The notes under the pieces were generated by a model, which had not been told where the DNA came from, searched no databases, and saw nothing but the letters and a program-made list of their open reading frames with translations. From assembly GCA_963555755.3 (NCBI GenBank), contig OY820905.2:2656001-2720000 (forward strand): a stretch of DNA of 64,000 bases, in the 5' to 3' direction. Both the position numbers and the translations under genes were made by a program. This document shows positions 1-64,000 of this stretch, in pieces. Numbering within the stretch: the first letter of the stretch is position 1; the number at the start of each line of letters is the position of its first letter. The stretch comes from Nitrospirales bacterium (GTDB lineage Bacteria; Nitrospirota; Nitrospiria; Nitrospirales; UBA8639).

Positions 1-781
1 GGAGCGAATGCCCCGAAATGCGGCCCTCGACCCCGGCATCCGCCGCACGGCGCGCGATGATGCGCCGGAGCGAGCGGTCCGCTATGCGCTCGTTCCCCAC
101 AACCCCGCCCCGCCGCACGCGCCGGAACATCGGCCCCGCCCGGTGGCCGGCCGCATCTAGCCAAACCTGCACGCGCCGCACGGTCGGCGAGCCTATGAAC
201 TGCACGGCGCCCTCGCCCTTTTGGTCTGTTTTCGAGGACCGGATGGTGAGCCGGCCGGACCCGTCCGTTTCGGTGGCAAGGTCGGCGCAATCGAGGGCGG
301 CGACTTCGGAAACCCGGAGCATTGCATCGGACATGAGGGCGACGATTGCCGCATCGCGGAGCCCGGCAAGCGAGCCCCCCCAATTCGCCGCAACGGCCCC
401 GATTGCATCGGCCTGTTCCCATCGGATGCCAGCGACTTGCCCGCGGCCCCGGTCCCGAGCTTCCCGCCGGAAGCCGGCGAGCACGCGATCCGTTGCCGGA
501 CCCGCGGGCGACGGCTGGCCGGCGAGTTTGGCCCGGAGCTTCGCCGCGGCGACTGCCTGACCGGCGACGGCGGGCGCGCGGCCCGCATCGCGCAACGTCG
601 CGAGGTACGCGGCGAGGGCGCCATCTTCCAACGGCCGGCCGGCGAGGAACGAATCGAGGCGGGCGAGGGCGCCGGAGTAGGCGCGGCGGGTGTTCGTGGT
701 GAGCGAGGCCGCGGCGAGGGTGCGGGCCGACTCGGGAAGCGTAGCGAGGGCGGCGGCCGGGGCGGGAATGAGCGCGGACAT
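1..781 (-). CDS. Cre-like tyrosine recombinase (3' end runs off window)
   Basis: Manual translation from ATG at 781: MSALIPAPAAALATLPESARTLAAASLTTNTRRAY...GLRDAAIVALMSDAMLRVSEVAAL...LTIRSSKTDQKGEG...RISGHSL. Contains the LRxSE, SKTDQ and SGHSL motifs. AGGA RBS upstream. Absent from the ORF track because it lacks a stop in the window. Confidence 0.9.
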   Translation of the reverse strand, partial: MSALIPAPAAALATLPESARTLAAASLTTNTRRAYSGALARLDSFLAGRPLEDGALAAYLATLRDAGRAPAVAGQAVAAAKLRAKLAGQPSPAGPATDRVLAGFRREARDRGRGQVAGIRWEQADAIGAVAANWGGSLAGLRDAAIVALMSDAMLRVSEVAALDCADLATETDGSGRLTIRSSKTDQKGEGAVQFIGSPTVRRVQVWLDAAGHRAGPMFRRVRRGGVVGNERIADRSLRRIIARRAADAGVEGRISGHSL

Positions 782-802
782 GGCGTGTTCCTGATAGGTA
801 GG

Positions 803-832
803 TAGGTCCGATAAACAGAATTATCGGACCTA
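803..832. other. Putative lox/dif-like recombination site (12-6-12 perfect inverted repeat)
   Basis: TAGGTCCGATAA-ACAGAA-TTATCGGACCTA, 21 bp upstream of the recombinase start. Confidence 0.7.
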
Positions 833-892
833 TTATTGGGCGTTACAACCCCCCTGTGAGACGGTCGGATGCGACGTGTTCCCGTATTATTC

Positions 893-1282
893 CCCTCAGC
901 CTGAATTTCAACTCCGTCCAATACTCTAAATACTTCAACATCAAAAGTTGGAGGAGTAGCAGTACTTTCTAAGTTGGTTATTTTAATCTTTAACTCATTA
1001 TTAGCATAAGCACCAGGATCAACTGAGTAGATAGCATATAAGCCAACAAGTTGATCGAAGTCAACAGTTACATCACCAGCAGAAGGTGCAGTAGCCCAAG
1101 TTACTGAAATAACTCTTGTTTCATAATTAACTGTACCAGTAACTTTTACTGTACCATCAGTACCTGAAATTACTCCATCACCGTCATCGGTAGCTACTTC
1201 ATCAGTAGCTCTCTTAATAGAGACTAAAGTAGGTCTGATAGGATTGTCAGAAGTGGATGAGTTATACTTGAAAGTAGTGCCT
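893..1282 (-). pseudogene. Internal fragment of a phage tail-sheath-like structural protein
   Basis: AT-rich block translating SGTTFKYN...GTVNYETRVISVTWATAP...DPGAYANNELKIKITN...TFDVEVF; no own start or stop. Confidence 0.55.
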
Positions 1283-2647
1283 GAGGTGAGTTGAAAAGAC
1301 GCGGCGTCTCGGGTTGAAATGGTTGTTCTCACAACACCCACCTTCAACCACAAAGGAGAGACGCCACGATGGAGAAGCGTAACAAAACAGAGCAAGAAGA
1401 GCGAGGAGGCCAAGACGAACTCACCGCATTGATTCGGACGGGAGCCCAGAAGCTGATTGCCCAAGCACTGAAAGTGGAGGTGGCTGACTTGTTAGCTACC
1501 TATGCTGGCCAGCAGGATGAGCAGGGCCACGCGCGGGTCGTCCTCAGTGGCCATCACCCGACGCGAGAGATTCAGACAGGGATCGGGCCGGTGACGGTGC
1601 AGGTCCCCAAGGTGCGCAGTCGAGCGGGGGAGCCTGCCACCTTTCGGTCGGCCTTGGTTCCACCCTACGTACGCAAGACGCGGAACTTGGAAGCGGCCCT
1701 CCCCTGGCTGTATTTGAAGGGCATCTCGACCGGGGAGATGCAGGCGGCTTTGGAAGTGTGAGTCGGTTCCGAGGCGAAGGGCCTCTCCGCTAGTACCATC
1801 GCCCGGTTAAAGCAGGTGTGGCGAGAAGAATACGACACCTGGCGGCAGCGACGGCTCGATGATGCACAGTGGGTCTATATTGGGGTGGATGGGATTTACA
1901 GTGGCCTGCGGGCAGAGACGCAACGGCTCTGTGCGTGAGTCGTCATTGGCGTAAAGAGCCAGGGGGACAAGCAGTTCTTGGCGATCGAAGACGGGGTGCG
2001 TGAGTCCACCCAGAGCTGGCGGGAAGTGCTGCTGCATCTCAAAGCCCGGGGGATGCACGCTCCCGAATTGGCCATTGGCGATGGCGCGATGGGCTTCTGG
2101 GCAGCTGTGGAGGAAATCTATCCGACCACGCGCCAGCAGCGGTGTTGGGTGCACAAGACGATCAATGTGCTGAATGCATTGCCGAAGAGTGGGCAGCCGA
2201 AGGCGAAACAGGCGTTGCAGGAGATCTGGCGGGCCGAGACCAAAACCGCTGCCACCCGCGCCTTCGATCGCTTTCTTCGAACCTATGAGGCCAAGTATCC
2301 GAAGGCCACCGCGTGTTTAGAAAAAGATCGGGAGGAGTTGCTGACATTCTATGCGTTTCCGGCTTCGCACTGGCAGAGTCTTCGCACCACGAATCCAATT
2401 GAATCGACCTTTGGAACAATTCGCCATCGGACCAAGCGGACCAAGGGCTGCCTGACTCGTGATGGCCTGTTACAGATGATGGTCAAGCTGGGACGATGTG
2501 CGGAGAAAAACTGGCGCCGCCTCCGGGGATTCAAGGAGTTGGAAAAAGTTATCACGGGCATTCAATGTACTGATGGCATCGAGGAAGCCAAGCTTGATCC
2601 GGTCGCCGCGTAATCAACAGCTCAGACACCAGATTTGACAATAGCTC
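1283..2647 (+). mobile_element. IS256-family element, transposase pseudogene (1369-2613, two in-frame TGA)
   Basis: Motifs LYLKGISTG, IGDGAMGFW, QRCWVHK, RTTNPIESTF. Imperfect ends GAGGTGAGTTGAAAA... and ...TTTGACAATAGCTC. No matching target duplication. Confidence 0.9.
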
Positions 2648-2832
2648 GTTTTTTCGCCGCTGGAGGTGGATCACCCGGGCATGCCGATCCCCAGATCCCC
2701 CCCCTCAATTTCGATGAGGCGGTGAACCCAGGGAAGGAAAATAACTCGCGAATCGATTTGGGATTTTTCATGGCGTGAGTTTACCCGTAAAGTGAACCAA
2801 TTTTCACCCCCCACCGAATCTCTCAATACCTA

Positions 2833-3006
2833 CATGAATGCTATGGTTTTCACTTTGTGGAACGCAGGATTCCGCCACACGTTTCCGCGTAGACCCATAT
2901 TTGTAATCTCAGATATACCTGAATATGGCAGTGAACTAGGCTCTTTATCCTTTTCCTTATGCTCATCTAACTCTTCTGGAGTTGGCACTGAAACTGGTAG
3001 TGTCAT
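2833..3006 (-). pseudogene. 5' fragment of an AT-rich hypothetical gene
   Basis: GAGGT RBS and ATG at 3006 (MTLPVSVPTPEELDEHKEK...); composition changes near 2832. Confidence 0.4.
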
Positions 3007-3020
3007 AATTTACCTCAATC

Positions 3021-3053
3021 ATAGAGTGGACAAGAAATTTTTGTCCACTCTAT
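3021..3053. terminator. Hairpin downstream of the outer-membrane protein gene
   Basis: ATAGAGTGGACAA-N7-TTGTCCACTCTAT. Confidence 0.6.
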
Positions 3054-3065
3054 TTCTCACCTAAG

Positions 3066-3991
3066 CTAGAATGCATACTTCATACTTAAAGTCATTGCCC
3101 AGAAAGATAAATCATTAGTCATAGCGTTATACTTCACCATATCGGCACGTTTGTTGTGAGATGCGTGGCTTCTTAGTTGATCCCATGCTACTGGATCACC
3201 TGAGAAATTACCTAAATCTGTCCATCTAAACTTTAAACCTACAGACAAAGGTTCAGTCCACTGGTAATCAACTCCTGCAATCGCTTGCCAGCCCATCATT
3301 ACATCAGAGAAAGTATTTCTACCAATAGAAGTAGTACCAGCTAGTTTAGCATTTAATGCATACCATCAGCTGCTATCTGCACCATCACCCGTAAAGTATC
3401 GCACCATCAAAGGTACTGATTTTGGCAGGGTCAGACTCCCTGGCCCACCTTGAGTAGTAGGCCATATCAACTTTAGCCATACCAACACCAACCCCAATGT
3501 AAGGTGTAAACTTGGACGAGTTATGAAAATCATAGTAAACATTCGCAAATAAGTTATGCGAAGTTAAACTATCTACAGCAGCTTCTAGTGCTGACAGCTC
3601 TTGAAGTTGTTTGGCATCTGCACCATCACTAGCTACACTATCTCGATCAGTACCTATATTATTGTGGCCTCTGTAGAAGTACTCACCTTCAAATCTGAGA
3701 TGATTCCACTTATAACCAGCTGATGCACCAGCCATTACGCCCCAGTTACTACCAAACTGTGACATCCAAGAATCACCAGCTGGGTTAGGACCACATTCAC
3801 CACCTGCTGTTTGACTATCATCAGGGTTTATAAATTGGTCACACTTGGAAGGATGATCGTTATCTTTCCCAGTTACACTCATTTCAGAGCCATCAGCCAC
3901 TCCCATATCCAGACCAATATACCAACCATCAGCAGCAAATGCTGGACTCGCTACTGCTAGCATAAAAGCTACTAACATTAAGAAATCTCAT
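3066..3991 (-). pseudogene. Opacity/Msp4-like outer-membrane beta-barrel protein, frameshifted
   Basis: ORFs 3385-3978 and 3066-3299 are two halves: signal peptide, GWYIG, RFEGEY, ANVYYDF, FTPYIGVGVG, then WQAIAGVDY and terminal YAF. Indels near 3360-3390 and at the start (AAGGAG RBS then ATG 3991, out of frame). Confidence 0.75.
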
Positions 3992-4024
3992 TTTAATCTC
4001 CTTTAGATTAAATACGATTAATAT

Positions 4025-4414
4025 TTAGAGCTTAGATAAACTCTTTTGGTAAAAATAATAACCAGCATTCTTATTAGGATTGTAATCATAATAAATTATC
4101 TTTACCTTTTTATCTTCATAAGAATTGTACTTAAACATAAAATCATGCTCATCCTCTAATGAGTTACCATGAAAATCAATGCTAGATAAGATACCTTTTC
4201 CTAAGAATACTCCTTTAGGAATGTTAATAAAAGACAATTCAGCTCGATTCAGACTGGCAGTATCTTTATGAGATAATAGACGCTTCTTACTCTTTAACTT
4301 GCTCTCTATCTGCTTGAGTAGATCCTTAAATTCCTTAACTGGAATCTTATCAGCAATTTCAACTGAATCAGAAGTAATAATCTTATAATTATCCACTGTA
4401 TTAATCTTTATCAC
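4025..4414 (-). CDS. AT-rich phage-like hypothetical protein
   Basis: 129 aa ORF with GGAGG RBS. Confidence 0.6.
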   Translation of the reverse strand: MIKINTVDNYKIITSDSVEIADKIPVKEFKDLLKQIESKLKSKKRLLSHKDTASLNRAELSFINIPKGVFLGKGILSSIDFHGNSLEDEHDFMFKYNSYEDKKVKIIYYDYNPNKNAGYYFYQKSLSKL

Positions 4415-4835
4415 CTCCTCTTCTATGAGGAGTTATCTTGATAGTCTTGCCTATGGATTCGCCTTCAAAAACTTCGTAGATACTAGTAACTTCGAAAGTT
4501 CTAGTCACAAGCTTTTTGTGTGAGTTGATAAAGTGCACTTTACCTAATGAAGATTTTTTTATGTCATCAGCAAATTTAGCTAGAGCTTCAATCGCAGGCT
4601 CCTCCTCAAATGAAGCTGAATCACCTCGCTGAGAATATCTATCAGGCCAATTTATGACCATTTTAGTATCTAAATAAGTACTACCACCGTATTCAATAAA
4701 GTCTCCATAGAAATCCCTATTAGAACTATCACTAGTCTCAATTGAGACTGGAGTTCCTATTAATTCTATATACTCATCACGCAAGCTTCTTTGCCTGTCC
4801 AGCACTGATCTCTAGAACTCATAAGTGGTAGCCAT
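4401..4835 (-). CDS. AT-rich phage-like hypothetical protein (possible head-completion type; start region frameshifted)
   Basis: ORF 4401-4805 overlapping the next gene; upstream ATG near 4835 is out of frame. Confidence 0.45.
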
Positions 4836-4838
4836 AAA

Positions 4839-5271
4839 TTACTCCACGCTAGTTATTTCACCTAAAAACCATATTTTCTTCAATGAATTGTAGTCATAAT
4901 TTACGTTGTAGTGGTTTCCATAATCATCTCTTAGAATAATTATAAAACAAATATCACCACTCGTCTTAAATCCATAAATAAAAGATTTAATTTTCCCACC
5001 TTCTATTTCCACATTTCGTTTCATGGACTTAAAAGAAGTAGGTGCATGATTTATAATCTTTTGCACATATTCTGTGGGCACTAAGTATCTGATAATGAAT
5101 CCTGATCCATCTTCATTGTACTCAAACTTACGTAGAGTCATATTAATCAGTATTGGAAGCATTTGAGAATGCCTCACCATCCTTAGGGTAAAAACTATCA
5201 AAATCATCTGAACTAAGCTCTTCAGTGGATGAGTATCCATCATCAGAAGATACTGCTTCTATTATCTTCAT
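4839..5271 (-). CDS. Hypothetical protein, paralog A (frameshifted 5' part)
   Basis: Shares P(T/R)S(F/L)KSM, GG(K/E)I.SF..G....GDICF...LRD and YN...K.W(F/Y)L.....T motifs with 5444-5830. Confidence 0.6.
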
Positions 5272-5937
5272 AAATACCTCATATATAACCAAGGTAAACT
5301 ATCCAAATTGTCTAAGCTTTAGGTAATGAGCTAATAGGTATATTACCTATAAGTTCTCCATCTGCAAAATATCTACCAATTTATTAGCAAACTTCATAAT
5401 CTCTCTAGCTTCAGTAGCATGTGGAAACTTAGTTCTTAGCAAATTAACCTAACCTAGTTACATCATCTAAGTACCAGCTCTTCTTCACCGAATTATTATA
5501 ATACAATAATTTGTAGTGATTGTCATCATTATTGTCTCTCAGAACAACCTGAAAGCAAATATCACCATCTTCCGTTAATCCCCAAGAAAAGGATAAAATC
5601 TCACCACCATCTTCATCTAAATCTTTCGCCATACTTTTAAGACTTCTAGGAGACAATTTTAATAATCTTACCACATCTTCATCTCTAACAGTGTACTTGA
5701 CAGCATATCCCATAGTTACAGTATCAATATGATTACTCCGATGCATAAATTTCAGAAGATTTACCATATCAATATTCTTCAGACGCTGTGGATAAAAACT
5801 ATTATCCAGCATCTCTTCAATCATTATCTTCATAAATACCTCATATATAACCAAGGTAAACTAACAAAATTGTCTAAGTTTTCGGTAATGAACTAATAGG
5901 TATATTAAATATAAGTTCTCCATCTGGTAAAATATCC
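5261..5937. repeat. ~115-bp direct repeat (about 5261-5373 and 5823-5936) preceding each paralog
   Basis: ATTATCTTCATAAATACCTCATATATAACCAAGGTAAACTA...TATAAGTTCTCCATCTG occurs twice. Confidence 0.9.
5444..5830 (-). CDS. Hypothetical protein, paralog B
   Basis: GAGGT RBS then ATGAAGATAAT, the same start context as paralog A. Confidence 0.65.
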   Translation of the reverse strand, partial: KIMIEEMLDNSFYPQRLKNIDMVNLLKFMHRSNHIDTVTMGYAVKYTVRDEDVVRLLKLSPRSLKSMAKDLDEDGGEILSFSWGLTEDGDICFQVVLRDNNDDNHYKLLYYNNSVKKSWYLDDVTRLG

Positions 5938-5938
5938 G

Positions 5939-6610
5939 TTGGGATTCACCACAGAAGAGTTCAACGCGATCATGGTCGGGGCGACTATTAGCGGCAGGAC
6001 GCTGAACTTCCCGACAGCGGACGGCGGCAGCATAGCCATCAATCTCCCGGCTGACATGGATACTCAGGACGGCGTGGTGAGTAGCGGATCATTCAGCGCG
6101 GACGGCATGATGCTGAATCTGGTGCTCGAAGACGGCACGGAGGTGCATATACCGGTTCCGGAGCTGTTCAGGGGAGCAGGACTCAGCGAGGCTGTGGTCA
6201 ACGATCTGATCGCCGCCGCGGGCCACGCATCTGCTACCGACGTGGCAAGTCTGGATGCCAGAGTGGCTGCGTTGGAGGGGGTGCCGCCGGGCATGCACTT
6301 GAGGTACTTCGGATTCTCAGCCGATCGGTCCGTCATGACAGCGGAGTTCGCAGATGCGAGTTCGTCGATGACCGACGAGGGAACGCTGCCCGCAAATACG
6401 GACGCAGCGTACCCGTACTTCGCGGTGCCGGAGACTGTCGGTGCGCCCGACAGCCTTCTGTTCCCGCCGAACCCGGTAGACCAGCTCTCATTCTACCAGC
6501 GCCAGGACGACACGGTGGACGACACCAACGGGGACCCGCATATCGTCTACATCGGATTCAACCAACTGCCGCCGGGTGGCGTCAGAGCCGTGAACCTCAT
6601 CTACAACTAA
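5939..6610 (+). pseudogene. 5'-truncated acidic phage-like hypothetical protein (GC-rich)
   Basis: Frame is open from the abrupt AT-to-GC junction at ~5938; no RBS or real start. Confidence 0.55.
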
Positions 6611-6621
6611 GGGAGCCGAGA

Positions 6622-7443
6622 ATGTTTCGACGCCTGACCTTGATCGCCGCCGCGGTCCTTCTGCCCCTGCTCGGCTGGGCGCAGACCTACACGCCGAACG
6701 CCGGCCAGCTCCCGTTCTACGGGCCGCTGCGCTCGGATTACATCGCTCCGGCCGGCAGCAAGATGCTGGACGCGCGGGATCTGGACGGGTTGTACGTCAA
6801 GTCGATCATCTTGAACGGGGCGATTCTCACCGCCACGTACCAGGACGCTGACAACGCCGAGCATTTGCTCAACGTCACCGTTGGCGGGGGCGGTGGGTTC
6901 GACGGTGTCCTGACGACCGCCGCGTACGAGTCCACCACGGAGGTGCTGACGCTCACCACGTCCACTGGTGGAGTGGTGACCGCCAGCTTCGCCGAGGTCA
7001 CCACCGCGGCCGACCTAACGGCTGCGCTTGAGGCGCTGGCAACGGTGCCGTCCGGCGGGGTGCCCGGTGACGTTCTGACGTGGCAGAGCGACGATACGTG
7101 GGACTGGGCGGCACCGGTCGGCGACGGCGTCGTTGAGGACGGTTCGGTGTCGGGCACGACGCTGACCCTGGACCGGACCGGGAGTCTGTCGGACGTGGTC
7201 ATCACCGGGCTGCCGCAGGACGGCGTGGTCGAGGACGGTTCGGTGTCGGGCACGACGCTGACGTTGGACAGGACGGTGGGCGCGGACGTGGTCATCACCG
7301 GGCTGCCGAGCGGAGGCGCCGCGGACGGCGTGGTCGAGGACGGTTCGGTGTCGGGCACGACGCTGACGCTCATCAGGACGATCGGCGGCGACGTGACGAT
7401 CACCGGTCTGCCACAAGGAGCCGCCGATGGCGTCGTGACCACT
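6622..7443 (+). pseudogene. Secreted-type protein with [16 protein letters not shown] repeats, 3'-truncated by an IS630 fragment
   Basis: Signal peptide MFRRLTLIAAAVLLPLLGWAQ; repeats begin at 7123, 7219, 7324 and 7426. Confidence 0.7.
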
Positions 7444-8144
7444 GTCATCGTGCCACAGCGGCCCTTCTTCATCGGCAGACCTGGCTGCGTACGATCCAAG
7501 GCCTGAATCGAACTCTTCTCGTCCACACACAGCACCACGGCTTTTTCGGGGGGATTGAGATATAGCCCCACGACGTCGTGTCATTTCTCCTCAAACCGGG
7601 GGTCCGTGCTGACTTTAAAGTGCTTCACCAGATGGGGCTTCAAGCCATGGGCCTGCCAGACGCGCTGGACAAAACTATGCTGACAGCCTACGGCTTGCGC
7701 CATGGACCGGGTGGACCAATGGGTCGCCCCTTTGGGTGTGCCCTGGGTGGTCCGGCGAAGAATCTTCTGCCTCAACCTCGTTTGCTCTTCCGTCTTCTGG
7801 CCGCCGTGGTTGGCGCCGCGTGGCGCATCTTTGATGATCCCGGGGTAGCCTTGCGCCGCATACCGATTGCGCCATCGCCCCACTTTATGCGGATCAATCC
7901 CAAGCACCAGACTGATCTCTTTGTTGGTGTTCCCGGCCGCGGCAAGAAGAACAATCTTTGAACGTTCCACCAATCGGACCATACTGCGGCGACTTCGGAT
8001 CTGTCGTTGTAACTGCCTACGGTCCCTGGCTTCTAACGTGATAGGCACGGCTTGACGCATACGCCCCTCCTCAACACGAGCATGAATGATATCGTGATGA
8101 TACCAGAATGCGTTATAATGTACAATCTATTTAGGACACTACAC
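7444..8144 (-). mobile_element. IS630-family element, 5' half only (truncated copy of 12556-13744)
   Basis: Closely similar to 13045-13744; end ...TTAGGACACTACAC followed by TA; in-frame TGA at 7581-7583 where the intact copy has TTA. Confidence 0.9.
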
Positions 8145-8257
8145 TAGCTCCTTCAACGGCCCTCGGTAATTCCCAGTCCCTGTGATGGGGCCCATGCTGC
8201 GGGAGAGCCCCCCAACCGGTGAGACACACTCGGCAAAGAACAGATTCGCATTGCCGC

Positions 8258-8287
8258 TTGACAGTGAACATCTGTTCACCGTATCCT
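8258..8287 (+). promoter_or_regulatory. Sigma70-type promoter of lexA with an embedded GAAC-N4-GTTC operator
   Basis: TTGACA (8258), GTGAACATCTGTTCAC palindrome (8264-8279), TATCCT (8282); ATG 9 nt later. Confidence 0.75.
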
Positions 8288-8296
8288 TGAGCCCTC

Positions 8297-8872
8297 ATGG
8301 ATTCCCGCTCGCATTTCCCGGCCATTGTCACGTTCTACCGCACGCACCAGCGCATGCCCACCTACCGGGAGATCATGCGGCTGGCCGGGTTTCGCTCCAC
8401 CAATGCCGCCGCGAAGCTCGTCAAGAAGCTCCTCGCCGCCCAACTTCTCCAGCAAGACTCCACGGGACGGCTCCTGCCCAGTCGCTTCTTTTCCGAGATC
8501 CGCGTGTTAGGCACGGTGGAAGCGGGCCTCCCCGCGCCGGCGGAAGAGGGCCACCTCGACACCATCAATCTGGAGGCACACCTCATCCGCAACCCGCAGG
8601 CCACCTACCTACTTCGGGTTCAAGGTGAGTCCATGATCGACGCCGGAATTCTCCCAGGGGATGCCGTCCTGGTGGAGCGCCGGAAGGAGGCCAAGACGGG
8701 GGACATCGTGATTGCCGAGGTCGATGGCGAGTGGACGATGAAAGTGTTCCGCAAGCGGGGGCGGCGCGTCTTACTGGAACCCGCGAACCCACACTTCCCG
8801 ACGATTGTCCCGAAGCAGCACCTGCGCATTGCCGCCGTGGTCATCGCGGTGATACGCACCTATCCCACCTAA
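8297..8872 (+). CDS. lexA: LexA-family repressor (HTH plus S24 autopeptidase)
   Basis: PTYREIM helix, VEAG cleavage site, GESM serine, EWTMK lysine. Confidence 0.9.
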   Translation: MDSRSHFPAIVTFYRTHQRMPTYREIMRLAGFRSTNAAAKLVKKLLAAQLLQQDSTGRLLPSRFFSEIRVLGTVEAGLPAPAEEGHLDTINLEAHLIRNPQATYLLRVQGESMIDAGILPGDAVLVERRKEAKTGDIVIAEVDGEWTMKVFRKRGRRVLLEPANPHFPTIVPKQHLRIAAVVIAVIRTYPT

Positions 8873-8890
8873 GCCCACGGCGCCCGAACG

Positions 8891-10844
8891 ATGCTGGCGG
8901 CCCTGGGGACAGCGATTCCGTCAACGCGCGGTGGCGCGAGCCCCAAGCCCACGAGCCCGGCTCCACCCGATGACACCCCGGCTCCCTACGAACGCCGCCG
9001 TCCCGAAGAGACCACGCTCTACCAGGTGATCCAAGATCACGTCGACACCTTCCTGGCTCAAGTCGAACAGGAAACCGGAACAGGCCTGCCCCAGTTTGTC
9101 AAAGACGAGTTCGAGGCGTTTCTGGAAGGCGGGATCTGAGGGCTCGCGAAACAATACCTTCCCAGAATTCGCGCCCAGATTTGGGTTAGATTGAGTCGAT
9201 CTGAGGGAGCAAAACTGCAGGCGTAGCAACGCCCACGTGGAGGATTTTGCGAGTGAAGATCGGCTCAAGATGGCCTGAAGCTGGGATGCGAAAATGGGAA
9301 GGTATTGTTTCGCGAGCCCTGAGCGCACGGGGTTCTGCGCCTGCGATGTGGGGACCGCGCCCATGAGAAGCTGGTGGCCTTCTCCTGTAAACGCCGCGGG
9401 TTTTGCCCGGCCTGTGGCGCCAGACGCATGGCCGAGACTGCCGCCCATCTGGTGGAGCAGGTGATCCCTCACGTGCCCGTGCGCCAATGGGTGGTCTCGT
9501 GTCCTATCCCCTTGCGGCATCTGTTCGCGACCCAGCCGCAGCGGCTTTCCCCGGTGTTGCAAGTCATTCACCGCGCCCTCTCGACCTTCGTGATCCACCA
9601 CGCCGGCTTGACCCATGCCCAGGCGCAAACCGGCGCGGTGACCCTCATCCAACGCTTTGGCTCCGCCGCGAATCTCAACATTCATCTGCATTGCCTGATG
9701 CTCGATGGCGTCTATCGCCTCACCGACGGGGTCCCGATCTTTCAGCCCGTGCCGGCCCCTACCGCTGACCAGCTTCAGGCATTACTCACGCGGATCATCA
9801 CGCGGCTGCTGAAGATGCTCACGCGCCAAGGCGCGCTCATGGAAGAAGTCTCCGAGATTCCGTATCTGACCAATCCCGATGCCGATCCCGCCTTGGCCCC
9901 GCTGCAGGCAGCGGCTTGCACCTACCGCATTGCCCTTGGCCCCCGAGCCGGCCAAAAAGTGCTGACGTGGAAAGATCCATCATTGCGCCTGGCCAGTCAG
10001 GAGGCGCCACAATCAAAGGGCGGTGTCAGTGCGCAAGGGTTCAGTCTGCATGCGGACACATGGTGTGGTCCCCAGCCGCGACAACAACTCGAACAGCTCT
10101 GTCGCGACATCACCCGTCCGGCCTTGGGCCACAAACGCCTGCGCCGGACCCCAGCCGGCGAGGTCGTCCTCCAACTCAAAACGCCGTATCGCGATGGCAC
10201 CACCCATCTGGTGATGAGCCCGCTGGAATTCCTGCAACGCCTCGCGGCCCTCGTCCCGCGTCCCCGACTCCATCTCATTCGCTTCCATGGCGTGCTGGCG
10301 CCCAACGCGGCGCTGCGGTCCCAGATCGTGCCCGGCGAGGCCGATCAGGCGACGGACCCCGCCAATGAGGAGGGCGATTCCCTCGCTCCTTCAACACGAG
10401 CCCGCCTGAGTTGGGCCCAATGACTCAAACGCGTCTTCGCCATCGATATCACCACCTGCCCGCAGTGCGGCGGGCCATTGACCATCCTCGCGGCGATCGA
10501 GGATCCTGCGGTGATCATCAAGATTCTCACGCACCTGGGCTTGCCGAGCCGAGCCCCACCACGAGCCCCGGCCCGCCTCGACGCGTTCATGCAGACAGCC
10601 TAAGCTTCCACCTGGATTCCGGTTCGGGGCCCGAACCGACACCCCCTTTTTTTGCCCAGTTCCCCTTCGCACACGCCACAATGGTGCGTCATGCTGGGCC
10701 TGATCCATGGCAAAAGAGCCAGTCAGGCCCGTCGCGCAGGGTAATTCCTTCATGGCAGACTCTGGAGTTGGCAGATTGACCCCACAATGAGGTCTTTGGT
10801 ACTTTCCGGTTCAGTCAAAAAGGGCTTTTAAAATTCCTATTCCC
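8891..10844 (+). mobile_element. ISCR/IS91-like rolling-circle element copy 1 (transposase ~8891-10603 disrupted by a MITE and TGA stops)
   Basis: YERRRPE, SCKRRGFCPAC, QRFGSAANLNIHLH (HUH), YRDGTTH, LIRFHGVLAP, CPQCGG. The 3' end GGCTTTTAAAATTCCTATTCCC resembles ISCR oriIS. Confidence 0.9.
9140..9319. mobile_element. 180-bp MITE-like element inside the ISCR transposase
   Basis: Terminal IR GGGCTCGCGAAACAATACCTTCCC / GGGAAGGTATTGTTTCGCGAGCCC; TGA on both sides. Confidence 0.9.
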
Positions 10845-10846
10845 GA

Positions 10847-11146
10847 CACTCTCACGACTTCGACCACCTCACGGTCATCGGTCGTGGAGGTTTCAAAGTT
10901 GAACGTATCTTCGAGAACGGAAAGAAGCGAATCGACTTTGTTTATGCACCGTATATCGTCGAGGTTCCGCGAGGAGAAGCGCACAGCCTGGTCGCCCTGG
11001 AGGACAACTCACTGGCGTTCTGCATCGAGACAACGGTGATCGAGGGGAACGCGATTGATCGTGGAGAGGGAGATAGGAAAAATATGGGGTCAGATACCCA
11101 ACCTCTCACGAGTGCCGATTTAGAACTTCGTGGGATGCACTCATAG
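10847..11146 (+). pseudogene. 5'-truncated cupin-domain protein (phage-like)
   Basis: Manual translation HSHDFDHLTVIGRG...VEVPRGEAHSLVALEDNSLAFCI, beginning at the ISCR end. Confidence 0.65.
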
Positions 11147-11166
11147 GGAGAAAGGAAACTAGATTC

Positions 11167-11358
11167 ATGCCCGAGAACCAACCGGCCAGCGCCTTTGAAC
11201 AAGTAACAAGAGCAAATGTCCGGGACCTCAAGGACCGCGTTGAACGGATGGAGGATATTTTAGTTCATCTCAGAAACCGATTGCCCACCTGGGCCACATC
11301 CCTTATTGCTTTTTTATCGCTCTTTTTGGGCGCATGTGTGAGCTCGTATTTCAAATAA
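11167..11358 (+). CDS. Small coiled-coil plus TM protein (holin/XhlA-like candidate)
   Basis: 63 aa, C-terminal hydrophobic helix, AAGGA RBS. Confidence 0.5.
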   Translation: MPENQPASAFEQVTRANVRDLKDRVERMEDILVHLRNRLPTWATSLIAFLSLFLGACVSSYFK

Positions 11359-11555
11359 TGGAGAAATCCGTGAAAAAATTGTTGGGGCTCTTGTTGGTGT
11401 GTTTTCTGTTTAGTGGATGCACCGCGACCAAATACAAAACGGTGGACGTGAAAATAAAAAAAGGCTTCCTTACCGCACCGGGCTTGCAACTATCCGGCGA
11501 GGGATTGAAGTATCATAATATCCCCCGCCCCTGTCAGGCTCCTACCGAATCATGA
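11358..11555 (+). CDS. Small lipoprotein
   Basis: TAATG coupling; FSGC lipobox. Confidence 0.55.
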   Translation: MEKSVKKLLGLLLVCFLFSGCTATKYKTVDVKIKKGFLTAPGLQLSGEGLKYHNIPRPCQAPTES

Positions 11556-11818
11556 TTGCCTACTTTTTCTTAGTGGTGCTGTTTGCCGCCAATGGAGAAA
11601 TTAACGGTGTGGGAATGTCTCCTGTTTTTGAAGACGTGGGTAGTTGCCATAATGCGCGAGAAACGTTTTTGGCTCGCAACCCCCAAACGGTCCAGAAGCC
11701 GAATATCCGGTACGTAAGGCCCTGCACAGCATTCGACCTTCGCCACCTTCCACGCTGTATTGTGCCCCCCATCGCCAACCCGGAAGCCAGACGAAGAACG
11801 CCGGGTCGTCTAGGGTAA
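11552..11818 (+). CDS. Small secreted Cys-containing hypothetical protein
   Basis: ATGA overlap; hydrophobic N-terminus. Confidence 0.5.
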   Translation: MIAYFFLVVLFAANGEINGVGMSPVFEDVGSCHNARETFLARNPQTVQKPNIRYVRPCTAFDLRHLPRCIVPPIANPEARRRTPGRLG

Positions 11819-11921
11819 TCCCGTCCACTCTAGCCTCTCAAAGAAAACTACGTATACGCAAAAGCACCATGCCTAGGGCGTTTTGTCGCCTGAAATAATG
11901 TAAATTTTTTTGTCATACCCC

Positions 11922-11950
11922 TTGACAGTAACTACAAATGTAGTTATAAT
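11922..11950 (+). promoter_or_regulatory. Consensus sigma70 promoter with operator palindrome for the TA module
   Basis: TTGACA-17-TATAAT containing TAACTACA-AA-TGTAGTTA; ATG 6 nt downstream. Confidence 0.85.
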
Positions 11951-11956
11951 TACCTT

Positions 11957-12232
11957 ATGAATTTTGAATGGGATGAACAGAAACGGGAAGGCAATCTCAC
12001 CAAGCACGGGATTGATTTTGCATTGGCTGGTAAAATTTTCGACACTTCCACGGTTGAACGATTAGATGATAGGGACGACTATGGAGAAACGCGGTATATT
12101 GCTATCGGCCACACGGCAAAAGTATTTTTAGTTGTGGTCTACACCTGGCGCGGAGACACACGCCGGATCATCTCAGCATGGAGGGCTGGGCGCGATGAAG
12201 AAGAAACGTATCACCAAAATTTCACGGGCTGA
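11957..12232 (+). CDS. brnT: BrnT-family toxin
   Basis: MNFEWDEQK...N..KHGIDF...DYGETRY...RRIISA. Confidence 0.9.
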   Translation: MNFEWDEQKREGNLTKHGIDFALAGKIFDTSTVERLDDRDDYGETRYIAIGHTAKVFLVVVYTWRGDTRRIISAWRAGRDEEETYHQNFTG

Positions 12233-12479
12233 ATTGGAGAAGATGGAAGACCGGAGCAGGCCCGATGCTCCAATCGGGCCTAGTCTTGGAAAGGCCTTCT
12301 GGAAAAATGCCCAAGTGGTCTATCCTGAAGGTCCGAAGGCCCAAGTGACGGTCCGCGTGGATGGCGATGTGCTTCGATGGTTTAAGGCACAGGGGCGCGG
12401 GTATCAAACCCGGATCAATGCGGTTCTCCGGTCGTATTATGAGGCGAGTAAAGGGAAGAAAGCGCCTGCGAAAGTATAG
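12195..12479 (+). CDS. brnA: BrnA-family antitoxin
   Basis: KAQVTVRVDGDVLRWFKAQGRGYQTRINAVLR. Confidence 0.9.
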   Translation: MKKKRITKISRAELEKMEDRSRPDAPIGPSLGKAFWKNAQVVYPEGPKAQVTVRVDGDVLRWFKAQGRGYQTRINAVLRSYYEASKGKKAPAKV

Positions 12480-12488
12480 GTGTTTTAT

Positions 12489-12523
12489 GCCCCAGGATTC
12501 CTCGGAGTCTTGGGGCGTTTTTT
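12489..12523 (+). terminator. Intrinsic terminator
   Basis: GCCCCAGGATTCC-TC-GGAGTCTTGGGGC followed by a T-tract. Confidence 0.7.
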
Positions 12524-12555
12524 GTGCCAAAAATTATTTACACTTTTTGTAACTA

Positions 12556-13744
12556 GTGTAGTGTCCTAAACAGGTAGTGCATTAAGTGCGGCCTTCGCCC
12601 GGCGGACCTTTTTCAGAATTGTTTCCGCCGATTTCGTCCACACAAACGGTTTTGGGGCCGTATTGTTCTGGGCAATATGGTCACCAATCGCCGCTTCCAA
12701 TTCTTCCACGGACCGAAACACTCCGCGCCGGATCTGCTTGGCCGTGATGTTGGCGAAGAACCGTTCTACCAAATTCAGCCACGACGAACTGGTCGGGATA
12801 AAGTGGAAATGGACCCGCGGGTGCTTGGCAAGCCACGCCTGGACCTTCGCATGTTTATGCGTGGCATAATTATCCATGATAATGTGCAAGTCGACCGTCT
12901 TGTCCACGGTTCGATCAATCAGGGACAGAAACTTGAGAAATTCCTGATGCCGGTGTCGCGGCATACATTTGCCCAGAATCTGTCCGCTCAAGACATCCAG
13001 CGCCGCAAAGAGGGTACTCGTGCCATGGCGCTTATAATCGTGAGTCATCGTTCCACAGCGGCCCTTCTTCATCGGCAGGCCTGGCTGCGTACGATCCAAG
13101 GCCTGAATCGAACTCTTCTCGTCGACACACAGCACCACGGCTTTTTCGGGGGGATTCAAATAGAGCCCCACGACGTCGTGTAATTTCTCCTCAAACCGGG
13201 GGTCATTGCTGATTTTAAAGTGTTTCACCAGATGGGGCTTCAAGCCATGGGCTTTCCAGACGCGCTGGACGAAACTATGCTGACAGCCCACAGCCTGTGC
13301 CATGGATCGGGTGGACCAGTGGGTCGCGCCCTTGGGTTTGTCCTGGGTGGTGCGGCGAAGAATCTTCTGCCTCAGCCGCGTCTGGTCTTCCGTCTTCTTG
13401 CCGCCGTGGTTGGCTCCGCGCGGCGCATCTTTGAGGATGCCAGGGTATCCTTGCGCTGCATACCGATTGCGCCATCGCCCCACTTTATGCGGATCAATCC
13501 CCAGCACCAGACTAATCTCTTTGTTGGTATTCCCGGCTGCGGCAAGCAGAACAATCTTTGAGCGCTCCACCAATCGGACCGCACTGCGGCGACTTCGGGT
13601 ATGCCGTTGTAACTGCTGACGGTCCCCAGCTCTTAAGGTGATCGGCACGGCTTGACGCATACTCCCCTCCTCAACACGAGCATGAATAATATCGTGATGC
13701 TAGCAGAATGCGTTATAATATACAATCTATTTAGGACACTACAC
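12556..13744 (-). mobile_element. IS630-family element, intact transposase 12566-13660
   Basis: VDEKS, THDYKRHGT, IMDNYATHK, SSWLNLVERFF; TIR GTGTAGTGTCCTAAA; TA duplication. Confidence 0.95.
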
Positions 13745-13746
13745 TA

Positions 13747-15594
13747 GTGTCTGAGAGAAAACGCCGGTTTTTTCGGGCATGTTCCGGGATATTTTTTCCA
13801 CACCTCTCTTCGGCCTCCTCTGTCGTGCTCACGAACGGCTTTTCTCGTCCACCATTCGTGCCATGTCCTGGATGGGAGCCCTCCCCAGGACGTCGCAGTC
13901 GATTCGTGACAGAGGTCGCCCTCGGGTGCAGGATTCCTTCCGGCAGCTTGCAGCGCTAGGCCGCTTGCTTGAGTTGCGGCTTACGGCGTCGGTCGTGTTC
14001 CAGCAACCGATGGCCAATCTTGTGGAGATTGTACGCCAAGATCCCCAACCCGACGTAGCGCTGAAACCCCGCCCATCCTTTGTCAGGACACCGATTCAAC
14101 CCATGGTGTTCCAAGGCCTTGATGTCCGATTCAATCGCACTGTGCTGCTGCCGTAAGCGGCGAAAGGTCGGCTGCGTTTCCCGGGCCTGATCGGCTTGGG
14201 AACGCCGCCCTTTTTGGGGCATGATGACTTCGGGAATAAACAGCTCGAGGAGTTCGCGATCCTGTTGTGCGCTGAACCCCTTATCCACACTCCAACTCTG
14301 GATCTGGCCGTCCCCCAATCGGGCCAACAGCCGATCGGCGAGAGGCAGGGTTTCCTTCACATCACTGCTCTGGGTCATGATCTTATAGTCCAGGATCAAA
14401 CTATATTGATCCGTGGTGATGAGTAATTTATGGCCGAGTTCCACCGCCGGGGCGACTTTCCCCTTGTTGATCCATTCGGTATGCGGTTCAAACAGGGACA
14501 AGAGTTTGTCGGCAGGGGGAATCGTTTCGCCCTGCAGGACCCGTCGGTCGATAAGATCCAGATGCTTGATGAGCATCTCGTGATAGTATTCCACCTCGGC
14601 CAGGATGTTTTGCTCCAGTAGGGAGCAGGTCTGGGGCCGAAGAAGCAGTAGGCTGGCAAAGACTTTCTGCTCCACCGCGTAGGCTTTCTGCAGATAGGCC
14701 GTGACCGCCGCGTCGAGCCGCTCGCGCTTCTTGGCGCCCCCGCCATGGGAGATTGTCCCACAGGTTCGAAGCAAGGTCTTCAGTTGCTTCCGCCACGTGT
14801 AGGCCTTGCGCCACCCCGAGTGCTCCAGGTGCTGCGCCAGCCGCGGGAGCAAAACCAAACATTTCCGACAGGCATCCCACAGCAGATTCAAATCCGTGGG
14901 GAAATGGACGTTGGTCTCCAGCACGTAGGTATCACTTTTGGCGTGAATGGGCTCGTCGTCTTTTTTTTTAACCAGCGGCCGCCCGGCCTGGACCACAATA
15001 GCATTGATGGCCGCCAAGAAGGCCTCGTCGACGTGGCAGACAGTCTCACTCAACGTCTTTTGATGAAACCCTTTCCCAAACTCTCCACGGAAGGGGGACT
15101 CCAAACCCATGATGCGCCGGAGTAATGTGTCATAGTGAACCAGGTATTCCACCCGGTCATAGTCACAATCCAAGGCGAGGCGGACGACGCCCAGTACCAG
15201 AACATGCCAGAGGTCCATCCCCGGCCGTCCTGTCGCCGGCTTCTTCGTCCCCTGGATCTTCTGTTCCAGCAAGGCAAAGATTTGCTCATTGACGTCGGGG
15301 GTCTGAAAAATCCACTGGAGCCCCCGCAACACCGGCGGCAATTCATCTCGACTCTTCGGGGGAATGGGCACTTCCTCAATTGGGGTCTGCCCTAAGTCCA
15401 ACTGCCGTTCAAATCGTTGCCGCATCGTATCGATCCTCCCTCAACCAACACTGGGCACTCGGTGAATGTTGAGGCAGTTTACACGAAAAACAGGCTGTTT
15501 TCAGGGATTTCTCGCACATACCGTGAAAGATTCACAACCCAAAAACCGAGAAAACCCGCGTCACGCTTAGGCAATCCTGTTTTCTCTCAGACAC
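13747..15594 (-). mobile_element. ISNCY-type (ISDol1-like) element, transposase 13956-15425
   Basis: TIR GTGTCTGAGAGAAAAC / GTTTTCTCTCAGACAC; TAACTA duplicated at 12550 and 15595; ETNVHFPTD, DKGF and LEHHGL motifs. Confidence 0.85.
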
Positions 15595-16977
15595 TAACTA
15601 CTCAGGTGTGGTGAACTTTGTCGTTCAGCGTGTGGGCATAAAGGGGTGGCCGCACATGGCCTGTGAAATGGCTTGCAGGATGTTGCCGCCCTGCTTTCTC
15701 GCCGTCGAAAGATAGCCCCGTATGCGAGCGAACTGGATGGCGCCTGAAAGCGTTCGGAAACAGCCCGAGATTTTGAGGCGGAGCTTGATCATCCGGATAT
15801 CCTGTTCCGCCAGATTGTTGGTGAAAGGCACCTGGTTGTCATGAAAAAACGCCAGCACGGAGGCTTCATGCTCGCCCAGCCGGGCAAGGAGATTTTGGGC
15901 CTTGGTCTTTTGGGGCCGGCCTCGTGTCTTATGCCGAGGCGTGGCCGGCAGGGGGTTGGCCTGCCAACCGAGCGTGAGAAGATCTCGGTACTGTTTCAGC
16001 CACGGGGTTTTCTGTTCTCCAGTTAGCTGTGAGGGGTGCTTGCTGACACACTCGTTCATCTCAAGCAACAGATCAAACCTGCGTTTGGCCCATGGTTGGT
16101 CGTGCTGCTCGAACAGGCACGTCAGTTCACGCAAATGATGGGCGTTACAGAGGCCGTGGGCACAGTCATAGGTGAGAGAGGGTTTCCAGAAGTCGTGGAG
16201 CAGGTGGCCAGAAAAGTCCGGGATGATCTTGAACTCCTCGATCGCCGCTCGTCCCCGTTTTTCATGCACGCCGTAAAAGGTCAACGTGTCGGTGCTGGCG
16301 CTGTGGAGCCAGTGGAGTGTTCCGGCCGTGCGGACACCACTTTCATCGGCATGGAGAATTGGACTCTTGCCGAGAGCCTCGTTGACCGCCGTCTCAAACG
16401 GCGCGAGGTGCTCATCGCATCGACGGGTGGCGTCCACAATGGTGGCGTCGCTGACAGGGGCGCCATACAGGTCAGCCATCATTTGGCTGATGCGGCGCAA
16501 GGGGATCACCTGTTGGTTCTGGAGATAGACCAGGAGGCTGCGAAATCTGGGACCGTACTGTGCCGGCGCAGGCAGGTCATCAGGAAATGACGCCGTGACC
16601 GAGCGGCCGCATTGGGGGCAGGTTTTGCTTGCTCCCCGATATTCGGTGACGTCGAGTGTAGGTTCCGGCAGGTCAAAGAGCTGTCGGCGTTCATAGCCGA
16701 TGACCGTCTCGTTGGTGAGGTCGGCATGGCAGGAACAGGAGTGAACGGGCAGTGTGACACGGTGGGCTGGGTGTTCCACCTGCTTCAGAGTCTGGCCGGG
16801 ATGCCCCGTTTGGCCGCCCGGCTTTTTCCCGGACGGTGTGCGCAGGCTCGTGGTTCGGGGCTTGGCTGGTCCATCGGACGAGGGCGGCTTACTCCTGTTT
16901 CGACTGGTTGTGTCGAGCCGCTGCTTCAGGTCGGTGACTTGCGTGGTCAGCGCCTGCACCTGTTCCTTCAGCGCCAG
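15595..16977 (-). mobile_element. IS66-like transposase element, 5'-truncated by IS256
   Basis: SKPPSSD, KPGGQ.GH.G, LHADESG, CNAHHLREL, FTNNLAEQDIR; the terminus GTAACTACTCAGG is split between 12549 and 15595. Confidence 0.85.
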
Positions 16978-18289
16978 GGGGCTTGTCAAGTTAACTGTGT
17001 AACTGAATTGTGGGCTAGATTGTTGGCACTCGATCTCCTAAGAACATGGCGAATTGGTTGAGAGCCCGCTTCCAGTGCGGAATGGGCATCGTCCATTTCT
17101 GCGCAATCCGCTGCATCCCTAAATACCGCACCTTCAGAATTGATTCATCTGTCGGAAAGGCTCCCCGACTTTTCAGGACTTTGCGTAACGAAAAATTCAC
17201 CGATTCGATCGCATTGGTGGTATAGATGGCTTTCCTGCTTTCTGGGGGATAATCAAAAAAGATCGTGAGCCGACTCCAAGGCCGTCGCCACGTCGCACTG
17301 ATCGTCGGATATTTCGCATCCCACATGGCGGCAAATGTCTCCAACGCGCTTTCCGCCTCCGACAACGTCGCGGCGCCATAGATGGCTCGTCGCTCTTTCC
17401 ACACCACATACCGCAAGGATTGCCGTACCTTATGCACAATGCACAGTTGCACCTGGGTGTGTGGGAACACCGTCTCCAAGGCTTCTGGCAAGCCCCCACG
17501 CCCAGCAACGCAAGCCACAAAACAATCCCGGACCCCGCGCTGCTGGAGTTCGGTGAAGATCGACAGCCAGAACTTGGCCCCTTCGGTCTCACGGATCCAG
17601 CGCCCCAGGAGTGCTTTCTCTCCCTGTAGATTCACCCCTAAGGCCCCATACACGGCTTTATTCTTGACGACGCCCTCCTGCCGAGACTTCACACACAGAC
17701 AATCGAAGTACAGAATCGGATACACGGCATCTAAGGGCCGACGCTGCCAGAGGCGCACATCCTCCCACACCGCATCAGTGATGGCCGAAATGAGCGTGGG
17801 CGACACCTCCACGTCATAGAGTTCTTCCAGATGCCCTTGAATGTCGCGAGTCGTCAGCCCTCGGGCAGACAACGCCAGGACCTTCTCATCAAACCCTTCC
17901 ACGCGCCGTTGGCGTGTGGGCACCAACAGCGGCTCAAAGCTGCCTTGACGATCACGGGGCACCTGGAGCGGGAGATCCCCGTGGGCCGTCTGCACCGTTT
18001 TCGACGTGCTCCCATTGCGGGCATTGCCGGATCCACGGCCCTCAGGGGCATGAGGGGCATAGCCCCAATGCTCGGTCAGTTCTGCCCGCAGGGCGCGTTC
18101 TACGAGCCGTTTCGTGAGACGCTTCACCAGCCCATGTTTGCCGAATATGTCTTCGGGTGACGCACACCCTTCCCATAGCTCATCTAACAGCACATCGGTT
18201 TTGCTTGGGGTCTTGGCTCTGGTCATCAGTCCTCCTTCTTCAATGGATCCGTCATGATAACCAGTTACACAGTTTATCTTACAGGCCCC
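16978..18289 (-). mobile_element. IS256-family element (second isoform), degenerate transposase ~17015-18226
   Basis: TIR GGGGCTTGTCAAGTTAACTGTGTAACTG / CAGTTACACAGTTTATCTTACAGGCCCC; VPRDR.GSFEP, QLCIVH, IYTTNAIES. Confidence 0.9.
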
Positions 18290-18367
18290 TTCCCGACGAT
18301 TGTCCCGAAGCAGCACCTGCGCATTGCCGCCGTGGTCATCGCGGTGATACGCACTTATCCCACCTAA
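18290..18367 (+). pseudogene. lexA: 3' end of a second lexA copy
   Basis: Nearly identical to 8795-8872. Confidence 0.9.
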
Positions 18368-18385
18368 GCCCACGGCGCCCGAACG

Positions 18386-20329
18386 ATGCTGGCGGCCCTG
18401 GGGACAGCGATTCCGTCAACGCGCGGTGGCGCGTGCCCCAAGCCCGTCTCCACCCGCTGACACCCCGGCTCCCTACGAACGCCGCCGTCCCGAAGAGACC
18501 ACGCTCTACCAGGTGAGCCAAGATCACGTCGACACCTTCTTGGCCCAAGTCGAACAGGAAACGGGGTCGGGGCTGCCTCAGTTTGTCAAAGACGAGTTCG
18601 AGGCATTTCTGGAAGGCGGGATCTGAGGGCTCGCGAAACAATACCTTCCCAGAATTCGCGCCCAGATTTGGGGCAGATTGAGTCGAGCTGAGGGAGCAAA
18701 ACCGCAGGCGTAGCACCGCCCACGTGGAGGATTGTGCGAGTGAAGATCGGCTCAAGATGGCCTGAAGCTGGGATGCGAAAAGGGGAAGGTATTGTTTCGC
18801 GAGCCCTGAGCGCACGGGGTTCTGCGCCTGCGATGTGGGGACTGCGCCCATGAGAAGCTGGTGGCCTTCTCCTGTAACCGCCGCGGGTTTTGCCCGGCCT
18901 GTGGCGCCAGACGCATGGCCGAGACTGCCGCCCATCTGGTGGAGCAGGTGATCCCTCACGTGCCCGTGCGCCAATGGGTGGTCTCGTGTCCTATCCCCTT
19001 GCGGCATCTGTTCGCGACCCAGCCGCAGCGGCTTTCCCCGGTGTTGCAGGGCATCCACCGCGCCCTCTCGACCTTCGTGATCCACCACGCCGGCTTGCCC
19101 CATGCCCAGGCGCAAACCGGCGCGGTGCCCCGCATCCAACGCTTTGGCTCCGCCGCGACTCTCAACATTCATCTGCATTGCCGGATGCTCGATGGCGTCT
19201 ATCGCCTCACCGACGGGGTCCCGATCTTTCAGCCCGTGCCGGCCCCTACCGCTGACCAGCTTCAGGCATTACTCACGCGGATCATCACGCGGCTGCTGAA
19301 GATGCTCACGCGCCAAGGCGCGCTCATGGAAGAAGTCTCCGAGATTCCGTATCTGACCAATCCCGATGCCGATCCCGCCTTGGCCCCGCTGCAGGCAGCG
19401 GCTTGCACCTACCGCATTGCCCTTGGCCCCCGAGCCGGCCAAAAAGTGCTGACGTGGAAAGATCCATCATTGCGCCTGGCCAGTCAGGAGGCGCCACAAT
19501 CAAAGGGCGGTGTCAGTGCGCAAGGGTTCAGTCTGCATGCGGACACATGGTGTGGTCCCCAGCCGCGACAACAACTCGAACAGCTCTGTCGCGACATCAC
19601 CCGTCCGGCCTTGGGCCACAAACGCCTGCGCCGGACACCAGCCGGCGAGGTCGTCCTCCAACTCAAAACGCCGTATCGCGATGGCACCACCCATCTGGTG
19701 ATGAGCCCACTGGAATTCCTGCAACGCCTCGCGGCCCTCGTCCCGCGTCCCCGACTCCCTCTCATTCGCTTCCATGGCGTGCTGGCGCCCAACGCGGCGC
19801 TGCGGTCCCAGATCGTGCCCGGCGAGGCCGATCAGGCGACGGACCCCGCCAATGAGGAGGGCGATGCCCTCGCTCCTTCAACACGAGCCCGCCTAAACTG
19901 GGCGCAATGACTCAAACGTGTCTTCGCCATCGATATCACCACCTGCCCGCAGTGCGGCGGGCCATTGACCATCCTCGCGGCGATCGAGGATCCTGCGGTG
20001 ATCATCAAGATTCTCACGCACCTGGGCTTGCCGAGCCAAGCCCCACCACGAGCCCCGGCCCGCCTCGACGCGTTCATGCAGACAGCCTAAGCTTCCACCT
20101 GGATTCCGGTTCGGGGCCCGAACCGACACCCCCCCTTTGCCCAGTTCCCCTTCGCACACGCCACAATGGTGCGTCATGCTGGGCCTGATCCATGGCAAAA
20201 GAGCCAGTCAGGCCCGTCGCGCAGGGTCATTCCTTCATGGCAGACTCTGGAGTTGGCAGATTGACCCCACAATGAGGTCTTTGGTACTTTCCGGTTCAGT
20301 CAAAAAGGGCTTTTAAAATTCCTATTCCC
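18386..20329 (+). mobile_element. ISCR/IS91-like element copy 2 (pseudogene; same MITE at 18627-18806)
   Basis: Near-identical to 8891-10844 with the same oriIS-like end. Confidence 0.9.
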
Positions 20330-20478
20330 GGTAGCAGAATAATTTCCCACCGTAGGCAGACTTCCAGCATCTCCTCGCCGATGCCTAATCGAGCACAGAT
20401 TTCTTCTCGGCGCATCATGCCTTGTGTGATGATTTCTGCCGTGACTTGTTCCAGTGTGGGTGGGGATTCGTCATTCAT
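20330..20478 (-). pseudogene. cbpM: CbpM-like chaperone modulator, 3'-truncated by the ISCR end
   Basis: MerR-like REEICARLGI...LEVCLRWEII directly downstream of a DnaJ C-terminal fragment. Confidence 0.6.
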
Positions 20479-20722
20479 GGGTGGCCTCACGAAGAAGGGA
20501 TGAACGGGGATCAGGATGATCGAATTTAGCTAATTGTTCGTATAGATGGCGCTCTTCGGACGAAGGTGTTTGGGGTGTCATAATTTCCAGCACGACAAAT
20601 TGGTTGCCATGGCCCCCTGCTCGTTTGGGAAGCCCCTTTCCTTTTAAACGCATACGTTGTTGCGGTTGACTGCCGGGAGGAATTTTTAGTCGGACAGATC
20701 CGGATAGAGTGGGCACCTGTCC
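20471..20722 (-). pseudogene. cbpA: C-terminal fragment of DnaJ-class protein CbpA
   Basis: VPTLSGSVRLKIPPGSQ...MRLKGKGLP...GNQFVVL. Confidence 0.75.
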
Positions 20723-21092
20723 CACACTTCCATCAATTCTTGTGGATGAATCGCAAAAAAGACTTCAACACACTCTAGATGTAAGTAACAATGCGGCCCA
20801 AAAGATCCAGCAGTCTATAGAAGATATGGCCATAGAATGGGGTCTCAAACAGTATCCACGGAAACGTGAACAATCAAAAGAAGCTGCTGAATTAATGTAT
20901 GGTTCTATACTTGCTGATAACTCTAATTGGCTATTTGATTTAAACGATGAGGATCGTTCTTACATTGAAAAGATGAAAGCGGAACTAAGAAAATCACCAA
21001 ACAACCCGTTTACCCTTTCCATCTCGAAGCACCAACTCTTAAAGGCAATAGCCATTTTAGAATTAAATAAAGGAGGTATTATTAATGTCTGA
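20723..21092 (+). pseudogene. 5'-truncated AT-rich hypothetical protein
   Basis: Open frame from the junction at ~20723; overlaps the next gene. Confidence 0.45.
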
Positions 21093-21450
21093 ATTTGACA
21101 AGAAATTTGATAAATCATTTAACAATACAGTTAAAGATGAAGGCGAAATACCTATAGACGCGAAAAAGACGGCTATCATGGGTGGCGTAGCAGCTGGTGC
21201 GACAGCGGCGGGTGGAGCTGCAGCCGTTGTAGCAGCCGTCGGAACTGCTAGTACCGGAACTGCAATTGCAACTCTAAGCGGTGCAGCTGCTACAAGCGCT
21301 ACTTTGGCTTGGCTTGGAGGGGGAGCCATCGCTGCGGGTGGCGGAGGTGTAGCATTGGGCGCTGCTATCCTCACTGGTGGAGGAGCTGTTGTTGCTTGCG
21401 GTGTTGGCTACGGTCTCTACAAATGGAAGTGCAAGAAATTGAAAAAATAA
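21085..21450 (+). CDS. Glycine/alanine-zipper membrane protein
   Basis: AAGGAGG RBS; GTASTGTAIATLSGAAATSATLAWLGGGAIAAGGGG motif. Confidence 0.75.
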   Translation: MSEFDKKFDKSFNNTVKDEGEIPIDAKKTAIMGGVAAGATAAGGAAAVVAAVGTASTGTAIATLSGAAATSATLAWLGGGAIAAGGGGVALGAAILTGGGAVVACGVGYGLYKWKCKKLKK

Positions 21451-21602
21451 GCCTTCACCTAAATAGAGTTCTCACTGATCTTGGTATTACAGGTGATGGT
21501 TGGGGAATGTATGGGCACTTCCGTTAAAATACTTAACAAATTGCATAAGCTCGGGTATTTTGCTCTGCTACGTGCTTCAAAAATTCCGTTTACGCAGGTC
21601 TT

Positions 21603-21681
21603 TAATGTCTGCTTTCAGTATGAAGCGGACATTAGAGTTGATTGTGCTTGAACGTCCGCTAACCAGCGAAAGCGGACATTC
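21603..21681. repeat. Paired REP-like hairpins (AAYGTCYGCT...AGCGGACATT)
   Basis: Hairpins at 21603-21634 and 21650-21681. Confidence 0.6.
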
Positions 21682-21689
21682 GGATAATT

Positions 21690-22813
21690 TCACCGACGGG
21701 GTCCCGATCTTTCAGCCCGTGCCGGCCCCTACCGCTGACCAGCTTCAGGCATTACTCACGCGGATCATCACGCGGCTGCTGAAGATGCTCACGCGCCAAG
21801 GCGCGCTCATGGAAGAAGTCTCCGAGATTCCGTATCTGACCAATCCCGATGCCGATCCCGCCTTGGCCCCGCTGCAGGCAGCGGCTTGCACCTACCGCAT
21901 TGCCCTTGGCCCCCGAGCCGGCCAAAAAGTGCTGACGTGGAAAGATCCATCATTGCGCCTGGCCAGTCAGGAGGCGCCACAATCAAAGGGCGGTGTCAGT
22001 GCGCAAGGGTTCAGTCTGCATGCGGACACATGGTGTGGTCCCCAGCAGCGACAACAACTCGAACAGCTCTGTCGCGACATCACCCGTCCGGCCTTGGGCC
22101 ACAAACGCCTGCGCCGGACCCCAGCCGGCGAGGTCGTCCTCCAACTCAAAACCCCGTATCGCGATGGCACCACCCATCTGGTGATGAGCCCGCTGGAATT
22201 CCTGCAACGCCTCGCGGCCCTCGTCCCGCGTCCCCGACTCCATCTCATTCGCTTCCATGGCGTGCTGGCGCCCAACGCGGCGCTGCGGTCCCAGATCGTG
22301 CCCGGCGAGGCCGATCAGGCGACGGACCCCGCCAATGAGGAGGGCGATGCCCTCGCTCCTTCAACACGAGCCCGCCTAAACTGGGCGCAATGACTCAAAC
22401 GTGTCTTCGCCATCGATATCACCACCTGCCCGCAGTGCGGCGGGCCATTGACCATCCTCGCGGCGATCGAGGATCCTGCGGTGATCATCAAGATTCTCAC
22501 GCACCTGGGCTTGCCGAGCCGAGCCCCACCACGAGCCCCGGCCCGCCTCGACGCGTTCATGCAGACAGCCTAAGCTTCCACCTGGATTCCGGTTCGGGGC
22601 CCGAACCGACACCCCCTTTTTTGCCCAGTTCCCCTTCGCACACGCCACAATGGTGCGTCATGCTGGGCCTGATCCATGGCAAAAGAGCCAGTCAGGCCCG
22701 TCGCGCAGGGTCATTCCTTCATGGCAGACTCTGGAGGTGGCAGATTGCCCCCACAATGAGGTCTTTGGTACTTTCCGGTTCAGTCAAAAAGGGCTTTTAA
22801 AATTCCTATTCCC
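21690..22813 (+). mobile_element. ISCR/IS91-like element copy 3, 5'-truncated
   Basis: Matches 9720-10844 from TCACCGACGGG to TTCCTATTCCC. Confidence 0.9.
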
Positions 22814-22940
22814 TTTCTCATTCTCTACATATTCAGCCCATACAATCCTGAAAAGTAGAAAAGAAAAGTGCTTAGAAAATGGTAGTGTCAACTTAATAGA
22901 AATTCCACACTGAGTACCCAATTCGTCCCAAGATAATCCA

Positions 22941-23081
22941 GGGCACCTCTTTAAACCGTCCTTTTCCGTGATGGCGGCGTCAGGCGCGTGCTCACATCCT
23001 CATGTATTCGCCCATACACTTCGGTTTTCCGCGCGCGGCTTCCTTGCCCTCACAAAAAATGCCTGGTTTTTAGAGGTGCCC
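22941..23081. mobile_element. MITE-like element
   Basis: TIR GGGCACCTCT / AGAGGTGCCC with a TCCA direct repeat on both sides. Confidence 0.75.
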
Positions 23082-23307
23082 TCCATTGATTTATCGGGGA
23101 TTAGGCTGTGCCCTCTACACGTTCGCTCAGCCAAATCTGGCTTAAGCTGACAATACCCTCTCTCTCCTTGGCCGTCGGCTAAATCGTAACCTGACAAGCC
23201 CGCACAGCCCCCGCTTTATGACAAGTAGATAGGCCCCACCCCCAAAAAGCCCCACCGCCGAAACGATGAGGCTCTCAGTTTGGGTGACGCTGTTATCGAT
23301 GATTCGT

Positions 23308-23925
23308 TTATGCCGATTTCATCTTCTTCCTTATCCGGTAGCCAATGAGTCCGGCTATGCCTGTACCCAACAGCAATATCGTGCTGGGTTCGGGGTTCGG
23401 GATGCTCCTCGATGGCTCCGGACCAAAAGCTTGTGTCCCATAGAAAGTAAGATGGGAGATAGTGAATTGGTTCCCATTGTTTCCGGCAAGCCCAAAGGTT
23501 GACCACAGACCCCTCGTAACCGACCCATCGACATTGAGGTAATCTTGAAGGAGAAATGTGTTGCCAGCTTTGGCAACCACAAAGTCGATAGCTATATCCG
23601 AAGACCATGTTCCACTAAACATATCTCCATCCACTGTCACGGTCACGCCATTCCCATCCACCCCTGGAGGGTCAGATTTAAAGATCTCTATCACGGACAT
23701 CTCAACGATGCTCGAAATGGTTCCTTCAGAATCATTGCCCGTGAATGGCCCCAGCACCGTACAACCAACACCAATGTTACAGGGATCGAGCATCGGGGTT
23801 GCGGCTACATTGTTGGCTAACCCAAGGGTGAGTAAGAACACGATGGAAATACTTCCAAAGATCTTTTGGAATAACTGTTTCTTTTTCAATAATTCAGTCC
23901 TACATGTGAGAGATAACTGTTTCAT
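23308..23925 (-). CDS. PEP-CTERM sorting-domain protein
   Basis: Signal peptide; NPEPSTILLLGTGIAGLIGYRIRKK. Confidence 0.9.
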   Translation of the reverse strand: MKQLSLTCRTELLKKKQLFQKIFGSISIVFLLTLGLANNVAATPMLDPCNIGVGCTVLGPFTGNDSEGTISSIVEMSVIEIFKSDPPGVDGNGVTVTVDGDMFSGTWSSDIAIDFVVAKAGNTFLLQDYLNVDGSVTRGLWSTFGLAGNNGNQFTISHLTFYGTQAFGPEPSRSIPNPEPSTILLLGTGIAGLIGYRIRKKMKSA

Positions 23926-24489
23926 AAATTTCCATCTCCTTGATAAACCATGAGAGGTGACTAGTCACTATAAAGACAAGTAGGAACCTCTCAATCTTTA
24001 AATGTTTAGGCTGGAAACGCTCTCTCCCCCGGTTCCTGATCGAAGAAAAAAGTATTCGCCTCCTCTGCTATTTGAGTATTGCGTTTCTTCTTAATCCATT
24101 GGTGTCTTAAGAACATATCGGTCAAATACAACTTTGTCACAACAGATATGGACCTGGAAAGGGGGGAGAGTTCGACATGCTGCTGCCCAAAAAAATTACA
24201 AGGCGATTCCGATTCGCAAGGATAAGGCCATAAACACAGACGAGGTTTTTGGTAGGGAACACCAATCAGAAAAACCGTGCACTAATCGATACAAACAGAA
24301 GGCACAACGCAAAACACCCGTTCCGATTTCACTTAGTCAGGCTCGTTTCAATAAGGTGGAAACGATGATTCTCTTGGTCTGCACATGGAAGCGGTAAGAA
24401 TTTTCCCACATGATCCGGAAAGCAATTGATGTCTCGTACCCACCTTTTTCCAAGTTCACAACTTCAGGCAATGAACAGCAAGATCATAA

Positions 24490-25025
24490 AAACACGGGAC
24501 AATTGGGAGGGCCGGACGCTTTTGGGCTACCCCGGCGTCGCTCATCGCTTCCATACTCCCGGTATGCGCGCTCTTCGCTCCTTGGCTCGCTCCAAAATCG
24601 TCTCGGCCAATTGTCTCGGTTATTTCGTGACGGACCCTAAGGACCTACGAGAAAATAACTTGATCAATATCGCGCCAAGATTTGGGTCGGATTTGGACGG
24701 AACGATTGCGAAACACTCGAGGCATAGCACAGCTATGGTGAGGGTTTTTCGATTGAGGCCCGTTCAAAGATGGCCCGAAGATTGGATGCGAGATTGATCA
24801 AGTTATTTTCTCGCAGGTCCTAAGAGCTTGCGCGGACTTTGGTGATCCAACTGCTGCTTCTAGGTTCAATGATGGCCCGAAGATTGGATGCGAGATTGAT
24901 CAAGTTATTTTCTCGCAGGTCCTAAGAGCTTGCGTGGACTTTTGTGATCCAACTACTGTTTCTAGGTTCCAAGATGGCCCGAAGATGGGATGCGAGATGT
25001 CCAGAAGGTATTTTTTAACAGGCCC
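24490..25025. mobile_element. Cluster of nested MITE-like elements with a ~102-bp tandem duplication
   Basis: Partial element ending ...TATTTCGTGACGGACCC (24637); 180-bp element 24641-24820 flanked by TAA; unit ~24762-24863 repeated at ~24864-24965. Confidence 0.8.
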
Positions 25026-25673
25026 TTAGGAGAGGTGTTGCCCGGTCACCTTGTTTAAAGCATCTTGGTCAGCCAGGGTCAGGCGGTAGCCTTTTGTGAA
25101 CAAGGCTTGCATACCATCGGTTAACACAGAGAATTCTACGTTTTCGTGAACGGTATCAAACATCCCATTGAGTTTGGACAGATGCTGTAAGGCCCCGTCG
25201 TGTTCCAAATAGCCCACACCGACGGATTCGAACACATCTTGAAGCTCCGTGGAATCGTATTCCCCATCGTCGTTCCGATCCCCCACCAACGCGAATTGAT
25301 AAAACGTAAGACTGAACGACAGTGACGATTGCGTTTGGGCAAAGGCGGCTCTGGCTCCGTTGATACTATCGGGGTAGTCGGTTAAACAAGGATTCTGCTC
25401 AGAGTCACGACCAATCGGTTGAAAGGAGAGTTGTTGGACTTCCGGACGATTATGCTTTTTCTTCTTTAATTGTTCGTAATGCCATGTGGTACAGATTTCG
25501 GCGGCGGCGAATTCCACTTTGTCTTTCATGATTTGTTCGGAAATGTGATGCGTGAACCCAACAAATACTCCAGCGGTCACCGCGGCAAATAGGGTCGCCC
25601 CACCACACCAAGCGACCACAGATCCCACAATGAGAATTTGCAGGCAACGTGTTCTGAGGAAACTTTTTTGCAT
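25026..25673 (-). CDS. Hypothetical membrane-anchored protein with an EF-hand-like GDRNDDG motif
   Basis: 215 aa ORF. Confidence 0.7.
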   Translation of the reverse strand: MQKSFLRTRCLQILIVGSVVAWCGGATLFAAVTAGVFVGFTHHISEQIMKDKVEFAAAEICTTWHYEQLKKKKHNRPEVQQLSFQPIGRDSEQNPCLTDYPDSINGARAAFAQTQSSLSFSLTFYQFALVGDRNDDGEYDSTELQDVFESVGVGYLEHDGALQHLSKLNGMFDTVHENVEFSVLTDGMQALFTKGYRLTLADQDALNKVTGQHLS

Positions 25674-25791
25674 GACGTCAGTATACCACCCGTCTAATGT
25701 CGGAGCTAGGGAAAATTCACAAACCCCTTAATTTAGTGAAGAAATTTTCCGATTGAGTGGATATGACCATTTATCCACGAAGGTGTAGAAT

Positions 25792-27066
25792 ATGACTATG
25801 GCGACTGAATCCGTAACCCTCGAAGGACATATTATTGACTCCCTCATCCTGGCCAAGGTGCTCGACACCATCCTCCAAATGGGTGGGACCTTTGACATGA
25901 AAGAAATAAAAGTGGGAGCCACTCGCGAGGAATCGTCTTTGACAAAAATCAAAGTGCAGGCGGACTCCCCCCAGCTTCTCGATGAAATCTTACAAGCCAT
26001 ACAACCGCATGGAGCCGTTGTCGATCAGATCGCCGATTGCACGATCGCGCCCGCCCCGAAAGAAGGCGTGTTGCCGGATTCGTTTTACGCCACATCACAC
26101 CTGCCCACCCAAATTCGCGTCAATGATCAATGGCTTGATGTCGAGGCCATTGAAATGGATTTAGCTATTCGAATATCAGGAGATCCTCCAAAAGCTCACA
26201 CAGTCCCCATGGCCGAAGTGAAAACGGGTGACATGATCGTCACGGGCCGTAATGGCGTACGCGTGTTTCCGTTGGAGCGCCCGAAAGAACGTGATGTGTT
26301 CGCGTTTATGGAAGCACAAGTATCATCGGAGCGCCCACATCAACATATTATTACGGACGTGGCCAAACGCATGCGAATGATTCGCGACAATCGGCACAAG
26401 GCGCTTACGCAAGGTGAGGCCGCATGTGATCCCGAACTCGGGACCAAAGTCCTCCTTGTCGGTGGCCCCGCCATTGTGCATGCCGGAGGCCGCGACGCCC
26501 TCTCCTGGCTGATCGATGAAGGATTTATCCACCTGCTGTTTTGCGGCAACGCCCTTGCAGCACATGATATGGAAGCCAGCGTGTACGGCACCTCTTTGGG
26601 CTACGGTTTATGCGCAGGCCGAACCGTGCCGCATGGGCATGAGCATCACCTGCGTACCATCAATATGGTTCGTTCCGCGGGCAGCATCAAACAAGCGGTA
26701 GAATCGGGACTGATCAAAAACGGCATCATGGCATCCTGCGTACATCAAAACGTGGATATGGTGTTGGCCGGCAGCATTCGCGATGATGGACCCCTGCCCG
26801 ACGTCATCACCGATTCCGTTCAAGCCCAAGGGGCCATGCGTGCGGCCCTTCCAGGAGTAGGACTCGCCATTATGATAGCAACCACTCTTCATTCCATTGC
26901 CACTGGCAACTGCCTGCCGGCCAAAGTCCCAACCGTGTGCGTGGATATTAATCCAGCCGTCCCCACCAAACTCAGCGATCGTGGCAGCTTTCAAGCCGTT
27001 GGACTCGTGATGGATTCGTCATCCTTCCTTCGGCAATTAGCGCAAGAACTCAGTTGGCATGGCTAA
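25792..27066 (+). CDS. TIGR00300/LOR-SDH family protein (ornithine cyclodeaminase-like, ArgZ C-terminal region)
   Basis: LEGHIIDS, VSSERP, GPAIVHAG, HGHEHHLRTIN, AGSIRDDGPLP, KLSDRGS. Confidence 0.85.
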   Translation: MTMATESVTLEGHIIDSLILAKVLDTILQMGGTFDMKEIKVGATREESSLTKIKVQADSPQLLDEILQAIQPHGAVVDQIADCTIAPAPKEGVLPDSFYATSHLPTQIRVNDQWLDVEAIEMDLAIRISGDPPKAHTVPMAEVKTGDMIVTGRNGVRVFPLERPKERDVFAFMEAQVSSERPHQHIITDVAKRMRMIRDNRHKALTQGEAACDPELGTKVLLVGGPAIVHAGGRDALSWLIDEGFIHLLFCGNALAAHDMEASVYGTSLGYGLCAGRTVPHGHEHHLRTINMVRSAGSIKQAVESGLIKNGIMASCVHQNVDMVLAGSIRDDGPLPDVITDSVQAQGAMRAALPGVGLAIMIATTLHSIATGNCLPAKVPTVCVDINPAVPTKLSDRGSFQAVGLVMDSSSFLRQLAQELSWHG

Positions 27067-27871
27067 CAAGATGGGACGCATACTCGTTTGCCCACCGGAT
27101 TATTTTGGAATTGAGTACGAAATCAATCCATGGATGCGTGTGTCCGACGCCACGGATCCCGACACAAGCAAAGCCCAATGGCATAATTTAGCGCGGGTGC
27201 TCGAAGAAGATGTCGGGGTCAAACTCGAACGGATGACCCCAATCAAAGGCCTGCCCGACTTAGTGTTCACCGCCAACGCGGGTGTGCTCCATGATGGCAA
27301 AGCCGTCATCAGTCGGTTCCGGCATCCGGAACGACAAGGAGAAGAGGAACACTTCGAACGCTGGTTCCGGGAACATGGCTACCAAGTGATCTTGCTAAAC
27401 AGAGATTGCTACTTTGAAGGAGCCGGGGATTTACTGGGCTTCCCCGACACATGGTTCGGAGGGTATCGACAACGTAGCGACATCAAAGCCTACAACGTCT
27501 TAAGCGACATTTATGGAAAAGAAATTTTGCCGCTGGAACTGGTCACGGAGCAGTTTTATCACCTAGACACGTGCTTCTGCCCACTCAGTGGCGGCGAATT
27601 GTTGTACTATCCCGGAGCATTCGACATGTACGGCCAAAACACCATTGCCCATCGTGTCGAAGAACATCGACGCCTCGTGGTGCCACAAGCCGAAGCCGAA
27701 CGCTTTGCCTGCAACTCCGTGTGCGTAGGCAAGCATGTCGTGCTCCCCACAGGGTGTCCCGAAACCATGGCCATGCTCAAAGACCGCGGCTACACCACCC
27801 ACCCCATCGAACTCGACCAATTCCTCAAATCCGGCGGCTCCGCCAAATGCCTCACCCTTGCGTTGGACTAA
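27059..27871 (+). CDS. Amidinotransferase/arginine dihydrolase-like protein (ArgZ N-terminal-like)
   Basis: YEINPWM, PDLVFTANAG, FEGAGD, FYHLDTCFCPL, KSGGSAKCLTL. Confidence 0.85.
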   Translation: MANKMGRILVCPPDYFGIEYEINPWMRVSDATDPDTSKAQWHNLARVLEEDVGVKLERMTPIKGLPDLVFTANAGVLHDGKAVISRFRHPERQGEEEHFERWFREHGYQVILLNRDCYFEGAGDLLGFPDTWFGGYRQRSDIKAYNVLSDIYGKEILPLELVTEQFYHLDTCFCPLSGGELLYYPGAFDMYGQNTIAHRVEEHRRLVVPQAEAERFACNSVCVGKHVVLPTGCPETMAMLKDRGYTTHPIELDQFLKSGGSAKCLTLALD

Positions 27872-27920
27872 AAACTTCCGCAGAATCCTTCATATTAATT
27901 TTCGATTGAGTTTTTAACCG

Positions 27921-28262
27921 CGTTGGGCGCGGCGGAGCCGCAGCACCGAATCGACCCCTTTGGCGAGCACTGTCTGAGCGGAGCGAGTTGCGCAGCCATC
28001 TTGATTCGGTGCGGAGGCGGAGGGACCCCATAGGGGCCGCGCATAGGCAAAAATGGTTTTGGGTCCTTTTAGAGACTGTTCCAAAATCCCGCCAGCAGCG
28101 TTCTCGTTGCTCGAAGGCCTCAACGTACGGCCTGTACGCCTCGGCCTTCTCGCGGCCTGCGGCCTTGCTGGCGAACTTTTTGAACAGTCTCTTTTGCCGA
28201 AACAAAAGAGCCTGTCCTGAGCCAACGCCGAAGGAACCTCGTCGCGCCGGGGCGAAGCCCGG
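27921..28262. repeat. Intergenic structured repeat (family R) with a MITE inserted at 28071-28192
   Basis: Related copies at ~29757-29928, 34641-34825, 35101-35310, 36347-36480; insert TIR AGAGACTGTTC / GAACAGTCTCT. Confidence 0.8.
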
Positions 28263-28293
28263 CATAAATAAATTCCAGAATCCTTTTAAAATA

Positions 28294-28626
28294 ATGTCCA
28301 CCGAACCCTACTTCGAAATCAATCCAGACCCCGATACCGCCAAACACATTCGCAAAGAACGCGAAAAAGCCCGCATACTCAAACGCACCCCCTGGTGGAA
28401 AAACCAACTCCACAAAGGCACCTGCCACTACTGCGGCCAGCAATTCAAAGCAGACGAACTCTCAATGGACCACATCGTACCCCTAGCCAGAGGCGGAAAA
28501 TCCACCAAAGGCAACATCGTCCCATCTTGTGTGGAATGTAATAGGAAGAAAAAACTAGAAACCCCAGCGGAGGCGGTACTTAAAAAACTGAGTCCCCCCA
28601 AAAAAGGAACGGAGGACTTATATTAA
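28294..28626 (+). CDS. HNH endonuclease
   Basis: CHYC...MDHIVPLARGGKSTKGNIVPSCVECNRKK. Confidence 0.9.
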   Translation: MSTEPYFEINPDPDTAKHIRKEREKARILKRTPWWKNQLHKGTCHYCGQQFKADELSMDHIVPLARGGKSTKGNIVPSCVECNRKKKLETPAEAVLKKLSPPKKGTEDLY

Positions 28627-29321
28627 GTACAGGTATTTTTGGATTCTTCAAAAACAGAAACACCTAAGATCTCTGGTGCCCAATCACGAAAGGCTTCTTC
28701 TCTAACTGCGTAAGACACCGAAGTTGACCTATCGTTCAGCTTTTCTCCGACGTATATTCCAATCACATCCCATTCCGGCGCGGTGAATTTACAAACAGGA
28801 GCACCAGAACATCCACTCCCGGCGATTTCGCTTAGCTCATAAAAAGAACAGCCCTGTATCAATGGAAGTTTTCCCGTAAAACGCCTGCGGACATACCCCT
28901 CGTTGTAAATTAGGTCAGGGCGAACAACGGCCTGACCTCCATCGGTTGACTCATAAGTGGTATCATCAGGGTAACCAAACAGACGATACTTACAAGAGGA
29001 ATATTCATTGCTATTGCTTAGCCGAAAAAAAGACTTCCATGGCCCACCATCAAGTTTTAACAGGGCAACATCTTCATCAGAATGCATGAGACTTGATACA
29101 ATTTCATATCCCAACCATCCACCCTCTGGATGAGCAAACATGGCAATTTTACGTTCTGATTCGGACCCACATATTACATGCTTTGCCGTCAGAGCAAATC
29201 CTCTATTACCTATGAAAAAACCAGAGCCAAGAATACGTTTTATAGCAATTTCGCTTGCCCTGCGTTCTGCAGTAGCAATGGGGAAAATATAATCCCTTAT
29301 TGCATCAGACTGCGTAAACAT
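28623..29321 (-). CDS. Trypsin-like serine protease
   Basis: TAKHV, DVALLKL, GCSGAPV triad motifs. Confidence 0.85.
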   Translation of the reverse strand: MFTQSDAIRDYIFPIATAERRASEIAIKRILGSGFFIGNRGFALTAKHVICGSESERKIAMFAHPEGGWLGYEIVSSLMHSDEDVALLKLDGGPWKSFFRLSNSNEYSSCKYRLFGYPDDTTYESTDGGQAVVRPDLIYNEGYVRRRFTGKLPLIQGCSFYELSEIAGSGCSGAPVCKFTAPEWDVIGIYVGEKLNDRSTSVSYAVREEAFRDWAPEILGVSVFEESKNTCT

Positions 29322-29446
29322 TTTCTATGTGTTCCAATGCTCAATTATTTAAGTCAAACGTTTTCCGAGTCCATTCGCGATTGCCCAAATGAGATCTAAA
29401 CTCTGCCATATCATCAAATGAATCTGATTCTGTTAACAAAAAACAA

Positions 29447-29695
29447 TCAATCTTCAGGGTACAAACCCTCTAACGCCTCATACCGCTCCTTCGCCTTCTT
29501 CGCCCATTCCGAATCCGGATGGTCGCGAAGGATCTGCTGATACAACTCTTTCGCATGCGCAAAATTGGTTTGCTTCTCCTCAAACTGCGCAGTCCCAAAC
29601 AAACTCTCCGGACTCTCCCCTCCACACCCCACTGTAAGGGCAAGTAGTAATCCCACCATGACCAAAAATAGCGTAGCTGTTTTTGATTTTTTCAT
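29447..29695 (-). CDS. Small TPR-like lipoprotein
   Basis: TVGC lipobox; AKELYQQILRDHPDSEWA. Confidence 0.75.
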   Translation of the reverse strand: MKKSKTATLFLVMVGLLLALTVGCGGESPESLFGTAQFEEKQTNFAHAKELYQQILRDHPDSEWAKKAKERYEALEGLYPED

Positions 29696-29756
29696 GAGCT
29701 TTTAATTCCTCCTAATAAGTATTGTCTTAGGCAGCCCGCATTGGGTGTGGCTTCAT

Positions 29757-29928
29757 CACCTTACCGAATCCGACTTTCTGGCGAAGACTGTCTGAGCGTA
29801 GCGAGTTTCTGAGCCATCATGATTCGGTAAGGTGATGAAGGGACCCGTAGGGACACACACGGGCGGAAATGGTTTTGGTCCCTTTTGCCGAAACAAAAGT
29901 GCCTCGTCGCGCGGGGACGAAACCCCGC
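29757..29928. repeat. Family R intergenic repeat
   Basis: ACCGAATC...TGTCTGAGCGTAGCGAGTT...TTTTGCCGAAACAAAAG...GAAACCCCGC. Confidence 0.75.
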
Positions 29929-29937
29929 AGAAATGAA

Positions 29938-30624
29938 TCACCGCCTCATCATCATGATCCACCGCCAAATATTCAACAACCCTCCGAGAGAAGCCGCGAC
30001 ATAGGTTAAGGCCGCTGCCGTTAATATTTTTCTCGCCCCCTCCATATCCGTCGGAGAAATATAATGTCCCTCTTCTAACACCGGAAGGGCTCGACGAAAG
30101 CTGGCATCCCATTCAACCGGCAGTGTGACAAGATGCACCAACGCACCAATCGACATGATCGCAAGGCCAGCCATAAAAACCAGCACCCCACCTGCAGGTG
30201 AACGAGTTACCATTGCCATGAGGGGGATCCCCATCATCACAAAGGAACCAATTTTCTCCGCCCCCTGCGCCACCCGAACAAGTTTCGTGCGTTCATGAAG
30301 TGGCTTGTACCCTGTTTTATCTTGGATCGCATGCCCGACTTCATGGGCCGCGACCGTGACTGCGGTCAGCGACTTGCCATTATAATTATCCGGCGTGAGA
30401 CGAACGACTTTCGCTTGAGGATCATAGTGATCCCCAAGCTCCGTGGTTTCCACCTGTACATCCTGCATCTCAAACCGATCGAGCAGATGCCGAGCCAGCT
30501 CACCACCAGTTCCGGAATACTCTTCCCGATGCCCTCGATATTTTTTAAAGACATATTTGGTCCACAACTGCGGACCAATGAGAATGGCCAGGACGATGAT
30601 TAATAGAAGGATGCCTCGAATCAT
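29938..30624 (-). CDS. Zinc metallopeptidase (YugP-like)
   Basis: DHYDP, AAHEVGHAIQ, TLPVEWDAS, AAALTYVAA. Confidence 0.9.
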   Translation of the reverse strand: MIRGILLLIIVLAILIGPQLWTKYVFKKYRGHREEYSGTGGELARHLLDRFEMQDVQVETTELGDHYDPQAKVVRLTPDNYNGKSLTAVTVAAHEVGHAIQDKTGYKPLHERTKLVRVAQGAEKIGSFVMMGIPLMAMVTRSPAGGVLVFMAGLAIMSIGALVHLVTLPVEWDASFRRALPVLEEGHYISPTDMEGARKILTAAALTYVAASLGGLLNIWRWIMMMRR

Positions 30625-30644
30625 GTGAGAAAAGATTGTGAACG

Positions 30645-32114
30645 TTACGAAGAACAACTCACGACCAAACGTTTGCCCCAATCCGGTGGTGGTGCAGCAT
30701 AGTCGTTCATCTCGGGTTGGTCATCGAAGGGGTGGCGAAGGAGTTCCAGTAGGCGATCGATTTCGGAATAGTCTTGTTGTTCAGTTGCCCGTTGAATGGC
30801 CACCTGAACGAGATAGTTTCGTAGAATATATTTTGGATTGCTTCGATCCATACGAATTTTGCGATCCGAATCTACACTGTTCTCGGTTTTAAGCCGTACT
30901 TGGTAGCGCTCAGCCCACCAATCGAATCCCTCGCGATCGAGGAATTGATCTCGAATCTTTGAATTGGCCGTAGGATCATCCTGGTTAAAATTCCCAAGGG
31001 CTCTGAAGAAATTCGTGAAGTCCACGTGATTGCTGTGCATCTGCGCGAATAGATCTCTTCTGAGTTTGTCATCGCCCTCGTGCGTTTCTTGTAATCCCAG
31101 TTTAGCCTGCATCAAGTCTGCGTAGGTCTTGAGCATGGTTTCTTCGTAAATTTCGGGGGCACCCACGACATCAGATTCTTCAAGCAAAGGGGAGAGCGCC
31201 TGCGAAAAAGCGCGAATGTTCCAATACCCAATGTCCGGTTGATTTTGAAACGAGTACCGTCCTTGATTATCAGAATGATTCGGAATGAAGGCCGGATTAA
31301 AATCATCCATGAACCCATAGGGTCCATAGTCCAAGGTCAAGCCCAAGATCGACATGTTGTCGGTATTCATCACGCCATGCGCCCAGCCCACAGACTGCCA
31401 ATGCGCAATCATCACACCTGTTCGCCGGGCAACTTCAGCAAGAAAATTGGCATATTTATTGGAGTTTTCATTCCAATGAGGAAAATGTTCAGCGATGACA
31501 TAATCGGCCAAAATTTTGAGGTGCTCATGCTGTTTCCGATAAAAAAATACTTCAAAGGACCCAAATCGCACATGCGTTGGTGCCATCCGAATGAGCATGG
31601 CCCCTGGTTCGGGGCGTTCTCGTAACACGCCTTCATTTCCGCCAATGATGCAGAGCGATCGCGTGGTGGGAATTCCTAACCCATGCATCGCCTCCCCACA
31701 CAAGTATTCACGGATTGTGGAACGCAGGACCGCACGGCCATCGCCATCGCGTGAATACCTGGTCTCCCCTGCCCCCTTTAACTGCAGATCCCATTTCTCG
31801 CCTCGGCTATTGCGTGCCTCACCCAAAAGAATGGCTCGACCATCCCCAAGCTGTGGCACATAATGTCCAAACTGATGGCCCGAATAGAGCATAGCAATAG
31901 GATCACTACCCGGCAGGAGGAGTTTCCCGCCAAACGCCTCATGAAATTCTGAGCGCTTGGCCTCATCCGGATCCAGGTCAATTAAATCCGCAGCCGGCGG
32001 GTTAAAACTGACCAAATGTGTTTTCTCAAACGCCGTTGGCATGACCCGTTCAAAAAAAACCTCTGGCAAGCGGGTATAGGTGTTGTCAAAGTTCAAATGT
32101 TCGAGTTTCTTCAT
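30645..32114 (-). CDS. selO: Protein adenylyltransferase SelO/YdiU
   Basis: YSGHQFG, QLGDGRA, LKGAG, DGRAVLRS, HGVMNTDN, DYGPYG, terminal SCSS. Confidence 0.95.
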   Translation of the reverse strand: MKKLEHLNFDNTYTRLPEVFFERVMPTAFEKTHLVSFNPPAADLIDLDPDEAKRSEFHEAFGGKLLLPGSDPIAMLYSGHQFGHYVPQLGDGRAILLGEARNSRGEKWDLQLKGAGETRYSRDGDGRAVLRSTIREYLCGEAMHGLGIPTTRSLCIIGGNEGVLRERPEPGAMLIRMAPTHVRFGSFEVFFYRKQHEHLKILADYVIAEHFPHWNENSNKYANFLAEVARRTGVMIAHWQSVGWAHGVMNTDNMSILGLTLDYGPYGFMDDFNPAFIPNHSDNQGRYSFQNQPDIGYWNIRAFSQALSPLLEESDVVGAPEIYEETMLKTYADLMQAKLGLQETHEGDDKLRRDLFAQMHSNHVDFTNFFRALGNFNQDDPTANSKIRDQFLDREGFDWWAERYQVRLKTENSVDSDRKIRMDRSNPKYILRNYLVQVAIQRATEQQDYSEIDRLLELLRHPFDDQPEMNDYAAPPPDWGKRLVVSCSS

Positions 32115-32203
32115 AAGTCCATTATCTTCCACGATAGAGCCAGCCGCAAGTGAAGGGTTTGCACAATACGGCCTCACACTGAAAGTTGAGATTTTACAAT
32201 AAT

Positions 32204-32674
32204 TCAAAACACCTTCCTTAAACGATCAAGACAGCCATTCCACCCTTCGTTGTGCTTCTCACGAGTCTCGGCATCAGGGAATTGCTCATGGGTAAGAATC
32301 AATTCAGTCTCCCCATCCCGATTTCGAAATTCTACCGTGACCAGGGTTTCTATAGGCGAACCCGATTCGGTACCACCACAACCGCCGCCCGCTTCCCAAG
32401 CCCAGGTGAACACGAGTTTTTCAGGGGCGACAATTTCTTTGTACATTCCTCCCACAATATGCGTTTCACCATTCGGCGCGATCATCTGAATTCGGTACTT
32501 TCCCCCTACACGTAGGTCTACTTCGGCCTCCGGAGTTTTAAAGTCATCCGTAGGGCCGAACCATTGTTTCAGGGTTTCTGGGTTCGTCCACGCTTCAAAG
32601 ACTGTTTCCCGGTTGGCTTGATAGGTCCTCTTGATTTGGAGTGTGGTCTGGTTGGTTTCTGTGGTGTTGCCCAT
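32204..32674 (-). CDS. SRPBCC/Aha1-domain protein
   Basis: VFEAWT.PE.LKQWFGP, DLRVGGKYR, H.EGW. Confidence 0.9.
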   Translation of the reverse strand: MGNTTETNQTTLQIKRTYQANRETVFEAWTNPETLKQWFGPTDDFKTPEAEVDLRVGGKYRIQMIAPNGETHIVGGMYKEIVAPEKLVFTWAWEAGGGCGGTESGSPIETLVTVEFRNRDGETELILTHEQFPDAETREKHNEGWNGCLDRLRKVF

Positions 32675-33030
32675 GATGGTCTCTCCTTTGCCTGTGATGA
32701 ATCCGGTAATTGCGAAAGATAGTGTCCCAACGCGTCCAATTGTTGTTCCCAAAATTGTTGATGGAAAGTAAACCAATCCTGCGCTTCCTGGAGTGGCACA
32801 GTATTTAAACGGCAGTGATGCACACGGCCTTCCTTTTTTCTGAGGAGCAACCCGGCTTGTTCAAGAATGCGAAGATGCTTGGAGATCGCTGGGAGTGACA
32901 CATGAAATGGTTTGGCCAACTCCTTGACCGTGGCACTCCCGGCAGCAAGCCGCTGCACAATGGCCCGGCGTGTGGGATCGGCAAGTGCCGCAAACGTAAA
33001 ATCCAGTGGTGCGCGACAATAGTTAACCAT
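32569..33030 (-). CDS. ArsR/SmtB-family regulator
   Basis: FAALADPTRRAI...SLPAISKHLRILEQAGL. Confidence 0.9.
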   Translation of the reverse strand: MVNYCRAPLDFTFAALADPTRRAIVQRLAAGSATVKELAKPFHVSLPAISKHLRILEQAGLLLRKKEGRVHHCRLNTVPLQEAQDWFTFHQQFWEQQLDALGHYLSQLPDSSQAKERPSWATPQKPTRPHSKSRGPIKPTGKQSLKRGRTQKP

Positions 33031-33067
33031 ATGGTTAACTATAAGCCACGGTCCCTCTTCCCGTCAA
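33019..33067 (-). promoter_or_regulatory. ArsR promoter with a 24-bp perfect palindromic operator over the start codon
   Basis: TTGACG-18-TATAGT on the minus strand; ATAGTTAACCAT-ATGGTTAACTAT at 33019-33042. Confidence 0.8.
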
Positions 33068-33129
33068 GCCCTCCCTCATCCTTTTTTAGGTCATACCAAT
33101 GAACGGAAAAATATGGGATAGTGGGACCC

Positions 33130-34620
33130 ATGAAACAGCCGTGCGGTTTGACCTTTTCAGTAATTCTCTTCAGCGGATTCTTTCTTTTTTCATTTCCTGT
33201 CTACGCGACCGATGTACCCAACGCCCCTGATCCAACCCGAATGGTGAAAGACATTCAAGCGTTAAGCCATCCTGACCTTTTAGGACGACAAACCGGAACC
33301 ATAGGCGGATTTGCATCAGCCGAATACGTTGCCAACCGCTTCCACCAGTTGGGGCTCACACCAAGCGGAAATATTCCTTCCTACAACCATATTTTTGAAC
33401 CATGGTACCAAATCGCACCAGTTACAAGCTCCCATATTGAGGCTCCAGCAATTTTTGAAATTTTCTCCCCCACAGTATCCGGAGAGGCTTCAACTGTGAC
33501 CCTTCAATTGGGTTCACTGTTTTTGCCAGTCCTCGATTCCCCTTCGATCAATGTGACCGTTCCCATCGTTTTTGTGGGCTATGGCATCTCAGACCCTGCG
33601 CGTGGGTGGGATGAATATGAAGGATTAGATGTTCGAAATCGTGTTGTGATGTTCTTAAGAGGGAAACCCCCTCACTACCCTCTCCACATTCAGCACTTAG
33701 AAAAAGAACGGATCGCTCGTGAAAAAGGAGCTATTGGATTTATCACACTCACCGGTCCGCTGTTGAGTCGCTACGCCGCACGTCGCCGAATGGGGCACCA
33801 ACCTTTGGCGTTTTATACCAATGCAAAAAATGAAAGACCGTTATCTGGAGTATGGATTAGCGGAGAGGTTGGTTCGGAAATATTTCAAGCACAAGGATTG
33901 TCCTTACAAGACATTCAAGAAACCCTCAACAAAAAACGCATAGTTCAATCGAGAGAGCTTCAGACCCTCGTGCGTATGCAATGGGAGAGCGACCAACATG
34001 CAGGGTCCCTCGTGAATGTCCTGGGCATGATTCCCGGAAGCGATCCCATCTTGAAACACGAAACCGTCATCCTTGGAGCCCATCGTGATCATTTTGGAAA
34101 ACAAGCCGGCCTTCTGTTTCCCGGAGCCGATGACAACGCCTCCGGCACGGCCTTGCTGTTGGAAATCGCCCGAGTTCTCATGAAGGGCCAAGCGCCAAAA
34201 CGAACCATTCTCTTTGCATCCTTTAGTGGGGAAGAACAAAACCTGTTGGGATCAAGTTGGTACGTACAGCATTCCACACGGTCATTGAATAAAACCGTTG
34301 CGATGATCAACGTCGATCATATGGGCATTGGCAATGGCCAATTAACCGTCGGCGTGTCAAAGATGCCCAAAGATGTGGCCCAACTCGCGGCAGAGAAAGA
34401 AGGTCTATCGGACAAAGTAACGTTGTATGGCTTCTTCCCCGGCGGCGATCATGTGCCATTCGCAAAAGCCGGCATTCCCACCATCGCCGTCGTCACCGCC
34501 GGCAAACATTCACACTTTCACCAACCCTCTGACACCGCTGATACCATTCAGCCTGAAATGCTTAACACCGCCGCACGCTTTGTTCTCGGAATTACACAAC
34601 GGTTAGCCAATCCTGATTGA
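33130..34620 (+). CDS. M28-family peptidase with PA domain
   Basis: VFVGYG, GAHRDH, GADDNASG, GEEQNLLGS, DHVPF, HQPSDT. Confidence 0.9.
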   Translation: MKQPCGLTFSVILFSGFFLFSFPVYATDVPNAPDPTRMVKDIQALSHPDLLGRQTGTIGGFASAEYVANRFHQLGLTPSGNIPSYNHIFEPWYQIAPVTSSHIEAPAIFEIFSPTVSGEASTVTLQLGSLFLPVLDSPSINVTVPIVFVGYGISDPARGWDEYEGLDVRNRVVMFLRGKPPHYPLHIQHLEKERIAREKGAIGFITLTGPLLSRYAARRRMGHQPLAFYTNAKNERPLSGVWISGEVGSEIFQAQGLSLQDIQETLNKKRIVQSRELQTLVRMQWESDQHAGSLVNVLGMIPGSDPILKHETVILGAHRDHFGKQAGLLFPGADDNASGTALLLEIARVLMKGQAPKRTILFASFSGEEQNLLGSSWYVQHSTRSLNKTVAMINVDHMGIGNGQLTVGVSKMPKDVAQLAAEKEGLSDKVTLYGFFPGGDHVPFAKAGIPTIAVVTAGKHSHFHQPSDTADTIQPEMLNTAARFVLGITQRLANPD

Positions 34621-34640
34621 TTGAAAAATATTTATTATGC

Positions 34641-34825
34641 AGGGTTTCGCCCCTGCAGACGAGCACTTTTGTTTCGGCAAAAGTGCCCAAAACCATTCTC
34701 GCCCGTGCGCGGCCCTCCGGGTGCCTCCGCCTCCGTACCGAATAAGAGGGCGAGGGAACTCGCTGCGCTCAAACAGCCCTCGGCGAGAAGCCGATTCGGT
34801 ACGAAGGCTCCGCCGCGCCCAACGC
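34641..34825. repeat. Family R intergenic repeat (opposite orientation)
   Basis: GGGTTTCGCCCC...CTTTTGTTTCGGCAAAAG...AACTCGCTGCGCTCAAACA. Confidence 0.75.
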
Positions 34826-34880
34826 GAAGACCAAAGATCGAGGCAGAAAATGAAGAAGCAACCTTACAGAACGATCGAAG

Positions 34881-34951
34881 GTCATTTCGAGCGGAGCGAG
34901 AAATCTCCCCTCATTGTCGAACGAGAGATTTCTCCCAAGGGTCGAAATGAC
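34881..34951. repeat. REP-like GTCATTTCGA...TCGAAATGAC hairpin element
   Basis: GTCATTTCGAGCGGAGCGAGAAATCTC...GAGATTTCTCCCAAGGGTCGAAATGAC. Confidence 0.7.
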
Positions 34952-35100
34952 AAAGGAGGGATTGAAGTGACAGAGGGAAAAACCTTGATTCTTGATTCAT
35001 GATGTCTGGAATAACGGCAGGAAAACGTGATGGGCTGCAACTAACCGACTCTGCTTCTACCATCCCAAACAGGATAAAGTCCCTTCTCTCCTGCCTTCGT

Positions 35101-35310
35101 GCACGGCGGAGCCGAAGCACCGAATCGACTTTTCGGCGAAGGCTGTTTGAGCGGAGCGAGTTCCTGAGCCATCTTGATTCGGTGCGGAGGCGGAGGCATC
35201 CTGGAGACCCAGCTTCTGAGCAGGGTCGGAGGGAGCGCGCACGGGCAAAAATGGTTTTGGTTCCTTTTGCCGAAACAAAAGGGACTCGTCGCGCGGGCGC
35301 GAAAGCCCGC
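35101..35310. repeat. Family R intergenic repeat
   Basis: Same motifs as 27921-28262, with a short internal insertion. Confidence 0.75.
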
Positions 35311-35322
35311 ATAAGAAAATTT

Positions 35323-36288
35323 CTATTCAGCTTTCCGTCGTCGCCAAAGACTTGCCAACAGTGGTCCTGTCACATTGTGCCAAATGCTAAATATCGCCCC
35401 AGGCACCGCAGCCATTGGCCCAAAATGGGCGATCGCTAACGCGACGGCGAGTCCGGAATTTTGCATGCCGACTTCAATCGCAACGGTTCGACGTTGTTGA
35501 TTCGTGGCTTTCTTGAATCCCGAGCCCCAATAACCCAGAGATAACCCCAGTGCATTGTGAGCTATCACTGCGATCAACACCACACCAGCGACATTCAGAT
35601 GATCATGATTTAACCCCACAATCACACCGACGATCCAGGCAATGATCATCATCGAGAGAATGGGAAGAATGCCTTCAAGCAACCATGGGCCTGGTTGCCA
35701 GAACCGACGCACGGTAATTCCTGACACGACAGGTAACAGCACGATCTTCATGACCGTCCATAACAGTGGGAGCGGATCAATCGACACCCACGTGGATGCA
35801 AGAATCCAAATCCACAGGGGAGTCAAGATAGGACTGAGTAATGTTGAAACCGTTGTCATGCCCACAGACAACGCCACATCACCTCGCGCGAGATAGGCCA
35901 CCACATTTGACGCGGTTCCACCTGGACACGTGCCAACTAAAATGAGGCCGAGGGCTAACAGTTTCGGCAGACCCAAGACCATCGCGATGCTCCAGGCACC
36001 AAGCGGCATCACCAAATACTGCAACCCGACTCCCACCAGCAGGATGCGGCCTGAATACCGAAGATTGAGCACATCGTGATGCGTCAGCGTGAGCCCCATG
36101 CCAAGCATCACCGCGGCGAGAGCTTCCGGAATCCAGGTTTTGCCCGATGCCGCAGATTCAGGAGCCAACCATCCCCACGCCGCTCCGAGCAACACCCACA
36201 CCACAAACCCGTCTTGGATAAGCCTCACCCAAGACGGAATAACAGATTGTGAGGAAAGTGGAACTTTTGGAGTAATAGGCGAAGTCAC
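35323..36288 (-). CDS. Bile acid:sodium symporter family transporter
   Basis: MLGMGLTL, CPGGTASNV, EVGMQNSGL, IWHNVTG. Confidence 0.9.
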   Translation of the reverse strand: MTSPITPKVPLSSQSVIPSWVRLIQDGFVVWVLLGAAWGWLAPESAASGKTWIPEALAAVMLGMGLTLTHHDVLNLRYSGRILLVGVGLQYLVMPLGAWSIAMVLGLPKLLALGLILVGTCPGGTASNVVAYLARGDVALSVGMTTVSTLLSPILTPLWIWILASTWVSIDPLPLLWTVMKIVLLPVVSGITVRRFWQPGPWLLEGILPILSMMIIAWIVGVIVGLNHDHLNVAGVVLIAVIAHNALGLSLGYWGSGFKKATNQQRRTVAIEVGMQNSGLAVALAIAHFGPMAAVPGAIFSIWHNVTGPLLASLWRRRKAE

Positions 36289-36346
36289 AACACGAACTCT
36301 TATTCTAAGATTGCGCTAACAACTACCGAAGCTCAATTTCTCTATT

Positions 36347-36480
36347 CGTTGGGCGCGGCGGAGCCGCAGCCCCGAATCGACCTTTCGGCGAGGACTGGCT
36401 GAGCGTAGCGAGTTTCCGAGCCATCTTGATTCGGGGTGGTGGACCAGGCACCCGCAGGACCGCGCGGGGGCGAAACCCTG
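36347..36480. repeat. Family R repeat, internally deleted
   Basis: CGTTGGGCGCGGCGGAGCCGCAGC...GAGCGTAGCGAGTT...GGCGAAACCC. Confidence 0.7.
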
Positions 36481-36546
36481 CAAAATAAAATTCCTGGATA
36501 AATTAAAAGCTATGAATTAATCGTTAACCTTTTTGCCTCGCAATTT

Positions 36547-37854
36547 TCAACGATTGGAAAAACGATGCGCCAACCACCCACACCCTGCCCCAAACACACA
36601 TGCTGCTGCCGCAAGATACCAAATCCCCGCATACCCCTCCACCGTTCCGGTTGCTCCCGACGCCCACGCCATTCCGACATACCCACTCACGGATAAGGCG
36701 ATTGCTCCGGCGAACTGCCCAACCATATTGATCCATCCAAGTGCATGACCGGTCCGATGATCTCCCCATCGGTCAGCCACGGCCGCATTTAGAATGGGAA
36801 AGGCATGTAAGGTGAAACCCAAGAGCAACGCCACCGCACCTAACATCAAGGAAGATCCCAGGGGCAAGGTTAAACAACTCACTGAGAGGGCCCCTAACCC
36901 TAACACGACTGATGCACACAGGAATCGACTGACGCCATGGGCTAACAAGTGATCCGACATTTTGCCCAACAAAGGGCTTCCAACAACGTGTCCTACCGTA
37001 TACACCGTTCCAATCACCCCTGCGGCAATCACGGCGTCAGCCTGGCTATATCCCTGTTCCACTCGATACCATTCACTCGCAAAAATTATCAGCCATCCTG
37101 GCACTAACCGGAGGGCAATAATCCCCGCTGCAAAATATCCGCCCAGACACCAAAGGACAGGATCTTTGATGATGGAATGTGCAACAGGGTGTATTGCTGT
37201 AGTGTTGGTTGATTGCGTCAGTACTGACGGTTCACGTGTGGTTTCTATGTGTGGCGAATAGGACCGAAGGAAGATCCAACACGCCAACCCCAAAACCGCG
37301 ACGATCAGCGCTACAATCCCCATGGCTCCCCGCCACCCAGAAACCGGAAGCATGGAACTGTCAAGAACATACACATGGAGAAGAGGGAGCAACAAAAACG
37401 CCGTGGTCTGCCCCAATCCTCCACCCAATCCATAGTACATCCCATTAGCCATTCCTCGATCCTCCGAGGCGAACCAATGACTCAACATGCTCGCAACTGG
37501 CACAAACACACTAGCAGATACGAGGCCTATCACCATCCGCCATCCCACAGCTTCGCCAAAAGATTGCGCCAAAGAAAATCCCATCAACCCGGCTGCCGAA
37601 AACAACACGCCTATCGAGATCACCGTTCGCCCACCCCATCGATCGGCACTTTTCCCCCACGGGATTTGTGCAACAGCGTAGGTATAAAAAAACGCGCTAC
37701 CCATTAGACCCAGGTTGGCCTTATCTAACTGCAGATCATCACTAATAAAGGAAGCAAGACCCGTGTAACTCCAACGCGTGAGATACGATGTGGCATAAGC
37801 CAAGACCCCACACACCAAAATCACCCACCGATATGAATGGCCCCTTGGCGACAT
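36547..37854 (-). CDS. MFS transporter
   Basis: GKSADRWGGR motif A; about 12 hydrophobic segments. Confidence 0.9.
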   Translation of the reverse strand: MSPRGHSYRWVILVCGVLAYATSYLTRWSYTGLASFISDDLQLDKANLGLMGSAFFYTYAVAQIPWGKSADRWGGRTVISIGVLFSAAGLMGFSLAQSFGEAVGWRMVIGLVSASVFVPVASMLSHWFASEDRGMANGMYYGLGGGLGQTTAFLLLPLLHVYVLDSSMLPVSGWRGAMGIVALIVAVLGLACWIFLRSYSPHIETTREPSVLTQSTNTTAIHPVAHSIIKDPVLWCLGGYFAAGIIALRLVPGWLIIFASEWYRVEQGYSQADAVIAAGVIGTVYTVGHVVGSPLLGKMSDHLLAHGVSRFLCASVVLGLGALSVSCLTLPLGSSLMLGAVALLLGFTLHAFPILNAAVADRWGDHRTGHALGWINMVGQFAGAIALSVSGYVGMAWASGATGTVEGYAGIWYLAAAACVFGAGCGWLAHRFSNR

Positions 37855-38010
37855 ACCACCCCTCGCTCTGCACATAGGATTGTTTGAGAAATGCGGCCGG
37901 TTTAAGAACAACGCACACGAGCCGGAATCTGCACGAAGGCAGGAGGCCACAGTACCACAGGAGACAGACTGTTTACATGGAAGAGGGGCTATGGGATTTC
38001 GAAGAGAAGA

Positions 38011-39729
38011 TTAATTCATCGCCGACGCGATGACACGGCCACTCTGGAGAACCGGCATCAGGGCCTCAAGAGATTGAGGCCTGGCAAACAAGAAACCTTG
38101 CGCGCGGTCACAGTCGTAAGCTTTGAGAAATTTAACTTGTTCCATGGTTTCCACGCCTTCCGCCAACACGGACAATCCCAAGCTGTGCCCCATGTCAATC
38201 ATAGACGCCACCAGGCTGGCATTATGCCCATTGTGAGGAAGGTCTTGGATAAACGACCGATCGATTTTCAGAGTATCGATGGGGAAGGTCTTGAGGTAGC
38301 GGAGGGAAGAATAGCCTGTCCCAAAATCATCGATGGAAATTTTCACGCCCATCTTTTTTATTTGGTCTAACATGGAGGTATAATCCATGGAGTCATCCAT
38401 AAACACATTCTCGGTCAACTCCAGTTCCAACATGTCGGGAGCCAGTTCGGATTCCTCCAACACTTTCTGGATCTTGGCGACCAAATCTTTATGACGGAAT
38501 TGCCGACCAGACACATTGACGGCAACTGGGATCTCAGCCATACCTTCTCGACAGATTCTCCCAATATCCGTACAGGCTTTCTGTAGAACCCACTGGCCAA
38601 GTCGATCAATAAACCCAATTTGTTCGGTAATGGGAATGAATTGCCCCGGCGGGATCACTCCTTTGGTGGGATGCTGCCATCGAACCAAGGATTCCAACCC
38701 AATGATTCGGCAAGTGTTGAGATCGACGAGCGGTTGATAGTGCAGAAAAAATTCCTCTTTGGCCAATCCCTGACGGAGATCGTTAGCCAACGACGATCGA
38801 CTGGCAACCTGCGCACCCATTCCACCCAAATAGTACTGATGGGCATTGCCTCCCTGATGTTTTGCTTGATACATCGCAATATCCGCATGTTGCAACAAGG
38901 TGCCTTCCGCATTATCGTCGAAGGGGAAAACCGTAATGCCCACCGACGCGCTGGTGAAAATTTCACGATTCTCAATAAGAAACGGTTCCGCAAGGTTGTG
39001 CAAGATCCGCTTCGCAACGATGCTGACCTGTTGAATGCTCGCAATGTCTTCCAGCACCAACGAAAACTCATCACCACCCATCCGAAACACCGTATCGCAT
39101 TCCCGCACACAAGTCCGCAGACGATCGGCCACATGTTGTAGCAACACATCTCCTGCATAATGTCCAATGGAGTCATTAATATTTTTGAAATGGTCCAGAT
39201 CGACAAACAAGAGCGCCACGAGATGTTCCGACCGTCGCGCCCGTTTGATCGCATTCCCAAACCGGTCAAAAAACAAACTCCGGTTGGGCAATCCGGTGAG
39301 CTGATCATAGTGCGCTAAAAAGGCCAGATGCTGCTGAGATCGTGTCCGTTCAATGCTATAGCGAATCGCCCGATTGAGGGACTCCATATCAATGGAACCT
39401 TTCACCAGGTAATCCTGAGCACCAAGTTGAACGGCCTCAACCGCGAGCGCTTCATCGACCACGCCACTCCAAATAAGGATAGGAATATCCGGCGCCAGCG
39501 CCTTGATGCGATGAAAGGTATCCAGCCCTTGGGAATCCGGAAGCATCAGGTCTAACAGGATGGCATCCACGGTCACCCCTTCGAGTTTTTCCAGGCCGGC
39601 ACTCAAACACTCTGCGTGGATGAGTTCAACCTTGGCGCTTCTTTTCCCAACTAAGGCTTTCTTCACCCACAGTGTATCACTGGGATTATGTTCAACTAAT
39701 AACACTCGTGTGATGGATGACTCAGACAT
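38011..39729 (-). CDS. REC-GGDEF-EAL signalling protein
   Basis: LLDLMLPD receiver; DQLTGLPNR, MGGDEF; ESLVRW, DDFGTGYSSL. Confidence 0.95.
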   Translation of the reverse strand: MSESSITRVLLVEHNPSDTLWVKKALVGKRSAKVELIHAECLSAGLEKLEGVTVDAILLDLMLPDSQGLDTFHRIKALAPDIPILIWSGVVDEALAVEAVQLGAQDYLVKGSIDMESLNRAIRYSIERTRSQQHLAFLAHYDQLTGLPNRSLFFDRFGNAIKRARRSEHLVALLFVDLDHFKNINDSIGHYAGDVLLQHVADRLRTCVRECDTVFRMGGDEFSLVLEDIASIQQVSIVAKRILHNLAEPFLIENREIFTSASVGITVFPFDDNAEGTLLQHADIAMYQAKHQGGNAHQYYLGGMGAQVASRSSLANDLRQGLAKEEFFLHYQPLVDLNTCRIIGLESLVRWQHPTKGVIPPGQFIPITEQIGFIDRLGQWVLQKACTDIGRICREGMAEIPVAVNVSGRQFRHKDLVAKIQKVLEESELAPDMLELELTENVFMDDSMDYTSMLDQIKKMGVKISIDDFGTGYSSLRYLKTFPIDTLKIDRSFIQDLPHNGHNASLVASMIDMGHSLGLSVLAEGVETMEQVKFLKAYDCDRAQGFLFARPQSLEALMPVLQSGRVIASAMN

Positions 39730-40289
39730 AAGAAAATATGAATCCTTGGTCACTGAGCAATGCAATTTTTCTATAAATTTTCTACGAGGAATACAGTAAC
39801 TTCGGCAGGCCTATTCTCAGACTTAACCCAACAAAATATGGGAAAACGCGCCTCTGATTCATTGCCAGCGCATGAGATTTTTCACCTATTACTGTGAGCT
39901 TTCAGCTTGATTTTCGCTGTTCGATGACTTGCCTGTCTTGCCACCATTTTTCATCCCCCTCCAAACGTAAAGCGCAAAAGGTCTTGGAGAAAATATGGAC
40001 TTCAAACCATCAAGAAGAATTTCCAAAAGACAGCAACGTGAAGAACGAAAACCAGAAGTACAAAAAGAGATTGTTTTCTTATGAGACGGAACCCAACAGA
40101 CCGCCATGATGAGAGGATGATAATGAAAAAATAATCATCGCCCCAAGCACCGTGGCATTCAGAGGAAAAATTGATTTGAAAATCCCCCTAACCCTCTCCT
40201 CCAAAGGGGAGACTCCTGGCTTACCGAACGCATTTCCGCTGAAAATACACTTTTACCATTATGAATCTGAAACCAAAAACGGTTTGACA

Positions 40290-40940
40290 AGCGGCTGGCT
40301 AGGTCCTGATAAAAGGCTCGGCAGGACCTGACATATTCAGGCAGGTAAGGGGCGAAGAAATAATCCCGACACCAGGATTGTGAAGTAGGGGTCCGTCAGG
40401 AAATAACCGGGACAATTGGCCGAGACGATTTTGGAGTGAGCCAAGGAGCGATGAGCGACGCCGGTGCAGCCCAAAAGCGTCCGGCCCTACGGGGAGGCCC
40501 ATCTTTGGCCCAGTGCGTCGTGGCTCCTCAGTCACAGAGTCCCGCTATGCTCCCTTGTCGCGCCTTGGCCTGATCACAAATCTGGGTCACCCAATTGACC
40601 CGGTTATTTCGTGACGGACCCTCAGAATGCCCCGTTGTTCAAAAGGGATGATATACGAAAAGGCCTCGAACCGATCTCCTTCCTGAGTCTGCACGGTGAG
40701 CAGCTCCCGCCTGTACCTCTCATCCTCAAATTCGTCGAGGATGTGGAGAGTCTTCGAATCCACGCCCTCATACAGTCGGCCTGAAGTCGTTTCCCCCTTG
40801 GCTGGAGTCATGCCTGGATACACACAGTCCTGGATCAAATCGCGGACAATATCTTTTGGCGTGGGTTCGCGAGAAGCAAAAACCTGGCCGGTCACCGCCT
40901 CCATCACTTCAGGGATTTCTAACGTCCCGCAGGTAAATGG
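40290..40940 (-). pseudogene. Gamma-glutamylcyclotransferase (AIG2-like) gene interrupted by a MITE
   Basis: FTCGTL...YPG...LDEFEDERYRR; a plausible continuation after the insert reads TSQSWCRDYFF...YLPEY; ends approximate. Confidence 0.6.
40389..40621. mobile_element. MITE-like element (same family as 51524-51786)
   Basis: TIR GGGTCCGTCA.GAAATAACCGGG.CAATTGG. Confidence 0.85.
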
Positions 40941-41107
40941 CGTGAGGCTAACCCAAAATGTGAAGTGAGAACAGCCTGCGGACCTTGAAAGTTCCTGAAG
41001 TTTCATATTTCTTTTTTCATATTGATTCATCTTAGCAAGGTCGCGGCGGAACTTCCGAGAGTAGTATTTAGAAGGAGAGGCAAACCTTTTTGCCCAGTCA
41101 ACTTGCC

Positions 41108-41980
41108 ATGGCCAACATTGAACAATTCACCATTCTGAAGCAAGGGGTCTCAACGTGGAATGCCTGGCACGCGGAACACCCTGACGTCCAAGTCGATCTG
41201 AATCAAGCTCCATTGCGTGGAATGAGACTCGTTGGCGTGAACCTTGAAGGGGCGTTACTGATTGACGCAGACCTTCAGGGAACAGACTTGAGCCATGCTA
41301 ACCTGGCACGGGCCAATCTCAGCGGCGGGAACCTCTCGGACGCACAGTGCCAAGCTATCTGTTTGGACCAAGCCCTGCTTGTGAGAGCGAATCTCAGGAA
41401 AACCAATTTCGATGAGGCACAGCTCTGGTTAGGGCAAATGGGTGGTGCAACATTATGTGAGGCTTCACTCGTCAGAGCCAAAATGGTCAACGCCACGTTG
41501 GCGAAAGCCAATTTGGCTTATGCCAGCCTCAATGCCGCTGACTTGAGTTTTGCTCTGTTAGGTGAGGCCGTTCTGACCGAAGCCAATTTTGCACGCGCTA
41601 ATCTATGGAAGGCCAACCTGGAAGGCGCGCACCTGGAAGGCGCCAATTTCCGATACACCAATCTTCAAAAAGCAAATCTGGCTCGGTGTGTATTACAAGG
41701 AACGAATCTCGCTCGGGCCAATCTTGCTTATGCGAGTCTTTTTCAAGCCGACTTGATGTCGGCCGATGTAGCCAAAACAAACTTCCAGCACGCGATTTTG
41801 GTGGATACCGATCTGAGAGGAGTCAATCTCACACAAGTGGCAGGGGTCAGTTCCGGACAACTTCGAGTGGCCCTGACCGACGAAACCACTCACCCCCCCT
41901 GCGAATTAGTCGTGCCTGAGGAAGATTGTTGGGGTGAGACACCGAAGCCATGTTGGCTACCGCCTCAACTAGTCGCCTAA
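41108..41980 (+). CDS. Pentapeptide repeat protein
   Basis: GVSTWNAW N-terminus; many A(D/N)LxX repeats. Confidence 0.95.
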   Translation: MANIEQFTILKQGVSTWNAWHAEHPDVQVDLNQAPLRGMRLVGVNLEGALLIDADLQGTDLSHANLARANLSGGNLSDAQCQAICLDQALLVRANLRKTNFDEAQLWLGQMGGATLCEASLVRAKMVNATLAKANLAYASLNAADLSFALLGEAVLTEANFARANLWKANLEGAHLEGANFRYTNLQKANLARCVLQGTNLARANLAYASLFQADLMSADVAKTNFQHAILVDTDLRGVNLTQVAGVSSGQLRVALTDETTHPPCELVVPEEDCWGETPKPCWLPPQLVA

Positions 41981-41984
41981 GGGC

Positions 41985-42680
41985 TCATTCCGGTGGAACG
42001 CAATATTTCTTCCCCTTGGCCATACACAATCGATACGCAAACCGGTCAGCCCAAAACTTGAAAGATCTCTCTACGTCGTCCCAAGAGTTAAGAGAGCCTT
42101 CAAGCGTTTTTCCGCCTGCTCGCCGGTCGACTCCAGCCACTAATACTTCCCCAGTTTGACTATCGGTGACCTCGGCCTCAACGCTTGCGCTGCCAACGAA
42201 TGAGTTCGTCCCGAACGCTAGTTTTTTCGCTCCCGATAACAACCGCGCTTGAGGTAGGAGGGTGGTAATGGAATCCAAAAAGGGTTTCGATTGTTGCGCT
42301 TCCGTAATGGCGCTTCGTATTCGCATTACCCCAGGCCCTGGCTCCTTAACACGGCTGATTCTCTCATTTTTCAAGGCTTCGATCACGCGTACTTTGAGCA
42401 TTAGGGCTAACCGTTCCCGATCCTTTAACGGTACATCTTTTAGAGATTCATTTCCCATATCCCAAATCTTTACCGGGTCGATCATAAATTTGTCATACTT
42501 TCGCCAATCCACGTTTGGATTTCGATAAATCAAGGCTGCCTCGTCAGATCCTCCGGGTTTGAGCTTGGAATAATCTCCTAAAAATCCTCGGGTTTCCACC
42601 CCCCCAGCTTGCTGACTTGCAGCACAACCACTCAACACGAGCATCAACAACAAAAATGTCAGACCTGCATAGCGTTTCAT
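41985..42680 (-). CDS. DUF3313-like lipoprotein
   Basis: LSGC lipobox; GFLGDYSKLK; EAEVTDSQTGE. Confidence 0.8.
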   Translation of the reverse strand: MKRYAGLTFLLLMLVLSGCAASQQAGGVETRGFLGDYSKLKPGGSDEAALIYRNPNVDWRKYDKFMIDPVKIWDMGNESLKDVPLKDRERLALMLKVRVIEALKNERISRVKEPGPGVMRIRSAITEAQQSKPFLDSITTLLPQARLLSGAKKLAFGTNSFVGSASVEAEVTDSQTGEVLVAGVDRRAGGKTLEGSLNSWDDVERSFKFWADRFAYRLCMAKGKKYCVPPE

Positions 42681-42853
42681 GAGTACACGCTCCTTTTTGC
42701 GGTAGACGGACATCGAAAAATCCTGACCAATATTCCGATTCAAAAGAAAAATTCAGGTGTACCAGGGTGGCAAAGGTAGAGCGTGAAGATCAAGCCCCTT
42801 CACAAACGCCTTCGGAATTGGTGGACTTATAGTCTGGTTGCAACCAGAGATTG

Positions 42854-43775
42854 CTAAAAGCGAAAGGCTACCAGCAACGAAGGAGACAATACAAAGTTCG
42901 TGTAACGAAGTGTGCTAATGGTGGACTCATTCCGTGCGATGGTTCCTGTGAGATTCACCGTGACCCATTCTTGTGGTGTCCAATTAATGGCGGCTAACAG
43001 GCGGGCTCCATAGTCATGACGAGCTTCCAGCATGCTGGGTTCGAAGAAATCGTCGTAAGATTTGTAATCCACTTGCCCCTGAAAGAACACGACTATTGTT
43101 TGGGTTAAGGCGTGAACGAGGGTTCCTCCCCCAGCCAGGGCGGTGTTTGAAAAATCATCAGGATTAGCCCAGACACGAACCACGGAGAAGAAGGGATACA
43201 GCGCAGTTGTTTGGCTTAAGCCGACAGTCGTACTGATGTTCAATCCAAGATTATGAAGCGTGACCAAATGCGCATCGAAACTTCGATCGAAAATCGCACT
43301 GCCTTCGTAGCGTAGACTCATCACCCATCGATCAACTGGCCAACTCGCTCCAGCGCTCCCTGAAACACCACTAAAGTCGAGACCTTGGTTCCGATGATAG
43401 CGGGAAAGAAACCCGCTTCCACTCACAAACACATCCACGCGCTGAGCAATTCGAGTTTCTGCACGGACCAATAATGATTGGCACATAATCGTGTGTTTTC
43501 TGTTTGTCGCTGAGAAAGGCATTGTCAGTGAATTGATAGGAGGAATTGGAGTCGAGGGTGAACAGCTTGGGCCGGCGAAGCAACACGAGATCTTCCTCGC
43601 CAGTGAGAATTAATTCTTCTAGAGGAACAACAAGAATGGGACCCTCTTGAGCCTGTTGAGCCCGTTGCTCAATGGTTTGAGTTCCAAGTTCTTGCGCATG
43701 CGACTCAACTGAACAACCCATGCCCATCAAAGCGAGGAGGAGAGAAATGATCCAACGTCGTATGAAGTGTTGCGT
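42854..43775 (-). pseudogene. Outer-membrane beta-barrel protein, frameshifted near 43480, start lost
   Basis: ORFs 43371-43730 and 42854-43522 overlap in different frames; C-terminal FRF. Confidence 0.55.
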
Positions 43776-43929
43776 CCTAGGAGCCTGTCCAAGATTAGAC
43801 TGATCTACTGCGGGTGTGCCGGAGGTGGCCAGATCTTCATCGTTTTCGGGGAATGTTGAAAAAGGCCGCCAGCCTTCGCCAAGGCTACGGCAGACAAGCC
43901 AGCCGCGTTCTCGGGCTTGCGGGACAGCC

Positions 43930-44808
43930 TTATGGAGTAGCCCAATGATCTACCATAATCAGGAAGGCAAAATCCTGTCGAACAACAATCCAATCTGATG
44001 AGTCGAGTTGATCGATATTGTTGACAAAAAGCAGGGGGCTGATCAACCATTCTACGGTTTGTAAATCCCTGGTTCGTAAGGCATCAACAAACGCCTCCGC
44101 CACACCCCGCCTCAACCGTTCAACTTCTGGGTATTGCCGAATTAACTGCAATACCACAAGGTTCCCCAAATACTGGTGGCGCGCGGATGCTCCAGACCCG
44201 GGCTTGAAGGAAGAGGTCAGATTGAGATTCACATGTTCTAACAATCCCCAGAATTTTAGGCGTTCTTGGTTTTGCGCGACTTCCTCAAGATTGGCCTTCG
44301 TGTCAGGACTGAGTTCCACCGGGCTGGTGGCCAAAAAACTCCTGGCATCAAACACCACCACTTGAATATCCTCTTCGCCGAGTGGCCACGCCATAGCCTC
44401 ACCAGCTTCTGCCGTCTCGTCTTGCACCTGGATTTCCCCTACCAAGACCGCTGCAATCAAGACCGACGGTTTCGCTTGGAGCAGAAGCGTCGTGTGGGTC
44501 AAAGCGGTGAGAGACACATCGTAAAATGAAAGCCTTTGCCCTTTGGTCAACGTGGCGAGAATTGAGGATTCAGCGAGGGTCTCTTCCAATTCAATGAGCG
44601 TCACAGGCACATTGAGATCAGTCCTGTATAGTGTCAGGTACTGTGAATCTTGGCTCGTCGTGCTCCCTGAAGATTCACTCAATTGGGCAAGAGACATTTC
44701 TGGATGGGTAAAGACAAGAAATCCGAGGACAAGAATGATTTGAGTTCGAAGCGCTGGATTCACGCGTCTCCGATGGGGTGCTGATTCATCCCTGGCCTTC
44801 GTAGCCAC
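43930..44808 (-). CDS. Hypothetical exported protein, both ends abutting repeat remnants
   Basis: 292 aa ORF with a signal-like segment. Confidence 0.5.
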   Translation of the reverse strand: MATKARDESAPHRRRVNPALRTQIILVLGFLVFTHPEMSLAQLSESSGSTTSQDSQYLTLYRTDLNVPVTLIELEETLAESSILATLTKGQRLSFYDVSLTALTHTTLLLQAKPSVLIAAVLVGEIQVQDETAEAGEAMAWPLGEEDIQVVVFDARSFLATSPVELSPDTKANLEEVAQNQERLKFWGLLEHVNLNLTSSFKPGSGASARHQYLGNLVVLQLIRQYPEVERLRRGVAEAFVDALRTRDLQTVEWLISPLLFVNNIDQLDSSDWIVVRQDFAFLIMVDHWATP

Positions 44809-44935
44809 TTCGGCGGAGTAGGCTTGACCTGTAGCCCGAGAATGACGAGACGAAAGTTGAGGGACCGCAGCTTCTTTATCATGATCTGACTCAAACTGGC
44901 TTTTTCGGAAAGAACGAGTCTATCTTTCTATGGTC

Positions 44936-45655
44936 TTACTTCGCATCGTGAAAGATGATACCCAAGGCCCAACGCTGACCAGAGGTCACGGGACTGATGC
45001 CGTGCCGCATCGAAGCACGCAGCATACCTCGTTTACCCTGTACCGGACGATCAGACACCGGAAAGATAAGCAGATCGCCTCGATCTGGCTTGAGCACGAT
45101 TCCGCGAGCCTGTTGCCGGGGCCGATTTTCCACGAGAAGAAATTCGCCCCCTTCGAAATCTTTGCCTGGTTGACTCAGCATCACCATCACTTGCAGAGGG
45201 AACAACGTGGGGCCATAAATATCCCGATGCAAGCAATTAAATCCGCCTGCTTCGTAATGAAGCAGTAAAGGAGTTGGTTTCGTCTGCCCTTGACGTTGAC
45301 ATGCTTTTCGGAAGGCCGCATGGGTAGCAGGGTAGCGTTGTGACCGGTTCATCAACTCCATCATTCGATTGGCAATAGGAACGAGGTGAGGAAATAAATG
45401 AGTGCGTAAGTGAGCAACCACGGCGGGCAAAGGATTGGCAAAATACGAATATTCTCCTTGGCCAAAATTGTAGCGTGCCATGTCGATCCGGGATCGAAAA
45501 TAACGATCCTGATCATACAACTTGGCAAGGGACTGGCATTCGGAAGGTTGGACAAAATGGGGCTCATGCGCCCAGCCATTGGTGAACAGCGAGTGCGTGA
45601 TAGAAGTCCAGTCCAACGAGTGCGGATCGGGAAATGTTTTTCGGCTGGTGGCCAT
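44936..45655 (-). CDS. 2OG-Fe(II) oxygenase (DUF2086-like)
   Basis: FGQGEYSYF, PTPLLL, NCLHRD, GGEF, RHG. Confidence 0.85.
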   Translation of the reverse strand: MATSRKTFPDPHSLDWTSITHSLFTNGWAHEPHFVQPSECQSLAKLYDQDRYFRSRIDMARYNFGQGEYSYFANPLPAVVAHLRTHLFPHLVPIANRMMELMNRSQRYPATHAAFRKACQRQGQTKPTPLLLHYEAGGFNCLHRDIYGPTLFPLQVMVMLSQPGKDFEGGEFLLVENRPRQQARGIVLKPDRGDLLIFPVSDRPVQGKRGMLRASMRHGISPVTSGQRWALGIIFHDAK

Positions 45656-46014
45656 GGAGAGCTCCGCGCGTTCCTGATAGGGTTAAGGTGATTATCAGTT
45701 CAACGAGTAGTACCAAACAACCGAGATAGATGGTATTCTCGCGGGATGTTGAAAAAGCATGTCCTGAGTGTAGTCGCTCGTCGCTAGTAAAAAAATGAGC
45801 AACGACCAACTGTTTTTTCTTCACGCTTGCGTGCCGGGCCGACTCCGCCATAGTAGCCTCCTGGCTACAACGGCCGGGAGCGCTACAGCACGCAGGCACA
45901 ATCAACGAACAACCCCTTCCGAGCGACAAGTCCCGTGAATAATTTTTTCGTTAGAAAATCTAACACACCCATGGTCACCACCTGGTCATACGTTCTTTTG
46001 TTTCTCTCAATATC

Positions 46015-48828
46015 GTGAGCAAACCCTCTCGTCCCATATGGCGCAAGGTATTGTGGTGGTTGGGGATCGCGGTGTCCTTCAATCTTGCACTCTACATCCT
46101 TATTCCAAAAATCGCCTCCTTTATTGTGGAACGAAAATTTGAAACGTTCGGGCTTCGGAATGTCCACGTGGAGTTTGAATACCCGGGGTTACAACGAACC
46201 AGTATTCCCTTGATTGCTTTTCAAAAAGACATGGGATCGGAAACCGCTACCCTCACGATCCGAAATCTCACGCTGGAATATCACCTCCCCCAATTATTTG
46301 GAGGGTTTCTGAAGGCTGTCCGTCTTGAAGAATTGCACTTGGATATCACGGGCGTTCCATCCGAGCAACCCCAATCTATCACGAGTACGTCTGCTGTCAA
46401 CTCGGTGGGTGCGCCCTTACCCTTGTTGTCCCAATCCCTGCCGGACCTGCCATTCGGTCTCTTCTCCGTAACCAAAGCCACTATTTTTCGAGAGCAAGCC
46501 ACCGGGCCTCTCAGGCAAGTCACCATATCGAGTCTTCTTCGCAACGAACAGGGCACACTCGATGGGACCATCACCTTTCAGGGAGTCCGAGGGGACGCAT
46601 ATACCTTGCACGCTAAGATTAGTCCTCTCGGAGAGATGAAGATCGTGTTGGACTCCGGTACACATATCGCCGAGCCCCTCCTTGATGTGGAGTCCGTCAT
46701 GAAGGTGTCTCAGGATTCCGGCCTTCATTGGCAAGGGACCCTGACCGCAAATTTGAAACGCGCCACCCCGTTTTTAGCCTTACTGATGCCGCTTGGACCT
46801 GACCTTGAACGGGTTGATGGGATGGTGAAATTTCAATGGGATGGGTTTTCGCGTCAGATGGAGTCAGTGAAAAAGATGCTATATAACCCGTTCACTCAGC
46901 TTCACGTCGTGGTGGACGCTCATGTGGAACTCCCCGCCTGGGGAACAATGAGTGAAGACATTTCAATCAATGTCTCCGGGGAGGTGGAGGTGAATTCGAC
47001 TGAAATGAGAGTAGACCTCTCCCCGCCCTCTTTCATGAAGGCCCTTCTCAATCCTCACGAATTCCCTTTCCACGAGAACCTTCCCTTTCCTCATCTTAAT
47101 CAAGATCTTAATCAAGGAGAGCCAGTCCATATTCAATTGAACGACGTGGTTCGTAGTCGAATTTCTTTTGACCAAAAAGACCCGCAATGGAGTATTGAGG
47201 GCCCCATCCGAGTTCAATACGGGGAGGAGCGTTCGCCAATCGGGATGGATGTCACCTTCACCAATGCCTCCGGTCGATTGCTGGACCCGCTATCGACCCA
47301 TGCAAACGCCCAATTTGCCGTTTGGGGTTCATTGCCCCTCCTCGAACATCAACTGTTTCAGGTAAAAGATCTCCGCTGGATACTCAAAGGTCAGATGGGA
47401 TTGGAGAAGCAAGCGATCCAGGTCACTCTGGCCGAAGGCTCTTCGGTGAAAACCGGTTTGATTCAAATAGAACAGGGAAGGGCAGACCAAGTTGCATTTC
47501 ACATGAATCAGCCGGTTTCCTTGACCTATGACTGGCCCTTACAAAAATGGAACGTAGGAACCACCAGTGCGCAAATCGTGCTTCCCAAGATTCACTGGCG
47601 CGATCAATCCGTCTCTATTTCAAAGATAGGATTGCGCCTGGAAGAAGCGAGGGGCGAGGGACAAGATTGGCACACCAAAGGCACGGTGAAACTTCTTGGT
47701 GTGAGCACGACGATGGAGAATTTCTCTCCTCACACCACGAATCTGGCCATCGGGTTTGAGGCCAATTCTGAAGAAATTCAGGCAGGCATTGTCGCCGAAT
47801 CCACCGACAAAACCATCCGTGCAAAGGTGCGTATCGAACACCACCTCCACACAAACCAAGGAACGATTCAGGCAACATTGACACCAGAGGCCTTTTCGCC
47901 ATCAACGATGACCCTCAGCACCTTGATCCAACCATGGACGCATCCTTTTGATATCACCTCAGGCCAGCTTGGGATTTCGATTGCCTGTGTGTGGATGCCC
48001 ACGACTCCGAGTGAATCTTCTAGCATCGCCATCACACGAGGAGACGTGACCATCGCGCTCAAGAACATCGGCGGGTACTACGAGAACGTGCTCTTCGATA
48101 ATGTAAACTCTACAATTACTATCATTGCGAACAACCTCAACAACTTTGCCACGCTCCCCCCGGCAACCGTCTCGGTGGGAAGTGTGAAAGCCGGAGTTGA
48201 ACTTACCAACACCACATTCAAGGTGAATCTTGCACTCGGGGAAGGGGACGCCTTACCCACCGTGGATCTGGAAAATGTATCAGCCAACGTGTTTGGTGGG
48301 CAGATATCCAGCCCCCGCATCTACCTTGACTTGGCGAGACCGCCGGCACTCTTCACCGTGAAATTGAATGGCATTCAATTAGATCAACTCTTGCAACTCG
48401 AGCAACACAAAGGGCTGGATGGGACCGGAATTCTTGATGGGATCATCCCGATTACCCTGAATGCCACAACCGTCCAAGTGAAAGATGGAAAGCTCACGGC
48501 ACGGGCACCGGGAGGCGTGATTCGTTTTCAATCCCTTGATGACACCGCACACACCCTCATCCAAGCCAATCCGCAAATGAAAATTGTTTTGCAGTCTCTT
48601 AGGAATTTCCATTATGATGTATTACGAGTTGGGATACATTACCAGGAAGATGGCACGCTCAACTTGGCCACGCGGCTAGAGGGAAGAAACCCGGATCTCA
48701 AGCAGAGTCGCCCGGTTCACTTCAACTTGAATGTCAAGGAAAATATTCCGGCTCTGCTCAAAAGTTTGCAAGTCACGAAGGGCATTGAAGACAAGATTGA
48801 ACAACTCTTTCAAGGACCCTTGTTTTAA
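46015..48828 (+). CDS. ydbH: YdbH-family intermembrane bridge protein
   Basis: N-terminal TM, long beta-rich body, G.L.AR.PGG.IRF and ENIPALLKSL; operon with ynbE/ydbL-like genes. Confidence 0.8.
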   Translation: MSKPSRPIWRKVLWWLGIAVSFNLALYILIPKIASFIVERKFETFGLRNVHVEFEYPGLQRTSIPLIAFQKDMGSETATLTIRNLTLEYHLPQLFGGFLKAVRLEELHLDITGVPSEQPQSITSTSAVNSVGAPLPLLSQSLPDLPFGLFSVTKATIFREQATGPLRQVTISSLLRNEQGTLDGTITFQGVRGDAYTLHAKISPLGEMKIVLDSGTHIAEPLLDVESVMKVSQDSGLHWQGTLTANLKRATPFLALLMPLGPDLERVDGMVKFQWDGFSRQMESVKKMLYNPFTQLHVVVDAHVELPAWGTMSEDISINVSGEVEVNSTEMRVDLSPPSFMKALLNPHEFPFHENLPFPHLNQDLNQGEPVHIQLNDVVRSRISFDQKDPQWSIEGPIRVQYGEERSPIGMDVTFTNASGRLLDPLSTHANAQFAVWGSLPLLEHQLFQVKDLRWILKGQMGLEKQAIQVTLAEGSSVKTGLIQIEQGRADQVAFHMNQPVSLTYDWPLQKWNVGTTSAQIVLPKIHWRDQSVSISKIGLRLEEARGEGQDWHTKGTVKLLGVSTTMENFSPHTTNLAIGFEANSEEIQAGIVAESTDKTIRAKVRIEHHLHTNQGTIQATLTPEAFSPSTMTLSTLIQPWTHPFDITSGQLGISIACVWMPTTPSESSSIAITRGDVTIALKNIGGYYENVLFDNVNSTITIIANNLNNFATLPPATVSVGSVKAGVELTNTTFKVNLALGEGDALPTVDLENVSANVFGGQISSPRIYLDLARPPALFTVKLNGIQLDQLLQLEQHKGLDGTGILDGIIPITLNATTVQVKDGKLTARAPGGVIRFQSLDDTAHTLIQANPQMKIVLQSLRNFHYDVLRVGIHYQEDGTLNLATRLEGRNPDLKQSRPVHFNLNVKENIPALLKSLQVTKGIEDKIEQLFQGPLF

Positions 48829-48883
48829 CAGAGACAGTGAAACATTGGTTGGCCTTTCATTCGACACCTATCTCGATTCACGC

Positions 48884-49093
48884 ATGAACATCCAACGACA
48901 CATGCGATATACTCTGGGATTCGCTTTACTCGTGAGCGGTATCCTCGTATGGAGTTGTACCCCACGAATCGAAGTGGCTGCACCCGACAAACCTATCACG
49001 ATTAATTTGAACATCCAGATTGATCACGAAGTTCGGATCAAAGTTGAAAAAGACTTGGAGGATGTCTTTTCTGAAGACAGTAAGTTGTTCTAG
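48884..49093 (+). CDS. ynbE: YnbE-family lipoprotein
   Basis: CTPRIEVAAPDKPITINLNIQIDHEVRIKV. Confidence 0.9.
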   Translation: MNIQRHMRYTLGFALLVSGILVWSCTPRIEVAAPDKPITINLNIQIDHEVRIKVEKDLEDVFSEDSKLF

Positions 49094-49118
49094 CCGCAAT
49101 GTATAATGGAGTGAATCA

Positions 49119-49481
49119 ATGCGTTCAACCGTCCATCGATGGACCATCCAATGTGTGATCGTCGTGCTCTCGCTGGTCATGGCCTGTTCCACCGCCTGGG
49201 CCCTTTCCCTCGGTGACGCCAAAGGCCGAGGCTTGGTGGGCGAACAGCTCAGTGGCTATCTTGGAGCCGTCTCAGGAAAGGCTTCCTCTGATGTGCAATC
49301 ACTCATCGACAACGTCAATCAACAACGCAAACAACGGTATCAACAGATTGCCAAGCGGAATAAGACCAACCTGAAAGCCGTCGAAATGCTCGCGGGCCAG
49401 ACGGCCATGAAAAAAACGAAACCCGGGCATTACATTCAACTGCCGTCAGGCCAATGGACGAAAAAGGAGGCAACCCGATAA
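49119..49481 (+). CDS. ydbL: YdbL-family protein
   Basis: AKGRGLVGEQLSGYLG...N..R...Y..IA. Confidence 0.9.
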   Translation: MRSTVHRWTIQCVIVVLSLVMACSTAWALSLGDAKGRGLVGEQLSGYLGAVSGKASSDVQSLIDNVNQQRKQRYQQIAKRNKTNLKAVEMLAGQTAMKKTKPGHYIQLPSGQWTKKEATR

Positions 49482-49610
49482 TACACGCTCCAACTTTTCC
49501 TCATTCAACCCTTCCATCTTTACATCTTCTATGGGCTTCTGACCTTTTCATCAAAAGAAAGAATTGCGCTTAAGGAAAAATGACATACAATCGGAGATAA
49601 CTCGACAGGG

Positions 49611-50849
49611 ATGAGGGCTAAGCCGTGTGGGCCTCTGTCCACCCTTGTCCAATCAATAACAGAAAGACACAGCCTCGTGGAATCATTTCAAGGATTCGGA
49701 AAAGAATTCTCCTCGGTGTGGGAGACCGGCGTGTTCGGAATCAGCGTGGGAGAAGTCGTCACCGCGCTCCTCATTGTCCTGGTGTTCATGGGGATTCGGC
49801 GATTGTTTTACCGTTTTGTGGTCACCACGCTGAGAGCCCTCACCCGTCGAACCAAAACTGACCTCGACGACCTGCTCCTTGATGCCATGGAAAAACCTCT
49901 CGAGCTGGCATTTGTTATTGTCGGGCTCTATGTCGGCGTACAAGTGTTGCCGCTCTCTGATGCCGTCGGGGATATCTTTGATAAGCTGATCCGTTCGCTC
50001 ATCGCACTGATGTTGTTCTGGGCGATCTTTCGATCCATCGATCCTTTGTCTTCACTCATGGATCGTGGCATCGAAATGATGGGCAGTGTGAGCATGCGGG
50101 ATACTATGAAAGGCTTCTTCGTGAAGTTGGGGAAGTTTATTGTCGTTGTCCTTGGCATCGCCGCCGTGTTTCAAGAATGGGGATTCAACGTTGCGGCCGT
50201 GCTCGGCAGCTTAGGATTAGTCGGGATGGCCGTGGCACTGGGGGCCAAAGACTTCATTGCCAATCTGTTCGCAGGGTTGACTATTTTTCTCGACCGCATG
50301 TTTGAGAAAGGCAATTGGATTCGCACCACTGATATAGACGGCATTGTCGAAGATATCGGATTTCGCGCCACAAAAATTCGTCGATTCGACAAAGCGTTGG
50401 TCACCATTCCCAATTCGCGGTTAGCCGGGGAAGCCCTCATTAATTTTTCCCGGATGACGAATCGACGGATTTATTGGACCATCGGGGTTGAATACCGCAC
50501 CACCAAAGACCAACTTCGGCTCATCATTCAAGACATCTTAGCGTACCTGAAAGAAAACCAAGATTTTGAAACCAATCCCGCTCTCACCAAAACCTTTGTC
50601 TTTGTTGATTCCTTCGGTGCATCCAGCATCGACATCATGGTGTATTGTTTCACCAAAACCACCGTATGGGGCGAATGGCTAGCATGCAAGGAACGCCTTG
50701 GATATAAAATCAAAGAGATTGTGGAAGGCCACGGTACCGCCTTTGCCTTCCCCTCGACATCGCTTTATGTGGAGTCTTTGCCATTCGGAACACCCGAACC
50801 CTTCCCAATTCCGGGACAGCAAACGCCAACATCCCCTCAGACGTCTTAA
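49611..50849 (+). CDS. MscS-family mechanosensitive channel
   Basis: GNWI...GIVEDIGFRATKIR...IPNS; AFAFPS; start uncertain. Confidence 0.9.
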   Translation: MRAKPCGPLSTLVQSITERHSLVESFQGFGKEFSSVWETGVFGISVGEVVTALLIVLVFMGIRRLFYRFVVTTLRALTRRTKTDLDDLLLDAMEKPLELAFVIVGLYVGVQVLPLSDAVGDIFDKLIRSLIALMLFWAIFRSIDPLSSLMDRGIEMMGSVSMRDTMKGFFVKLGKFIVVVLGIAAVFQEWGFNVAAVLGSLGLVGMAVALGAKDFIANLFAGLTIFLDRMFEKGNWIRTTDIDGIVEDIGFRATKIRRFDKALVTIPNSRLAGEALINFSRMTNRRIYWTIGVEYRTTKDQLRLIIQDILAYLKENQDFETNPALTKTFVFVDSFGASSIDIMVYCFTKTTVWGEWLACKERLGYKIKEIVEGHGTAFAFPSTSLYVESLPFGTPEPFPIPGQQTPTSPQTS

Positions 50850-50987
50850 CGTTCACACGAACTTGTCCTTCCGAAACTCGTTTCTCCATAAGAATTTTGT
50901 AACCCGCCTGGGAATCCCACCCGAGACTTTGTACAATAAAATCGTTCGATCTCATTTATTTCTCATACACCCCTAAGGAGGCCCCTC

Positions 50988-51959
50988 ATGTCGGTCATGG
51001 AAATTGGAAAAGAAATTGTCCCCCTATGCCAACAAGGCAAAAATCTCGAAGCCATCGAAAAGTTCTACAGCTCGGACATTGTGAGTATCGAAGCCTTCGG
51101 CATGCCAGGGATGGAGCAAACCCAAAAAGGGATCGAAGCCATCAAAGGCAAAAACAAATGGTGGATGGACAATCATGAAGTCCACTCTGGAGAAGTCCGC
51201 GGACCCCATCCCCATGGCGATCGCTTCGCACTCTGGTTTAACCTAGAAACGGCAGTTGGGCGCAAAAAAGCCGTGCAAGATATTGGTGTGCATGGTGAAA
51301 TAAAAAAAGTCGTGGTCACCTTAGGGTTCGCGCAAGAATACCTTCCCCGGTTTGGGCGTCGATCCATCCTGTCTGGCGGCGTTGCTCGTCCTTTCCATAC
51401 GAGGAGTATGCGCAGTCCTCGCGCCTTGCCAGACAGGTGTCTCAGCACCCAAACCGGGGAAGGTATTCTTGCGCGAACCCTCCGTGGTGATGAGACAATT
51501 TTTTATTTTGCCAGGTGCGCTCAGGGTCCGTCACGAAATAACCGGGACAATTGGGAGGCCCAGATTTGTGATCGGGGCAAGGCGCGACGAGGGAGCCTAG
51601 CGGGGCTCTGTGACCGAGGAGCAACGCCGCCCCGGGCCAAAGATGGGCCTCCCCGGAGGGCCGGACGCTTTTGGGCTCCGCCGGCGTCGCTCATCGCTTC
51701 CATACTCCCGGTATGCGCGCGCTTCGCTCCTTGGCTCGCTCCAAAATCGTCTCGGCCAATTGTCCCGGTTATTTCGTGACGGACCCTGAGAGCTTGCGCG
51801 GACTCTTGTGATCCAACTGCCGTTTCTAGGTTTAAATACGAGGTAACTCTCAAACACACAGGCCAACGAATGACGTTAGAAGAAATCGGACTGTACACCG
51901 TGGCCAATGACAAGGTCATACAAGAGGAGTTTTTCTGTTCCATGCCGGGGCAGTGCTAA
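50988..51959 (+). pseudogene. SnoaL-like (NTF2) gene interrupted by nested MITEs
   Basis: Removing 51241-51834 restores ...DRFALWF-KYEVTLKHTGQRMTLEEIGLYTVANDKVIQEEFF. Confidence 0.85.
51241..51831. mobile_element. Nested MITE: outer element with inner elements at 51324-51480 and 51524-51786
   Basis: Outer TIR ACCTAGAAACGGCAGTTGG with TTA duplication; inner TIRs GGGTTCGCGCAAGAATACCTTCCCC and GGGTCCGTCACGAAATAACCGGGACAATTGG. Confidence 0.9.
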
Positions 51960-52210
51960 GCATACGTCATGTACCGAAGAAGGATTTTTGTACAACCACC
52001 TTATGGGGGAGGCCAGGCCTTCCCCACGCCCCTTTCTTCACCTCTCAATCGCCGCAACACCCATCGAAACACACCAAAAGGCTGACGGCGCCGTGACGGT
52101 AAAAAGCTAGGAGTCTGTCCAAGATTAGGCGGCTCTAGGCTAACTCTAAAGATACAGGAAACGAAGGAAGGCTCTTAGGGAGAAATCAGGGAAAGGTATT
52201 CAAATATCTA

Positions 52211-52960
52211 TTACTGCCCGATATACCAGCCGATTCCATTTCGTTCGAGAAAGCTGGTGAGGCGCGTGAGGGAGTCGCCGTAGATCAACACGCCGGCGAA
52301 AATCAAAAAGGCTCCGCCTACTACTGACACTCCACGAAGATACAGACGAGCCTTTTTAAAATAGTTCAAAAAGCTATCCACGCTAAAAGCCGTGAGGAAG
52401 AGCGGGAGCCCAAGGCCAACCGAATACGATGCCAACAGCATCACGCCATCCTGCATCGATTCCGTTGTACTGGCATACGCCAAGATGGCGCCCAGGATGG
52501 GACCCACACAGGGGGTCCAGGCCGCGGCAAAGGCGGTGCCAATCAGATACGATCCTACATACCCTGCCGGACGCTTGTTAAATTCAACGAGTCGGTACTC
52601 GTTCATTAAAAATTTCATTTTCAGGAGGCCTATCATGTACAGGCCAAAAATGATGATTAAGACCGCGCCAAGCTTGCGAATGATATCTTGGTACTCGTAC
52701 ATGACTTGCCCAATAAAACTCGCTGACGCGCCAAATGCGATAAAGACCGTGGAAAACCCGGCGATAAACAGCAACGAATTCACGAGAATGGTTTTTCGGA
52801 ATCGCTGACGCTCCGCAGCATCCGTCAATTGTTCAAGAGACAGTCCAGTGATGTAGGACACGTAGGACGGGACCAGCGGCAACACGCAGGGCGAGATAAA
52901 GGACAACAGGCCCGCGCTAAACGCCGCAAACAGAGACACGTGCATGAGTGAATCGATCAT
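52211..52960 (-). CDS. ccdA: Cytochrome c biogenesis protein CcdA
   Basis: SFISPCVLPLVP; WTPCVGPIL. Confidence 0.95.
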   Translation of the reverse strand: MIDSLMHVSLFAAFSAGLLSFISPCVLPLVPSYVSYITGLSLEQLTDAAERQRFRKTILVNSLLFIAGFSTVFIAFGASASFIGQVMYEYQDIIRKLGAVLIIIFGLYMIGLLKMKFLMNEYRLVEFNKRPAGYVGSYLIGTAFAAAWTPCVGPILGAILAYASTTESMQDGVMLLASYSVGLGLPLFLTAFSVDSFLNYFKKARLYLRGVSVVGGAFLIFAGVLIYGDSLTRLTSFLERNGIGWYIGQ

Positions 52961-52963
52961 GGG

Positions 52964-53521
52964 TTAGGATTTTGCTAACAATTGGTTAATCAGTTCACGC
53001 GCTTCGGGACTATTCCAATCGCGGGCGCCAAATACCCGATGGCGAAGAGTCCCTTGGCGATCGATCAAATAACTCATCGGCAAGGTTCGTATGCCATACG
53101 TCCCGCTCACCCGATAATCCAAATCATGCAGGATTGGAAAGGTAAGGGACTTGGATTCCACAAACGGTCGCGTCACCACACTCCCCTGAGGGTCGGAGGA
53201 AATCGCCAAAATCTCAAATCCCTTTTCCTTTAGTTCCTGATACACGATTTCCATACTTGGCATTTCGACTCTGCAAGGGCCACACCATGTGGCCCAAAAA
53301 TTCACAAGGACGACTTTCCCTCGATAGTCCGAGAGCGAGAGCCACTTTCCCTCCAAATCAATAAGCTTGAACTCAGCGGATACATCTCCAAGTTTGGGGC
53401 GACTCTTTTTATACCCAACGGTCTGGCTAGTCCCCTGATCTTGAGATCCTTCAGTGAGCCTGGAATCGCACCCCAATCCAAATACAAAAACGACCAGGCT
53501 CAGACACCACACATTCTTCAT
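52964..53521 (-). CDS. TlpA/ResA-family thiol-disulfide oxidoreductase
   Basis: VNFWATWCGPCRVEMP. Confidence 0.9.
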   Translation of the reverse strand: MKNVWCLSLVVFVFGLGCDSRLTEGSQDQGTSQTVGYKKSRPKLGDVSAEFKLIDLEGKWLSLSDYRGKVVLVNFWATWCGPCRVEMPSMEIVYQELKEKGFEILAISSDPQGSVVTRPFVESKSLTFPILHDLDYRVSGTYGIRTLPMSYLIDRQGTLRHRVFGARDWNSPEARELINQLLAKS

Positions 53522-53887
53522 TCTGGTAGAATACCATTGATTCGTCTCTGAGGGTAGGTCCGCAATCTTAAACCAAGGTGAAAAGGCCGCCAGCCTGCAC
53601 TGACGTTTTAGACCTCACTCCTCCGTCATGATATTACTACCTTCTAAAAAGCGTCAATTGCCCTGTAGATAACCCAGGTTCATAATGAGAGAGGGACAAC
53701 CTGGACACGAGGCTACTTACCAATTATACTACGTAGTTAATTTCTTACGCTTTGGGCTCAAAGACATTCCCATGCTTTACCGCACTATTATAGATATTAT
53801 TACCTAGGTAATTAACTTTACGAAGAACCTTCCGAAACCAATTTCCTCATTCCAAAAAAAGATAAAAATCCAAGTGGTTCCAAGCTT

Positions 53888-54562
53888 ATGACAGCCATTT
53901 CCTGCCAAGACCTCTGTAAGTCCTATGGACATTATCAAGTCTTAGACGGCATTAGCCTGAAGATTCATGAAGGGGAATGCTTTGCCCTGTTTGGACCCAA
54001 CGGTGCGGGCAAGACCACCCTGTTAAAAATTCTGGCGACGCTGCAACGACCGAGTGAGGGACATTATGAAATTCTTGGCTTGGATGGGCTCAAAGAAAAA
54101 GAAGCCATTCGAGCTAATATCATGTTTTTAGCCCATGGTGCTCATCTCTACGACGATTTAAATGCCAAGGAAAACTTGGAGTTTGCCTTGGCCTTACGAG
54201 GACTAAGCCCGACGCAACACGAGATAAAACTAGCCCTGGACCGCGTCGCCATTGGAGCTTTTGCGGACATGAAAGTTCGGAACTATTCCGCGGGAATGAA
54301 GAAACGGTTGGCGCTGGCCAAAGCCATGTTAGTCAAACCCAAGGTTTTGCTGTTGGACGAACCCTTTGCCGCGCTCGATACAGCTGGCACTGAGATCATG
54401 CGCGAGTATATTCGTGAGCGGCTGTCGGAACATAGCGCCGTGCTCATGTCCACTCATGATCGTGAGAAAGCGCGTCCCATTTCTAGCCGAGCTGGAATGC
54501 TTCGGCAAGGAACGCTCCAAGAAATCTCCATTGAGGCTCTTCATTCAGATGACCTTTTTTAA
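53888..54562 (+). CDS. ccmA: Heme ABC exporter ATPase CcmA
   Basis: GPNGAGKTT, YSAGMKKRL, LLLDEP; operon context. Confidence 0.9.
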   Translation: MTAISCQDLCKSYGHYQVLDGISLKIHEGECFALFGPNGAGKTTLLKILATLQRPSEGHYEILGLDGLKEKEAIRANIMFLAHGAHLYDDLNAKENLEFALALRGLSPTQHEIKLALDRVAIGAFADMKVRNYSAGMKKRLALAKAMLVKPKVLLLDEPFAALDTAGTEIMREYIRERLSEHSAVLMSTHDREKARPISSRAGMLRQGTLQEISIEALHSDDLF

Positions 54563-55226
54563 CGTCATTCGCTGGATCGTGTGGAAGGATCTGGTCACCG
54601 AACTGCGAAGCCGGGAGACCATGTCGTCGATGGTGTTTTTCGCGCTCATCGTGATTTTTATTTTCAGCTTTAGCTTTTCCATGGACCAGCAAGCGGCGCG
54701 AGAAGTCATTGCGGGTATTATTTGGGTAGCGTTCGCGTTTACCGGGATTATCGGTTTGGGGAAATCATTTTCCACCGAACTGCAGAATGACTGCCTCGAA
54801 GCGCTCCAAATGGTGCCAGAGTCCAAAGGCGCTATTTATTTGGGAAAAGTCGTGGCCAATTTTTTGTTTATTTTTGTCGTGGAAATCCTTTTATTTCCGA
54901 TGTTTGTGATTTTTTTCAATTTGGACGTCGTTGAAGAGATTTCAATCCTTCTGTTAATATTTTTCTTAGCCACCGTGGGTCTTTCAGCCGTTGGGACGCT
55001 CTTCTCGGCCTTGACGGTTCAAATTCGGGCCCGTGAAGTGATGCTCCCAATTTTACTCCTTCCCATGGTGATCCCGGTCATGATCGCCGCGGTTGAAGCC
55101 ACGAAAGGCGCCCTCAATGGAGATCCCCTGACAATGTATAGTCAATGGCTAGAGCTACTAGCCATTTTTGACGTAATATTTACGGTGGTCTCGTTTTGGC
55201 TGTTTGAATTTGTGATGGACAACTAG
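54549..55226 (+). CDS. ccmB: CcmB permease
   Basis: KDL..ELRSRE; LPILLLP. Confidence 0.9.
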   Translation: MTFFNVIRWIVWKDLVTELRSRETMSSMVFFALIVIFIFSFSFSMDQQAAREVIAGIIWVAFAFTGIIGLGKSFSTELQNDCLEALQMVPESKGAIYLGKVVANFLFIFVVEILLFPMFVIFFNLDVVEEISILLLIFFLATVGLSAVGTLFSALTVQIRAREVMLPILLLPMVIPVMIAAVEATKGALNGDPLTMYSQWLELLAIFDVIFTVVSFWLFEFVMDN

Positions 55227-55260
55227 CAGACCAGATGGGAAACTGAAAACAAGTTAAACC

Positions 55261-55989
55261 ATGATCATTCATCGAGTCATACGAAAAGTTCAACGATTCC
55301 AAGGCTGGTTTGGCGGTGGCGCAGCCCTGTGCATTATTGCAGGCCTCTACATCGGGCTCATTGATTCCCCCCCGGATTACTACCAAGGGGAAGTCGTTCG
55401 GATCATGTATGTCCATGTTCCCTTGGCCCACACTTCGCTCTTTGCGTACATCGTCTTATCCGTCGGGAGCATTTGGTATTTATGGAAACGTGACCCCATT
55501 GTGGACAACATGTGCCATGCCGTGGCCGCGTTGGGTGCGATCTTTACCACCTTGGCCTTGGCGACCGGGATGATTTGGGGCAAGCCTACTTGGAATACCT
55601 GGTGGACCTGGGATGCACGCCTAACCTCCTATACCGTGATGCTGTTAATTTTAATCGGCTATTTAATGCTCCGAACCTTTATTGACGACCAAGAAAAAGA
55701 AGCACGGTATGCAGCAGTCCTCGCTATCCTTGGGCTTGTGGATCTTCCCATCATTCATTTTTCCGTGGAATGGTGGCGGACGTTGCATCAACCGCAATCT
55801 TTTTCCATGCGAGGCGTGAGCATGTCCTCTGAAATTTTGGTACCGCTGATGTGTATGAGCATCGGGATGTCCTTACTGTTTTCGTATATGCTAATGGTTC
55901 GTACGCAATTGTTATATCTCGACCGCTTGCTGCACGCGAAAAAAGGACGGCTGTTGAGTCAGTTCCACATGTCGCAATCCGATTCATGA
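55261..55989 (+). CDS. ccmC: CcmC heme transporter
   Basis: MYVHVP, WGKPTWNTWWTWDARLT, WWRTLHQ. Confidence 0.95.
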   Translation: MIIHRVIRKVQRFQGWFGGGAALCIIAGLYIGLIDSPPDYYQGEVVRIMYVHVPLAHTSLFAYIVLSVGSIWYLWKRDPIVDNMCHAVAALGAIFTTLALATGMIWGKPTWNTWWTWDARLTSYTVMLLILIGYLMLRTFIDDQEKEARYAAVLAILGLVDLPIIHFSVEWWRTLHQPQSFSMRGVSMSSEILVPLMCMSIGMSLLFSYMLMVRTQLLYLDRLLHAKKGRLLSQFHMSQSDS

Positions 55990-56471
55990 CCAGTTTGTAT
56001 CTTCGATGGGGCGGATTGCTGATTGTGGCTGTGGGGTTAAGCGTATTGACCTACAATCACTATCAACAACACCTGTCGACGGTGTCTCCTCACCAGATGA
56101 AGGAGCAAGCCCCTCGTCAAGAAATTCGGCTCTTCGGAATGGTGCGTGGCGGAACATTGGAAGGTAAGGTGAAAGCCGGAGACGCCACCTTCGAGTTGAT
56201 TGGAAACGACACATCCGTCACCGTTCATTATCAAGGGCCACCACCGGATAATTTGCGCGAACTCAAGACTCTGATCTTGATTGGGAAGTGGAATCCATCC
56301 GATAATATCTTTGAAGCACGAGATATCGGATTGGTCACGAATTACGGCTTCGTGATCGGGGCGTATTTGATTGGGCTGATTCCGTTGGCCATTTTCCTGT
56401 TTGCCATGAGTCGGCGAGTCGAACTCTTGTACGAAGAAATCAAAGAATCGAAACTGTATCAGGAAGAATAA
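55986..56471 (+). CDS. CcmE-like OB domain lacking the heme His, with a CcmD-like C-terminal TM segment
   Basis: IRLFGMV..G.L...F.L...V.V.YQG..PD.L; no AKH motif; tail NYGFVIGAYLIGLIPLAIFLFAMSRR. Confidence 0.6.
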   Translation: MTSLYLRWGGLLIVAVGLSVLTYNHYQQHLSTVSPHQMKEQAPRQEIRLFGMVRGGTLEGKVKAGDATFELIGNDTSVTVHYQGPPPDNLRELKTLILIGKWNPSDNIFEARDIGLVTNYGFVIGAYLIGLIPLAIFLFAMSRRVELLYEEIKESKLYQEE

Positions 56472-56474
56472 ATC

Positions 56475-56930
56475 ATGGGTGCAAAAAATAAAAAAGTCGG
56501 CGTGATTGTGAGCATCATGTTGGTAGGCGGAGCGTTAATCTACCTGGCCCTTGGCAACTTCGGGGAAAACTTGGTGTACTTTTTTACGCCCTCTGAAGTG
56601 AAGGCATTTTCGTCTGAGTATTATCAGAAAAAAGTGCGCGTCGGTGGCATGGTTGTAGAAGGAAGCATGGAAGCCTATGCTGATCGACTCGGGCTGACAT
56701 TTGAATTAACCGATGGTGAAGCGACGATTCCCGTCACATTTGAGGGCATCCCGCCGGACCTTTTTAAAGAGGGACAAGGCGCTGTGGTCGAAGGCTACTG
56801 GACAAACAAACATCAGTTCCAATCCAACCTCATCATGGCCAAACATTCCGAAGACTACATGCCTATTGAGCTCAAACGCGCGGGGGTCAAACTCCCCCGC
56901 AAGGACTTCATGAAAACCTTGGTTCAGTAA
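56475..56930 (+). CDS. ccmE: Heme chaperone CcmE
   Basis: VYFFTPSE, VRVGGMV, PDLFKEGQG, MAKHSEDY. Confidence 0.95.
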   Translation: MGAKNKKVGVIVSIMLVGGALIYLALGNFGENLVYFFTPSEVKAFSSEYYQKKVRVGGMVVEGSMEAYADRLGLTFELTDGEATIPVTFEGIPPDLFKEGQGAVVEGYWTNKHQFQSNLIMAKHSEDYMPIELKRAGVKLPRKDFMKTLVQ

Positions 56931-57055
56931 CTCTACAACCAACTTCCCTCTATGTATGGCTTATGTGGAAATTGTTTTGGCAAGGAAATTCTACTGCTTT
57001 TACCCTCGCCCCCCGTGAGGGGGTTTCTATTTACGTGTAGAATCTCAAAAGCCTT

Positions 57056-59005
57056 ATGATCATCGAAATCGGACATTTTTCCGTTGTCATTGCCCTCGTG
57101 CTCTCTGTGTTTGGGATTGTCTCGTCTTTTATCGCGGTCCAGACTCGCAATGTGGACTGGGTGCGCGTCGGACGGATCTCCCTCACGCTCATCTTTATCC
57201 TGCTGTCCATTGGCATGGCGTCGTTGATCTATTCGTTCCTGGTCCGTGACTTTTCCGTCCACTACGTCGCGGCCACGTCGAATTCGCAACTGCCCTTGTT
57301 TTACACCGTTGCCGCAGTCTGGGGAGGGCATGAGGGATCACTCCTGTTATGGGTCTTTATTCTGTCTGCCTTCAGCACGATTGCTGTCTGGCTACATTGG
57401 CGAACCCAACCGGCCATCATGCCATACCTCATCGGCACGGAATGCTTGTTGATTTTGGGGTTCCTCCTGTTGATCGTCTTTCTTTCAAGCCCGTTTGAGC
57501 GACTCATACCCACCCCCGCTGATGGCAAAGATTTAAACCCGTTACTCCAAGACCCTGCCATGGTCATGCACCCGCCTATGCTGTACATGGGCTACGTCGG
57601 GTTTTCGATTCCCTTTTCCTTTGCCATGGCGGCATTGTTCTCCGGTCGGCTGGGAGAAGAATGGATTAAAGTCACCCAACGCTGGACGATCTTTGCCTGG
57701 ATGTGTCTGACCACAGGAATTTTGATGGGTGGGTATTGGGCGTATTATGAATTGGGCTGGGGTGGCTACTGGGGTTGGGACCCGGTGGAGAATGCGTCAT
57801 TTATGCCATGGCTCGTGGGGACGGCCTTCCTGCATTCGGTGATGGTTCAGGAAAAACGGAAGATGTTTAAGGTCTGGAATCTCTTCCTCATCATCGTCAC
57901 CTTTTCGCTCTCGTTAATCGGCACCTTCTTGGTTCGAAGCGGTGTCCTCACTTCGGTCCATACATTTGCCACTGACCCTGAACGAGGGCTCTACATCCTG
58001 ATTTTTGTGGCCACGGTCATCGGCATTGCCTTTGGTACGTTAATCTTGCGAGCCAACAAACTGAAAAGTCAGGTCGAAATGGACTCCATGGTGTCCCGGG
58101 AATCTATCTTTCTCTTCAATAATTTATTTTTCTTGGTCGCAGCGGCCACCGTCTTTCTTGGCACCCTGTATCCACTCATGATCGAAACATGGCAAGGGGC
58201 GAAGGTCACCGTCGGGCCTCCGTATTATAACACGGTGTTCATGCCCATCGCGCTTGGCCTCTTGTTTTTGATGGGGGTCGGCCCCTACATTCCCTGGCGC
58301 AAAGCCTCCCAAGCCAGCTTAAAGAAAAATTTTGTGGTCCCCCTAGCCATTGGATTCGTTTCAACCATTCTATTATTCGCCTTAGGCATTCACAGTATCT
58401 TTGCGTTGGCTGGCACATTTGTCGTGGGATTTTCGGGCGCAAACATCCTTATCGACTTTGGAAAAATTTCCTTACTGTATTCCCGACGTGAATCCGTCAA
58501 CCTGCTGAAGGGATCTCTGTTGGCTTTTACCTCCAATCAACGACGCTACGCAGGGATGATCACACATGTGGGCGTGCTGGTGTTGGTCATTGGCATTATT
58601 GCTTCGACTGTGTACCAAACTGAAAAAGTGGTGTCGTTACGAGTTGGGGATGAGTTCGTGATCGATGATTATCGAATGAAACTCGAACGCATCCACGAGG
58701 TCCGAGGGAAAAACTGGAGTGCGCAGGAAGGCGTATTTAAAGTCTACGAAGGAGACACGCTGCTCACCACATTACGTCCTCAAAAGCGCGTGTATGATGC
58801 CTCGCAAACACCAACGACCGAGTCCGCGATTTATGCGAAAAACATGGGGCATATTTTTCTGACCATGCCGGATGTATCACCTGATGGAGTGGCTGTTGCC
58901 AGGGGCGTGATTAATCCGTTGATCCTCTGGGTCTGGGGTGGCGGCGGAATCATGGGTCTCGGGGTGTTATTGAACATCTTCAGACCGAGAAAAAGGGACG
59001 AATGA
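57056..59005 (+). CDS. ccmF: Heme lyase CcmF
   Basis: WGGHEGS, HPPMLY, WAYYELGWGGYWGWDPVENAS, SVHTF. Confidence 0.95.
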   Translation: MIIEIGHFSVVIALVLSVFGIVSSFIAVQTRNVDWVRVGRISLTLIFILLSIGMASLIYSFLVRDFSVHYVAATSNSQLPLFYTVAAVWGGHEGSLLLWVFILSAFSTIAVWLHWRTQPAIMPYLIGTECLLILGFLLLIVFLSSPFERLIPTPADGKDLNPLLQDPAMVMHPPMLYMGYVGFSIPFSFAMAALFSGRLGEEWIKVTQRWTIFAWMCLTTGILMGGYWAYYELGWGGYWGWDPVENASFMPWLVGTAFLHSVMVQEKRKMFKVWNLFLIIVTFSLSLIGTFLVRSGVLTSVHTFATDPERGLYILIFVATVIGIAFGTLILRANKLKSQVEMDSMVSRESIFLFNNLFFLVAAATVFLGTLYPLMIETWQGAKVTVGPPYYNTVFMPIALGLLFLMGVGPYIPWRKASQASLKKNFVVPLAIGFVSTILLFALGIHSIFALAGTFVVGFSGANILIDFGKISLLYSRRESVNLLKGSLLAFTSNQRRYAGMITHVGVLVLVIGIIASTVYQTEKVVSLRVGDEFVIDDYRMKLERIHEVRGKNWSAQEGVFKVYEGDTLLTTLRPQKRVYDASQTPTTESAIYAKNMGHIFLTMPDVSPDGVAVARGVINPLILWVWGGGGIMGLGVLLNIFRPRKRDE

Positions 59006-59071
59006 TTTCCTCTTTTCCTCCCTATCCCCCTCAGGGGGGGAGAGGGTTGGGGTGAGGGGGTTGTCTGAATT

Positions 59072-59626
59072 ATGACACGCACCACGCAAATCACCATTCT
59101 CGCTGTACTGTTGGGCTTGCTGACCTTGTTTTACCAAGGGCTGTGGGGCGATCCTCGGCATATCCCACCAGTCCTAGTGGGCACCCAAGCCCCCATTTTC
59201 GAAGGACCGGATGTTGAGTCAGGCAAGCCACTGTCTTCTAAACAGTTCAAAGGCAAAGTCATTCTCGTGAACTTCTGGGCCTCCTGGTGTCAGGAATGCA
59301 AAGTCGAACATCACAATCTATTGAGATTGTACGATGAGTTTAAAGATAATCCGGAATTTGTGATGCTTGGCATCAACTACCAAGACGAGGTGCCACTGGC
59401 ACGAGCCTATTTGAAACAATATGGATCGAGCTTCCCGCATGTTCGTGATATCAAAGGCGCATTGGCCATTGATTTTGGGGTGTACGGCGTGCCGGAAACC
59501 TTCGTCATCGATAAAGAGGGAGTCATTCGCCATAAATGGATCGGCCCAATCGTGGGCGATGTCTATACCAATCTCACGAAAAACATCCTGACCCCATTAT
59601 TAAACGGCTCGAACCCCGCAATTTAA
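59072..59626 (+). CDS. ccmG: CcmG/DsbE thioredoxin
   Basis: NFWASWCQEC; GVYGVPETFVID. Confidence 0.9.
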   Translation: MTRTTQITILAVLLGLLTLFYQGLWGDPRHIPPVLVGTQAPIFEGPDVESGKPLSSKQFKGKVILVNFWASWCQECKVEHHNLLRLYDEFKDNPEFVMLGINYQDEVPLARAYLKQYGSSFPHVRDIKGALAIDFGVYGVPETFVIDKEGVIRHKWIGPIVGDVYTNLTKNILTPLLNGSNPAI

Positions 59627-60091
59627 ATGCCACACCTCTTAACCCTTATGATCCTGCTGTGTTTCGTCTTCCCTTCTGGAGTCTGGGCAGAAACCGTAGA
59701 TGAGACAGAAATTGATGAAAAGGTGCGCGAGATTGCGAAAATTCTTCGGTGCACCGTGTGCCAGACCGAAAATATTTGGGAATCTGGCGCGCCATTAGCC
59801 CATCAAATGCGAGAAGCCGTTCGGGAACGTGTCATCAAAGGCCAATCGGCTGAGGACATCCTGGCCTATTTTCACAGTCGCTACGGCGACTACATCATGA
59901 TGGAACCACCCAAACATGGATTTAATTGGCTCATTTGGTTGGCCCCGTTTCTTTTGCTCCTTGGTGGCGGAGCCCTATTATTGAAGGAAATCAAAGGGTG
60001 GGTAACTCGAACTCCCGCGCCGCCGACAGAAACTCCCCCACCTCTTGATGAAGAATCTCGACGTCGTATTGAACAAGAACTGCAGCCATAA
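59627..60091 (+). CDS. ccmH: CcmH
   Basis: LRCTVCQ; RYGDYI..PP. Confidence 0.9.
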   Translation: MPHLLTLMILLCFVFPSGVWAETVDETEIDEKVREIAKILRCTVCQTENIWESGAPLAHQMREAVRERVIKGQSAEDILAYFHSRYGDYIMMEPPKHGFNWLIWLAPFLLLLGGGALLLKEIKGWVTRTPAPPTETPPPLDEESRRRIEQELQP

Positions 60092-60244
60092 AGGTGACAC
60101 AGGGAATTATTGTTTAGGCAACTACAGACCTTAGCTCCCTCGCTCCCTCAGAGGGGGAGAGGGTTGGGGTGAGGGGCTCCCCTCATTCACAACAGCGATC
60201 TATCGTTAGCCGTTCCACACGCAACACCTACCTAGAAAATCTTC

Positions 60245-61165
60245 ATGTCGATCATTTTTCTTATTGCCTGCGTCATCATCCTCATCGGGGTGCTTGTCGC
60301 TATTTCCTCACCATTTTGGCGCAAAGATCCAACCACTCCAGACCTGATTAGTCAGGAAGCCGATGAAGATCAGGAACGCGCCGATCTCTCCGTCGAACGC
60401 GAGGTCTTACGCCAATCACTCCAAGAACTCGAAGTAGAACTCGCGCAGGGCCGATTAGAGCAAGTGGATCATGACCGATTAAAAGTCACCGATGAACATC
60501 GCTTGATAGGAGTCTTGGATCGACTCGAAGCCTTAGCCACATCCAGTACGCATGCAGCAGCAGAGCAACATACGAAGAAAACGGGGAAGGCTTGGGGGTC
60601 GGCGATTGCGGCCAGCCTCGTCGTGCTAGTGTTATCGGTCGGGATCTATAGCTTCCTGCAATGGCGGACCATTAACCGGCTCGTAGATGTCCAAGCCGAA
60701 ATGGGAACCCAAGCGCCAGATCCACGAGAAATGGTCGCCAGGTTAGAAGCCCGACTCAAAGAGAATCCCGATGATGTGCAAGGCCAAATGATGGCTGGTC
60801 GATCCTACCTGGCCTTAGACCGTGTCGATGATGCGAAGAAAGCCTATGAAAAGGTATTAGAACTGGACACCAGGAATCATGAAGCGCATTACAAATTGGG
60901 CATCATCATGATCGAAGAACGAAAATTCGACGACCCCAAAATCTTTAAAGCCGCTCTCGAACATTTCGATGTGGTGTTAGTCGACCTGCCGAATCAACCA
61001 GGGGTCAATTGGTACAAAGGATTGGCCTTGTGGTATTTGAAGCGCTACCGGGAAACCGAAGAGTACTGGGCCACCGCCCATACCAATCTCAAACCCGGTA
61101 GCCAAGACGCCGAATTCGTCAAACAAGCCCTCGTCAAACTGCGCAAAGGCGAAACGCCGTTTTAA
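60245..61165 (+). CDS. ccmI: CcmI/CycH TPR protein
   Basis: Two TM segments; LEARLKENPDD followed by TPR repeats. Confidence 0.85.
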   Translation: MSIIFLIACVIILIGVLVAISSPFWRKDPTTPDLISQEADEDQERADLSVEREVLRQSLQELEVELAQGRLEQVDHDRLKVTDEHRLIGVLDRLEALATSSTHAAAEQHTKKTGKAWGSAIAASLVVLVLSVGIYSFLQWRTINRLVDVQAEMGTQAPDPREMVARLEARLKENPDDVQGQMMAGRSYLALDRVDDAKKAYEKVLELDTRNHEAHYKLGIIMIEERKFDDPKIFKAALEHFDVVLVDLPNQPGVNWYKGLALWYLKRYRETEEYWATAHTNLKPGSQDAEFVKQALVKLRKGETPF

Positions 61166-61209
61166 CAAAGGTCTCCGCTCGAATTTCCACAAATTTTTTG
61201 ATCTAATAT

Positions 61210-63731
61210 CACTACTGTCCGGTTAAATTATCGAACAAATTCAATTGGTTGCACATGGCATAGGCCGCCTCATTGTAGCGCTTATCCGTAAGGAGTTGAT
61301 TCAATGGAATTTTCTCAAACAGGGTCAGGCTCAACACCTGTAAAATTGTGTAGAGGTCTGCCTTGAGATCGAGTCGTTTTTTGATGATTGCCACCAGCAC
61401 ATAGATCGAGATGGCGATCCAGATCTGGCTCTTGACGGCATTCTCGGAGGTGCCAAAAAACGATTTGATTCTGAGATGCTGTTTGATCCATTTAAAAAAG
61501 AGCTCCACTTGCCAGCGATAGCGATAGAGATCGGCGACGGTTTGTGCCGGCGTGGCAAAGTTGTTGGTGAGAAAGTTGAACGTCTTGTCGGTCTTGCTGT
61601 CGTGGTATTTGACTCGTCGCAATGGCTGAGGATAGGCGTGCTTGGTATTGGCTCCAGTCAGCACGATTGTCTGATCGCATCGCAACCCATGAGCTTTGTC
61701 GATGGCATGGGAGTATTGCCGTTTGTACTGCGTATTGCTCTTGGCTCGAATGACGAAAAATGTTCCCGATTGCGTGAGGGTGAACAGTCGCTCGAAGTCC
61801 AGATACCCTCGATCCATGATATAGAATGCTCCAGGCTCTGGCAGAAGGATATCGAGAACATTGACGTCGTGAAGCTTGCCGTCCGAGATATGGATAAAGG
61901 TCGGAATATTGCCGCGTAAATCGAGCAGGGTATGGAGTTTCACGGCGGACTTGGTGGAACGAAACCGTGCCCAGGGAAAAAGAGACAGGCAGAGATCGAT
62001 AGTGGAGGCATCGAGCGCGTACACGGTATGGTTGAGATCGAGCCCCAAGTCCTCTTTGGCATACAAGGGACGGGCCAGCTGGATCAAGGCCTGAGCGAAG
62101 TCGGCATAAATTCGCCAATCTCGTTGTTCGTTGGCCTCGGCCAGGGTGCTCCGGGAAATCGTGGTGCGAATCCCCATATGATAGAGTTTGGTTTGGTGAG
62201 CACGAAGACAGGCTTCGATATCGCGAAGACTTTCGCGATAGGTCAACTGTGCAAACGCCATGACCAGGTACTGATCGAGACAACGGAACTGCTTCACATA
62301 GCGTTCGCCTTGATAACGCTGAACAGATCGACGAAAGGTGTGCAGGGGTAAATGATCGGTGACTTGTGAAAAAATGAGTTGCCCCTCGTGCATGGTGTGC
62401 CCCCCAAATATCGGAGAGTGCCTCAGCACAGCATTTTTCACAATCGAAATCGGTAACACCCATTAAATCGTGATTTCCTTTGTTAGAACAGGGAGTTAGC
62501 GCGGGTGTTGGTCACTTTTACCGGACACTAGTGTAGTGTCCCTCAAATAACTGGACAAGTAGTTCTATTTAGAGTATGCTCGGGCATGGCAACTTCCTGC
62601 CAACTGTCGACATCCGAGCAGCAGCAACTTCAACAATGGGTTGCGGCCCAAGGAACACCTCAGCAGGTAGCCCTGCGCTGCCGGATCGTGCTCGCTGCCG
62701 CCGATGGACAGTCCGACTTAACCATTGCCCAGCAGTATTCGATCAACCGGAAAACGGTCATGTTGTGGCGCCAGCGATTTTCTGAACAGCGACTAGACGG
62801 TCTGTGGGAGATCGCTCCCGGACGCGGACGCAAGCCCACCTATCCCATCAAGAAGATCGCAGCGATTGTGGAGGCCACCTTGCAAACCAAGCCGGACGGC
62901 ATGACGCATTGGAGTTGCCGAACGCTGGCCAAGAGCCAGGGGGTGAGCAAGTCCACCATCAACACCATCTGGCAGGCTCACAATCTGAAGCCCCATCGGG
63001 TGGAAACCTTCAAGCTGTCCCGTGATCCGAAGTTCCTGGAGAAACTCACCGACGTCGTTGGACTCTACCTGAATCCGCCCCAACAGGCGATTGTGTTGTG
63101 TGTGGACGAGAAGAGTCAGATTCAGGCCTTAGATCGAACCCAACCCGGCTTGCCGCTTAAGAAGGGACGGTGTGGGACCATGACCCATGACTACAAGCGC
63201 CACGGCACAACCACCCTCTTCGCCGCTCTGGAGACGTTACAGGGCAAGGTGATCGGCCAATGTTATCAGCGGCATCGGCATCAGGAATTCCTCAAGTTTT
63301 TGCGGACCCTTAACAAGGCGTTCCCGGGCACCATGCCCCTGCATGTCATCATGGACAATTATGGAACGCATAAGCATAAAAATGTACGGGCTTGGTTCAC
63401 GCGCCACCCGCGCTTCGTACCGCACTTTGTCCCGACCAGCTCCAGTTGGCTGAACCTGGTCGAGCGATGGTTTGGTGAACTAAGCGCGAAGGCGATCCGC
63501 CGGGGAGCCTTTGGGAGTGTGCAAGATTTGAAGGCCTGCATCGAGGCGTTCCTGACGGCATGGAATAAGGCTCCGAAACCGTTCGTCTGGGCTGCGACAG
63601 TCGATTCGATTATTGACAAACTCTCACGTTGCCAACAAACGTTGGAGCAGATTCAGCCCGGCTGCACCAGCCCACGTAGGAGAAAACGAAAGAAATAACT
63701 GTCCAGTTATTTCCTGGACACTACACTAGTG
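61210..63731 (-). mobile_element. IS4-family element (transposase 61212-~62393) with an IS630 inserted in its terminal repeat
   Basis: ESLRDIE, DASTIDLC, MDRGY, Y..RWQVELFFKWIKQ; TIR CACTACTGTCCGG / CCGGACACTA..GTG; ATCTAATAT duplicated at 61201 and 63732. Confidence 0.9.
62531..63726 (+). mobile_element. IS630-family element, intact transposase 62586-63698
   Basis: VDEKSQIQALDR, MDNYGTHK; TIR GTGTAGTGTCC / GGACACTACAC; TA duplication. Confidence 0.95.
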
Positions 63732-63751
63732 ATCTAATATCTTTAAATTGA

Positions 63752-63880
63752 AATAAGTTGGAGAACTTGACCGGAAATCGTGCAGGAGAATATAGCATCC
63801 GAATCAATGATCAATGGCGAATCTGTTTCGCCTGGAAAGAAGATGGCCCCTACGATATGGAAATTACAGACTACCATTGA
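63752..63880 (+). pseudogene. higB: HigB (RelE-family) toxin C-terminal fragment
   Basis: Manual translation NKLENLTGNRAGEYSIRINDQWRICFAW...ITDYH*. Confidence 0.8.
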
Positions 63881-63892
63881 GAAGGTGAGATC

Positions 63893-64000
63893 GTGAAAAA
63901 CAAAATGCGTCCCGTTCCACCAGGGGAAATCCTTGCTGAGGAGTTTTTGAAGCCGCTTGGGATGACGGCGAATGCCTTGGCCAAAGCTATTGGGGTCCCG
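63893..64000 (+). CDS. higA: HigA-family antitoxin (partial)
   Basis: [32 protein letters not shown]. Confidence 0.85.

What the first reader, a model, noticed from the sequence alone, without database searches (positions are those of the whole stretch)
1283..22813. Degraded IS copies share a directional A:T->C:G substitution signature (possible repeat-directed mutagenesis)
Seen: manually aligning ISCR copy 1 (9140-9720) with copy 2 (18627-19207) gives about 17 substitutions, about 12 of them T->G or A->C in copy 2 (e.g. CTG->CGG, CTC->CGC, AAT->ACT, AAA->AAC). They cluster in this stretch; the next ~700 bp are nearly identical. In-frame stops at 1759, 1936, 7581 and 10421/19908/22391 are TGA at Leu positions; at 7581 the intact IS630 copy has TTA. 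Against family consensus as I recall it, IS256-2 shows LDELW, TEHWG, DAVWE, ALSARG, LKVRY, IS66 shows RELTC, KPSL, and ISCR shows EGGI, LCRDI. Each is explainable by one T->G or A->C change. The IS630 at 12.5 kb, the IS4 and host genes look intact. Established: mutT loss gives A:T->C:G transversions genome-wide, and fungal RIP mutates repeats but by C->T. Inference: either a mutT-like spectrum exposed in neutral DNA or a patchy anti-transposon hypermutation system; I know of no such system described in bacteria.
Basis: partly seen in the sequence, partly recalled or inferred. Interest (0 to 1): 0.85.

Follow-up and report, generated by a model that had tools for sequence, protein, structure and literature searches.

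The report
Mutator-like A→C scars on jumping genes
In this bacterium and two sister species, older jumping genes are riddled with one mutation type (A:T to C:G) that the host's own genes do not show in excess, likely because the elements spent part of their history in cells that let oxidised guanine into DNA.

Summary
IS91/ISCR copy 2 has 12 private A:T→C:G changes and copy 1 none. IS256-2 carries 20; 18 are polarised by at least 6 of 7 outgroups. A single-copy ISL3 shows the same bias independently in three species (35/87, 45/97, 34/78). It is not a plain present-day mutator. mutT, mutM and mutS are intact and a short mutY is present. Core fourfold sites (41/316), intergenic DNA, host fragments beside the ISL3 and young IS copies (2/17) look ordinary. 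It is not RIP-like either: high-copy young families and non-mobile duplicates are spared, and hits are random on both strands with only a weak context. Best reading (0.45): mutT-type 8-oxo-dGTP mutagenesis in past mutator cells or hosts, carried out by mobile elements while core alleles were purged. An element-directed host process (0.25) and uracil/abasic-site bypass in this dUTPase-less family (0.15) remain open. My searches found no report in papers or in this scan's notes.

The parts
1283..2700 (+). IS256-1, broken transposase (TGA at 1759 and 1936, both shared with the copy at C1:888724)
   Evidence: Pfam PF00872; 20 A<>C differences to its one near copy, unpolarised
7444..8150 (-). IS630-1, truncated, TTA>TGA at 7581
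   Evidence: HTH Pfams; TTA in two intact copies; modest bias
8297..8872 (+). LexA/UmuD-like S24 peptidase gene that precedes the IS91 element in several copies; passenger without a clear bias
   Evidence: PF00717; copies; 8 A<>C of 28 single-codon differences
8945..10845 (+). IS91/ISCR copy 1: no private A:T>C:G, 13 shared with copy 2
   Evidence: PF04986, PF14319
12553..13720 (-). IS630-2, intact and young (negative control)
   Evidence: 0 differences to near copies; a contig joint 12551>13743 that skips it in 2 runs, short side 30 letters
13745..15596 (-). IS4-type element, open frame but 6 private nonsynonymous A:T>C:G of 7
   Evidence: PF01609; window letters seen in run contigs
15596..16978 (-). 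IS66, divergent subfamily, weaker bias
   Evidence: PF03050; exact match in run contigs
16978..18288 (-). IS256-2: 20 A:T>C:G (7 shared with the sister copy at C1:4363209, 13 private) against 2-4 other changes
   Evidence: PF00872; different flanks in all four copies
18289..20330 (+). 3' end of the S24 gene plus IS91/ISCR copy 2: 12 private A:T>C:G, 11 of them in the 5' half
21690..22813 (+). IS91/ISCR copy 3 (3' part): 2 private A:T>C:G

Best explanation
Older mobile elements of this genus carry a directional A:T→C:G load that host DNA lacks, likely written by oxidised dGTP pairing with adenine (the mutT-type route) while the elements sat in mutator cells or hosts, and likely carried out of those cells by transposition. 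Shown: the load, its direction, its random two-strand distribution, its absence from core, intergenic and flanking DNA and from young copies, and that already-loaded elements were inserted at new sites. Inferred: the chemistry; that the exposure was in past mutator sublineages or neighbouring hosts; and a selective sieve, in which core alleles from such cells carry linked harmful changes and are lost while dead elements moved in trans keep their scars.
For: Purity: four loaded copies have 12, 10, 8 and 6 private nonsynonymous A>C with no nonsynonymous transition. mutT lines give 97% AT>CG (PMC12318082 section 9). Context is weak, with AAA 1.79, TAA 1.78 and 5'-G 0.78 among 350 sites. That is nearer the AA/TAA/CAA preference quoted for E. 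coli mutT (10.1101/2022.10.21.513255 passages) than the Pol IV 5'G/3'C rule. Hits are random and on both strands: 81 of 180 neighbours same-strand vs 92.5 expected. Sister copies have equal loads: 13/13 and 33/40/34. The bias depends on the host: the same ISL3 family has 124 nonsynonymous A>C vs 65 transitions in the 11-sequence cluster holding G000/G005/G006, but 8 vs 51 in 11 sequences of three low-GC clusters (my sums). The load predates insertion: 7 shared changes precede two separate IS256 insertions, and host fragments cut by the ISL3 are nearly clean. It covers DDE, HUH and RT-type elements (family labels outside the window mostly by eye). Today's spectrum is ordinary (2 of 17) and mutT is intact.
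Against: At the laboratory mutT rate (1.32e-8 per A:T per generation) a 2.4-4.8% load needs 1.8-3.6 million generations, long for a mutator. No mutT-less donor was shown: G006 and G001 lack a strong match but are 82% and 59% complete, and G006's core branch is ordinary. The sieve itself was not tested. A 3' adenine, the main E. coli mutT preference, is only 1.15-fold enriched (P=0.38). Clean flanks also fit an element-directed process.
Confidence: 0.45

Rival explanations
1. A host process aims A:T→C:G mutagenesis at resident mobile elements (an anti-transposon system working like fungal RIP but with another chemistry), acting intermittently or after a lag.
For: Sharp boundary: the ISL3 deviates at 18 of 171 conserved columns, 15 by A>C, and the adjacent xfp fragment at 2 of 145, 1 by A>C. 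At equal transition divergence (about 0.037) the ISL3 has about 4 times the A<>C of orthologous intergenic DNA. ISCR copy 1 has 0 vs copy 2 12, P=5e-4. Three species are loaded equally. DinB-like and ImuB-like polymerases are present (labels inferred).
Against: 132 of 152 copies of eight high-copy families are nearly unmutated. Non-mobile duplicates have A<>C 125/539, like the core, vs 133/307 for IS pairs. No motif, clustering or strand coordination. No candidate enzyme was found, though none was searched for systematically.
Confidence: 0.25
2. Uracil route: this family lacks a known dUTPase, dUTP is incorporated opposite A, glycosylases leave abasic sites, and where element DNA is copied without an intact partner strand a translesion polymerase inserts C, giving T>G (SBS17-like).
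For: PF00692 in 0 of 19 genomes of the family and in 8 of 8 of two other families; the control rang in 11 of 14. Three UDG-family genes. The route gives T>G in yeast through Rev1 (PMC13710866 passages) and in human SBS17 (abstract). 5'-A contexts AAA, AAG and AAC are raised. It would explain selectivity for mobile DNA.
Against: C insertion is a Rev1 property; bacterial bypass mostly inserts A (recalled). There is no strand coordination. Many prokaryotes lack dUTPase (PMC5122711 abstract). The dimeric-dUTPase search had no positive control.
Confidence: 0.15
3. Plain whole-cell mutator episodes in the direct ancestry of each species, visible only in neutral DNA.
For: Fourfold A>C is 2.35% per A:T (95% CI 1.7-3.2), which overlaps the IS256-2 interval (2.2-5.5%). 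Intergenic A>C is 20 vs C>A 7 on the G000 branch. Core contexts correlate weakly with the IS contexts (rho 0.45, P=0.095).
Against: 41 observed vs 77 (P=5e-6) or 58 (P=0.012) expected even with zero background. A>C is balanced by C>A at fourfold sites (41 vs 34). Synonymous A<>C divergence is 0.026 vs 0.019 and 0.024 for the other transversions. Intergenic A>C is 0.72% per A:T.
Confidence: 0.12
4. Sequencing or assembly artefact.
For: The IS256-2 and ISCR-2 variants were not individually displayed in run contigs.
Against: The same bias appears in independently assembled G005, G006 and metagenome loci. Variants are shared by descent between copies. Part of the window is matched exactly by run contigs. 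Young copies in the same assembly are clean.
Confidence: 0.03

Closest known systems
mutT-deficient mutator spectrum (8-oxo-dGTP:A; E. coli, P. aeruginosa; PMC12318082 section 9, 10.1101/2022.10.21.513255 and PMC10995721 passages)
   Same: Near-exclusive A:T>C:G, random, both strands, weak A/T-rich context.
   Different: mutT is intact, and the load is confined to older mobile elements, not genome-wide or current.
Pol IV (DinB) oxidised-nucleotide signature (PMC12318082 section 13)
   Same: A>C from oxidised dGTP, regionally uneven; a DinB-like gene is present.
   Different: Pol IV prefers 5'G/3'C and avoids AAA and TAA; here 5'G is depleted and AAA and TAA are the top contexts.
Fungal repeat-induced point mutation (RIP; recalled)
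   Same: Directional mutation load that kills transposon copies and spares most host genes.
   Different: RIP is C>T, context-specific, clustered and set off by duplication; here A>C, unclustered, with young high-copy families and host duplicates spared.
SBS17 / dUTPase-low yeast T>G (10.64898/2026.08.21.746158 abstract; PMC13710866 passages)
   Same: T>G class; the host lacks a detectable trimeric dUTPase and has glycosylases.
   Different: Needs Rev1-type C insertion; the context here is much flatter (SBS17 context recalled).

Membership tests
mutT mutator | mutT missing or broken | tested here: not met
   TIGR00586 99 bits over the 97.9 cut-off, no stop, Nudix box aligned with 10 relatives; enzyme activity untested
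mutT mutator | Spectrum dominated by A:T>C:G | tested here: met
   In loaded copies only
mutT mutator | Same excess in all neutral DNA | tested here: not met
   Fourfold 41/316, intergenic 20/122; only 43 kb could be polarised
mutT mutator | 5'-AA / TAA / CAA context | tested here: inconclusive
   AAA 1.79 and TAA 1.78, but CAA 0.95 and 3'-A 1.15
RIP-like repeat-directed mutagenesis | Depends on duplication; high-copy repeats hit hardest | tested here: not met
   the single-copy ISL3 lacks a target duplication and may once have had partners
RIP-like repeat-directed mutagenesis | Clustered, strand-coordinated, motif-specific hits | tested here: not met
RIP-like repeat-directed mutagenesis | Spares single-copy host DNA | tested here: met
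RIP-like repeat-directed mutagenesis | Dedicated enzyme required | not testable with these tools
   Needs genetics
Pol IV signature | 5'G / 3'C preference | tested here: not met
   5'G 0.78, 3'C 0.91
Uracil/abasic-site T>G route | No dUTPase, glycosylase present | tested here: met
   dimeric type inconclusive
Uracil/abasic-site T>G route | Polymerase inserting C opposite abasic sites | not testable with these tools
   Needs biochemistry
Biased gene conversion from diverged copies | Derived C/G alleles present in donor homologues | tested here: not met
   18 of 20 IS256-2 sites have A/T in at least 6 of 7 outgroups

The most novel reading that the evidence does not exclude
Nitrospirales run a prokaryotic counterpart of RIP: a host process that slowly and selectively drives A:T→C:G mutations into mobile elements of every chemistry, disabling them and raising their GC, while leaving host genes a few bases away untouched.
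Probability: 0.25. Interest if true: 0.93.

Novelty: new variant of a known kind. Interest (0 to 1): 0.68.

Why it matters
Insertion sequences and pseudogenes are routinely used to read a bacterium's neutral mutation spectrum and to date insertions. Here their spectrum departs about tenfold from the host's fourfold sites (my arithmetic), so that assumption fails in this genus. If it is a sieve, elements act as a record of mutator cells that left no other trace. If it is aimed, it would be a mutational defence against transposons in bacteria, which my searches did not find described.

Tried and rejected
Present-day mutT loss: gene intact. Loss of mutM or mutS: both over the cut-off. mutY is a 252-aa form under the TIGR01084 cut-off. 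GATC or other motif: none. Leading/lagging bias: 68 vs 51, not tested further. A deficit of synonymous A>C: only about 6-14% of possible changes are synonymous in most families, so the nonsynonymous excess is neutral. Templated conversion: rejected. Per-transposition error in today's host: 2 A>C in 87,049 A:T sites of young copies. Long-dead host pseudogenes as controls: none usable among 299 and 272 orthologous ORFs; most hits were start-site noise. Island passenger genes have no orthologues in 6 genus genomes and no close relative in viral contigs. The IS256 copies fetched from eight other genomes of the family are near-identical or over 10% apart, so uninformative. The ISL3 was not found by DNA in 80 order genomes at E<=1e-40; that sample did not include G005 or G006. 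Rfam: no hit. The 20:1 Fisher test overstates purity (2-4 other changes exist) and is not used. dup645 was scored as non-mobile but looks mobile; it was left in, which is conservative.
Full report
Setting. The window is G000:C1:2656001-2720000 of a 4.62-Mb, 99% complete genome. About 18% of it is repeated DNA. Named homologues point to Nitrospirales (inferred). Window 1-23 kb is a cluster of IS256, IS630, IS91/ISCR, IS4 and IS66 elements (Pfam).

Observation. IS256-2 has 13 private and 7 shared with a sister copy at another insertion site; 18 of the 20 have A/T in at least 6 of 7 outgroups. The sister has its own 13. Genome-wide, 461 of 2,115 private changes in repeats are A:T>C:G: 2.28 per 1,000 A:T sites, against 1.76 for A>G and 0.52 for A>T. 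That pool mixes loaded copies with divergent subfamilies. Contigs of four runs (at most 3 samples, 2 studies; one may be the assembly source) match 15567-16555 exactly and carry window letters at four IS4 variant sites.

Beyond the window and the species. A window scan against relatives flagged C1:3186452-3187876. This is a single-copy ISL3 (PF01610) that sits at different sites in G000, G005 and G006, with A:T>C:G in 35 of 87, 45 of 97 and 34 of 78 lineage-specific changes. I aligned 66 of 113 fetched ISL3 loci plus these three; L240, L241 and the most distant or partial loci were left out, and L244 was counted once as a duplicate. By my sums, nonsynonymous A>C vs transitions are 124 vs 65 in the 11-sequence cluster holding the three genomes, 90 vs 60 in a 9-sequence cluster of unknown host, and 8 vs 51 in 11 sequences of three low-GC clusters. 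A GC-0.55 trio had no A>C. The eight metagenome members of the first cluster are less loaded (3-11 each, with 2-10 apparent reverse changes). So the bias follows the host, not the IS family.

What is spared. G000 and G005 are about 95% identical and G006 about 91%. I held about 63 of 390 G005 contigs and 42 of 400 G006 contigs, plus search loci; 43,193 sites could be polarised. A>C is 14.5% of changes on the G000 branch and 14.3% on the G005 branch. At fourfold sites it is 41 of 316 (2.35% per A:T, balanced by 34 C>A); intergenic, 20 of 122 (0.72%). In 218 of 261 genes kept as correctly framed, synonymous A<>C divergence is 0.026, against 0.019 and 0.024 for the other transversions and 0.063 for transitions. 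Orthologous short repeats and intergenic DNA have 0.018-0.019 A<>C per site at 0.032-0.037 transitions; the ISL3 has about 0.077 at 0.037. The xfp fragment cut by the ISL3 is 99% identical to an intact protein and deviates at 2 of 145 conserved columns, against 18 of 171 for the IS, 15 of them by A>C. The right flank has 9 amino-acid differences, 1-2 by A>C, and G006's flank has 6 vs 7. These flank controls show only that the load predates the cut. Hand-picked two-copy pairs give A<>C 133 of 307 for 10 IS pairs and 125 of 539 for 21 non-IS pairs (P=2e-9; frames rough). In 132 of 152 copies of eight young families, 17 singletons are C>T 10, A>G 3, A>C 2, other 2.

Results against my reading. 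The fourfold interval (1.7-3.2%) overlaps that of IS256-2 (2.2-5.5%). Intergenic A>C outnumbers C>A 20 to 7 on the G000 branch. Core and IS contexts correlate weakly. A partial genome-wide contribution is therefore not excluded, and the loaded copies were chosen on their load.

Shape of the signature. Among 350 sites, 5' A (1.27) and T (1.31) are favoured and G is avoided (0.78; P=0.0009); AAA and TAA lead. Over 11 loaded copies, 81 of 180 neighbouring hits are on the same strand (92.5 expected), with no excess of close pairs (P=0.24) or patchiness (P=0.16). Changes are mostly nonsynonymous, as neutrality predicts. This is gradual, two-strand, unselected accumulation.

Repair genes. mutT is over the cut-off, open and conserved, directly after a short mutY. 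mutM and mutS are intact. Two Y-family genes exist, DinB-like and ImuB-like by my reading. No trimeric dUTPase was found in 19 genomes of the family, and G000 has three UDG-family genes.

Mechanism. Two chemistries in the papers I read give A:T>C:G: 8-oxo-dGTP opposite A and C inserted opposite uracil-derived abasic sites. Purity, randomness and context favour the first, and not its Pol IV form. To explain why only mobile DNA shows it, I infer a sieve: elements spend time in mutator cells or hosts and leave by transposition in trans, while core alleles from those cells are purged with their linked harmful changes. That loaded elements move is shown by the 7 shared changes before two insertions, by the clean flanks and by ISL3-ended miniature elements with target duplications. 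The cost is 1.8-3.6 million generations at laboratory rates and no donor in hand. An aimed host process explains the sharp boundary more simply but conflicts with the untouched young families; the uracil route explains selectivity but lacks a bacterial C-inserter and strand coordination.

Comparison and novelty. It works like a mutT mutator in spectrum and like RIP in outcome, and fails the membership tests of both. Five literature searches (listings only) returned no report of a mobile-element-restricted A:T>C:G load in bacteria; the library lacks most subscription papers. The scan's own notes had nothing on it. Papers seen: PMC12318082 (abstract, sections 9 and 13), 10.1101/2022.10.21.513255, PMC10995721 and PMC13710866 (passages), 10.64898/2026.08.21.746158 and PMC5122711 (abstracts). 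No supplements were read; the per-trinucleotide mutT tables in them would sharpen the context test.

Verdict. Real, directional, present in three species of the genus and biased to mobile elements; not an artefact, not a current mutT loss, not RIP by definition. New variant of a known kind, interest 0.68, with a 0.25 chance of a categorically new anti-transposon process.

Noticed in passing
G000 and 18 other genomes of its family: No PF00692 dUTPase in 0 of 19 genomes of the family or in 4 of a second family, while all 8 of two other families have one; G000 keeps three UDG-family genes.
   Followed up: partly
G000:C2: The 14-kb second contig is an IS end plus an 11.9-kb, 99.98% copy of C1:4141231-4153174, so likely an assembly bubble, not a plasmid.
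   Followed up: partly
G000:C1:458001-458313, 1758697-1759009 and other copies: A 310-bp miniature element with ISL3-like ends and short target duplications (17 copies aligned), also A<>C-rich.
   Followed up: partly
window 8297-8872; C1:4373402, 757015, 392007: A LexA/UmuD-like S24 gene lies directly upstream of the IS91 element in several copies, as if part of the unit.
   Followed up: partly
window 10421, 19908, 22391: The same TGA stop occurs in 8 of 16 listed IS91 copies, including one only 81% identical: a hotspot or spread by recombination.
   Followed up: no
window 12551-13743: Contigs of two runs join across IS630-2, suggesting an empty site in those samples and a very recent insertion.
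   Followed up: no
window 193-1464, 4025-5854, 5939-7506: Foreign-looking ORFs without Pfam hits: a phage tail-sheath-like fragment (recalled resemblance), four low-GC ORFs, and a protein with 32-35-residue repeats; no close relatives found.
   Followed up: partly
window 11957-12479: BrnT/BrnA toxin-antitoxin pair inside the IS cluster.
   Followed up: no
window 24506-24971, 40389-40625, 51503-51835 and genome-wide: Hundreds of 150-350-bp intergenic repeats (up to 449 hits per seed), shared with genus relatives.
   Followed up: partly
window about 53900: The cumulative GC-skew minimum of the chromosome (C1:2709913) lies in this window, so the replication origin may be near.
   Followed up: no
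G021, G024, G027, G030: All four genomes of one genus in another family lack a strong mutT match; candidates for checking an A>C-rich core spectrum.
   Followed up: no
G000:C1:3185943-3188675: xfp 5' fragment, ISL3 and the 3' part of a symporter/binding-protein fusion are joined without a target duplication, implying an IS-mediated deletion of phosphoketolase.
   Followed up: yes
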